NCBI GenBank assembly: GCA_964422135.1
Contig: CAYRAD010000003.1
Location: forward strand, 1-15,872
Direction of reading: 5' to 3'
Source of the DNA: an uncultured Vicingus sp.
GTDB taxonomy: Bacteria; Bacteroidota; Bacteroidia; Flavobacteriales_E; Vicingaceae
Length of the DNA stretch: 15,872 nucleotides
Made by a program: the position numbers and the translations under genes. The notes under the pieces are model-generated. The model was given only the letters and a program-made list of their open reading frames with translations, did no database searches and was not told the DNA's origin. Positions 1 through 15,872 of the stretch are shown one piece after another. Numbering within the stretch: position 1 is the stretch's first letter; every line of letters begins with the position of its first letter.

Positions 1-908
1 GCCCTCCAAAACCAGATTTGATCGTTTACAATACCAACCAATGTAGAGAAGTACAAGATTGGTTTACCTATTTTGCTAGAGAATTAGATTGTCCTATTTA
101 TGGAATTAAACCTCCTCGTCATATTGATGAAGTAACTCAAGGAGATATTGAAGATGTTGCTGCACAATTTAAAGGAATGATTCCGATTTGTGAAGAAACA
201 AGTGGAAACAAATTCGATATAGAAAACTTTAGAGAAACCATTAGGTTAAGTAAAGAAGCTACCGATTTATGGAAAGAAGTGTTGTGGACTGCCACAAACT
301 CACCATCTCCTATTAGCTTTTTCGATGCTACTATTCATATGGGACCAATTGTAGTTCTTAGAGGAACCCAACAAGCAAAAGATTATTACGCTACCTTGCT
401 TGAAGAATTAAAAGGAAACGTTGAAAAAGGAGTAGGATTTATTGAAAAAGAAGGTTGCAGAATTTATTGGGATGGAATGCCTATTTGGGGTAAGCTAAGA
501 CCAATGTCTGAATTGTTCCTTCAAAATAATGCTGCTGTTGTAGCTTCAACTTATTGTAATAGCTGGGTGTTTGATGCTTTCGATCCAAAAGATCCATTTG
601 AATCTTCTGCCAAAGCATACACTGAAATTTTTATCAATAGAAGTGAAGAAGCAAAAGAAAAATACTTAACCAAACTGGTTAAAGACTTTAGAATAGATGG
701 TATTATTTTCCATGATGCAAAAACATGTTTTAATAATTCCAATTCTAATTTCGGAATGCCTCAAAGATTAACTAAAGCATTAGGAATTCCTACGCTTACT
801 ATTGAAGGTGATTTATGTGATTTACGCTTTTATTCAGAAGGACAAAGTGTTACAAAAATGGAAACCTTTATCGAACAAATTGTAGATGCTAAAATGGTAA
901 CCTCATAG
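1..908 (+). CDS. 2-hydroxyacyl-CoA dehydratase / benzoyl-CoA reductase B/C-family subunit (HgdA/B, BcrB/C-like), 5'-truncated by the window edge
   Basis: The frame stays open to the left edge: nt 3-17 read PPKPD with no stop, so the TTG at 18 is only the ORF-track start. The translation has family-typical segments (NQCREVQDWF, IYWDGMPIWG, DGIIFHDAKTCFNNS) with conserved Cys. A BcrAD-type ATPase is encoded two genes downstream. Recognised by eye, not by search. Confidence 0.8.
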   Translation, partial: PPKPDLIVYNTNQCREVQDWFTYFARELDCPIYGIKPPRHIDEVTQGDIEDVAAQFKGMIPICEETSGNKFDIENFRETIRLSKEATDLWKEVLWTATNSPSPISFFDATIHMGPIVVLRGTQQAKDYYATLLEELKGNVEKGVGFIEKEGCRIYWDGMPIWGKLRPMSELFLQNNAAVVASTYCNSWVFDAFDPKDPFESSAKAYTEIFINRSEEAKEKYLTKLVKDFRIDGIIFHDAKTCFNNSNSNFGMPQRLTKALGIPTLTIEGDLCDLRFYSEGQSVTKMETFIEQIVDAKMVTS

Positions 909-1378
909 TGAAGGAAAGTAATAACATAGCAAATTTTAATTTTTCCGGAAAAGGAAAACTTAGCTCAGAAGAAGTTACTGATTTATTAATGGGGACTTGT
1001 CACTATGTTGATTATGTGGAGTTTACTCAAAACAGTAAACAACAATTAGTAGCATTAATTTTTCCTGATAAAATGCTTCTTAACAATCCTGATTATAAAA
1101 AATCACCAGAAGAAGGTTGTTTTTGTCCACGTAGTTTAGATGAAGTTGGAAGATGTTTAACAGGGTGTTTAGGAAAGGTTAACAATGAAATTGATAATCA
1201 AAAGACTACGATTTCTCTAGCTATAATTATTGGAGAGAAATATGCTCTGGAGAATGGAAAATTAACGGATGAGGCAAAAGAAAAATTAGCAACTATTATT
1301 GAACAATATAAAACTCAATCAACTGCTGCTGATGTTTACATCATTGATTTAGAAACAGAAAATGTAGTTAATAATTAG
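908..1378 (+). CDS. hypothetical Cys-rich protein; possibly an accessory subunit; faint resemblance to the C-terminal domain of AMP-forming long-chain acyl-CoA ligases
   Basis: The GTG start overlaps the upstream TAG stop by 1 nt (TAGTG), which suggests translational coupling. It is 156 aa and has a CxC-x10-C-x3-C cluster (GCFCPRSLDEVGRCLTGC). Segments QQLVALIFPD and ENGKLTDEAKEKLATIIEQYK recall acyl-CoA ligase C-termini. No confident family call. Confidence 0.5.
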   Translation: MKESNNIANFNFSGKGKLSSEEVTDLLMGTCHYVDYVEFTQNSKQQLVALIFPDKMLLNNPDYKKSPEEGCFCPRSLDEVGRCLTGCLGKVNNEIDNQKTTISLAIIIGEKYALENGKLTDEAKEKLATIIEQYKTQSTAADVYIIDLETENVVNN

Positions 1379-1417
1379 GCGATTGAAAAGTATTAAGCTT
1401 ATTAAAAGCAGGATAAG

Positions 1418-3271
1418 ATGAATAAGAATAAGATAAAAAAAGTCGGAGTTGTAGGAATTGGACCCGTAGGAATGATAATAGCCACTCTGTTAAAGGATGC
1501 TGGTTGTGAAGTTGCCATTTCTGATATAGATAAAAATAAATTAGATCTTATTGAAAAAGAAGGGGCTAAGCTGGAAGGAGGATTTAATAAAGAGGTGAAG
1601 TTTGATCATGTTTATAACACTGTTGAAGAGCTAGAAACACTTGACTTAGATTTGATTATCCTGGCTCTTAAAGCTAATTATTTAGGAGGAGTTGTTGAGA
1701 AAGTAGCCTCTTTTAAAAACAGTAATTTCCCTGTAGTTTGTGCTATGAATGGTATTGATACTGAAAATATTGCTTCCGACATTATTGGAGAATCAAGAAC
1801 CCTACGAATGGTTATCAATTTTGCTGGTAATTTATTTGCTCCGAATATAACCAAAGTAACATTTGTTACACCTCCAACTTACCTTGCATCTATTGATGAT
1901 GCAATTACTGAAACAGCTGAACATTTAGCCGAATGGTTTAAAAAAGCTGATTTGGAAGTTAAGGTGATTAATTCATTTGACTTGTTAGGAAAAATTTGGG
2001 AGAAAACTATTCTTAATGCAGCATTAAGTCCATTGTGTGGTGTAGGAAAACTAACAATGGCAGAGGCAATGAATGACCCTGATACAGTTGAATTAATAGA
2101 GCAAATCATTAATGAAGGGGTTGAAGTTGCTGAAAAAGAAAAAATCAGGTTTCCTGATACCTTTGTTAGAAGTTGCATGAAATACCTTAAAAAAGGTGGT
2201 GATCATTTTCCTTCTCTTGCCGGAGATTTAATTAACAACCGACCAACAGAAATTGATTATTTTAATGGTAAAATAGTTGAGTATGGTAAAAAACATTACG
2301 TCAGAACGTCCTTAAATCTTGCGTTTACAAACATGGTAAAAGCCATGACCAACAAAAATATTATTTCAAGAGTTCCTGGCGTTGCTGGTGATGTAACCAA
2401 AAAGATTTTAAATAAAGGAATGATTGATAATACGATTCAAGCATCTTCATTTAAAAATGTAAACTGTTACTTAGGAATAGATTTAGGCTCTGCTTACTAT
2501 AAGTTTACAGTTATTGATGATAATGGGAATGCTGTTTTCCATTATTTATTACCAACATTAACAGGAGACAAGCAATCGAAGAAAAATGTGATGAACGCTA
2601 TTTCCTCTAGTTTTAATATTAAATATAGTTGTGCTACAGGTTATGGAAGAAAACATTTTGTTGAAGCTGATATAATAAAAACTGAAATTAGTTGTGCAAC
2701 TACTGGGGTATCTTTTTTACACCCTGGAGAAAAAAATATTCTCGACATAGGTGGTGAAGACATTAAAGTAATAAAGTGCAGTGAAGAAAATGTTGTTGCT
2801 AACTTTTATATGAATGATAAATGTGCTGCTGGTACTGGTTCGTTCTTATCAGAAATAGCAGAACAAACCAATATTAATATTGCTAACATGAGTAGTTTGG
2901 CTTCTCTCTCTACATTTGATAAAGAGTTAAACAGCTTCTGTACTGTTTTTGCTAAAACAGAAATAATGAATTGGATTTTCGATGGTATGTCACCACAAGA
3001 TATTTCTAGAGGTATTTATATTTCTATTGCCAATAAAGTTGCCAAAATGAGAATAGAACCTAATCTTCCTACTTTCATGATAGGAGGAGTAATTGGCCAT
3101 CATCCTTATTTAAAAACAATTTTAACCGAAAAATTTAATAAGGACATCGAAATTGTGGAACATCCTCAATTTGTGGTTTCACACGGAGCTGCTTTAATCG
3201 CTAAGCAACATTACGAAAAAAACCCCGATGTTGATTCTAAAGCTCAACCACTTGAGTCTTTAAATTCTTAA
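1418..3271 (+). CDS. fusion protein: N-terminal ketopantoate reductase (ApbA/PanE)-like NAD(P)H 2-oxoacid reductase domain plus C-terminal BcrAD/BadFG-type ATPase (2-hydroxyacyl-CoA dehydratase activator, HgdC/HadI-like)
   Basis: N-terminal part (about nt 1418-2360): Rossmann motif KVGVVGIGPVGMIIA, then GKIWEKTILNAALSPL and RPTEIDYFNGKIV, all typical of ApbA/PanE. C-terminal part (about nt 2465-3271): YLGIDLGSAYYKF, ATGYGR, LDIGGEDIKVI, NDKCAAGTGSFL and SFCTVFAKTE. These align by eye almost motif-for-motif with Acidaminococcus HgdC, including both cluster-ligand Cys. Confidence 0.85.
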   Translation: MNKNKIKKVGVVGIGPVGMIIATLLKDAGCEVAISDIDKNKLDLIEKEGAKLEGGFNKEVKFDHVYNTVEELETLDLDLIILALKANYLGGVVEKVASFKNSNFPVVCAMNGIDTENIASDIIGESRTLRMVINFAGNLFAPNITKVTFVTPPTYLASIDDAITETAEHLAEWFKKADLEVKVINSFDLLGKIWEKTILNAALSPLCGVGKLTMAEAMNDPDTVELIEQIINEGVEVAEKEKIRFPDTFVRSCMKYLKKGGDHFPSLAGDLINNRPTEIDYFNGKIVEYGKKHYVRTSLNLAFTNMVKAMTNKNIISRVPGVAGDVTKKILNKGMIDNTIQASSFKNVNCYLGIDLGSAYYKFTVIDDNGNAVFHYLLPTLTGDKQSKKNVMNAISSSFNIKYSCATGYGRKHFVEADIIKTEISCATTGVSFLHPGEKNILDIGGEDIKVIKCSEENVVANFYMNDKCAAGTGSFLSEIAEQTNINIANMSSLASLSTFDKELNSFCTVFAKTEIMNWIFDGMSPQDISRGIYISIANKVAKMRIEPNLPTFMIGGVIGHHPYLKTILTEKFNKDIEIVEHPQFVVSHGAALIAKQHYEKNPDVDSKAQPLESLNS

Positions 3272-3351
3272 ATTGTGAATGTCTTATTTACATACCTTAA
3301 AAAACAAAAATATCGTAATATAAAACGACCAGATTATAGTTGTTTTTAATT

Positions 3352-3367
3352 TGTGAATTTCTTCACA
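3352..3367. promoter_or_regulatory. perfect TGTGA-N6-TCACA palindrome (Crp/Fnr-family-type operator candidate)
   Basis: TGTGA (3352-3356) ATTTCT TCACA (3363-3367), extended to TTGTGA...TCACAA. It sits in the 189-nt gap, the largest in the window, about 95 nt upstream of the ATG at 3461. A half-site copy TTGTGAAT occurs at 3272-3279. No cognate regulator is visible in the window. Confidence 0.4.
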
Positions 3368-3460
3368 ATCCTATTGTTTTCTATGATGATTATCATAGTC
3401 CTTCGACTAATTAATTGCTAATTTTCAGACTCATATTATTTAATAATAAAATTTAATAAA

Positions 3461-5479
3461 ATGGCTTATCAGTATAAAAATTTAAACTTCAGCAAACTAT
3501 CAGTTATTGGCGCTGGTCAAATTGGTCCAGACATCTGTTTACACTTTGCAAAAGTGTTTTGGAAAAACAATGTTGAATTTGTAATTATCGATATTTCTTC
3601 TGAGGCTTTGGCAAAAGCGAAAGCAAAAATCGAAAAGAAAATTAGTAAAGGAGTTGAAACAGGAGCTTTTAAACCTGAAATGGCTGAAACAATGAAAAAT
3701 TCCATTGCTTATTCGTCAGATTATGAATTAGTAAGAGGATCAGGTATTGTTTTGGAAGCTGCTACTGAAGATGGTAGAATTAAAGACATTATATTTAAAC
3801 AAGTGGAAGCATTAACAGATGATTCTTGTTTGTTCTTGTCTAATTCTTCTCACATGAAACCAGAGGTTATCTTCAGAAATATAGCCAATAAAAAAAGATG
3901 TTTGGTCACTCATTATTTCTTTCCTGCAGATAGAAATCCTATTGTTGAGGTAGTTCCAGGTGAGGCGACTGACCGTCATATTACAGCAGATTTACTAGGT
4001 TTTTACGAAGCAATCGGAAAAGTCCCTATTGAAGTACAAAGCTCTTACGGTTATGCCATTGACCCCATATTTGAAGGATTGTGTGAATTAGCGATTTTAT
4101 GCTTAGAGAAAGGGTATGGTTCTATTAAGGAAATAGACAAAATGGCTCAAAAAACATTACATCAGGGAGTTGGACCGTTTACAGCATTAAACCTAACCGG
4201 TGGTAATCCGATTACCAATCATGGATTGGAAGAAATGCGTGAAACACATATTCCTTGGTTCAGGTCTCCCAAAGCCTTGCAGGAAGCAACAGCTAACGGA
4301 ACCATGTGGGATACTGCTAAAAGAGGAGAAGAAGTAACGGTTGACCCTGCGAAAGCAGAAGTATTGAGGAAACAATTCTTAGGTGGATATTTCGCCTTGG
4401 TTTGTTACATCATCGATTTGGGGATTACCAATGTAAATGATTTGGATATGGCTGCAGAAATTGCATTGGTAATAGCCGCTCCATTTACTTTGATGAACAA
4501 AATTGGAATTGACGAATCACATGCGTTGGTCGCAGCATGGTGTGAAGAACATACCGAATTCCCTTTCCCAAAATCATTGGATAAGGCAAAAGCAGCTGGT
4601 GGCTGGACAATTTCAAGAATTGTGGCAAAAAAAAATGATAACATCGCAGTACTGACCATCAGAAGACCAAAAGTGTTGAATGCCTTGAATCTTGCAGTTT
4701 TAAAAGAATTAAAAATTGAAATTGAAAAAGCCGAAAATGACGCAAGTGTTGATGGAATTGTAATTACAGGTTTTGGAACAAAAGCTTTCGTCTCTGGTGC
4801 TGATATCAATATGTTGGCTGCTTTAAAAACTCCCGAAGAAGGATATAACAATTCTCATACTTTCCAACAATTGATTAATACCATTGAAGATTGTAAAAAG
4901 CCAACGGTTTGTGCATTAAATGGTTTTGCTTTTGGTGGCGGAAACGAATTGGCAATTACTTGTACAGCAAGAGTTGCCAAAAAAGGATTGCCTGTTGTAG
5001 CTTGTCAACCTGAAGTGAATTTAGGGTTTATTCCAGGCTCAGGAGGAACACAACGTTTACCACGATTAGTCGGGGTTGATGTTGCTGCAGAAATCCTTCG
5101 TACTGCACGACCAGTATCTGGAAAAGAAGCCTTAGAAATAGGATTAATAGATAAAGAAATAGAAGGAGATTTAGTGGAAGGAGCAGTAGGTTTTGCAAAA
5201 AAACTAGTAAAAGGAGAAGTTCAGCCTCGTGATTTTATGAAGGGAGGTATCAAAGAAGATTTAGCTCCTAAGGAAATCAACATTGGTCATTTGAGTAAAA
5301 AAATTGATGACATTATGAATAAGGCAATTTATGATGGAATTAAATTACCATTAAACGAAGCCTTAGAATTAGAATCAAAACTTTTTGGAGAATGCATCTT
5401 AACTGAAGACATGAAAATAGGTTTGGATAATTTCATGACCAACGGACCAAGAGCTAAAGCAGAATTTAAGCACTCTTAA
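3461..5479 (+). CDS. bifunctional 3-hydroxyacyl-CoA dehydrogenase (N-terminal) / enoyl-CoA hydratase (C-terminal)
   Basis: N-terminal NAD motif VIGAGQIGPDI, then SNSSHM and THYFFPADRNPIVEVVPG (HAD signature region). The C-terminal crotonase fold starts near nt 4610: AVLTIRRPKVLNALN, FVSGADI, ALNGFAFGGGNELA and QPEVNLGFIPGSGGTQRLPRLVG, with both catalytic Glu positions present. Confidence 0.9.
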   Translation: MAYQYKNLNFSKLSVIGAGQIGPDICLHFAKVFWKNNVEFVIIDISSEALAKAKAKIEKKISKGVETGAFKPEMAETMKNSIAYSSDYELVRGSGIVLEAATEDGRIKDIIFKQVEALTDDSCLFLSNSSHMKPEVIFRNIANKKRCLVTHYFFPADRNPIVEVVPGEATDRHITADLLGFYEAIGKVPIEVQSSYGYAIDPIFEGLCELAILCLEKGYGSIKEIDKMAQKTLHQGVGPFTALNLTGGNPITNHGLEEMRETHIPWFRSPKALQEATANGTMWDTAKRGEEVTVDPAKAEVLRKQFLGGYFALVCYIIDLGITNVNDLDMAAEIALVIAAPFTLMNKIGIDESHALVAAWCEEHTEFPFPKSLDKAKAAGGWTISRIVAKKNDNIAVLTIRRPKVLNALNLAVLKELKIEIEKAENDASVDGIVITGFGTKAFVSGADINMLAALKTPEEGYNNSHTFQQLINTIEDCKKPTVCALNGFAFGGGNELAITCTARVAKKGLPVVACQPEVNLGFIPGSGGTQRLPRLVGVDVAAEILRTARPVSGKEALEIGLIDKEIEGDLVEGAVGFAKKLVKGEVQPRDFMKGGIKEDLAPKEINIGHLSKKIDDIMNKAIYDGIKLPLNEALELESKLFGECILTEDMKIGLDNFMTNGPRAKAEFKHS

Positions 5480-5497
5480 GTTTCGAAACACTAAGTA

Positions 5498-5577
5498 GAA
5501 CGCGGATAACACAGATGATTATGATAAACACAGAGTTAAATCTTATAAAATCATAACAATCAGCGTCATCTACGTTC
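5498..5577 (+). repeat. intergenic imperfect-palindrome element, copy 1 (80 nt, no nested insert)
   Basis: Sequence: GAACGCGGATAACACAGATGATTATGAT-(24 nt)-ATCATAACAATCAGCGTCATCTACGTTC. The arms are reverse-complementary at about 21 of 28 positions. It starts 18 nt after the stop at 5479 and ends 7 nt before the ATG at 5585. Confidence 0.85.
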
Positions 5578-5584
5578 AAATTAA

Positions 5585-7720
5585 ATGAATATGAAATACA
5601 AAATTGGCATAGATGTAGGAGGAACCTTTACCGACTTTTTTTTGGTAGCTGATAATGGTGATTCTTTGATGCACAAAACGTTATCTACTCCCGAAGATTC
5701 GTCTGAAGGGTTTATAACCGGCTTAAAGGAAATGGCAGAAAAGTTGAATTTGCCAGAAGCTGAGTTCATTGATAACATTGATACTATAGTTCATGGAACT
5801 ACTGTTGCAACAAATGCCTTGTTGACTTTAGGTGGTGCAAAAACCGCATTAATCACTACCAAAGGTTTCCGTGATGCTTTAGAAATGCGAAGAGGAATTC
5901 GTGAAGAACGATATGACAATCACTTTAAAAATGTTACCCCTTTAGTTCCAAGATATTTAAGATATACGATTGATGAAAGAATTGACGCTGAAGGAAATAT
6001 CTTACACAAAGTTGATTACTCAGAGTTAGATGTTATTATTTCAAAACTAAAAGAGGAAAAGGTTGAGGCAGCTGCAGTTTGTTTTATGAATTCTTATTTG
6101 AATAGTGAGAATGAAAACGCAGCAACCGAGTATTTAAGAAAAGCATTACCAGATACATTTATTTCTGCTTCTTATGAAGTATTGCCTTCCGTAAGATTTT
6201 ATGAGAGGGTAAGTACAACTGTTGTAAATGCGTATATCGGAGTAGTGGTAGATTCCTATTTAAAATCATTATTAGGGAAGCTTAAAAAATTAAACTTCAA
6301 CGGTAAGCTAATGATTATGCAATCTAACGGAGGTGTTGTAACTCCTGAGATAGCTTGTAAGATTGCCGCTGTTGCAGTTCTTTCTGGTCCTGCTGCTGCA
6401 CCAATCGCTGGTGCTTATTATGCCAATTTATTAGGATATGATAACTGCATTACCATGGATATGGGAGGTACCAGTTTTGATGCATCATTAGTGGTGAACA
6501 AACAATGTGTTACCAGTACAGATGCTGATATTGATAGATATAGAGTGGCATTGCCAACATTAGATATTATTACCATTGGTGCAGGAGGAGGAAGTATTGG
6601 TTGGGTTGATGAAGGCGGCTTATTGCAGATGGGACCAAAAAGTGCCGGTTCATTGCCAGGCCCAATTTCTTATGATAGAGGTGGCGAGAACCCTGCTTGT
6701 ACAGATGCAGATTTAATCTTAGGATATTTAGATCCTAATTTCTTTGCAGGAGGAAAATACAAATTAAATAAAGACAAAACCATTGAGGTAACCGGGAAAG
6801 TTTTAGGAGAAGGCCTTGGCCTTAGTGCTGAAAAAGCTGCTGCCGGAATGTATAGGGTAATCAACATGAACATGGCACAAGGTGTTCGTCAGGTTTCTGT
6901 AGAAAGAGGTTATGATCCTAGAGAGTTTTTAATGATTTGTGCAGGTGGAGCAGGTTCGATTCACGCTGGAGAAATTTGTCGAGAGTTAGAAATACCAATG
7001 TTTGTAGTGCCTAGTGTTGCACCAATTTTTTGTGCTGCAGGTATGTTGTTGGGCGATTTAAAACATGACTATGTTCGATCATATTTAACAAAACTTTCTG
7101 GTTTAGATAAAGTTGAATTTTTAAGATTGTATGATGAAATGAAGGCTGAAGCAATTAAAACTTTGATTGCAGAAGGAATTACCGAAGATAAAATTGAATA
7201 CATCCCTTCTTTAGATTTAAGATATATCGGTCAATTCCATGAAGTTCCATTAGAGGTTTCTATGGATGATGTTTATGGATTTAATTTGGAAGCAATCAAA
7301 GAAGCTTTTCATAAGGAGCACAGCCGTCAGTTCGGCTACGATTTAAAAGAAGAAGGAACAGAATTGGAAGTAATCAATATTCGATTTAGAGCAGTTGGCA
7401 TTACAGAAAAACCTCATTCATTATCTGGAAATATAGTAAAAGGAGCAAGCACATTAGAGGAAGCTTTAAAAGATAGAAGAATGGCTTATGTTCCTGAAAA
7501 AGATGAAATGCAAGAAGTACCAGTTTATGATGGAGACATCCTGAACAGTAATTTCAAAATTAATGGACCTGCCATTATCGAACAGGTAAACACAACTGTT
7601 TTTTTAGGTGAAAGCTACAATTGCGAAACAGGTATTGGAGGAGCATTTATTGTTTACAACAAAATATTAATGCCCAATGGCTTTAAGAAGAAAAAGGGCA
7701 GTGAGGAAATGGTGAATTAA
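5585..7720 (+). CDS. hydantoinase A / oxoprolinase / acetone-carboxylase-beta family ATPase subunit (HyuA-type)
   Basis: The N-terminus MKYKIGIDVGGTFTDFFLV is diagnostic of Hydantoinase_A family proteins, and MDMGGTSFD is the second ATPase phosphate motif. Length is 711 aa. The start could be the ATG at 5585 or at 5591. Confidence 0.9.
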   Translation: MNMKYKIGIDVGGTFTDFFLVADNGDSLMHKTLSTPEDSSEGFITGLKEMAEKLNLPEAEFIDNIDTIVHGTTVATNALLTLGGAKTALITTKGFRDALEMRRGIREERYDNHFKNVTPLVPRYLRYTIDERIDAEGNILHKVDYSELDVIISKLKEEKVEAAAVCFMNSYLNSENENAATEYLRKALPDTFISASYEVLPSVRFYERVSTTVVNAYIGVVVDSYLKSLLGKLKKLNFNGKLMIMQSNGGVVTPEIACKIAAVAVLSGPAAAPIAGAYYANLLGYDNCITMDMGGTSFDASLVVNKQCVTSTDADIDRYRVALPTLDIITIGAGGGSIGWVDEGGLLQMGPKSAGSLPGPISYDRGGENPACTDADLILGYLDPNFFAGGKYKLNKDKTIEVTGKVLGEGLGLSAEKAAAGMYRVINMNMAQGVRQVSVERGYDPREFLMICAGGAGSIHAGEICRELEIPMFVVPSVAPIFCAAGMLLGDLKHDYVRSYLTKLSGLDKVEFLRLYDEMKAEAIKTLIAEGITEDKIEYIPSLDLRYIGQFHEVPLEVSMDDVYGFNLEAIKEAFHKEHSRQFGYDLKEEGTELEVINIRFRAVGITEKPHSLSGNIVKGASTLEEALKDRRMAYVPEKDEMQEVPVYDGDILNSNFKINGPAIIEQVNTTVFLGESYNCETGIGGAFIVYNKILMPNGFKKKKGSEEMVN

Positions 7721-7724
7721 AAAT

Positions 7725-7823
7725 GAAACGCAGACCTGCCTGCGGTAGGCAGGTAACACGGATGATTATGATAAATACAGGTTTAAACCTTAAAAACCAT
7801 AACAATCAGCGTCATCAGCGTTC
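7725..7823 (+). repeat. intergenic imperfect-palindrome element, copy 2 (99 nt, with nested 19-nt hairpin)
   Basis: Sequence: GAAACGCAGA-[CCTGCCTGCGGTAGGCAGG]-TAACACGGATGATTATGAT...CCATAACAATCAGCGTCATCAGCGTTC. The apex contains the perfect 12-nt palindrome AGGTTTAAACCT. It lies between the stop at 7720 and the ATG at 7858. Confidence 0.9.
7735..7753 (+). repeat. 19-nt GC-rich hairpin module nested in the 5' arm of copy 2
   Basis: CCTGCC-TGCGGTA-GGCAGG forms a perfect 6-bp stem. It sits exactly between the GA and TAACAC that are contiguous in copies 1 and 4. Confidence 0.8.
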
Positions 7824-7857
7824 TAATAAAAAGAATGAATATTAACCTATAAATACA

Positions 7858-8964
7858 ATGGGAAAAGAAATTAAAAATACATTTATTGACGGTTCGATGC
7901 TGATTATTGAAGCATTGGTGAGGTCTGGAGCAGATATTTTTATCGGCTACCCAATAACTCCCTCTAATAGATTTTACTCTTACGGACAGAAAAGATTTTC
8001 ATCTTTTTATCCAGCACCCGATGAAATATCGGTATTGCAATGGATGTCAGGAGCTTCGGCTGCAGGAAAAATACCCGTTACAGCAACTGCATTTCCAGGG
8101 CTGGCTTTAATGGTAGAATCGTTGAACATGGCTTATGTAATGGAATTGCCAATGGTGTTGGTAATTACTCAACGTTTAGGACCAAGCACAGGATCGGCAA
8201 CTATTGGAGCACAAGGAGATTTAGGAATAGTTAACGGAATTATTTCAGGTTTTCCTGTTCCTACTTTTTGTCCAGCTAGCTTTGAGGATTGCTGGTCACT
8301 TTCTCAAAAAGCAATGGAAACAGCTGTTCAATTAAGGACTCCTGTTATTTTATTGACTTCTAAAGAAATGGTGATGACAAGCAAGAGTTTTGACATCTCT
8401 AAATTAGAAGAGATTAAACCTGTAAACAGAGAGAAACCTAAAATTACTGGAGAATATAAATCATATCAAGCTGGAGCAGATTTGATAGCTCCATTTTTAG
8501 ATGTGAATAACAATGAGCATCAGGTTAGAATAAATGCTTCTATGCATAATGAAGAAGGTAGAATTGTGAAAAACGTAGAATCACTAAACATTACTAAAAG
8601 ATTAGCTGAAAAAATTAATACAAAAGCAACGGGGCTTGCTTGTTTTGATTATAAAAAAGAAGAAGGAGCATCTAAATTGATTATTTCTTATGGAATTTCG
8701 GCTTTAGCTGCAATTGATGCAGTTGAAGAAATACAAGCCAAAAATCAAAAAGTTTCTTTATTAATTGTTAAAACGCTAATTCCATTGTCAAATGAAATTT
8801 ACGATATCATTGATTCATACGATGATGTTTTATTTGTAGAAGAAAATTTAAATGGACAATTGAAAGAAATAATTTTCGGGAAACGAAATAACAAAAAAGT
8901 AAAAAGTATAAATAAATCTGGAAGCATGATTGCTCCTTCAGAAATTGTAAACGAATTCGCTTAG
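7858..8964 (+). CDS. 2-oxoacid:ferredoxin oxidoreductase alpha subunit (KorA/PorA-like)
   Basis: GYPITPSN, DEISVLQWMSGASAAGKIPVTATAFPGLALMVESL and QRLGPSTGSATIGAQGDL match the pyruvate/2-oxoglutarate:ferredoxin oxidoreductase alpha core by eye. The gene lies 4 nt upstream of the beta gene. Confidence 0.85.
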   Translation: MGKEIKNTFIDGSMLIIEALVRSGADIFIGYPITPSNRFYSYGQKRFSSFYPAPDEISVLQWMSGASAAGKIPVTATAFPGLALMVESLNMAYVMELPMVLVITQRLGPSTGSATIGAQGDLGIVNGIISGFPVPTFCPASFEDCWSLSQKAMETAVQLRTPVILLTSKEMVMTSKSFDISKLEEIKPVNREKPKITGEYKSYQAGADLIAPFLDVNNNEHQVRINASMHNEEGRIVKNVESLNITKRLAEKINTKATGLACFDYKKEEGASKLIISYGISALAAIDAVEEIQAKNQKVSLLIVKTLIPLSNEIYDIIDSYDDVLFVEENLNGQLKEIIFGKRNNKKVKSINKSGSMIAPSEIVNEFA

Positions 8965-8968
8965 TAAG

Positions 8969-10213
8969 ATGAAAAATGAAATGTTATCAGGAGTAAAAGC
9001 ACCATTTTGTCCGGGCTGCGGGCATGCTCCTTCGGTAAAATATTTATCAAAAGCTTTAACTGAATGTGGATATAATCCATTGGATGTGGTGATGGTAAGT
9101 GATATTGGATGTAATGGATTAATAGATCCATTGTTCAATACACATACTATTCATGGATTGCATGGAAGATCCCCAGCTTTAGCTTTGGGAGTAGTTTTAG
9201 GATTGGAAAATCCAAACAAAAAAGTGGTGACCATGCAAGGAGATGGTGGAGCAACTATAGGATTACAACATCTAATGGAAGCATCAAGAAGAAACGTTGA
9301 TATGACATTGATTGTGATGAACAATTTGATTTATGGAATGACTGGTGGTCAGGTAAGTGGATTGACAACCAACGAGTTTAAAGAAGAAAAACACATTCAG
9401 GACGATGCACCTCCTTTCGATGTATGCCAGTTAGCTCATCAAGCTGGTGCGGCTTATGTTGCTAGAGTAAATAATCCAAAAAATATTACTGAAAAATTGG
9501 TGGAAGCATTTAAAACACCAGGATTTTCGTTAGTAGAAATTTCTAGTTTGTGTCAGCCTTATGGGGCAAAAAAAATAGAGCAATTAACTGGATGGATTAA
9601 AGATGAGGTGTTGCTGAATAATAATTATCCTGTTGGTAAAAATAAAGTGAAAGAAACAGTTTCATTAATAAACGACAAACAGGTTCTTGAAACAAAATAT
9701 CAATCAGCTATAGAAGGCACAGTTGGAATTATTATAGCAGGTTCTGCTGGTGGTGGTGTTCAGTCGGCAGCCAAACTATTGGCAGAAGCAGCTATCATGT
9801 CGGGACTGTCTGCAACAATGAAAGGAGAATATCCTATAACTGTTGGAACAGGGTTTTCGTTAGGAGAAGTTATTTTATCTAAAAATGAGATCAATTACAC
9901 AGGCTTAGAAAAACCAGATGTTTCAATCGTTGTTTCAGATAATGGACTTTTAAAAGTTCAGGGAAAAGGAATTGAACTTCCTAATCTGTATGTAGATGCT
10001 AAAGTTTCCATTCCTGAAAATTTAACAGCTAAAGTTTTTGATTTTGATAAAATGGCTGGGAAAAAAGGTTCTGCTTTATGTGCAATAGCACTTTGGATTG
10101 AAGAATCAGGATTGTTGGACATCAATGCATTAAAAGAAGTTGCCGCAAAACATAAATATGGTGAAAAATTATTAAAAATAATTGACTCATCTAAAGAATT
10201 ACAGGTAGTGTGA
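8969..10213 (+). CDS. 2-oxoacid:ferredoxin oxidoreductase beta (TPP-binding) subunit fused to a gamma-type domain
   Basis: N-terminal FCPGCGH and the TPP motif GDGGATIGLQHLMEASRRNVDMTLIVMNNLIYGMTGGQ indicate a beta subunit. The C-terminal about 170 aa (IIIAGSAGGGVQSAAKLLAEAAIMSGL...YPITVGTGFS...KPDVSIV) looks like the gamma (POR) domain. Confidence 0.85.
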   Translation: MKNEMLSGVKAPFCPGCGHAPSVKYLSKALTECGYNPLDVVMVSDIGCNGLIDPLFNTHTIHGLHGRSPALALGVVLGLENPNKKVVTMQGDGGATIGLQHLMEASRRNVDMTLIVMNNLIYGMTGGQVSGLTTNEFKEEKHIQDDAPPFDVCQLAHQAGAAYVARVNNPKNITEKLVEAFKTPGFSLVEISSLCQPYGAKKIEQLTGWIKDEVLLNNNYPVGKNKVKETVSLINDKQVLETKYQSAIEGTVGIIIAGSAGGGVQSAAKLLAEAAIMSGLSATMKGEYPITVGTGFSLGEVILSKNEINYTGLEKPDVSIVVSDNGLLKVQGKGIELPNLYVDAKVSIPENLTAKVFDFDKMAGKKGSALCAIALWIEESGLLDINALKEVAAKHKYGEKLLKIIDSSKELQVV

Positions 10214-10243
10214 ATGTAGAATTAAGAAAGTAGAATTAAGAAT
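10211..10243 (+). repeat. post-stop short tandem repeat, GTAGAATTAAGAA x2
   Basis: TGAATGTAGAATTAAGAA-A-GTAGAATTAAGAAT starts at the TGA stop of the beta-gamma oxidoreductase gene. The 13-nt unit occurs at 10216-10228 and 10230-10242. Confidence 0.8.
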
Positions 10244-10262
10244 GTATTATGGATAAAAAATA

Positions 10263-10362
10263 GAACGCAGACCTACCTGAGGTAGGAAGGTAAAACGGAT
10301 GATTATGATAACAGTAGATACAAATCTTACAAAATCATAACAGATCAGCGTCATCAGCGTTC
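10263..10362 (+). repeat. intergenic imperfect-palindrome element, copy 3 (100 nt, with nested 19-nt hairpin)
   Basis: Sequence: GAACGCAGA-[CCTACCTGAGGTAGGAAGG]-TAAAACGGATGATTATGAT...ATCATAACAGATCAGCGTCATCAGCGTTC. The apex pairs GTAGAT with ATCTTAC. It lies between the stop at 10213 and the ATG at 10376. Confidence 0.9.
10272..10290 (+). repeat. 19-nt GC-rich hairpin module nested in the 5' arm of copy 3
   Basis: CCTACCTGAGGTAGGAAGG has the same length and position as the module in copy 2, with 16 of 19 positions identical. Its best stem is CCTACC-TGA-GGTAGG, a shifted register. Confidence 0.8.
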
Positions 10363-10375
10363 CAACAAAATAAAA

Positions 10376-12046
10376 ATGAAAATAGACAAAATATTATTGA
10401 GCATTTTTCAACGAGCGTTTAAATCGATAACGGATGAAATGAGTATTTCATTGACTAAGACTACACGTTCTCCAATTCTGTGTGAAGCAAAAGATTTTGT
10501 TACAGGGTTGTATGATGCTGAAGGAAACATGCTGGAACAAACGGAGAATTTACCTATTCTAAGTTTTTCGCTTGGACCAGTTTGTAAAGTTATTTTAGAC
10601 CAGTATGGCGATGATATTTTTGAAGGAGATATTATTATACATAATGATGTGTTCTCTATGGGAAACCAAAATAACGATGTAGCCATTTTCAAACCCATAT
10701 TTTGTGAAGGAACATTAATCGGTTGGTCGGCAGCAAAAGGTCACCAAGCAGATATTGGAGGTGCTGTTCAAGGAGGATATAATCCAAACGCAACAGAAGT
10801 TTGGCAAGAAGCATTGAGAATACCTGCTGTTAAGCTTTATGAAAAAGGAAAATTTAGAGAAGATGTTTGGAACCTGATCTTTGCCAATATTCGATTAACG
10901 ATGGTTCAGGAAGATATTAAAGCTCAAATTGGTGCTTGTAGTTTAGGGGAAAGAAGATTAAAAGCATTGGTTTCTAAATATGGAGTTGAGAGTTACAATG
11001 CGCATAAACAAGAGCTTTTTAACAGTACAGAAACCATGATGCAATCAGAAATTGCATTAGTGCCAAATGGAAAGTACGAAGGAAGTAGCATGGTTTATTA
11101 CGATGGGAAACATCCGGGTTCAAAGTTTGAAATTAAAGCCATTATCACTGTAAAGGATGAAGAAATAATTTTTGATTTCTCAGAAACTTCACCACAAACA
11201 AATGGCTTTGTAAATGGTACTTACACTTCGTCTTGTTCTGCAATTACCTTAACATTTTTACAAATGGTTAATCCTAACATTCCTCATAATCAGGGAATGA
11301 TTCGGCCATTAACTTATATCGTTCCTGAAGGAACTATCTTAAATGCTTCCTATCCAAAAGCAACAACTTTCGGAAACCATTTATGTCCTCAAGTAGCAGA
11401 TTCAATATTTAAAGCATTAGGTCCAGCTATGCCGGGAAGGGTTACAGCTGGTTGGAATCATTTATTGTGTTCATTGTTTACTGGAGATCATCCAAGAACA
11501 AATGAGAAATATGTTGACATCTGTTTTATGGGATTAAAAGGAGGTTCAGGAGCATTAGAAGGAGATGATGGTTATGATCATATTGGGATGATTGATGCTT
11601 CTGGAGGATTGTTGGATCAGGATTATGAAATGTACGAACAACAAACACCTCATTTAATTCTAAAACACGAATACCTAACTAACTCTGGCGGAGTTGGAAA
11701 ATGGAGAGGTGGTTTAGGGGTTGAAACCAATATAAAAATGGGTGGAGATAATGCTACAATGGTTGTTTTTGGTGATGGTGATGTGGAACAGAATTATGGT
11801 CTTTTCGGAGGAAAAGGAAGTGTTTTAAACAGCATCTCATTAACCTATCCTGACGGAAAAGAGCATGTGCCAATGAGTAAAGATATTGTTGAAGGAATTC
11901 CGGATGGAACCATTTACAAACAAATTGCTGGAGGTGGTGGTGGATACGGAAACCCTAAAGAAAGAGATAGAGATTCTGTAAAATTGGATTTATTAAATGA
12001 AGTGATAACTGAAGAACAAGCGGTTAATGAATATGGATTGAAATAA
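10376..12046 (+). CDS. hydantoinase B / oxoprolinase family subunit (HyuB-type)
   Basis: N-terminus LLSIFQRAFKSITDEMSISLTKTTRSPILCEAKDFVTGLYDAEGNMLEQ and the later GGSGALEGDDG and GGVGKWRGGLG segments are typical of Hydantoinase_B proteins. Confidence 0.9.
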   Translation: MKIDKILLSIFQRAFKSITDEMSISLTKTTRSPILCEAKDFVTGLYDAEGNMLEQTENLPILSFSLGPVCKVILDQYGDDIFEGDIIIHNDVFSMGNQNNDVAIFKPIFCEGTLIGWSAAKGHQADIGGAVQGGYNPNATEVWQEALRIPAVKLYEKGKFREDVWNLIFANIRLTMVQEDIKAQIGACSLGERRLKALVSKYGVESYNAHKQELFNSTETMMQSEIALVPNGKYEGSSMVYYDGKHPGSKFEIKAIITVKDEEIIFDFSETSPQTNGFVNGTYTSSCSAITLTFLQMVNPNIPHNQGMIRPLTYIVPEGTILNASYPKATTFGNHLCPQVADSIFKALGPAMPGRVTAGWNHLLCSLFTGDHPRTNEKYVDICFMGLKGGSGALEGDDGYDHIGMIDASGGLLDQDYEMYEQQTPHLILKHEYLTNSGGVGKWRGGLGVETNIKMGGDNATMVVFGDGDVEQNYGLFGGKGSVLNSISLTYPDGKEHVPMSKDIVEGIPDGTIYKQIAGGGGGYGNPKERDRDSVKLDLLNEVITEEQAVNEYGLK

Positions 12047-12065
12047 AATAGAAATCAGAAATCAT

Positions 12066-12185
12066 TGTCAATTCGAGTGATTTTTTGAAACGTAGTGGAG
12101 AAAAATTGTATCGAGAATAAATGATTTTAGAAAAAGTTGTTCTCGTTACATTTTGACTAAAAAAGTCAAAACACTCGAACGGACA
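12066..12185. mobile_element. MITE-like 120-bp long-hairpin element
   Basis: The ends TGTCAATTCGAGTG (12066-12079) and CACTCGAACGGACA (12172-12185) are reverse-complementary at 12 of 14 positions. An inner inverted repeat AAATTGTATCGAGAA (12103-12117) / TTCTCGTTACATTTT (12140-12154) matches at 13 of 15. A further small hairpin TTTTGACT-AAAAA-AGTCAAAA lies at 12151-12171. There is no ORF of its own. A mobile origin is an inference. Confidence 0.5.
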
Positions 12186-12207
12186 CTTTTTGAGAAATAT
12201 AAAAATT

Positions 12208-12621
12208 ATGAGCACACACGAAACAATATTACCGGAAGGTTGGCCAACACCCAAAGGATATGCTAATGGAATATTAGCCGCTAAAGGAAGAACACTTTTT
12301 CTAGCCGGACAAGTTGGTTGGTCAGCTGAGGAGAAATTTGCAAGCGATAAATTGGTTCCTCAATTTGAACAAGCTTTAAAAAACATTGTTGCAATTGTAG
12401 AGAAAGCTGGAGGCAAACCAACAGACATCTGCAAAATGACATGTTTCTGTAAAGATAGAGACCAATATTTAGCAACAAGGGGTGAGCTTGGGACAATATG
12501 GAAAAATATCATGGGAAGACATTATCCATGCATGAGCATGATTTTCGTAGTTGATTTATTGGATCATCCTGCTTTAATAGAGATAGAAGCTATGGCTGTG
12601 ATTCCTACGAATTACGAATAA
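12208..12621 (+). CDS. RidA/YjgF/TdcF (endoribonuclease L-PSP) family protein
   Basis: PKGYANGILAAKGRTLFLAGQVGW and a C-terminal LIEIEAMAV are family-typical. I prefer the ATG at 12208 (MSTHE...) over the ORF-track TTG at 12190, which lies only 5 nt past the end of the repeat element. Confidence 0.8.
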   Translation: MSTHETILPEGWPTPKGYANGILAAKGRTLFLAGQVGWSAEEKFASDKLVPQFEQALKNIVAIVEKAGGKPTDICKMTCFCKDRDQYLATRGELGTIWKNIMGRHYPCMSMIFVVDLLDHPALIEIEAMAVIPTNYE

Positions 12622-12634
12622 ACGAATTACGAAT
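12607..12634 (+). repeat. tandem ACGAATTACGAAT x2 spanning the RidA stop and the GxxExxY start
   Basis: Units are at 12607-12619 and 12622-12634. The first encodes the RidA C-terminus and the T of its stop codon. The second ends in the first two bases (AT) of the ATG start at 12633-12635. Confidence 0.8.
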
Positions 12635-13052
12635 GACAGGATATACAGTAAAAAATAAAGATTTATTATTTCCAAAACTTTCATATAAGATTGTAGGAAT
12701 CTTATTTGATGTTTATAATACATTGGGTTATGGGTATTTGGAAAAATATTATCAAAAGGCTATTGCTGCTCAGCTTAAGAAAGAAAAAATAAAATTTACT
12801 GAACAAGAAAAGGTTGAGATTGTTATTGCAAATGAGGTTATAGCAAAAGGATATACTGATTTTATTATTGAGGATAAAATTATTTTGGAAATTAAAAAAG
12901 GCAATTCTTTTAGAAAAAACAATATTGATCAATTACACAGTTATTTAAAAATGAAAAAAATGGAATTAGGAATTCTTGCAAATTTCACATCAAAAGGCTT
13001 GTTGTATAAGCGGATAGTTAATATTAGTAATTCTAAAATTCGTAATACGTAG
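12633..13052 (+). CDS. GxxExxY-motif protein, PD-(D/E)XK nuclease-fold superfamily
   Basis: The eponymous motif is present as GYLEKYY within FDVYNTLGYGYLEKYYQKA. A D...ExK motif follows in TDFIIEDKIILEIKKG. Size is 139 aa. The gene is flanked by ACGAATTACGAAT-type repeats. Confidence 0.8.
   Translation: MTGYTVKNKDLLFPKLSYKIVGILFDVYNTLGYGYLEKYYQKAIAAQLKKEKIKFTEQEKVEIVIANEVIAKGYTDFIIEDKIILEIKKGNSFRKNNIDQLHSYLKMKKMELGILANFTSKGLLYKRIVNISNSKIRNT
13027..13046 (-). repeat. inverted partner of the ACGAATTACGAAT repeat at the 3' end of the GxxExxY gene
   Basis: GTAATTC (13027-13033) and ATTCGTAAT (13038-13046) are reverse complements of GAATTAC and ATTACGAAT in the upstream tandem units. Confidence 0.55.
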
Positions 13053-13056
13053 TACT

Positions 13057-14184
13057 ATGAATTTCGAACTAAACGACATACAAAAATCCGTACAACAAAC
13101 TTTTATAGATTTTGTTGATAAGAGGGTGATGCCTCAGGCAGCAGCAATTGATGAAAATGCTGAATTCCCTATGGAACTTTTTAAGGAAGTTGGAGAATTA
13201 GGGTTTTTTGGCATGCGTTATCCTGAAGATGCTGGTGGTACCAATATGGATATTCTTTCATACTGTTTAGCAGTGATAGAACTTTCAAGGGGCTCGATGT
13301 CGCTTGCTGCAGCTTGCACAATGCAATCACTAATGGCAACTTATTTCTTATATCGATTTGGTGATAAGGAAGTAAAAGGTCATTTTGATGCTGCCATGAA
13401 AGGGGAGGAAATAGGTGCTATCTGCATGACTGAACCCAATGCCGGAAGTGATTTGTTTGCTATCAAAACAAAAGCATTGGTGAAAGAAGATTACTTTTTG
13501 TTGAGTGGTCAAAAAACATGGGTTACATCTGCACCAGTTGCCAACTTTTTTACTGTCTTGGCAAAAACAGATAACCACGATAAATTATCCATCTTTTTTG
13601 TTCCATCTAATTTGGAAGGGGTAACTGTCGGAAAGAAAATTGACAAATTAGGGGCTTGTGGTTCCGTAACCAGTGAGGTTGCTTTTGACAATGTAAAACT
13701 TCCAAAAAACTACTTATTAGGTGAGATTGGTGGGGGAACAAAATGTTTAATGGAGATATTGGCAGAGATTAGAATTATGACTGCTGCACTATCTATTGGT
13801 GTTGCAACAGCTGCTTTTGAAGATGCATTACAATATGCCAAAGAAAGAGAACAATTTGGAAAGCCTATTGGAAAATTTCAAGCAGTAAAAATGAAGTTTG
13901 CAGAAATGGAAGTTCAACTACAAACAGCTAAACATTATGTGTTTTACGCAGCTTATTTAAGCGACAACAATTTACCTCGACATAAAGAATCAATGATTGC
14001 CAAATTGTATGCATCAGAATGTGCCAACTCTATTTGCGACCAAGCTTCAAGAGTTTTAGCATCTTATGGTTATGCAACAGAATACTCGCTGCAACGCTAT
14101 TTACGTGATGCTCGATTTACATTGATTGGTGGAGGTACATCAGAAATTTTGAAAATAAATATAGGTAGAGAGTTGGGATTGTAG
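13057..14184 (+). CDS. FAD-dependent acyl-CoA dehydrogenase
   Basis: Typical ACAD layout: GFFGMRYPE, CMTEPNAGSDL, KTWVTSA, QYAKEREQFGKPIG. The C-terminal motif is IGGGTSEI, which resembles isovaleryl-CoA dehydrogenase IGAGTSE rather than the YEGTS of MCAD/SCAD. Confidence 0.9.
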   Translation: MNFELNDIQKSVQQTFIDFVDKRVMPQAAAIDENAEFPMELFKEVGELGFFGMRYPEDAGGTNMDILSYCLAVIELSRGSMSLAAACTMQSLMATYFLYRFGDKEVKGHFDAAMKGEEIGAICMTEPNAGSDLFAIKTKALVKEDYFLLSGQKTWVTSAPVANFFTVLAKTDNHDKLSIFFVPSNLEGVTVGKKIDKLGACGSVTSEVAFDNVKLPKNYLLGEIGGGTKCLMEILAEIRIMTAALSIGVATAAFEDALQYAKEREQFGKPIGKFQAVKMKFAEMEVQLQTAKHYVFYAAYLSDNNLPRHKESMIAKLYASECANSICDQASRVLASYGYATEYSLQRYLRDARFTLIGGGTSEILKINIGRELGL

Positions 14185-14189
14185 AATGA

Positions 14190-14208
14190 TGAATGTCGAA
14201 TTAAGAAT
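14190..14208 (+). repeat. single copy of the TGAATGTNGAATTAAGAA module
   Basis: TGAATGTCGAATTAAGAAT matches 10211-10229 at 17 of 18 positions. It lies 6 nt after the acyl-CoA dehydrogenase stop codon. Confidence 0.75.
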
Positions 14209-14219
14209 AGAATATGAAT

Positions 14220-14285
14220 TGTCACTTCGAGTGATTTCGAGGAACGAGAAATTGTATCGAGAAGTATATAAATTGAAAACAGACA
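14220..14285. repeat. shorter relative of the 12066-12185 element
   Basis: TGTCACTTCGAGTGATTTCGAGGAACGAGAAATTGTATCGAGAAG aligns with the left part of the 12066 element (TGTCAATTCGAGTGATTT...AAATTGTATCGAGAA). The right end AACAGACA resembles AACGGACA. It ends 1 nt before the ATG at 14287. Confidence 0.55.
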
Positions 14286-14286
14286 A

Positions 14287-15666
14287 ATGAGTTATATAAA
14301 AGAATACAGTATTGCATTACCTGAGTTTAGAATCTCAAATAAAACCCTACACCCCAGGTTAGGAAGAAAGGGTCAACATGCTGTTTGTTATACAGATGAA
14401 GATATTGTTACACTAGCATATCAAGCCGCATCCAATTTGAAACATGAAACTTTAAACTTGAAAATTGATGGAGTCATTTTCGCAACAACAACTCCAGTTT
14501 TTAAAAGCAGGTATCATGCTTCTTATGTTGCAGATATATTGGGTTTAAAACAAGGAATCTTAGCAATGGATTTAGGAACAAGTGTTAGAGCTGGTTCTGA
14601 TGCACTATTGATGGCTGATAAATTGATAAAGAGTGGTGAATACAAAAATATTTTGGTTATTGCTGCTGAGGTTTACTATCCTGAAATAGGAAAAGAAACT
14701 CGAGCAGCTTTTGGTCACGCTGGGGTTGCAATGCTTATTGCTGCTGATGAAGGAATTGCTGAAATAACGAATACTAAATCATACTCATCAGCTTTAGCAG
14801 AAGAGTTTAATTACAAAGGAGAAGCCGTTCAGTACGATGCTCGTTTTGCTAGAACAGAAGGATTTAAAAAGAACCTCGATTTAGCATTGAAATTAAGTAA
14901 CATCGATGCTGAGAAAGTTAACCAAGTGATACTTCATTCTCCTTATGCTAAAATAGCTTTCGGACAATTAAAGAAAGCTGGGTTTGATTTGGAAAAACAG
15001 TTAATGAAAGATACTGTTGCCAATGAAGTTGGAAATACAGGAGCTTGTCATGGATTACTTTTATTAATAAATGCTATTGAAAATGGTCAAGGAAACGTTG
15101 TTTTATTTGATTATTTAAATGGAACGAATGTAATCGAAATTAATAGTTGTCACCCTGAACTTGTCGAAGGACAATCATTTAATCATCAATTTACAGACAT
15201 TGAAACCTATCAAGATTATCTCACCTTAAGAAAACAAGGAAAGTTTACAGGTCGAGGATATGAATCTATTGATATGTTCTCTTCTGAAATGATTAGTGAA
15301 AGAGAAAAAGAGGGCTTGATGTATTTAAAAGGTTACGAATGTGCTAAATGTGGAACAGTATATTACATGAGAGCAGCAAGATGTAATGCATGTCATCATA
15401 CTGAATTCAAACAAAAACAACTAGGTAAAAAAGGGACAGTCTATACTGTAACCAGCGAACATTATTTCCCCAATTCATTTGCACCAACAAATATGGTAAT
15501 CATTGATTTAGATGGAGGAGGAAGAGTAACTGTTCAACAAACAGATGACATGTCCCCTTCTGAAGCAAATACAATTAACATTGGAGATAAAGTGGAATTG
15601 GTATTAAGAAAAATGATGGAGAATGATAAGAAGCCGAACTACTTTTGGAAGTGCATAAAAGAATAG
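14287..15666 (+). CDS. fusion: HMG-CoA synthase-like thiolase-fold domain plus C-terminal DUF35-type zinc-ribbon/OB-fold domain
   Basis: The first 320 aa or so align by eye with HMG-CoA synthases (FATTTPVF..ILGL, GHAGVAMLIA, LHSPYAKIA, VGNTGA). The C-terminal about 120 aa carry CAKC...CNAC (zinc ribbon) followed by an OB-like segment GTVYTVT...IIDLDGGGRV, as in DUF35 proteins. Confidence 0.8.
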   Translation: MSYIKEYSIALPEFRISNKTLHPRLGRKGQHAVCYTDEDIVTLAYQAASNLKHETLNLKIDGVIFATTTPVFKSRYHASYVADILGLKQGILAMDLGTSVRAGSDALLMADKLIKSGEYKNILVIAAEVYYPEIGKETRAAFGHAGVAMLIAADEGIAEITNTKSYSSALAEEFNYKGEAVQYDARFARTEGFKKNLDLALKLSNIDAEKVNQVILHSPYAKIAFGQLKKAGFDLEKQLMKDTVANEVGNTGACHGLLLLINAIENGQGNVVLFDYLNGTNVIEINSCHPELVEGQSFNHQFTDIETYQDYLTLRKQGKFTGRGYESIDMFSSEMISEREKEGLMYLKGYECAKCGTVYYMRAARCNACHHTEFKQKQLGKKGTVYTVTSEHYFPNSFAPTNMVIIDLDGGGRVTVQQTDDMSPSEANTINIGDKVELVLRKMMENDKKPNYFWKCIKE

Positions 15667-15783
15667 AACGTAGATAACGCAGATGGTTATGATTAATTAT
15701 GATAAAATAAAGAAAGCTAAAGAATTGGATGTTAGCAAAATCAAATCATTTTCTATCATAAAAAATCAGTGTCATCAGCGTTC
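15666..15783 (+). repeat. intergenic imperfect-palindrome element, copy 4 (118 nt, expanded centre, no nested insert)
   Basis: Sequence: GAACGTAGATAACGCAGATGGTTATGAT-TAA-TTATGAT...ATCATTTTCTATCATAAAAAATCAGTGTCATCAGCGTTC. The inner TTATGAT/ATCAT motif is duplicated on both arms. The first base is the G of the TAG stop at 15664-15666, and the element ends 26 nt before the ATG at 15810. Confidence 0.85.
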
Positions 15784-15809
15784 CATTAATTGGTAGATAA
15801 ATTATAAAT

Positions 15810-15872
15810 ATGAAACGAAACATAGCAATAATTGGTCTTGGTGTTACCAAGTTTGGAGAACTTTTTAATCAA
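15810..15872 (+). CDS. thiolase (SCP-x / archaeal-type acetyl-CoA C-acyltransferase-like), 3'-truncated by the window edge
   Basis: Not in the ORF track because it runs off the edge. The ATG at 15810 gives MKRNIAIIGLGVTKFGELFNQ, a typical N-terminus of SCP-x-type thiolases. Genes for these usually neighbour DUF35 and HMGCS-like genes. Confidence 0.6.
   Translation, partial: MKRNIAIIGLGVTKFGELFNQ

Follow-up and report, generated by a model that had tools for sequence, protein, structure and literature searches.

The DNA analysed here, which we refer to as the window, is a stretch of 15,872 nt from an uncultured Vicingus sp. (GCA_964422135.1, contig CAYRAD010000003.1, positions 1-15,872). It carries thirteen genes (g1-g13), all on the + strand and separated by gaps of -1 to 189 nt (from g1 to g13: -1, 39, 189, 105, 137, 4, 162, 143, 11, 4, 102 and 144 nt), so that the co-directional and closely packed arrangement reported in a preliminary description is confirmed by the strand and gap check. 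That description had named 11 of the 13 genes, leaving g2 and the GxxExxY gene g10 without a name, and its placement of the host in the Bacteroidota is supported.

The first gene, g1 ('HGD3'; 1-908, 5'-truncated and thus <1-908), encodes the C-terminal part of a HadB-like, alpha-type subunit of the HGD-D family. It scores 188 bits against the Pfam HGD-D model, and 145 and 122 bits against the NCBIfam HadB and BcrB models, both well under their cutoffs. The orthologue at locus L007, which is complete and shares 87% identity with g1, can be aligned over its whole length with HadB (3O3M_A), three Cys being conserved. The g1 gene lies directly 5' of g3 in 69 of 76 loci; it is distinct from BcrB and BcrC and makes a third HGD paralogue in the bcr cluster upstream. 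The preliminary description had stated that the cluster would be ordinary if this subunit lacked its partner and its cluster ligands: the ligands are present in the g1-type subunit but we found no beta partner at any locus, each having a single HGD gene beyond bcrB and bcrC. The next gene, g2 (908-1378), encodes on its own a protein homologous to the C-terminal domain of the AMP-forming ligase of the cluster; identity to the L009 ligase, over residues 423-571 of the latter, is 40% (E 2e-34). The g2 protein matched no Pfam or NCBIfam family and has a conserved four-Cys motif (GCFCPRSLxExGRCLTGCL); the family forms a separate gene in its 27 loci, nearly all of which have an ADP-forming ligase instead. 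In g3 (1418-3271) a ketopantoate-reductase-family (KPR; D-2-hydroxyacid dehydrogenase-like) domain is fused to an ATP-dependent activase of the HadI/HgdC type, as seen from the Pfam domains ApbA, ApbA_C and BcrAD_BadFG and from NCBIfam matches above cutoff to TIGR00241 (167 bits, cutoff 125) and TIGR00745 (159 bits, cutoff 141). The nearest PDB structures are HadI 4EHT and HgdC 1HUX for the activase and 2EW2 and 3WFI for the KPR domain, and GxGxxG, K196, E278, C469 and C508 are invariant across 13 homologues. More than 1,200 homologues of g3 were found, with relatives in at least 379 GTDB species genomes, mostly of Bacteroidota and Ignavibacteria.

Gene order in relatives shows where these three genes belong. 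It runs bcrC-bcrB-bcrA-bcrD, CoA ligase, HGD3, (g2) and KPR-activase, usually followed on the 3' side by thiolase, had, oah, dch, HAD/ECH and korAB, and this synteny is kept across 80 loci; at L009 the BcrC, BcrB, Had and Oah matches reach 437, 660, 455 and 593 bits (cutoffs 421, 486, 339 and 464). With g1-g3 as its tail, a conserved class I benzoyl-CoA reductase cluster of the Thauera type (bcrCBAD, ligase, had, oah, dch and korAB) comes to its 3' end. Of the genes that, according to the preliminary description, might lie upstream, a ligase and further HGD/Bcr subunits are borne out by relatives, in which bcrCBAD and the ligase stand directly upstream.

A different operon, iaa-like in character, opens with g4 (3461-5479), a 3-hydroxyacyl-CoA dehydrogenase/enoyl-CoA hydratase fusion (Pfam 3HCDH_N and ECH_1). 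In the complete genome CP129492.1 (L166), where the operon stands alone, its counterpart comes first, and a homologous fusion is found in the high-GC iaa-type locus L150; identity to the HAD/ECH proteins of high-GC iaa-type loci is only 32%. The large subunit of an ATP-dependent lactamase follows as g5 (HyuA, IaaC-like; 5585-7720), with the Pfam domains Hydant_A_N, Hydantoinase_A and Hydant_A_C, caprolactamase alpha as top NCBIfam match (663 bits; cutoff 1000) and 6YRA_A as top PDB match. The small subunit g8 (HyuB, IaaE-like; 10376-12046) scores 469 bits against Hydantoinase_B, matches 6YRA_B best and is 556 aa long. IaaC and IaaE, themselves a HyuA/HyuB-like pair, have 707 and 564 aa (PMC8453981) and are a predicted 2-oxoindoleacetyl-CoA gamma-lactamase (PMC5214803); we predict the same gamma-lactam as substrate for g5. 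The acyl-CoA dehydrogenase (ACAD) g11 (13057-14184) ends in ...RFTLIGGGTSEILK, with GGG replacing YEG. This motif defines the IaaF subclass, a decarboxylating benzylmalonyl-CoA dehydrogenase, and the known ACADs of the GGG branch all sit in iaa-type operons (PMC8360864). The GGG is found in all 52 readable ACADs adjoining HyuB, and one member of the cluster sharing at least 90% identity with g11 bears the JGI label 'benzylmalonyl-CoA dehydrogenase'; g11 is predicted to act as a decarboxylating (2-aminobenzyl)malonyl-CoA dehydrogenase.

At the 3' end of the window g12 (14287-15666) joins a PhlA/HMGCS-like KS fold to a DUF35 (BbsA/PhlB-like) domain (Pfam ACP_syn_III and OB_ChsH2_C; PDB matches PhlA 9SKH_A, BbsA 7PXP_A and, for HMGCS plus DUF35, 6ESQ). 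The nucleophilic Cys is absent from the HMGCS-like domain of g12. At the position corresponding to Cys112 of FabH there is a Val, and the His and Asn are retained. The g12 protein is probably a non-catalytic scaffold for the thiolase. The last gene, g13 (15810-15872), runs past the window end and is present as its first 21 codons; the N-terminus MKRNIAIIGLGVTKFGELFNQ agrees with those of the thiolases of L166 and L007, the L007 orthologue matches thiolase models, and we assign it to the SCP-x/archaeal type, with acetyl-CoA and 2-aminobenzoyl-CoA as predicted products.

Three genes stand apart from this series. Between HyuA and HyuB, g6 (7858-8964; Pfam POR_N and PFOR_II, PDB 1YD7 and 8YS5) and g7 (8969-10213) encode the alpha and beta subunits of a Kor-type 2-oxoacid:ferredoxin oxidoreductase; g7 has a TPP-binding region, an N-terminal CPGCGH motif and a weak gamma-like C-terminal domain, and matches TPP_enzyme_C, POR (25 bits) and, each under cutoff, KorB-type NCBIfam models. 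Its identity to the fused IOR found in relatives is just 26%. In relatives the position is empty and HyuA adjoins HyuB, a similar pair occurring here only in L010 and L118, and in the window the pair is flanked on both sides by 84-nt repeats that are 80% identical. The GxxExxY gene g10 (12633-13052), of the PD-(D/E)XK family (PDDEXK_3, 98 bits; TIGR04256, 99.6 bits, cutoff 35), is missing here in closer relatives and varies in placement among other iaa-like operons. The g6/g7 pair and g10 are local insertions, g10 being likely a selfish or accessory one. The gene between HyuB and g10, g9 (12190-12621, its true start probably the ATG at 12208), encodes a Rid (YjgF/L-PSP) protein that is not an archetypal RidA: it scores 64.5 bits against Pfam and 48.5 bits against TIGR00004 (cutoff 106.25), and by inspection it reads PCM at what we take to be the RidA Arg position. 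Because of the TIGR00004 score the earlier label 'RidA' holds at the family level only, and so does 'HMGCS-like' for g12. Genes of the g9 type recur 3' of HyuB at many Bacteroidota loci, some of them after a TrpB-like gene.

The likeness to the iaa operon extends beyond single genes. HyuA-HyuB-ACAD synteny is found in about 50 loci including high-GC ones, and the ACAD termini of the high-GC loci L148, L156 and L161 (MNFDLTD.../...IIAKEVSS) resemble the MDFDLTD and IAKEVSS encoded by the published IaaF primers (PMC8360864). Identities between the window and high-GC iaa-type loci are 48-49% for HyuA, 67-68% for HyuB and 54-55% for the ACAD, g11 being 54-55% identical to ACADs with primer-matching termini. 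L150 and L159 (GC 0.65) combine ligase, thiolase, HyuA, HyuB, ACAD, mutase, CoA-transferase III, HAD/ECH fusion and molybdenum hydroxylase, and in L084, L087 and L164-166 the thiolase is followed by a B12-binding protein, mutase, CoA-transferase III, an IorA/IorB-type oxidoreductase and XDH-family subunits. The operon of L090 holds an annotated TrpB-like gene (717 bits, cutoff 366), at whose position L088 and L032 have 454-aa ORFs. The HyuA/HyuB, HAD/ECH, ACAD and thiolase modules of the window have their counterpart in the iaa operon, by which Aromatoleum breaks down indoleacetate (auxin) under anoxic conditions (PMC8360864, PMC9613470). The bridge to the A. aromaticum Iaa proteins consists of primer-encoded termini, motif and synteny rather than direct protein alignment. 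The Rid, GxxExxY, Kor-type and PhlA/DUF35 genes of the window are presumably absent from the Aromatoleum operon. To our knowledge Iaa activities have been measured for IaaB, IaaL and IaaF only, in Aromatoleum only, and the IaaCE lactamase is predicted.

Both halves of the window, g1-g3 and g4-g13, are conserved in many genomes, and their junction recurs at no fewer than 15 loci (among them L007, L010, L018, L027, L032, L039, L046, L055, L058, L085, L087, L088, L090 and L097); the thirteen-gene cluster is not a chance juxtaposition. We consider it quite probable that the window is the meeting point of two anaerobic aromatic-catabolism modules in a Vicingaceae-like member of the Flavobacteriales, namely the end of a bcr cluster and the start of an iaa-type operon for the indoleacetate route. 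In this view g4-g13 would make up the 5' half of the latter, whose enzymes break down indole-3-acetate, or indoleacetyl-CoA that stems from tryptophan, without oxygen; we infer all substrates, as well as any part played by g6/g7 and g9. A ligase or an indolepyruvate:ferredoxin oxidoreductase would yield indoleacetyl-CoA, which a molybdenum hydroxylase may convert to 2-oxoindoleacetyl-CoA, and g5/g8 would open the gamma-lactam with ATP to give (2-aminophenyl)succinyl-CoA. Rearrangement to (2-aminobenzyl)malonyl-CoA would fall to a CoA-transferase of family III together with a B12 mutase, and g11 would oxidatively decarboxylate this product to 2-aminocinnamoyl-CoA, from which hydration and oxidation by g4 would lead to 3-oxo-3-(2-aminophenyl)propionyl-CoA. 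Cleavage by g13 on the g12 scaffold could release acetyl-CoA and 2-aminobenzoyl-CoA, the latter entering the adjoining benzoyl-CoA reductase pathway, which depends on a 2-oxoacid:ferredoxin oxidoreductase for reduced ferredoxin. Neither the mutase and CoA-transferase nor the molybdenum hydroxylase, the IOR or bcrCBAD is encoded within the window; all are known from relatives only, from which we infer their presence on this contig. Joining the end of a bcr cluster to an operon resembling the known iaa operon explains most of the window already. The earlier remark that no characterised pathway of this exact composition was known is not supported, the lactamase and beta-oxidation modules resembling the Aromatoleum iaa operon and the dehydratase-type and ferredoxin oxidoreductase modules being found in the Thauera-type benzoyl-CoA cluster. 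The unexplained remainder is the g1-g3 tail only, with its orphan HadB-like subunit, Cys-rich domain and KPR-like/activase fusion.

There is a small chance that the same iaa-like enzymes serve another substrate (another lactam-bearing aromatic such as an oxindole, a dihydroquinolinone or a further N-heterocycle, or a phenylsuccinate-type or other arylsuccinate compound) and still end in (amino)benzoyl-CoA. Substrates are assigned by homology alone, IaaF and IaaL were assayed on phenyl analogues and not on amino-substituted substrates (PMC8360864), and the operons vary: L107 has UbiD/UbiX and a ligase like PaaK, L090 has the TrpB-like gene, and the oxidoreductases differ. However, the IOR-type (indolepyruvate) oxidoreductase and the TrpB-like gene of relatives indicate indole or tryptophan, and the GGG branch has its known members in iaa-type operons throughout (PMC8360864).

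As one of two readings, the preliminary description had offered a single pathway over all thirteen genes, an amino-acid fermentation of the hydroxyglutarate or hydroxyisocaproate type. Its proposed order was lactam or amino acid, 2-oxoacid, (R)-2-hydroxyacid by the KPR domain, CoA ester, radical dehydration and beta-oxidation. The HadB-like g1 with its conserved Cys and the fusion g3, in which a domain of the D-2-hydroxyacid dehydrogenase family is joined to an activase of the dehydratase type (PMC4230899), would suit it, and one of its elements, HyuA/HyuB as a lactam-opening enzyme, is upheld by the lactamase top matches and the size of g8. We nevertheless regard this fermentation as very unlikely and already largely refuted by synteny: g1-g3 always lie within the bcrCBAD-had-oah-dch cluster, and the two halves are conserved separately, each without the other in most loci. 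Moreover the ACAD is IaaF-type and not a butyryl- or isocaproyl-CoA dehydrogenase, a beta subunit, Etf and glutaconyl-CoA decarboxylase are lacking, and the support once drawn from 'RidA' is weak with g9 below the RidA cutoff. The other reading offered there, an acetone- or acetophenone-type ketone carboxylase feeding a Bcr-type reductase, was right about its ferredoxin-dependent Bcr context with a Kor-like oxidoreductase, which the bcr synteny of relatives bears out, and HyuA also matches acetophenone carboxylase subunits, more weakly. Yet HyuB size classes differ between hydrolases and carboxylases, the core subunits of the latter measuring ~680-780 aa and being accompanied by a small gamma subunit (PMC5214803). 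Since g8 with 556 aa fits the hydrolase class, a gamma subunit is absent and the top matches are lactamases (caprolactamase and N-methylhydantoinase), ketone carboxylation is unsupported and in our view scarcely credible; the conserved partners are mutase, CoA-transferase and IaaF-type ACAD, not benzoylacetate-CoA ligase.

The gaps between the genes hold copies of an intergenic repeat whose core 19-mer occurs four times against 0.01 expected. Three palindromic copies lie on the + strand in the g4/g5 gap (5497-5580, repeat families D1-D3, hairpin z-score -5.8), in the g5/g6 gap at the left flank of the oxidoreductase insertion (7724-7826, -3.9) and in the g7/g8 gap at its right flank (10266-10365, -2.4). 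The fourth, in the g12/g13 gap (15666-15802, + strand; inverted repeat I1 and direct repeat D2), has the 19-mer at 15765-15783 and is rearranged, its first arm being inverted.

The window has a GC content of about 34% and holds 12 plus-strand open reading frames together with the first 21 codons of a 13th, with intergenic distances of -1 to 189 nt. Searches against Pfam and NCBIfam confirmed the domain assignments of the preliminary description, namely the 5'-truncated HGD-D subunit HGD3 (g1), the KPR/BcrAD-type activase fusion (g3), the HAD/ECH fusion (g4), HyuA (g5), the oxidoreductase pair g6/g7 that separates it from HyuB (g8), the Rid-family protein (g9), the acyl-CoA dehydrogenase (ACAD, g11), the KS/DUF35 fusion (g12) and the thiolase (g13). 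Two genes had been left undescribed: g2, encoding 156 aa without any family, and g10, encoding a GxxExxY PD-(D/E)XK protein. Neither of the two pathways put forward at that stage, a hydroxyglutarate- or hydroxyisocaproate-type fermentation and a ketone carboxylation coupled to Bcr-type reduction, survived our analysis, and the statement that no characterised pathway has this composition has to be withdrawn since the gene set matches the iaa locus of Aromatoleum (PMC9613470). We regard the gene set as known systems in variant form, met in a new phylum and accompanied by one uncharacterised conserved enzyme pair.

The iaa locus serves the anaerobic conversion of indoleacetate to 2-aminobenzoyl-CoA (PMC9613470) and forms the operon iaaABCDEFGHIJKLMPQR in A. 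aromaticum EbN1 and A. evansii (PMC8360864, PMC9613470; Schuhle 2016, 2021). It encodes the ligase IaaB, the phenylsuccinyl-CoA transferase IaaL, the B12 mutase IaaGH and the decarboxylating benzylmalonyl-CoA dehydrogenase IaaF (PMC8360864) as well as IaaCE, a hydantoinase-like hydrolase of 707 + 564 aa (PMC8453981) that is predicted to be a 2-oxoindoleacetyl-CoA gamma-lactamase (PMC5214803). In every enzyme belonging to the IaaF subclass GGG replaces the YEG active-site motif (PMC8360864), and g11 reads ...FTLIGGGTSEILK, with the GGG of this subclass. The same GGG was present in 52 of the 52 readable ACADs adjacent to HyuB, and YEG in an unrelated ACAD nearby. A member of the 90% cluster of g11 has been named benzylmalonyl-CoA dehydrogenase by JGI. 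The primers used for cloning iaaF encode MDFDLTD and IAKEVSS-stop (PMC8360864); the ACADs of three high-GC loci start with MNFDLTD and end in IIAKEVSS (GC 0.67 in the two measured, L148 and L156). High-GC loci of this type carry genes for a ligase, thiolase, HyuA, HyuB, ACAD, mutase, CoA-transferase, HAD/ECH fusion and molybdenum hydroxylase, and the window proteins are 48-49% (HyuA), 67-68% (HyuB) and 54-55% (ACAD) identical to theirs. The lactamase pair g5/g8 and g11 stand in the HyuA-HyuB-ACAD order expected of IaaC/IaaE next to IaaF, and the window also holds the side-chain beta-oxidation set with g4 (3HCDH + ECH) and the thiolase complex g12/g13. According to work by Ebenau-Jehle in 2012, the iaa locus is also reported to encode a molybdenum hydroxylase, a thiolase and a fused ECH/HAD protein.

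The window thus shares with the Aromatoleum operon the sizes of the lactamase pair (711 and 556 aa here, 707 and 564 aa for IaaC and IaaE), the order HyuA, intervening gene, HyuB and ACAD, the GGG-motif ACAD, the HAD/ECH fusion and the thiolase; its relatives additionally share the B12 mutase, the family III CoA-transferase and the XDH-family molybdenum enzyme. It differs in its host, a Bacteroidota with 34% GC instead of Rhodocyclales, in protein identities of only about 32-68%, in a thiolase that is SCP-x-type with a PhlA/DUF35 fusion scaffold, in the extra Rid-family, GxxExxY and Kor-type oxidoreductase genes and in the bcr cluster that abuts it. Relatives further differ by an IOR-type oxidoreductase (GltD-like fused in some) and, in some loci, a TrpB-like gene. 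The gene set g4-g13 matches the iaa locus in domain identities, motif and synteny, and from this match we infer all substrates.

That HyuA and HyuB act as a ketone carboxylase was weighed against lactam hydrolysis. In acetone and acetophenone carboxylases the core subunit is enlarged to ~680-780 aa and accompanied by a small gamma subunit (PMC5214803), and g5/g8 show neither hallmark: g8 has 556 aa, there is no small subunit gene, and matches to Apc/Acx are much weaker than those to lactamases. The length of HyuB, the missing small subunit and the best matches to caprolactamase 6YRA and N-methylhydantoinase group g5/g8 with the hydrolases, not the ketone carboxylases; the lactam opening of the preliminary description is supported. 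Caprolactamase CapAB of P. jessenii (PDB 6YRA) is the best match in both structure and sequence and has the same subunit sizes; the chemistry predicted for g5/g8, as in this group of ATP-dependent lactamases/hydantoinases, is ATP-dependent lactam hydrolysis. The context of g5/g8 is however iaa-type, with no aminotransferase, and they score 663 and 392 bits, under the NCBIfam equivalog cutoff for CapAB of 1000 bits for each subunit. A tblastn search of HyuB against plasmids returned only generic B-A-ordered hydantoinases of at most 36% identity; the match on the Azoarcus KH32C plasmid, considered as an iaa cluster, was rejected as one of these. Unrelated genes are inserted at the HyuA-HyuB junction in the window (7721-10375) and in seven related loci (L039, L105, L111, L112, L133, L139 and L145), and the junction looks like an insertion hot spot. 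In Aromatoleum, too, the operon contains an extra gene, the truncated iaaD (PMC8360864), whose name implies a position between iaaC and iaaE.

In the most likely scheme, which follows the iaa pathway, either an IOR-type enzyme acting on indolepyruvate or a ligase acting on indoleacetate would form indoleacetyl-CoA, and a molybdenum hydroxylase would convert it to 2-oxoindoleacetyl-CoA, these enzymes being encoded in the relatives. The lactam would then be opened by g5/g8 with ATP to (2-aminophenyl)succinyl-CoA, which the CoA-transferase and B12 mutase of the relatives would turn into (2-aminobenzyl)malonyl-CoA. From this g11 would release CO2 and 2-aminocinnamoyl-CoA, to be hydrated and oxidised by g4 and cleaved by the g13 thiolase, held by g12, to acetyl-CoA and 2-aminobenzoyl-CoA, the predicted substrate of the adjacent benzoyl-CoA reductase pathway.

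The scaffold role of g12 is consistent with its folds, which match PhlA/HMGCS and BbsA/PhlB/DUF35. The combination of KS-like protein, DUF35 and SCP-x-type thiolase is that of the PhlACB acyltransferase, the archaeal thiolase/HMGCS/DUF35 complex and the BbsAB thiolase, but here one protein unites the KS-like and DUF35 parts, the former has no nucleophilic Cys (Val aligns with FabH Cys112) and the context predicts thiolysis of an aryl-3-oxoacyl-CoA. An HMG-CoA/mevalonate or isovaleryl-CoA function for g12/g13 and the ACAD was discarded because the KS Cys is missing and the ACAD is of IaaF type; as an HMG-CoA synthase g12 scores 93 bits against the PRK04262 cutoff of 244.

To the right of the KPR-activase the genes form a separately conserved operon. 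Scanning metagenomes with HyuB gave 80 loci, most of them with no bcr genes nearby, that have in common HAD/ECH, HyuA, HyuB, (Rid), ACAD and thiolase; the HyuA-HyuB-ACAD order was found in about 50 loci, including the high-GC ones with IaaF-like termini. Loci resembling the window run from the KPR-activase to g4, HyuA, HyuB, Rid, ACAD and KS-DUF35, the oxidoreductase between HyuA and HyuB missing. A constant set lies 3' of the thiolase, of which the window covers only the first 21 codons. In L126, L084 and L164-166 this set encodes a B12-binding protein, the large subunit of a methylmalonyl-CoA-mutase-family enzyme and a CoA-transferase of family III, with mutase and CoA-transferase directly after the thiolase in the close relatives L084, L087, L090 and L164-166. 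Next come an IorA/IorB-type indolepyruvate:ferredoxin oxidoreductase (best hit IOR_alpha, 361 bits; fused to a GltD-like module in some loci) and XDH-family 2Fe-2S and MoCo subunits of a molybdenum hydroxylase, the latter in L126, L159 and L164-166; all these genes lie outside the window.

The oxidoreductase fusion of close relatives (L164-L166:16892-20275; L084:13543-16275) joins an IorA-type part to a Fer4_20/Pyr_redox_2 (GltD/NfnB-like) part in 1127 aa, and this composition suggests a pyridine-nucleotide-linked indolepyruvate oxidoreductase. Between HyuB and Rid, one locus (L090:11831-13195) encodes a TrpB-like PLP enzyme (NF009057, 717 bits, cutoff 366), and two others (L088, L032) have an unannotated 454-aa ORF in this position. 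The TrpB-like gene hints that indole salvage to tryptophan is linked with this degradation operon, which would give a reason for Rid. Together with the IOR-type oxidoreductase it suggests entry via indolepyruvate/tryptophan, beyond free IAA alone. In a further version (L107:9-4766; also L104, L106, L108, L127, L128, L130 and L142) genes for UbiD-like and UbiX-like (de)carboxylases, UPF0261, PAC_bac and a PaaK-type ligase lie upstream of the operon, which suggests that these organisms use another entry reaction.

The complete genome CP129492.1 has the operon on its own, with the HAD/ECH gene first, and we therefore place the module boundary of the window in the 189-nt gap between g3 and g4. The physical bcr-iaa junction recurs in at least 15 loci, which fits a metabolic hand-over between the modules. 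Identity is high for g4-g11 (83-95%) against 60-68% for g3, and recent lateral transfer was considered as the cause. The complete genome L166 spoke against it: there HyuB, Rid and ACAD are 80-90% identical and g4 and HyuA only 59-62%. These proteins are simply slow-evolving.

The left end of the window belongs to the tail of a benzoyl-CoA reductase cluster. More than 1,200 homologues of the g3 fusion are 60-68% identical to it, those named being Bacteroidota MAG proteins, and a survey of GTDB, with each species represented by a single genome, placed g3 relatives in at least 379 stretches. Their hosts, almost all MAGs, are Vicingaceae, other Flavobacteriales, Chitinophagaceae, Saprospiraceae, Ignavibacteria and Chlorobiota. 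In 80 loci taken with 10-kb flanks each, the gene order is constant: a pair of HGD-D genes is followed by a pair for BcrAD ATPases (~471 and ~285 aa), then by a CoA ligase gene of either the AMP-forming (582 aa) or the ADP-forming type (711 aa), by HGD3 (g1 of the window) and by the KPR-activase. Usually a thiolase, a Zn-ADH, two ECH genes, the HAD/ECH fusion and an oxidoreductase of 610 + 340 aa come next on the 3' side. When the genes of one such locus (L009) were scored against NCBIfam equivalog cutoffs, BcrC (437 bits, cutoff 421), BcrB (660, cutoff 486), Had (455, cutoff 339) and Oah (593, cutoff 464) lay above them; BcrA (418, cutoff 578) and Dch (217, cutoff 292) were best hits below their cutoffs and BcrD (310, cutoff 313) a best hit just below. 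The two-subunit oxidoreductase is KorAB-type. The cluster in the relatives is thus a Thauera-type class I benzoyl-CoA pathway, sharing with that of Thauera aromatica (bcrCBAD, dch, had, oah, korAB) the four proteins above cutoff and the two-subunit KorAB (610, 340 aa).

None of the Thauera-type genes lies inside the window, however, which carries only HGD3 and the KPR-activase, a lineage-specific extra pair that we know of in no proteobacterial bcr cluster. As BcrB, g1 scores 122 bits (NCBIfam cutoff 487); g3 scores 105 bits as BcrA (cutoff 578) and 70 bits as BcrD (cutoff 313). Since both are far under the cutoffs and true bcrCBAD lie upstream in relatives, the window adjoins a benzoyl-CoA reductase and encodes none. 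The preliminary description was correct in its Bcr and ferredoxin context and in expecting partner genes upstream, as bcrCBAD and a CoA ligase precede HGD3 in relatives. The g1/g3 pair is embedded in the bcr cluster and distinct from BcrB/C and BcrA/D. The Bacteroidota-type bcr-HGD3-KPR-activase cluster also occurs in a gammaproteobacterial MAG, Candidatus Competibacteraceae (L042), and in a genome labelled Bifidobacterium sp. (L076), which could be lateral transfer or mis-binning.

To our knowledge, experimental work on class I benzoyl-CoA reductases and on the iaa pathway is confined to a few Proteobacteria. If our assignments are correct, Bacteroidota and Ignavibacteria of lakes, groundwater and sludge, found here almost entirely as MAGs, would carry a complete-looking benzoyl-CoA pathway, with marker-gene relatives in at least 379 species-level genomes, joined in a subset of them to an operon for degradation of auxin or the tryptophan side chain. 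This would widen the range of organisms credited with mineralising plant hormone and derivatives of aromatic amino acids without oxygen, and it supplies candidates for the still-unproven lactamase and molybdenum hydroxylase steps of the iaa pathway.

HGD3 aligns with HadB (3O3M_A) over its full length with three Cys at matching positions, two of which lie within the window part of g1 (NQCREV, KTCFNNS); its similarity to BcrB and MbdO is about that to HadB. The cluster ligands that the preliminary description had asked about are therefore in place, and the partner subunit is not: HGD3 is the sole HGD gene besides bcrB and bcrC in 69 loci, and a beta partner for an alpha/beta dehydratase heterodimer was absent from every locus surveyed. 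The activase domain of g3 (TIGR00241, 167 bits, cutoff 125) has HadI and HgdC as its nearest matches. Both cluster Cys, C469 and C508, are retained; they are invariant and 39 residues apart, like C127 and C166 of HgdC. In the KPR domain of g3 the catalytic Lys and Glu are conserved along with the Rossmann motif, and the domain could make the (R)-2-hydroxyacid. A near match is PDB 3WFI, presumably a D-mandelate dehydrogenase of the D-2-hydroxyacid dehydrogenase family to which this domain belongs. This family includes D-mandelate dehydrogenases acting on bulky 2-oxoacids (PMC4230899).

Between them, g2 (908-1378) is 40% identical (E 2e-34) to the C-terminal domain of the AMP-forming ligase (L009:7045-8790, residues 423-571), and the 4-Cys motif GCFCPRSLxExGRCLTGCL is conserved in both. 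In the 27 loci of its family g2 stands as its own gene, nearly all of them with an ADP-forming ligase. Because the domain survives free-standing beside HGD3 where the ligase is ADP-forming, its motif may serve to bind a metal or an Fe-S cluster, separately from any part in adenylation.

With (R)-2-hydroxyacyl-CoA dehydratases (HadBC/HadI, HgdAB/HgdC, FldBC/FldI) g1-g3 share the full-length HadB alignment and three Cys, the HadI/HgdC-like activase with two cluster Cys and the adjacent CoA ligase, and they differ in the single HGD subunit, the fusion of activase to dehydrogenase and the bcr context. It is possible, though we hold it rather doubtful, that g1-g3 form an undescribed single-HGD-subunit ATP-driven radical enzyme that is standard in Bacteroidota/Ignavibacteria benzoyl-CoA clusters. 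Such an enzyme could be read in two ways. In a dehydratase route, an arylpyruvate would be reduced by the KPR domain, the resulting (R)-aryllactate would be converted by the ligase to its CoA ester and HGD3 would dehydrate the aryllactyl-CoA to arylacrylyl-CoA, from which the adjacent HAD/ECH and thiolase would yield benzoyl-CoA by chain shortening; phenylalanine or tryptophan would thereby reach benzoyl-CoA along a new anaerobic route. Alternatively HGD3 would be a second kind of catalytic subunit, re-targeting the reductase to substituted benzoyl-CoAs. Judged from the domains present, our most economical guess is a conversion of a 2-oxoacid via the (R)-2-hydroxyacid and its CoA ester to an enoyl-CoA that would feed benzoyl-CoA formation. 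A literature search gave nothing specific on a Bacteroidota bcr cluster or a KPR-activase fusion, and the conserved HGD3/KPR-activase pair is a candidate novel architecture in the radical dehydratase/reductase superfamily.

The remaining genes of the window are accessory. The oxidoreductase g6/g7 is Kor-type with 1YD7 and 8YS5 as nearest PDB entries; its best NCBIfam models are Kor- or OAFO-type and all below cutoff, KorA/KorB equivalogs included. It is 26-33% identical to KorAB of related bcr clusters, with a different domain split, and among the iaa-like operons those of L010 and L118 alone contain a similar pair. The idea that g6/g7 is a split form of the relatives' 842-aa IOR-type fusion was rejected at 18-26% identity. 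In Thauera KorAB regenerates ferredoxin for benzoyl-CoA reductase, and by analogy g6/g7 may do the same or act on an arylpyruvate. The Rid-family protein g9 scores 48.5 bits as archetypal RidA (TIGR00004, cutoff 106.25) and reads PCM where RidA has P-x-R, so that judging by its sequence it appears to lack the catalytic Arg. We speculate that it might deaminate an enamine or imine, e.g. after 2-aminobenzoyl-CoA dearomatisation or alongside the TrpB-like enzyme. GxxExxY genes occur at varying positions inside iaa-like operons (window 12633-13052, g10; L090, L091, L099, L105, L112, L134) and behave like mobile/selfish insertions, and g10 looks like one.

In the window, a terminator scan found no plus-strand terminator-like site between genes, a sigma-70 scan gave promoter-like sites no commoner than in shuffles (Bacteroidota promoters being outside its models) and Rfam gave no match, cobalamin riboswitch included. 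Several intergenic gaps are filled by a palindromic repeat of 85-130 nt (5497-5580, 7724-7826, 10266-10365 and 15666-15802), which starts at or just after the preceding stop where readable and stops 8-35 nt short of the start codon that follows. In its outer stem GAACGCAGATAACGCAGAT pairs with the 19-mer ATCAGCGTCATCAGCGTTC, of which the window has four copies against 0.01 expected, and hairpin prediction gives z-scores from -2.4 to -6.3. The repeat could be a REP/MITE-like element, an mRNA processing/stability site or an operator. Two copies bracket the inserted g6/g7 genes, and the repeat is also present in iaa-like operons of other MAGs (L014:14215, L039:14222, L091:11753/17130/19236/20540).

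Follow-up and report, generated by a model that had tools for sequence, protein, structure and literature searches.

A PanE-family dehydrogenase fused to an HgdC/HadI-type activator ATPase, encoded within benzoyl-CoA reductase clusters of Bacteroidota, Ignavibacteria and Chlorobiota

A single gene in a 15,872-nucleotide stretch of DNA from an uncultured Vicingus sp. (the whole stretch is referred to as the window) encodes a PanE-family dehydrogenase joined to an ATPase of the kind that activates 2-hydroxyacyl-CoA dehydratases. The fusion is a genuine, evolutionarily fixed joining of two neighbouring genes, and its likely role is to channel 2-oxoacids, which may derive from phenylalanine or tyrosine, into benzoyl-CoA degradation. 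The best overall explanation, to which a probability of about 0.55 is assigned, is that the fused reductase and activator serve a route from a 2-oxoacid to an (R)-2-hydroxyacid, its CoA ester and an enoyl-CoA. The relevant features of the window are:

1..908, + strand: 3' part (C-terminal 301 aa) of HGD-D3, a single HadB-like HGD-D protein, running off the left window end (Pfam HGD-D, 188.5 bits)
908..1378, + strand: 156-aa ORF, a stand-alone form of the C-terminal Cys4 domain of an AMP-type acyl-CoA ligase (BLASTP to a sister-locus ligase)
1418..3271, + strand: fusion gene, ATG start, 617 aa, no internal stop (Pfam, NCBIfam and PDB matches)
1439..2365, + strand: PanE/ApbA-family NAD(P)H dehydrogenase domain, residues 8-316 (Pfam ApbA and ApbA_C)
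2366..2467, + strand: interdomain linker, residues 317-350 (bounded by the ends of split orthologues)
2468..3214, + strand: HgdC/HadI-type ATPase ("activator") domain, residues 351-599 (Pfam BcrAD_BadFG, TIGR00241)
3461..5479, + strand: bifunctional 3-hydroxyacyl-CoA dehydrogenase/enoyl-CoA hydratase, 672 aa (Pfam 3HCDH_N, 3HCDH, ECH_1)
7858..10213, + strand: two-subunit 2-oxoacid:ferredoxin oxidoreductase, alpha 368 aa, beta/gamma 414 aa (Pfam POR_N, TPP_enzyme_C, POR)

Along the proposed route, the reductase domain would use NAD(P)H to turn a 2-oxoacid into the (R)-2-hydroxyacid (alternatively, a 2-oxoacyl-CoA would be reduced), and a ligase would form the CoA thioester. The ATPase domain, dimerised via its cluster and reduced by ferredoxin (e.g., from the clustered 2-oxoacid:ferredoxin oxidoreductase), would spend ATP to pass one electron to the [4Fe-4S] cluster of its HGD-D partner, and this partner would dehydrate the 2-hydroxyacyl-CoA to a 2-enoyl-CoA by ketyl-radical chemistry. 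The neighbouring hydratase/dehydrogenase and a thiolase would then remove two carbons to give benzoyl-CoA. Starting from an arylpyruvate, aryllactyl-CoA would be converted via cinnamoyl- or coumaroyl-CoA to (4-hydroxy)benzoyl-CoA and acetyl-CoA, followed by ring reduction. Phenylpyruvate and 4-hydroxyphenylpyruvate are the leading candidate substrates because of the aromatic context and the D-mandelate-dehydrogenase-like domain; this choice is the least certain step of the scheme.

Judged by its alignments, the C-terminal domain belongs to the HgdC/HadI type of ATPase and has both cysteines predicted to bridge a [4Fe-4S] cluster across the homodimer. Full-length models of the activator family score above their cutoffs: Pfam BcrAD_BadFG (PF01869) matches residues 352-595 over its full profile (1-271) with 118.3 bits (cutoff 31.5), and NCBIfam TIGR00241, acyl-CoA dehydratase activase, reaches 166.7 (cutoff 125.4). 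The two cluster cysteines, Cys469 in DKCAAGTG (nt 2816-2839) and Cys508 in CTVFA (nt 2939-2953), are invariant in 53/53 fusion proteins and align with the 'ndkCaagtg' and 'CtvfaesE' cluster cysteine columns of HadI (4eht) and HgdC (1hux). The ASKHA nucleotide-binding signature is present both as motifs, with the phosphate-motif residues D355/G357 and D443/G445/G446 invariant in the 53 fusions, and as a fold, the AF2 model of the domain superposing on 4eht, 1hux and 9gai_D with Foldseek TM scores of 0.85-0.87. In sequence, the closest PDB entries are HadI (4eht, E 2e-36) and HgdC (1hux, E 1.5e-33), and MbdP/MbdQ as well as DCCP reductase (7yyl_E, E 2e-30) are also matched. A free-standing 260-aa activator encoded at locus L087 is 49% identical to the domain.

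HGD-D3 is presumed to be the radical dehydratase served by the activator domain, and its gene lies directly upstream in 74/77 loci. In the window the frame is open from nt 3, and the encoded part is 86% identical to residues 112-409 of the homologue at L001:8246-9478. A full-length homologue aligns end to end with HadB of Clostridioides difficile (3o3m_A, E 4e-50; 1e-66 with a profile), whose [4Fe-4S] coordination is the same as in BzdO, with ligands Cys95/128/380 (PMC11971306). Within the aligned residues 16-408, C86, C125 and C353 are invariant and match the three HadB cluster cysteines, so that the three-cysteine catalytic [4Fe-4S] site of a dehydratase alpha subunit is found in HGD-D3. Its best NCBIfam model is the HadB alpha subunit, followed by BcrB, both at scores below the equivalog cutoffs: 145 bits (partial sequence) and 216-232 bits against 750 for HadB, 122-166 against 486.55 for BcrB and 71-94 against 448.6 for BzdO. 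Beyond the cysteines shared with HadB, C37 and C296 are invariant and C141, C174 and C383 near-invariant. The absence of these extra cysteines from HadB means that HGD-D3 may not be a simple dehydratase; they count against the dehydratase reading, as does the score below the HadB equivalog cutoff.

Canonical 2-hydroxyacyl-CoA dehydratases are alpha/beta heterodimers. A HadC-like beta subunit accompanying HGD-D3 was not found: a single HGD-D gene stands beside the activator in L084 and L085, and the other two HGD-D genes of the benzoyl-CoA reductase (BCR) clusters are BcrC and BcrB by equivalog score. That only one HGD-D type belongs to the conserved genes, as L084 and L085 show, is a further observation against a dehydratase.

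HGD-D3 is also related to catalytic BCR subunits (MbdO, E 1e-36 to 4e-45; BzdO; BcrB, 162 bits), and it could instead be an ATP-consuming reductase of the BCR or double-cubane kind, dearomatising or dehydroxylating a substituted aryl-CoA or reductively removing an alpha-hydroxyl group; the ATPase would be used for each electron, and the PanE-like domain would catalyze an adjacent carbonyl/alcohol step. This reading is unlikely. HadB is the best match of HGD-D3 by a wide margin in both sequence and profile comparisons (229 vs 158 and 107 bits), although among the invariant extra cysteines C296 aligns with a cysteine of the double-cubane protein 6eno and C37 with one of MbdO. The double-cubane system (DCCP and DCCP-R, 6eno/7yyl) does provide a homomeric HGD-D-family protein working with a homodimeric HgdC-like ATPase, but the similarity of HGD-D3 to DCCP is weak (E 2.5e-5, C-terminal half only), and the NCBIfam double_cubane model gives only 52-63 bits against a cutoff of 350. 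The location of the genes between bcr and ring-pathway genes would suit a reductase, whereas they include no BzdN/BcrC-like electron-storage subunit, and a 2-oxoacid-reductase-like domain would have no natural role. In L085, HGD-D3, activator and a family III CoA-transferase are consecutive, as in the had and fld dehydratase operons. Stoichiometry points the other way: in known systems the activator acts in catalytic amounts, so the dehydratase model would not lead one to expect it joined 1:1 to a dehydrogenase that carries flux, and such a fusion might better suit stoichiometric use of the ATPase.

The genomic surroundings, which did not feature in the earlier sequence-only reading of this DNA, are those of Thauera-type class I benzoyl-CoA reductase clusters (bcrCBAD, had, oah, dch). 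In clusters of Bacteroidota, Ignavibacteria and the Chlorobi group, the genes for an acyl-CoA ligase, a single HadB-like HGD-D protein, the reductase and the activator form a conserved block inserted between bcrCBAD-like genes and thiolase/had/oah/dch. BcrC, BcrB, Had and Oah pass their NCBIfam equivalog cutoffs, and bcrB-like genes lie upstream in 54/55 loci. The block is an add-on to BCR clusters: in a BcrB-seeded scan, all 13 long-enough clusters of the block type carry the reductase, and about 20 long had-oah-dch-bcrCBAD clusters are without it. The Thauera-type clusters (bcrCBAD, dch, had, oah, korAB) share the bcrCBAD order and a two-subunit 2-oxoacid:ferredoxin oxidoreductase, whereas in the same scan of metagenomes the ligase/HGD-D3/reductase/activator genes are missing from BCR clusters of another lineage. 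Such a block is not known from the clusters of Thauera or Aromatoleum. Molybdenum enzymes similar to 4-hydroxybenzoyl-CoA reductase are encoded within the cluster or next to it in L084, L086 (951 bits, cutoff 995), L089 and many loci from metagenomes. Aminotransferases of the aromatic type add to the aromatic context of the cluster in L003 (same contig as L032) and L052; that just these two distinct loci have them counts against the favoured explanation.

CoA activation is probably represented by the ligase, as an AMP-forming or ADP-forming acyl-CoA ligase is present in 65/67 loci; alternatively, this lone ligase could activate benzoate for the ring pathway, which would leave the block without a CoA activation of its own. 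No family III CoA-transferase is encoded in the window, and nearly all loci lack one; a CoA_transf_3 gene was found only in L085. The 156-aa ORF upstream of the fusion has no match in Pfam, NCBIfam or the PDB, and is 38% identical (BLASTP, E 1e-30) to residues 424-551 of the ligase at L003:7040-8794. Its motif CxC-x11-C-x3-C is kept in 78/79 copies, and the Cys4 domain is a separate ORF in 23 of the 24 loci having the ADP-forming ligase. Downstream, most related loci keep the 3-hydroxyacyl-CoA dehydrogenase/enoyl-CoA hydratase gene within the cluster, and its product presumably performs the next step, hydration and oxidation of the enoyl-CoA. The oxidoreductase matches two NCBIfam models at scores below cutoff, one for 2-oxoacid:acceptor oxidoreductase (alpha) and one for 2-oxoglutarate:ferredoxin oxidoreductase (beta). 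Many related clusters end with homologues of it, and it could plausibly supply both the activator and benzoyl-CoA reductase with reduced ferredoxin.

The frequent presence of this two-subunit, 2-oxoglutarate-type-like oxidoreductase agrees with a reversed hydroxyglutarate pathway as well. There, ring-derived glutaconyl-CoA would be hydrated by HGD-D3 and its activator to (R)-2-hydroxyglutaryl-CoA; once the CoA is taken off, oxidation by the PanE-like domain would yield 2-oxoglutarate, from which the oxidoreductase would supply reduced ferredoxin to BCR. The benzoyl-CoA pathway leads further downstream to glutaryl-CoA, the Thauera BCR has 2-oxoglutarate:ferredoxin oxidoreductase as the partner that reduces its ferredoxin, and the CoA-transferase of L085 scores best against dicarboxylate CoA-transferases (mesaconate, glutarate). 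Nevertheless, the scheme is improbable: a glutaryl-CoA dehydrogenase is not consistently found in the cluster, the conserved neighbour is an acid-activating ligase rather than a thioesterase or transferase, the nearest solved relatives of the reductase use bulky hydrophobic or aryl 2-oxoacids, and the BCR clusters of other lineages manage without the block.

The N-terminal domain is classified from its sequence as a PanE-family, D-mandelate-dehydrogenase-like, nicotinamide-dependent dehydrogenase with an intact catalytic Asn/Lys/Glu set. Its place in the broad PanE/ApbA family follows from both Pfam domains (ApbA, residues 9-149, 58.6 bits, cutoff 22.2; ApbA_C, residues 188-310, 100.8 bits, cutoff 22.7), from the GxGxxG motif (G13/G15/G18, nt 1454-1471) and from the catalytic residues. 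Invariant in the 53 aligned fusions are the glycines of this motif, N111-G112, W194, K196 (the catalytic lysine, nt 2003-2005), N200 and T277-E278-I279 of the TEID motif (nt 2246-2257); N111/K196/E278 presumably correspond to N98/K176/E256 of the E. coli enzyme. The AF2 model has a pLDDT mostly above 90 in this domain, and its top Foldseek matches are the D-mandelate dehydrogenases 3wfi/5x20 (27% identity, TM 0.85), with 8wl1 also among the best solved relatives. Sequence searches of the PDB return 3wfi (E 5e-22), 2ew2 (E 4e-22) and 8wl1 (E 1e-18) ahead of Thermococcus ketopantoate reductase (1.6e-13) and E. coli PanE (1e-5). The expectation that the domain belongs on the D-2-hydroxyacid-dehydrogenase side of the PanE family is thus borne out: both in sequence and by Foldseek characterised D-mandelate dehydrogenases are nearer to it than are characterised ketopantoate reductases, the true ketopantoate reductases sharing a lower identity of 17-23%. 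D-mandelate dehydrogenases of the ketopantoate-reductase-related family use bulky 2-oxoacids, such as benzoylformate and 2-ketoisovalerate (PMC4230899). These nearest relatives (Enterococcus 3wfi/3wfj/5x20 and Lactobacillus brevis 8wl1) are NAD-dependent enzymes of lactic acid bacteria that stand alone and are not linked to radical dehydratases, and at just 27% identity their specificity is not transferable to the N-terminal domain.

It is very improbable that the domain is an ordinary ketopantoate reductase of CoA biosynthesis, or an NAD(P)H electron donor to the activator cluster, with the fusion regulatory only or devoid of pathway meaning. The subfamily model TIGR00745 (apbA_panE) is passed (158.8, cutoff 141.35), public annotation reads 2-dehydropantoate 2-reductase and the pathway involves much CoA chemistry, yet every NCBIfam ketopantoate-reductase equivalog cutoff is missed (NF005091, 109.6 vs 252; NF005092, 98.3 vs 500; NF006083, 52.3 vs 371), E. 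coli PanE is distant, and synteny with HGD-D3 and the ligase is strict. A role as electron donor would presumably require a flavin-binding domain or Fe-S motif to split the hydride into single electrons, and the N-terminal domain contains neither. The same reductase subfamily is, moreover, fused to the HGD-D protein itself in L084 (Myxococcota, a single case), where a free activator follows, and to an enoyl-CoA hydratase in P0151, adjoining an ETF gene. The sequence-only reading had supposed that the fusion ties the maker of an (R)-2-hydroxyacid to the activator of its dehydratase; these sister fusions and the upstream position of HGD-D3 fit such a single pathway, for which we infer the substrate and the dehydratase chemistry.

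That the reductase and activator form one ORF, as noted earlier, is confirmed by their domain matches and by an unbroken frame of about 596-649 aa in all 84 loci analysed, which derive from independent assemblies. Both halves, previously described as complete, appear catalytically competent, the named catalytic and cluster-binding residues being invariant across the alignment of 53 fusion proteins. The linker, estimated at about 35 aa, measures about 34: the split reductase of L087 stops at the equivalent of residue 316 and its activator begins at residue 351. In the AF2 model, residues 314-324 have a pLDDT below 50 and are followed by a short helix, and a pTM of 0.55 gives no confident packing between the domains. 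The flexibility of the linker points to co-expression or co-localisation as the main benefit of the fusion; the two domains are unlikely to build a rigid composite active site. That the junction is an artefact of assembly, sequencing or gene calling, which the two-gene loci L087 and L100 might bring to mind, is refuted by the number of independent assemblies. More than 120 fused protein clusters, the partial conservation of the linker sequence within the main fused clade and the lack of any stop or frame change at the junction also speak against it. Split orthologues do exist, as had been considered, but they do not imply an artefact. In L087 (8-nt gap) and L100, the two genes are adjacent in an otherwise identical cluster, and the free-standing 325-aa reductase of L087 is 50% identical to the N-terminal domain; such adjacent orthologues therefore indicate a fixed gene fusion and show how it arose. 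In a neighbour-joining tree, fusions fall into at least three separate clades (the main clade, P0122, with a much shorter linker, and P0124/P0155), and this rough tree suggests that the fusion arose at least three times.

The architecture had been thought undescribed, and no paper on it was found in the literature searched; it is not rare, however, occurring in more than 120 protein clusters (90% identity), with tblastn matches in 158 species-level genomes, the 80 retained matches being near full length. All carriers are MAGs of Bacteroidota, Ignavibacteria and Chlorobiota. The few fusions outside any aromatic context (L023, L024 and L088) count against the aromatic reading.

LdhA/HadA/HadI/HadBC of C. 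difficile follow the same logic, in which a dehydrogenase for D-2-hydroxyacids is combined with an enzyme of CoA activation, a [4Fe-4S] activator that depends on ATP and a [4Fe-4S] enzyme of the HGD-D family; HadI and HadB are the best solved matches of the C-terminal domain and HGD-D3. In contrast to LdhA, a member of a D-LDH-related family, the reductase described here belongs to the PanE family and is joined to the activator. HadBC has a single type of HGD-D subunit as its counterpart, without a HadC-like beta, a ligase (AMP- or ADP-forming) replaces the family III CoA-transferase HadA in nearly all loci, and the genes lie inside a benzoyl-CoA degradation cluster rather than an amino-acid fermentation operon. 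The chemistry proposed here is that of FldH/FldA/FldI/FldBC of Clostridium sporogenes, which convert an aromatic 2-oxoacid through (R)-aryllactate and aryllactyl-CoA to cinnamoyl-CoA; the likeness would be functional. C. sporogenes reduces the product to phenylpropionate, whereas beta-oxidation to benzoyl-CoA and dearomatisation are proposed here. Phenyllactate dehydratase chemistry has been discussed as a hypothetical route to benzoyl-CoA (PMC13416013). The individual parts are thus familiar from 2-hydroxyacyl-CoA dehydratase systems, and their arrangement, with a reductase of another family, a fused activator, one dehydratase subunit type and a ligase, appears new in the literature searched.

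As a tentative extension, the block might constitute an undescribed anaerobic route of Bacteroidota, Ignavibacteria and Chlorobi, leading from the 2-oxoacids of phenylalanine and tyrosine through aryllactyl-CoA and cinnamoyl- or coumaroyl-CoA to benzoyl-CoA. It would employ a new homomeric, single-subunit HAD/BCR enzyme with extra cysteines and possibly a second Fe-S site, an ATP-dependent donor fused to the first enzyme, and, as a further conserved component, the Cys4 domain in its ligase-borne or separate form. If the proposed route is true, it would be a new anaerobic mineralisation of aromatic amino acids that bypasses phenylacetate and phenylglyoxylate. Work on radical dehydratases and on class I benzoyl-CoA reductases, which are sister enzymes, has always dealt with different organisms and pathways; here the two share one operon in abundant uncultured bacteria of sediments, groundwater and lakes. 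HGD-D3 would also offer a naturally homomeric HAD-family enzyme for mechanistic study. Public automatic annotation names the fusions either "2-dehydropantoate 2-reductase" or "activating ATPase"; the former label is an annotation error in hundreds of MAGs that hides both the activator and the pathway.

The genes of the window form a row, all on the same strand. Those referred to in the following are:

1..908, + strand: C-terminal part of HGD-D3, a single HadB-like HGD-D protein (residues 112-411, numbering of L001:8246-9478)
908..1378, + strand: 156-aa ORF, a free-standing C-terminal domain of an acyl-CoA ligase (38% identity, E 1e-30)
1418..3271, + strand: fusion gene, 617 aa, no internal stops; Pfam domains ApbA (residues 9-149), ApbA_C (residues 188-310) and full-length BcrAD_BadFG (residues 352-595), each well over its gathering score
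3461..5479, + strand: bifunctional beta-oxidation enzyme, 3-hydroxyacyl-CoA dehydrogenase N-terminal and enoyl-CoA hydratase C-terminal
12633..13052, + strand: PD-(D/E)XK nuclease-family gene (PDDEXK_3), between the RidA and acyl-CoA dehydrogenase genes

The fusion of a PanE/ApbA-family reductase to a dehydratase activator within one 617-aa ORF, noticed initially from the sequence alone, is confirmed by Pfam, NCBIfam and matches to solved structures. Among the NCBIfam models, the activase domain model TIGR00241 reaches 166.7 (cutoff 125.4) and the apbA_panE subfamily model 158.8 (cutoff 141.35). The C-terminal half matches the solved structures of HadI (PDB ID: 4eht, E 2e-36) and HgdC (PDB ID: 1hux, E 1.5e-33), and it also matches the DCCP reductase and two ATPase subunits, MbdP and MbdQ; both cluster-binding Cys columns are conserved in the alignment. 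The N-terminal half matches 2ew2 and D-mandelate dehydrogenase (PDB ID: 3wfi) with E ~4e-22, while the match to E. coli PanE is far weaker (E 1e-5). All motifs named in the sequence-only reading are present and invariant in 53 aligned fusions (GxGxxG, N111, K196/N200, T277-E278-I279, C469, and C508). The position of Asp36, at the end of strand β2, is acidic in 38 of these 53 sequences, a weak hint that NADH might be favoured over NADP. In the AF2 model (pLDDT 86.9, pTM 0.55) the two domains are well folded and joined by a disordered stretch (residues 314-324); the predicted structure shows a flexible linker, its interdomain interface and geometry carry no confidence, and at this pTM it bears on the linker and not on steric effects upon dimerisation. 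Within nt 1-5600 of the window, promoter-like sites occur at chance level and the terminator scan found no terminators between genes.

The architecture is not rare, and many database sequences share it. A search across 5.8 billion proteins recovered more than 120 clusters with 62-68% identity to the fusion, all with the same three Pfam domains and ~605-646 aa long (one of 582 aa). When one genome per species was scanned, a relative turned up in 158 genomes, of which 80 were retained, with matches spanning residues ~1 to ~600. The carriers, all of them MAGs, belong to Vicingaceae (the closest, 68%), other Flavobacteriales, Chitinophagaceae, Saprospiraceae, Cytophagales, Ignavibacteria, Chlorobiota, and isolated other groups; a single ORF extends across both domains in 84 of 84 loci analysed. 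An assembly artefact is ruled out by these clusters, genomes and uninterrupted loci. Clustering at 50% leaves few representatives, namely P0121 (55%), P0122 (45%, with a short linker), and P0124 (37%). Where the members of the more than 120 clusters are named at all, they are called either '2-dehydropantoate 2-reductase' or '(R)-2-hydroxyacyl-CoA dehydratase activating ATPase'; automatic annotation of the architecture is misleading. Searches of the accessible literature on the architecture itself, on benzoyl-CoA reductase (BCR) in Bacteroidota and Ignavibacteria, and on phenyllactate dehydratase together with benzoyl-CoA found no description of the fusion.

Two separate genes in orthologous loci, which the sequence-only reading had coupled with an artefact at the junction, do exist (L087, L100); the artefact part does not hold, and the separate genes are a record of gene fusion and not of error. 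L087 (Bacteroidetes GWF2_41_31) has the same cluster, gene for gene, but its reductase (325 aa, window residues 8-316) and activator (260 aa, window residues 351-599) are separate, with a gap of 8 nt; L100 is split likewise. Reductase and activator stand a few genes apart in L086 (an Ignavibacterium genome), L099, L103, L119, and L136. The nearest unfused relatives, P0125 (326 aa) and P0126 (267 aa), share ~50% identity with the respective halves, and the P0125 family is large in itself and comes from the same phyla as the fusions. In a rough neighbour-joining tree of reductase domains, the main fused clade is the sister of a split clade, and P0122 and P0124/P0155 fall elsewhere. This placement suggests that reductase and activator were fused independently at least three times. 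Fusion history and synteny are shown here, as are the domain identities and residue conservation.

The wider gene context of the fusion, out of reach of the sequence-only reading, was drawn from homologous loci. Their nearly universal order begins with two HGD-D and two BcrAD genes, arranged as bcrC-bcrB-bcrA-bcrD, and continues with an acyl-CoA ligase (AMP-forming in 42 loci, ADP-forming of the ACS type in 23) and the third HGD-D gene, HGD-D3, which is immediately 5' of the fusion in 74 of 77 loci. On the 3' side follow a thiolase, a Zn-alcohol dehydrogenase, two crotonase-family genes, and a 3-hydroxyacyl-CoA dehydrogenase/hydratase, and a two-subunit 2-oxoacid:ferredoxin oxidoreductase often ends the order. 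Because BcrC (426 vs 421), BcrB (654 vs 487), Had (457 vs 339), and Oah (591 vs 464) pass their NCBIfam equivalog cutoffs, the cluster is assigned on sequence to the Thauera-type benzoyl-CoA pathway; BcrA, BcrD, and Dch score below their NCBIfam cutoffs, BcrD barely so. Cluster types were compared in a metagenome scan seeded with a BcrB-like protein. Where BcrB is at least 69% identical, a PanE-like reductase is found in all 13 contigs reaching far enough, usually joined by the ligase, HGD-D3, and the activator (8 fused, 1 split and adjacent, 4 with the reductase away from the activator). In a second cluster type of the scan (BcrB 62-66% identical, order had-oah-dch-bcrCBAD), the reductase is absent from ~20 long contigs, one of which carries HGD-D3 and an activator on the opposite strand. 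Given this distribution of the reductase, the block of ligase, HGD-D3, reductase, and activator is a lineage-specific addition and not a need of benzoyl-CoA reductase. Motifs of 2x[4Fe-4S] ferredoxins are essentially lacking from both cluster types in a scan of 16 loci. A few fusions stand without any benzoyl-CoA context: those of L023:10001-13115 and L024 are accompanied by a thiolase and nothing more, and the distant GC-rich fusion P0124 (L088:1164-2993) has NifU and cysteine desulfurase genes in its vicinity, along with a ribosomal protein operon.

Taken together, the block holds a full set for the conversion of a 2-oxoacid to a 2-enoyl-CoA via the known radical-dehydratase route. The reductase would act first, the ligase would supply the CoA-ester step, and the HGD-D enzyme with its ATP-dependent activator would perform the radical dehydration to the 2-enoyl-CoA, from which the hydratase/dehydrogenase and thiolase would remove two carbons. 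Arylpyruvates as the substrate and (4-hydroxy)benzoyl-CoA as the product are our best guess, owing to the aromatic context, the D-mandelate-dehydrogenase-like reductase, and an aromatic-type aminotransferase that occasionally lies within the cluster. Reaction directions, substrates, electron source, and the radical dehydration itself are what we infer here, and the same chemistry is treated as a hypothesis for a sulfate reducer in a 2026 paper (PMC13416013). Canonical 2-hydroxyacyl-CoA dehydratase systems differ in the reductase family, in having no such fusion, in the number of HGD-D subunits (one here), and in the CoA-transferase, which is replaced here by a ligase. Placed with its block in a BCR operon and assigned a function by inference, the fusion merits biochemical work.

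The window opens inside HGD-D3, with nt 3-905 showing 86% identity to residues 112-409 of the L001 protein. Over its entire length, HGD-D3 can be aligned with HadB, an alpha subunit (E 4e-50; profile E 1e-66); matches to MbdO and BzdO are less strong, and that to DCCP is weak. HGD-D3 retains all three cysteines of the catalytic [4Fe-4S] site; in BzdO the ligands are Cys95, Cys128, and Cys380, and HadB has the same coordination (BzdNO paper, PMC11971306). The main rival to a dehydratase role for this HadB-like protein casts HGD-D3 as a reductase that consumes ATP, for which speak its single subunit type, its extra cysteines, and a 1:1 coupling that is odd for an ATPase usually acting in catalytic amounts. 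The block lacks a HadC-like second subunit, and one HGD-D gene accompanies the activator in L084 and L085 as well. Among 87 sequences, the Cys residues lacking a HadB counterpart include C37 and C296 (100%) and C141, C174, and C383 (89-93%), and C296 falls opposite a Cys of DCCP, the double-cubane protein; HGD-D3 could, as a homomer, carry a second cluster. To relate its extra Cys to the six ligands of the double cubane, HGD-D3 was aligned profile to profile with the BcrC-like and BcrB-like proteins of the cluster; with BcrC, the C-terminal half alone aligned.

The 156-aa ORF between HGD-D3 and the fusion gene has zero matches in Pfam, NCBIfam, and PDB, and was accounted for by the ligase comparison alone, its counterpart being residues 424-551 of the AMP-type ligase L003:7040-8794. 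The CxC-x11-C-x3-C motif of this Cys4 domain is kept in 78 of 79 copies. A separate Cys4 ORF is retained in 23 of 24 loci in which the AMP-type ligase is replaced by the ADP-forming ACS type, which suggests that the domain has its own function (e.g., a metal site or docking).

Related proteins occur in other combinations. A Myxococcota MAG (L084:10001-12187) encodes a singleton of 728 aa in which the same reductase subfamily is joined to the HGD-D3 orthologue itself; next come an unfused activator and the three subunits of a molybdenum enzyme, of which the alpha subunit is nearest to 4-hydroxybenzoyl-CoA reductase. In L085, HGD-D3, an activator, and a family III CoA-transferase are consecutive, resembling the had and fld operons. 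In P0151 (L170) a Cys-rich linker (CYDCSHVKDCIDIFDYC) connects a PanE-like reductase with an enoyl-CoA hydratase, and an ETF alpha gene adjoins this fusion; the contigs of P0151 and P0155 are short, which limits their gene context. Molybdenum hydroxylases whose nearest relative is 4-hydroxybenzoyl-CoA reductase are a repeated feature of the clusters and their flanks, as in L086:11040-14743 (with an alpha subunit at 951 bits, below the cutoff of 995), L089:6998-9738, and many metagenome-scan loci with this type of cluster; they are found upstream on the minus strand in L092, L098, L104, L106, L107, L109, L110, and L122. Their recurrence points to para-hydroxylated aromatic substrates.

The downstream part of the window is a variant, with caprolactamase/acetophenone-carboxylase-like genes, RidA, an acyl-CoA dehydrogenase, and an HMG-CoA-synthase-like/DUF35 fusion. 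In the bifunctional enzyme preceding it (3461..5479), the domain order is reversed relative to FadB and FadJ. An extra sub-cluster 3' of the hydroxyacyl-CoA dehydrogenase/hydratase gene is found in 9 of 58 loci with enough downstream sequence, including the window (5585..15666), L001, L008, L011, L028, L033, L040, and L047; it comprises hydantoinase A/B-like genes, RidA, an acyl-CoA dehydrogenase nearest to acryloyl-CoA reductase AcrC and glutaryl-CoA dehydrogenase, the HMG-CoA-synthase-like/DUF35 (OB fold) fusion of 459 aa, and an SCP-x-type thiolase. This sub-cluster may be a second peripheral route, perhaps for ketone carboxylation or lactam opening. The two hydantoinase-family genes of the window (5585..12046) are nearest to caprolactamase CapA/CapB (663 and 392 bits, not reaching the cutoff of 1000), with acetophenone carboxylase the next nearest. 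Two 2-oxoacid:ferredoxin oxidoreductase genes (7858..10213) stand between them; as the pair is adjacent in L001 and L008, an insertion or rearrangement inside the pair is indicated in the window. The PDDEXK_3 gene likewise looks like a small operon insertion, since RidA and the acyl-CoA dehydrogenase are directly adjacent in L001.

Follow-up and report, generated by a model that had tools for sequence, protein, structure and literature searches.

Four imperfect palindromes of similar sequence lie in the spacers of a single operon in an uncultured Vicingus sp., which raises the question of what these repeats are and how they came to be there. The DNA of the host genome examined in this study is a 15,872-nucleotide stretch (GCA_964422135.1 CAYRAD010000003.1:1-15872), hereafter the window. 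A preliminary description of the window had offered three candidate roles for the repeats: a selfish element of the REP/BIME or MITE type, a structure tuning mRNA processing, stability or translation, and a paired protein-binding site. The reading favored here, to which we assign a probability of about 75%, is that a small selfish cassette carrying a GxxExxY gene gave rise, by internal deletion, to the four repeats as MITE-like, non-autonomous copies, with movement driven by the encoded nuclease. The repeat is the remnant of a gene cassette, which is beyond what the preliminary description could see.

Four short elements in one operon

All four copies were recovered at the positions first described (Table 1); they measure 80-118 nt and occupy gaps between genes of a single + strand operon. 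In the window, the 3' arm pattern ATCAGYGTCATCWRCGTTC has four exact + strand matches, and the 5' arms of copies 1 and 4 account for two further matches, on the - strand and with 2-3 mismatches. By chance, 0.02 matches would be expected, and six matches were reached in 0 of 200 shuffles. In an nhmmer scan of the window with an arm profile, the arms of copies 1-4 were the sole significant matches. The reported coordinates of the arms hold, but the conserved tips run 3-4 nt further outward (AATRGAAC...GTTCYATT), and the 5' arm had been drawn in copies 2 and 3 to include a separate, GC-rich nested hairpin of 19 nt. Copies 2 and 3 are sisters, with 80% identity over 84 nt.

As first described, each copy sits between a stop codon and the next start codon, with upstream gaps of 18, 4, 49 and 0 nt and downstream gaps of 7, 34, 13 and 26 nt for copies 1-4, respectively; the tip TAG of copy 4 is itself the stop codon of the gene upstream. 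No rRNA was detected in the window, and all of the copies lie between protein-coding genes. Copy 1 contains a vestigial start codon at 5515 (ATG ATT ATG ATA AAC ACA GAG) and a vestigial gene end, AAATCTTATAAAATCATAA, at approximately 5538-5556, such that a GxxExxY gene is still represented by its first 7 codons and its last 3-4. The 5' end of this copy agrees with that of a full-length cassette (L205) at 35/39 positions, and the 3' end at 35/40. The gene-start remnant of copy 4 reads ATG GTT ATG ATT AAT TAT GAT AAA, and a single deletion junction is common to copies 1-3. Because every copy retains a vestigial gene start and end, orientation can be defined, and every one of them is sense-oriented, as had been claimed.

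Table 1. Positions of the short elements and the intact cassette in the window
Feature	Coordinates	Strand	Details
Copy 1, short gene-less element	5495-5580	+	Core 5498-5577; ends match full-length cassette L205
Copy 2, short element	7722-7826	+	Core 7725-7823; nested hairpin CCTGCCTGCGGTAGGCAGG within 5' arm at 7735-7753
Copy 3, short element	10260-10365	+	Core 10263-10362; nested hairpin CCTACCTGAGGTAGGAAGG within 5' arm at 10272-10290
Copy 4, longer short-form element	15663-15786	+	Core 15666-15783; gene-start codons retained
Intact GxxExxY cassette, second repeat type	12605-13052	+	Left repeat CTACGAATTACGAATAAACGAATTACGA at 12605-12632; ORF 12633-13052

Full-length cassettes and their deletion derivatives

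Scanning genomes with the 3' arm identified at least 120 loci, and 92 among the matches listed have element-like arms and tips; their hosts are Bacteroidota, Ignavibacteria, Chloroflexota, Methylobacter, Parabeggiatoa, Nitrospirota, Nitrospinota, Planctomycetota and Kiritimatiellae. The family is present in at least eight bacterial phyla, including Gammaproteobacteria, with host range and copy numbers representing a sample rather than a census. The loci, which were examined over 2-22 kb, were selected by exact matches to one arm, and therefore the conservation of that query arm is partly by construction. The family tip consensus is AATRGAACGCnGATGACGCnGAT...ATCnGCGTCATCnGCGTTCYATT, and its outermost part, AATRGAACGC (n = 369), lacks a conserved head of the GTAG or CGTC type. 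Tandem arrays of elements occur at some loci (L101, L152, L242, L256). No description of this cassette or repeat family was found in the literature searched.

The full-length parents are approximately 450-480 bp long and consist of the same inverted repeats flanking one gene that encodes a GxxExxY (PF13366) protein of 125-138 aa; 15 cassettes with this ORF between ends of the short-copy type were identified. Their termini are two inverted repeats of ~40 nt made of 9-10-nt units, (GA)CGCnGAT on the left and ATCnGCG(TC) on the right. The gene begins inside the left repeat (GCAG ATG ATT ATG ATG AAC GCA GAT, encoding MIMMNAD), and it runs into the right repeat, which holds its terminal codons (KNLI) and its stop codon. 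The 128 non-redundant metagenome matches comprised 9 full-length cassettes, 9 with partial N- plus C-terminal pieces (residues 4-26 and 116-134 remain in L232, for example) and 110 short elements, a graded deletion series that connects the parents with the short form.

Cassettes are found in short spacers, typically right after a stop codon and mostly between co-directional genes. With gene orientation called by a long-ORF heuristic rather than a gene finder, the genes on both sides of intact cassettes ran in the direction of the ORF in every case (13/13 upstream, 13/13 downstream; p = 2.4e-4), while gene-less short copies across the family were split between sense (25) and antisense (28). In the window lineage, all 13 short copies seen (4 in the window, 8 in L122 and 1 in L271) are sense, a bias that the 50:50 orientation of the family leaves unexplained.

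The window also contains an intact cassette of a second repeat type. Its ORF encodes 139 aa and has the right repeat ATTCGTAATACGTAG at its extreme end, and the left repeat CTACGAATTACGAATAAACGAATTACGA ends the RidA gene upstream by providing its stop codon. Second-type relatives occupy the same RidA-ACAD junction in L272-L275 and also occur within a Planctomycetota atp operon (L276). The RidA-ACAD spacer is 0 nt in L270 (TAAATG) and 6 nt in L124, and the window-clade cassette is absent from this junction in the closer relatives L124, L270 and L121; this patchy occupancy may also reflect vertical descent with losses. Window-clade proteins (71-75% identical) occur with ACGAAT-type repeats in both Bacteroidota and Planctomycetota, and a short form of this repeat exists (L235, 3976-4067). 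Repeat type follows protein clade.

The GxxExxY protein

The only domain matches of the partner ORF are PF13366 and TIGR04256. Among the nine GxxExxY ORFs compared, dN/dS was 0.04-0.18 at dS of ~1-3. The protein has invariant D, ExK and QxxxY residues, and the AlphaFold model (pLDDT 91.7) has Cas4 SSO0001 as its best fold match, followed by lambda exonuclease, RecE and AdnAB. GxxExxY is therefore predicted from the model to be a RecB/Cas4-like PD-(D/E)XK nuclease, and the gene is considered functional because of its low dN/dS, invariant residues and Cas4-like predicted fold.

Filled and empty sites in relatives

The orthologous operon of L124 (hydA 88% identity) is almost empty, with 9 nt between ECH and hydA (the site of copy 1) and 26 nt between hydA and hydB (the site of copy 2); hydA and hydB are 11 nt apart in L121 and 1 nt apart in L270. 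Ahead of hydB, L124 has only CATCGGTGTTCCAACAAAATG, which resembles the 3' end and flank of copy 3. At the junction of copy 4, the flanking genes overlap by ATGA in both L124 and L121, which represents the empty state, while L122 has a different copy there. L122 (89%) carries approximately 8 copies at other junctions, and L271 has one short copy at RidA-ACAD, where L270 reads TAAATG. Since orthologous operons of close relatives have empty sites, the copies evidently come and go. No excess of 2-8-nt direct repeats was observed at any boundary offset among 146 elements, and a fixed AT dinucleotide duplication would be indistinguishable from the conserved tip. A perfect 63-nt duplication flanks one of the elements (L122, 16223-16341).

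Proposed origin of the repeats

When internal deletion removes the gene, an imperfect palindrome of 80-120 nt is left, and this short, gene-less form has itself multiplied. Intact cassettes, which have no evident promoter, probably depend on read-through transcription of the host operon, as the uniform direction of their flanking genes suggests. Their product, the RecB/Cas4-like PD-(D/E)XK nuclease, would recognize the repeat units and drive the movement of full and short forms, either by transposition or by homing-like repair. The copies in the window operon would be passengers, with any effect on mRNA stability or processing being incidental. The idea that GAACGC/GCGTTC forms a paired protein-binding site serving as an operator of this operon is not supported, as the same ends occur in unrelated operons of unrelated phyla; the element ends are probably protein-recognition sites of the element itself. 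More tentatively, and at somewhat less than even odds in our estimation, GxxExxY cassettes may represent an unrecognized class of mobile element, in which a RecB/Cas4-like nuclease recognizes the 9-10-nt units and moves the cassette and its derivatives to positions after stop codons, without target duplication, across phyla. If true, this would assign a function to the uncharacterized family PF13366/TIGR04256. The nuclease could instead be a passenger or addiction-type gene.

Alternative explanations

The stop-to-start position and sense orientation of all four copies could suggest that they are selected cis-acting RNA hairpins of the polycistronic mRNA, acting as RNase III or processing sites, 3'-end stabilizers or translation spacers, and similar stems in ORF-containing 23S rRNA intervening sequences are indeed cut by RNase III (PMC4990558). 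The hairpin folding first described is also real, as + strand folds were better than shuffles in all four copies (z -3.7 to -5.0). However, the - strand is more stable in every case (-30.7 vs -20.7 kcal/mol in copy 1, -36.4 vs -29.8 in copy 2, -29.3 vs -25.0 in copy 3 and -29.8 vs -24.9 in copy 4), and a caution about antisense folding that the preliminary description had raised for copy 1 was therefore both correct and general. Arms of 28-40 nt in 67 elements had a mean complementarity of 81.9% over 28 positions, compared to 82.3% when arms were paired across copies (at or above the observed value in 385/500 shuffles), and the covariation score between arms was 0.093 vs 0.091 in shuffles, i.e., no covariation. 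The two variable (n) arm positions were unpaired in 40/67 and 56/67 elements, mostly as A.A or T.T mismatches. Because pairing and covariation equal those of shuffles, the n positions are mismatched and the antisense strand folds better, the repeat does not represent an RNA structure under selection; its capacity to form hairpins comes as a by-product of having inverted repeats. The near-equal family-wide orientation of short copies and the spacers of ~0-26 nt at these junctions in the same operon of close relatives also argue against selected hairpins, which we regard as highly improbable, and the proposed role in mRNA processing, stability or translation tuning is accordingly not upheld. Near-random orientation without covariation had been named beforehand as the mark of a neutral selfish repeat, and this is essentially the pattern observed. 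A permissive covariance-model scan of the whole window against Rfam 15, a comparison that had been recommended, yielded no family match, with one chance-level hit (E = 0.57) outside the copies. The copies were rightly said not to be intrinsic terminators: no + strand site was found within any of them, and one terminator-like site on the - strand lies in the nested hairpin of copy 2.

The remaining alternatives concern how the elements move. Ordinary MITEs could be mobilized by a conventional transposase encoded elsewhere, with GxxExxY as cargo such as a selfish or defence-type nuclease. The gene is absent from most copies (110/128), multi-unit subterminal repeats are typical transposase-binding sites, and no PD-(D/E)XK protein of 130 aa is known to be a transposase. 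This explanation is nevertheless rather unlikely, given that in two unrelated repeat families the repeats themselves contain the start and stop codons of the gene, that protein clade and repeat type go together across phyla, that no transposase gene was seen adjoining the ~270 loci inspected in an unsystematic look and that no variable target duplication was detected among the 146 elements. Cassette shuffling within the operon at attC-like recombination sites would fit the bracketing of the POR_N/TPP_C gene pair by the sister copies 2 and 3, the location of this pair elsewhere in L121 and its absence from the L122 and L124 operons, the different genes that other relatives carry at the same junctions and the better fold of the bottom strand. 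Integron attC cores are RYYYAAC and GTTRRRY; the tips ATRGAAC/GTTCYAT do not fit them, with C-Y-A at the RRR positions, no integrase domain was found among the window proteins, and the elements stand singly in ordinary operons of many phyla in both orientations, which makes this explanation even less probable than selected hairpins. The least probable is a REP/BIME-type element mobilized by a RAYT (Y1) transposase: intergenic palindromes, occasional tandem arrays and undetectable target duplication would agree with it, but the elements are 80-120 nt long rather than 20-40 nt, the gene between the ends is a PD-(D/E)XK gene rather than a Y1 transposase, and the tip AATRGAAC lacks the GTAG or CGTC that defines REP head types (PMC3733652).

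Comparison with known systems

REP/BIME elements with RAYT share with the present family their extragenic palindromes, arrays at times and lack of obvious target duplication, but differ in length, tip sequence and associated gene. Of the selfish elements first suggested, it is the MITE-like form that is supported, because of presence/absence in relatives, spread over many phyla and a longer coding partner with the same terminal repeats.

Free-standing homing endonuclease genes of phages, together with the PD-(D/E)XK enzyme I-Ssp6803I, are similar in placing a small, host-transcribed nuclease gene between conserved genes and in patchy junction occupancy, as at RidA-ACAD, which is filled in the window and L272-L275 and empty in L124 and L270. 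However, homing genes usually do not have long inverted-repeat ends, nor do they have gene-less derivatives that multiply at many sites.

The intervening sequences in the 23S rRNA of Leptospira and Coxiella (~430-760 nt) have a terminal inverted-repeat stem of at least ~28 bp around one small ORF of unknown function, encoding an S23p four-helix bundle; they are sporadic and horizontally transferred, with gene decay in some hosts and a mobility mechanism that is unknown (PMC4990558). Size, sporadic horizontal spread and gene decay are common to both systems, as is the stem with one ORF in the full-length cassettes, though not in the four short copies. The cassettes differ in lying in protein-coding operon spacers rather than rRNA helices, in having an ORF with a nuclease fold rather than a four-helix bundle and in reaching many copies per genome.

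Compared to MITEs, the partner here is a RecB/Cas4-like PD-(D/E)XK protein of 125-138 aa instead of a known transposase such as a DDE enzyme, the gene both starts and stops within the repeats, the variable target-site duplication of classical transposase-driven MITEs is not detectable, and the same ends occur across at least eight phyla. Like MITEs, the elements have terminal inverted repeats, are small (<500 bp), non-coding, AT-rich and intergenic, occur in many copies at different loci with presence or absence differing among relatives, and arise through internal deletion of a longer, gene-bearing element that has matching ends, with the short form amplifying as such.

Gene-less copies and their parent cassettes

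The four intergenic palindromes of the operon (copies 1-4, see table) are gene-less remnants of a cross-phylum family of GxxExxY cassettes and not an RNA regulatory device. All four were recovered where the preliminary description had placed them, each, as it had claimed, between a stop codon and the following start codon. Within the window, the 3' arm consensus has four exact + strand occurrences and two further degenerate − strand occurrences, the latter being the 5' arms of copies 1 and 4; these six matches compare with a chance expectation of 0.02 and were reached by none of 200 shuffles, while a profile search of the window recovered the arms of copies 1-4 only. The window is a single + strand operon in which the gene order, by Pfam, is HGD-D, BcrAD ATPase, 3HCDH/ECH, hydantoinase A (hydA), POR_N, TPP_C, hydantoinase B (hydB), RidA, PDDEXK_3, acyl-CoA dehydrogenase and a thiolase-like/OB-fold protein. 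The next gene, of which only the first 21 codons lie inside the window, is a thiolase in relatives.

The inner 3' arm is asymmetric (AAATCTTATTTAATCATAA), and a metagenome scan with that pattern returned at least 120 loci, in many of which the arm lies directly 3' of a GxxExxY/PDDEXK_3 C-terminus. Fifteen cassettes hold a GxxExxY ORF, or its near-complete remains, between both arms, and they establish a constant architecture. Their left end reads ...AATAGAACGCAGATAACGCAG ATG ATT ATG ATG AAC GCA GAT AAT TAT AAA..., so that units 3-4 of the left repeat also serve as the start and first codons; their right end reads ...AAA AAT CTT ATT TAA TCATAAAAATCAGCGTCATCAGCGTTC, so that the last codons and the stop are inner units of the right repeat. 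The 128 non-redundant metagenome matches listed demonstrate a deletion series, with 9 at full length, 9 retaining N- and C-terminal pieces without the middle (L232, for instance, keeps residues 4-26 and 116-134, and L238 residues 3-17 and 98-134) and 110 short.

Copy 1 reads GAACGCGGATAACACAG ATG ATT ATG ATA AAC ACA GAG, then TTAAATCTTATAAAATCATAAC..., which amounts to the first seven codons of the parent gene fused to its last three or four, and it is identical to the two ends of one cassette (L205) at 35/39 and 35/40 positions. Copies 1-3 have one deletion junction in common, and copies 2 and 3 also have in common a 19-nt GC-rich hairpin cleanly inserted in the 5' arm; the short form itself has therefore multiplied. 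Copy 4, which retains ATG GTT ATG ATT AAT TAT GAT AAA, is a member of a longer short-form lineage.

Small GC-rich hairpins are also nested, at varied positions, in family members L095, L119, L109, L118, L068 and L199, and such hairpins may be a separate tiny mobile element. The in-frame fusion of gene start and gene end leaves 13-codon mini-ORFs in copies 1 and 3, which are probably meaningless but would be translated if their start is used. A small peptide (KSYFNHKDLRHLR) runs through the 3' arm of the copies in L122, an operon orthologous to the window's. It was set aside as a candidate independent coding feature, with no separate support seen, and resembles a remnant or read-through product of the C-terminal end of the gene (compare the protein end ...IFNHKQSASSAV at L239). 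Other window spacers carry two more small repeat families, both of which look like further decayed inverted-repeat elements.

Table. Positions of repeat elements and associated features in the window
Feature	Position	Strand	Remarks
Copy 1	5498-5577	+	
Mini-ORF in copy 1	5515-5556		MIMINTELNLIKS, then stop
Copy 2	7725-7823	+	
Nested hairpin in copy 2	7735-7753		CCTGCCTGCGGTAGGCAGG
POR_N/TPP_C gene pair	7858-10213		
First small repeat family	10209-10254 and 14174-14219		GTAGAATTAAGAA-type
Copy 3	10263-10362	+	
Nested hairpin in copy 3	10272-10290		CCTACCTGAGGTAGGAAGG
Mini-ORF in copy 3	10298-10339		MIMITVDTNLTKS, then stop
Second small repeat family	12064-12092 and 14218-14246		ATTGTCA(A/C)TTCGAGTGATTT; the 14218-14246 copy runs on into ...CGAGGAACG
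Intact GxxExxY (PF13366) cassette, ACGAAT-type inverted repeats	12605-13052	+	between RidA and acyl-CoA dehydrogenase; architecture as in the GAACGC-type
Left repeat of cassette	12605-12632	+	CTACGAATTACGAATAAACGAATTACGA; directly before ATG; RidA stop codon inside
Right repeat of cassette	at end of ORF (12633-13052)	+	ends ...ATTCGTAATACGTAG; TAG is both stop codon and tip
Copy 4	15666-15783	+	

A second repeat type

In addition to the GAACGC-type repeats of copies 1-4, the window contains an intact cassette with repeats of a second, ACGAAT type. At the same RidA and acyl-CoA dehydrogenase junction in four comparison loci (L272-L275), the GxxExxY proteins are 75% identical to the window's. 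A Planctomycetota MAG (GCA_040753835.1; L276 2931-3390) carries a cassette between atpG and atpD, with a protein 71% identical to the window's and a perfect ACGAAT-type inverted repeat of 32 nt, a striking cross-phylum transfer into a core operon (ATP synthase gamma/beta). A gene-less ACGAAT-type derivative of 92 nt lies at L235 3976-4067. Together, these comparisons indicate that a repeat type travels with its protein clade across phyla and that every type has a short form of its own.

Family size and hosts

The 3' arm pattern ATCAGYGTCATCNNCGTTC, scanned against 185,579 species-representative genomes (596 Gb), returned at least 120 loci; for a pattern of this length, we estimate that about a hundred matches would arise by chance. 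Even so, among the matches listed, 92/120 have additional ATC units on the upstream side together with the conserved tip. The hosts among these listed matches include Flavobacteriia, Bacteroidia, Saprospiraceae, Ignavibacteria, Anaerolineae, other Chloroflexota, Methylobacter, Parabeggiatoa, Competibacteraceae, Nitrospirota, Nitrospinota, Planctomycetota and Kiritimatiellae. The family consensus is AATRGAACGCnGAT-GACGCnGAT-(7-10 nt ending in GAT) x1-2 ... mirror image ... ATCnGCGTC-ATCnGCGTTCYATT, with information falling to background four bases past GTTC. Near-identical non-coding ends recur in Bacteroidota, Chloroflexota, Proteobacteria, Nitrospirota and Planctomycetota, and this implies that the family has spread horizontally more than once. 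Viral contigs, scanned as a control, gave 22 arm-pattern matches; all fall in ordinary coding sequence lacking both arms and tips and are chance matches, so that no evidence of a phage vector was obtained.

Head-to-tail tandem arrays were observed at L101 3041-4701, L152 124-834, L242 and L256. The repeated unit is either a whole element (period 105 nt, in L101) or half an element (period 97 nt); half-element arrays are regularly spaced and resemble a minisatellite made from the element. Spacers of orthologous operons also hold other low-complexity periodic sequences (L121 9871-10001, L268 2102-2239 and 4380-4456, L271 14686-14765), such as GGAAGATGGGAGT... and (CT)AAACT(CT)AAAC runs, which precede start codons.

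Gain, loss and orientation

Orthologous operons, found via homologues of the window's hydantoinase A, demonstrate that copies are gained and lost between relatives. In L124 (88% identity), the spacer between the 3HCDH/ECH gene and hydA is 9 nt and that between hydA and hydB is 26 nt, the latter carrying a remnant that resembles the end of copy 3, and at the site of window copy 4 the OB-fold gene overlaps the thiolase gene by ATGA. L122 (89%) has about eight copies, all sense, at other junctions of the same operon, while the junction between RidA and acyl-CoA dehydrogenase holds one copy in L271 (89%) and reads TAAATG in L270 (91%). Another gene junction is empty in one relative (L185 7307-7337, 27-nt spacer), holds a GAACGC-type short copy right after TAA in a second (L041 821-953) and, in a third (L161 ~1447-2007), holds, right after TAG, a ~560-nt insert whose periodic ends are of a third kind (GGTAAAAGGTATCT... 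/ ...ACAAGATACC). The insertion target is apparently the position just behind a stop codon.

Gene pairs flanking an element are co-directional in 75/86 cases versus 353/490 for other adjacent pairs at the same loci (odds ratio 2.6, p = 0.003). Intact cassettes follow a demonstrable orientation rule, being co-oriented with both the upstream and the downstream neighbour in all assessable cases (13/13 and 13/13, p = 2.4e-4), whereas short copies are 25 sense and 28 antisense. We read this difference as dependence of the gene on read-through transcription, with orientation becoming irrelevant once the gene is lost. Target-site duplications of 2-8 nt showed no excess over shuffled expectation at any boundary offset, and sigma-70-like promoters were not enriched (59 found versus 62 expected, with a model that does not cover Bacteroidota promoters).

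At L122 16149-16417, a short element lies between the two copies of a perfect 63-nt direct duplication, in which the acyl-CoA dehydrogenase gene is represented by its first 62 nt, so that an intact gene restarts after the element; among ~170 elements checked, this was the only one with a long flanking repeat. The POR_N/TPP_C pair is found between hydA and hydB in the window only, where sister copies 2 and 3 flank it; in L121 it follows the acyl-CoA dehydrogenase gene, and the L122 and L124 operons lack it. Across the relatives compared (L121, L122, L124, L270, L271 and L272), the same junctions hold hemerythrin, PALP, DUF4238, a Por_Secre_tail protein and RUBY_RBDX. These operon junctions are hot spots for gene insertion.

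Sequence conservation without selected RNA structure

The preliminary description had proposed that the copies can fold as hairpins and might act as structures in the operon mRNA. Folding itself was upheld, with all four copies beating shuffles on the + strand (z -3.7 to -5.0), as was the caveat about the antisense strand, on which the fold is more stable in 4/4 window copies. A selected role in the mRNA was not borne out. Arm pairing was assessed in 67 distinct elements at 28 arm pairs each, against shuffles in which the 3' arms were redealt among elements. Paired cells made up 81.9% versus 82.3% after shuffling (385/500 shuffles at or above the observed value), and the covariation score of 0.093 versus 0.091 (195/500) gave no sign of structural covariation in these 67 elements. 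The variable "n" positions are unpaired in 40/67 and 56/67 elements, both arms usually carrying one identical base when read on the same strand (A/A or T/T). G-to-A changes occur in one arm without C-to-T in the other, and A-T pairs number 3 and 2 versus ~4.6 and 2.4 calculated under independence. The arms thus hold their consensus independently of each other, which is what recognition of each end by its sequence would predict and not what a selected hairpin would. In full-length cassettes, the unselected 5' arm stays near consensus while the neighbouring gene has reached saturation at its synonymous sites (dS ~1-3); conservation of the 3' arm is partly by construction, as the search pattern fixed that arm.

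The lack of covariation and the mixed orientation of the short copies correspond to the outcome that the preliminary description had tied to a neutral selfish repeat. A family-wide preference for the antisense fold (24 antisense-better versus 12 sense-better) was judged not convincing because one tandem array accounts for 6/24 and the window for three more. By its features the element is not a REP/BIME element, an attC site, a terminator or an Rfam family, and a permissive Rfam scan of the window returned nothing relevant.

The GxxExxY protein and its possible role in mobility

Values of dN/dS between 0.04 and 0.18 among nine cassette ORFs demonstrate purifying selection on the nuclease-fold gene. 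The window's protein (PF13366, TIGR04256), aligned with 33 homologues, has invariant D76, E86, K88, Q100 and Y104, a D...ExK...QxxxY pattern. No solved structure matched in a PDB sequence search with a cassette protein. For the AlphaFold model (pLDDT 91.7), the top PDB fold match is Cas4 SSO0001 (E = 8e-6, TM ~0.5), other matches being lambda exonuclease, LHK-Exo, RecE, AdnAB and MGME1 and, more weakly, tRNA-splicing endonucleases and Hjc; by this predicted fold, the gene product is a nuclease. A superfamily survey entered PF13366 as "Unknown", with multiple transfers between divisions (PMC3424549). In the literature searched, GxxExxY received passing mentions only, and no description of these elements was found.

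The nuclease is inferred to recognize the periodic repeat units and to move the element, with short copies mobilized in trans. The window copies would be passengers, their hairpins having at most an incidental effect on operon mRNA. The main rival is that a transposase moves the elements and the GxxExxY gene is cargo. Should the nuclease turn out to be the mobility enzyme, the family would use compact components for a new chemistry of transposition or homing.

Interest attaches to the family rather than to copies 1-4. For these copies, a concrete, testable origin as decayed gene cassettes supplants a speculative "operon RNA structure", and the cassettes provide the first genomic context found for GxxExxY, a very large protein family. 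The elements also bear on annotation, in that they supply stop codons, as for the gene upstream of copy 4, whose stop lies inside the tip, and that some gene calls run on into them, as for hydA and the OB-fold gene of L122. In addition, they lengthen the "intergenic" spacers of otherwise tightly coupled operons.

The element behaves like a MITE with its autonomous partner, but differs in having no recognized transposase and no visible target duplication. The closest resemblance is to the ORF-containing intervening sequences of 23S rRNA (PMC4990558), from which the element is distinguished by its location in mRNA operons and by the different gene that it carries.

Follow-up and report, generated by a model that had tools for sequence, protein, structure and literature searches.

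A fusion of an HMG-CoA-synthase-like domain lacking catalytic Glu and Cys with DUF35, adjoining a thiolase in a Bacteroidota operon

Organization of the fusion gene and the adjoining thiolase

The window analyzed here, a stretch of 15,872 nucleotides from an uncultured Vicingus sp., ends in two neighboring genes. The first is a single open reading frame (14287..15666, + strand, 459 amino acids, stop codon included in the coordinates) that joins an HMG-CoA synthase (HMGCS)-like domain to a DUF35 module; the second is a thiolase gene that continues past the end of the window. An acyl-CoA dehydrogenase (ACAD) is encoded upstream.

13057..14184, + strand: acyl-CoA dehydrogenase upstream of the fusion, with an IaaF-type GGG in place of YEG
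14287..15186, + strand: HMGCS/KAS-III-fold domain, approximately residues 1–300, identified by Pfam, NCBIfam, PDB profiles (PhlA, MucA, 6ESQ_I, FabH), AF2, and Foldseek
15187..15306, + strand: linker into the N-terminal tail segment of DUF35, approximately residues 301–340
15307..15666, + strand: DUF35 module (Cys4 zinc ribbon, OB fold, and stop codon), identified by Pfam and by PDB matches to BbsA (7PXP_A), 6ESQ_E, and PhlB
15667..15809, no strand: 143-nt spacer between fusion and thiolase; most related loci have a spacer of no more than ~20 nt
15810..15872, + strand: 5′ end (21 codons) of the SCP2/archaeal-type thiolase gene

The fusion protein begins with an HMGCS/FabH-fold domain, followed by the DUF35 zinc ribbon and then an OB fold, with Pfam matches to ACP_syn_III (res. 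95–165), zf-ChsH2 (res. 347–371), and OB_ChsH2_C (res. 377–440). The top NCBIfam match is the archaeal HMGCS model PRK04262 (92.7 bits versus a cut-off of 244), and two further models also score under their cut-offs (TIGR01835, 62.9 versus 360; TIGR00748, 49.6 versus 353), as does the BbsA model at the C-terminus (48 versus an equivalog cut-off of 250). The Pfam HMGCS models PF01154 and PF08540 gave no match to the fusion at E<0.01, and the label ‘HMGCS-like’ is based on NCBIfam, PDB profile matches, and a fold search. The AF2 model has a pLDDT of 88, and the best Foldseek matches of the HMGCS-like domain are 6ET9_I, 6ESQ_I, 9VBO, 9SKH, and 5M3K. Pfam, NCBIfam, PDB profiles, and AF2/Foldseek together bear out an earlier note on this DNA, which had read the HMGCS-like domain and DUF35 as one polypeptide. 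The four zinc-ribbon cysteines (C352, C355, C366, and C369, in CAKC...CNAC) are invariant in the Bacteroidota family, and the Cys4 set is kept in at least 139 of 140 superfamily representatives.

The thiolase starts at 15810, as the same note had proposed, and comprises ~393 residues in all. Just beyond the end of the window, its N-terminus meets a 100-N scaffold gap bordered by a 51-nt duplication; the same contig carries the rest of the gene intact. It scores above the NCBIfam cut-off for PRK06157 (419 bits) and retains the CxS, HDxF, and GHx motifs as NFCASG, VHDCF, and CGHP, so that, as judged from its motifs, this enzyme is catalytically complete. Its PDB matches are the archaeal thiolase 6ESQ_A (207 bits), with which it shares an identical EVHDCF, BbsB (174 bits), and PhlC (103–113 bits); the score against the BbsB NCBIfam equivalog is 191 versus a cut-off of 750. 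Fusion and thiolase genes are adjacent at all loci examined, whose neighborhoods came from related-locus searches, tblastn synteny mapping, and annotated plasmid records: the thiolase directly follows the fusion in nine of nine complete Bacteroidota loci, and in Variovorax and Novosphingobium the reading frames even overlap.

Catalytic positions and conservation of the fusion

A family profile aligned to the archaeal HMGCS (6ESQ_I) pairs Glu82 with T68, Cys114 with V100, His238 with H217, and Asn270 with N250, and an alignment to FabH gives the same Cys, His, and Asn positions. The by-eye alignment in the earlier note, in which Glu became Thr, Cys became Val, and His and Asn were kept, is right at all four positions. 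From the E-C-H-N tetrad, this fusion has thus lost E and C and kept H and N, both of which are also lost in most of the family. Among 120 Bacteroidota homologues and 140 representatives chosen from the wider superfamily of fused proteins, none has Glu or Cys at the respective catalytic position.

The fusion consequently lacks two residues that define HMG-CoA synthase (EC 2.3.3.10), with T68 in place of Glu and V100 in place of Cys, and the latter substitution also breaks the Cys-His-Asn triad of KAS III, FabH, and type III PKS enzymes. An active FabH-type or type III PKS-type triad was rejected on the missing Cys, and the profile alignments show none of the features that would have spoken against a pseudo-enzyme, namely Cys and Glu in place or an independent KAS-III/chalcone-synthase triad. 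A genuine mevalonate-pathway HMG-CoA synthase with a fused DUF35 scaffold would account for the fold and for the best NCBIfam match, but this assignment has a negligible probability: Glu and Cys are missing, the PRK04262 score lies far under its cut-off, the operon is catabolic, and no HMG-CoA is formed by a fused homologue that shares these losses (PMC12960953). It was rejected on the missing residues and the sub-threshold scores.

The retained His and Asn raise a different question, as the earlier note took them as a possible sign of different chemistry. Their retention is confirmed, but that meaning is not, since 101 of 120 family members carry Asn in place of this His; H217 and N250 are kept in the sub-clade of this fusion (19/120), and the Asn position is N, H, Y, or F among the family. 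At the Cys position, the family has A, S, N, T, P, or V, the superfamily mostly Leu, and the fused proteobacterial homologues Gln. Across the 140 representatives, the only polar residues of the HMGCS part conserved superfamily-wide are R15, DED37–39, T42, D95, and R101. In profile alignments, active archaeal HMGCS and PhlA share the DED, Thr, and D95 and have a Lys opposite R101, which argues that these are inherited fold features rather than a new catalytic set; 6ESQ_I has no Arg to match R15, which precedes the PhlA-aligned stretch.

Given these patterns, we consider it improbable that the HMGCS-like domain catalyzes a new reaction, for instance as a KSQ-like decarboxylase acting on (2-aminobenzyl)malonyl-CoA through a His217/Asn250 oxyanion hole or through family-invariant polar residues. 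Such an enzyme could draw on H217 and N250, on the invariant H144, Y176, D184, R186, and H255 found among the polar N-domain residues of the Bacteroidota family, and on the Gln of the proteobacterial homologues, and a malonyl-type thioester does occur in the pathway discussed below. However, the relatives with Asn at the His position carry the same operon, the Asn and Cys positions vary as described, the 140 representatives show no new conserved polar constellation, decarboxylation is already done by IaaF, and the HMGCS part is the fastest-evolving segment. By this sequence comparison, the retention of H217/N250 is probably incidental, and residual activity in the sub-clade that retains them (19/120) is unlikely.

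Conservation outside the pocket is concentrated in two segments of the fusion, res. 331–341 and 391–400, which are largely invariant. In the FSSEMxxEREK stretch (res. 331–341), F331, S333, E334, M335, R339, and K341 are invariant. With the fusion modeled in isolation, pLDDT falls below 50 at residues 333–335 and 394–397. The two segments align to the N-terminal tail and a loop of PhlB, both of which are buried against PhlA and PhlC (PMC6392133).

A search for the same fusion elsewhere, as the earlier note had suggested, found it in the 120 Bacteroidota homologues and the 140 superfamily representatives, and the architecture is kept in more than 130 clusters at 50% identity. The dN/dS of the fusion is ~0.09–0.10, indicating a functional gene under purifying selection; a decaying pseudogene was rejected on this ratio and on the spread of the architecture. 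The dN of the fusion is 2–3 times that of the thiolase and ACAD, with the HMGCS part evolving fastest.

Operon context and related thiolase complexes

The fusion and thiolase lie within a strongly conserved Bacteroidota operon that also encodes an HCDH-ECH fusion, hydantoinase A/B, RidA, a B12 mutase, and a family III CoA-transferase; the neighbors of the fusion are all catabolic acyl-CoA enzymes. The operon ACAD sequence (...RFTLIGGGTSEIL...) carries GGG at the YEG position, a signature described for IaaF (PMC8360864), and JGI names its 78–90% identical homologues ‘benzylmalonyl-CoA dehydrogenase’. The locus thus combines a GGG ACAD with the gene set of an iaa-type pathway (B12 acyl-CoA mutase, family III CoA-transferase, hydantoinase-like proteins, ECH/HCDH fusion, and thiolase), and it looks like an operon for oxygen-free indoleacetate/tryptophan breakdown, an assignment based on one signature motif, automated JGI names, and gene content, with synteny in agreement. 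No PKS or NRPS genes were found on the 24.6-kb contig, and a search of the genome, which is 81% complete, turned up no true HMGCS.

A fused HMGCS-like/DUF35 chain devoid of catalytic residues is already in print, and the closest relatives of the fusion described here are PhlA and MucA, from the PhlACB and MucABC complexes, and the PfACAT/HMGS-DUF35 complex of P. fluorescens; new here is the operon context of fusion and thiolase. The P. fluorescens complex (Liao et al., Nat Commun 2026, PMC12960953) has lost the HMGS tetrad and performs thiolysis only. Like the present pair, it unites an HMGS-like domain and DUF35 in one chain that has lost the catalytic Glu and Cys, adjoins an SCP2/archaeal-type thiolase with Cys, HDxF, and GHx, and has no PKS/NRPS nearby. 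In that complex, however, the whole E-C-H-N tetrad is reported lost, whereas this fusion retains His and Asn (not family-conserved), is under purifying selection, and resides in a tightly conserved catabolic operon. Fused proteobacterial homologues, as sampled from plasmids, are only ~24–26% identical to this fusion. Liao et al. reported 1,001 loci without adjacent secondary-metabolism machinery and regarded the Pf complex as an unrecruited evolutionary intermediate (PMC12960953).

PhlACB from P. protegens (5M3K/5MG5), CsATase (9SKH), and MucABC (9VBO/9VBT) were compared as one group. PhlA and MucA are HMGS-like, as is this fusion, and lack Cys and Glu, leaving the thiolase-like subunit alone catalytic; in PhlACB, PhlC is the sole catalytic subunit (PMC6392133), and the DUF35 protein PhlB links the A2 dimer to the C2 dimer. 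The group differs in having three separate polypeptides where A and B are fused here, and in a thiolase subunit without HDxF that carries out Friedel-Crafts C-acylation in antibiotic biosynthesis. In a profile search of the PDB, the best sequence matches of the fusion were of the PhlA type (9SKH_A, 1.1e-23, followed by P. protegens PhlA 5M3K_A, 9.1e-21), with MucA third, and the subunit logic is identical. A secondary-metabolism complex that transfers acetyl from acetyl-CoA onto a small-molecule acceptor would explain these matches, yet it is very unlikely, as the adjoining thiolase retains the HDxF lost in the acyltransferases, is nearer to 6ESQ_A and BbsB than to PhlC in the scores given above, and is surrounded by catabolic genes on a contig where no PKS or NRPS gene was found. 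We rejected a PhlACB-type acyltransferase on the retained HDxF and the catabolic context.

Two further systems delimit the comparison. The archaeal thiolase/HMGCS/DUF35 complex (6ESQ) has the same three modules and provides the best structural match of the N-terminal domain (Foldseek E 8.9e-21), and the DUF35 part matches 6ESQ_E. The archaeal HMGCS is active, with all four residues of the tetrad, and draws condensation towards HMG-CoA, whereas here the synthase is dead and thiolysis is predicted. BbsAB from Geobacter metallireducens (7PXP), the anaerobic benzoylsuccinyl-CoA thiolase, pairs DUF35 with an SCP2-type thiolase on an aromatic 3-oxoacyl-CoA. When the DUF35 part is searched alone, BbsA ranks first among its PDB matches (4.5e-10), and BbsB matches the thiolase; unlike this fusion, BbsA has no HMGS-like domain.

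Predicted role of the fusion

The fusion is probably a non-catalytic partner of the adjoining thiolase, and by homology and synteny we infer that the two bind as a complex. The earlier note had proposed a non-condensing scaffold that serves, with the thiolase, a 3-oxoacyl-CoA rather than HMG-CoA formation; the loss of Glu and Cys, the complete thiolase, the failure to find a true HMGCS in the 81%-complete genome, and the P. fluorescens precedent all support this proposal. The HMGCS-like domain would have descended from the HMG-CoA synthase of an archaeal-type thiolase/HMGCS/DUF35 complex, losing Glu and the acyl-carrying Cys, and DUF35, with its zinc ribbon and OB fold, would be the docking element. 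By analogy with the archaeal complex, PhlACB, and MucABC, a fusion dimer may clamp the thiolase dimer, keeping it soluble and completing a shared CoA-binding chamber. All chemistry would then reside on the thiolase, at the Cys in NFCASG, the His in HDCF, and GHP, and the complex would work in the thiolytic direction, as its fused P. fluorescens counterpart does.

The IaaF signature of the operon ACAD suggests that the thiolase cleaves 2-aminobenzoylacetyl-CoA, and this step would be the last β-oxidation reaction of an iaa-like anaerobic indoleacetate/tryptophan pathway. With a confidence slightly short of even, we predict from the operon the reaction 3-(2-aminophenyl)-3-oxopropionyl-CoA + CoA → 2-aminobenzoyl-CoA + acetyl-CoA, a thiolysis analogous to that of BbsAB on benzoylsuccinyl-CoA.

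More tentatively still, the dead-HMGS/DUF35 fusion may be an obligatory partner of an aryl-β-ketothiolase that releases 2-aminobenzoyl-CoA in the anaerobic tryptophan/indoleacetate pathway of uncultured Bacteroidota, with the gutted HMGS pocket forming part of a CoA/aryl-binding chamber. By the same proposal, the ~1,000 ‘orphan’ bacterial ACAT/HMGS-DUF35 loci may represent terminal thiolases for specialized β-oxidation of bulky substrates and not unrecruited intermediates.

Many fused relatives are labeled ‘HMG-CoA synthase’ by JGI, and this name would falsely imply a mevalonate pathway. The 2026 paper left open what this class of thiolase complexes does in bacteria, and the operon described here offers a concrete metabolic context and a candidate substrate. 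Purifying selection, the constant pairing with an intact thiolase, and the placement in catabolic operons that are conserved in Bacteroidota, Variovorax, and Novosphingobium argue that these proteins are working parts of β-oxidation-like pathways for bulky acyl-CoAs.

The fused HMGCS-like/DUF35 protein and its catalytic positions

The contig under study measures 24.6 kb, of which the window covers the initial 15,872 bases, and comes from a low-GC MAG (81% complete) whose close relatives are MAGs of Flavobacteriales and other Bacteroidota. The fusion gene encodes three Pfam-matched segments.

Fusion ORF and Pfam segments
14287–15666, + strand: fusion ORF, 459 aa
Residues 95–165: ACP_syn_III, a KAS-III-type thiolase-fold segment
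Residues 347–371: zf-ChsH2, DUF35 module
Residues 377–440: OB_ChsH2_C, DUF35 module

The top NCBIfam match is the archaeal HMG-CoA synthase PRK04262, with 92.7 bits where the cut-off is 244, and the C-terminus is matched by BbsA. The AlphaFold2 model is confident (pLDDT 88, pTM 0.89), and its closest PDB structures are the HMGCS of 6ET9/6ESQ, MucA (9VBO/9VBT), the PhlA-like chain of 9SKH, and PhlA (5M3K/5MG5). We aligned a profile from 91 family members to 6ESQ_I, the HMGCS of the archaeal complex, which carries a Glu82-Cys114-His238-Asn270 tetrad (PMC12960953), and tabulated the equivalent positions in 120 full-length homologues sharing 49–84% identity.

Residues of the fusion at the HMGCS tetrad (profile alignment), with their occurrence in the 120 homologues
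T68 (Glu82): T, S or A in 117; N in 2; L in 1; E in 0
V100 (Cys114): commonest A, S, N, T, P, V (110 of 120); C in 0
H217 (His238): N in 101; H in 19
N250 (Asn270): N in 72; H in 19; Y in 16; F in 9

A single-sequence FabH alignment gave the same equivalences at the Cys, His, and Asn positions, and the by-eye alignment of the earlier note, which had replaced Glu with Thr and Cys with Val while retaining His and Asn, was thus right. When 1.84 billion cluster representatives were searched exhaustively with HMMER, the fusion matched 131 clusters at E ≤ 1e-30; almost all of the top 150 matches were full-length, at about 445–490 aa. None of 140 aligned superfamily representatives has Glu or Cys at the catalytic positions; 83 of them have Leu in place of the Cys, and the four zinc-ribbon cysteines are present in at least 139. 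Within the HMGS part, superfamily-wide conservation of polar residues is limited to R15, D37-E38-D39, T42, D95, and R101. In profile alignments, the DED motif, the Thr, and D95 also occur in active archaeal HMGCS and in PhlA, where Lys matches R101. To judge from these alignments, DED, Thr, D95, and R101 are inherited features of the fold and make up no new active site. Retention of H217 and N250 in this fusion is most likely incidental, because the His and Asn positions drift among the 120 homologues and no new polar set is kept superfamily-wide.

The partner thiolase and the putative docking segments

15810–15872, + strand: thiolase start, 21 codons, with the rest past the window end

The full thiolase is of the SCP2/archaeal type (PRK06157, 419 bits, over the cut-off) and carries the motifs NFCASG (CxS), VHDCF (HDxF), and CGHP (GHx). 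It scores 207 bits against 6ESQ_A, the thiolase of the archaeal complex, with an identical EVHDCF, 174 bits against BbsB, and a much weaker 103–113 bits against PhlC. The profile alignments, the Pfam matches, and the ORF at 15810 together confirm the reported arrangement of an HMGCS-like domain without Glu and Cys, fused to DUF35 and followed by a thiolase. The thiolase lies directly 3' of the fusion gene in all nine related Bacteroidota loci long enough to show it. The genome has one DUF35, and no true HMGCS was found in its 81% complete assembly. At 143 nt, the spacer between fusion and thiolase (15667–15809) is longer than in most relatives, which have at most about 20 nt; in the related locus L003 it is long as well. 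A 100-N run inside the thiolase gene, just past the window end (contig positions 15873–15972; L002:1874–1973, the handle for the contig's continuation), is bordered by a 51-nt exact duplicate of the thiolase gene's 5' end and looks like an unmerged scaffold or assembly join; the duplicated N-terminus makes the thiolase ORF appear as 444 aa.

Compared with the two closest loci, dN/dS is 0.09–0.10 for the fusion, 0.03–0.04 for the thiolase, and 0.03 for the acyl-CoA dehydrogenase (ACAD). At a more distant locus, identity is 53% for the HMGS-like part versus 90% for the thiolase, and the HMGS part is less conserved than the DUF35 part both in these comparisons and superfamily-wide. This pattern of selection and conservation fits a protein that is functional but has no catalytic role. 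Residues 331–341 (FSSEMxxEREK) and 391–400 form two largely invariant stretches, within which residues 333–335 and 394–397 are poorly modelled in isolation (pLDDT <50). Their aligned counterparts in PhlB are the N-terminal tail and the long OB loop, which are buried against PhlA and PhlC in the PhlACB crystal (PMC6392133). By analogy, these buried counterparts lend indirect support to docking of the fusion on the thiolase.

Operon context and candidate substrate

Synteny of the operon is strong among Bacteroidota MAGs, where the genes run HCDH-ECH fusion, hydantoinase A, hydantoinase B, RidA, ACAD, fusion, thiolase, B12-binding subunit, acyl-CoA mutase, family III CoA-transferase, and IorA-GltD fusion.

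13057–14184, + strand: ACAD with GGG where most ACADs have YEG (...LIGGGTSEI...)

GGG instead of YEG is the defining trait of IaaF, the decarboxylating benzylmalonyl-CoA dehydrogenase (PMC8360864), and ACAD homologues at 78–90% identity carry the JGI name 'benzylmalonyl-CoA dehydrogenase'. In the anaerobic indoleacetate/tryptophan (iaa) pathway, the IaaF product 2-aminocinnamoyl-CoA enters beta-oxidation (PMC8360864). If the operon encodes an iaa-like pathway, for which the GGG motif was the one diagnostic feature examined, we infer 3-(2-aminophenyl)-3-oxopropionyl-CoA as the thiolase substrate, which would be cleaved to 2-aminobenzoyl-CoA and acetyl-CoA; the reaction of the benzoylsuccinyl-CoA thiolase BbsAB is a close analogue of this proposed aryl thiolase step.

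Other genes show local variation. The bifunctional beta-oxidation protein (3461–5479) has HCDH N-terminal and ECH C-terminal, the 'inverted' order of the archaeal Saci_1109 enzyme (bioRxiv 10.1101/2024.07.05.601840). Upstream of the operon lie a 2-hydroxyacyl-CoA dehydratase/benzoyl-CoA-reductase-like subunit (3–908), cut by the contig start, and a PanE-like reductase fused to a BcrAD/HgdC-type activase (1418–3271), which could act on the aryl-CoA product. Only in this genome do 2-oxoacid:ferredoxin oxidoreductase (OFOR) alpha and beta genes (7858–10213) separate hydantoinases A and B, which adjoin in five related loci (L004, L006, L007, L011, L012); in L010, an OFOR pair immediately precedes the fusion. 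Three genes without a link to CoA metabolism, encoding a GxxExxY PD-(D/E)XK protein, a 330-aa signal-peptide protein, and an ORF6N protein, interrupt the operon here (window 12633–13052; L002:3148–4680) and are missing from most syntenic loci, with ORF6N also present in L003.

Distribution and relation to known complexes

The fusion gene is patchy, occurring in 11 of 87 same-order genomes, including 4 of 23 other genomes of the genus; a sample of 300 other genomes from across the phylum yielded none. Plasmids of Variovorax (L013:6896–8368) and Novosphingobium (L014:6971–8416) encode fused homologues, about 25% identical, in which Gln takes the former Cys position (GSQRG). Both genes overlap the start of a downstream thiolase ('acetyl-CoA acetyltransferase') gene, within clusters of SDR, MaoC hydratase, ACAD, and CoA-transferase genes.

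PhlA lacks Cys and Glu, leaving PhlC as the sole catalytic subunit (PMC6392133), and the E-C-H-N tetrad is missing from both MucA and PhlA (Liao et al., Nat Commun 2026, PMC12960953). By mining, the same study found 1,030 bacterial loci in which HMGS, ACAT, and DUF35 genes are co-located, 1,001 of them without adjacent secondary-metabolism machinery. In its fused P. fluorescens ACAT/HMGS-DUF35 complex, the HMGS is dead and the thiolase intact; the complex cleaves acetoacetyl-CoA, forms neither HMG-CoA nor acetoacetyl-CoA, and requires the His of HDxF for activity (PMC12960953). The fusion in the window belongs to this kind, already described there. The family-wide absence of Glu and Cys, the complete thiolase motifs, and the thiolysis-only P. 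fluorescens homologue support the interpretation of the earlier note, a thiolase paired with a non-condensing scaffold. What our analysis adds is a defined catabolic context for fused complexes of the P. fluorescens kind, and this operon context argues against their being unrecruited evolutionary intermediates.
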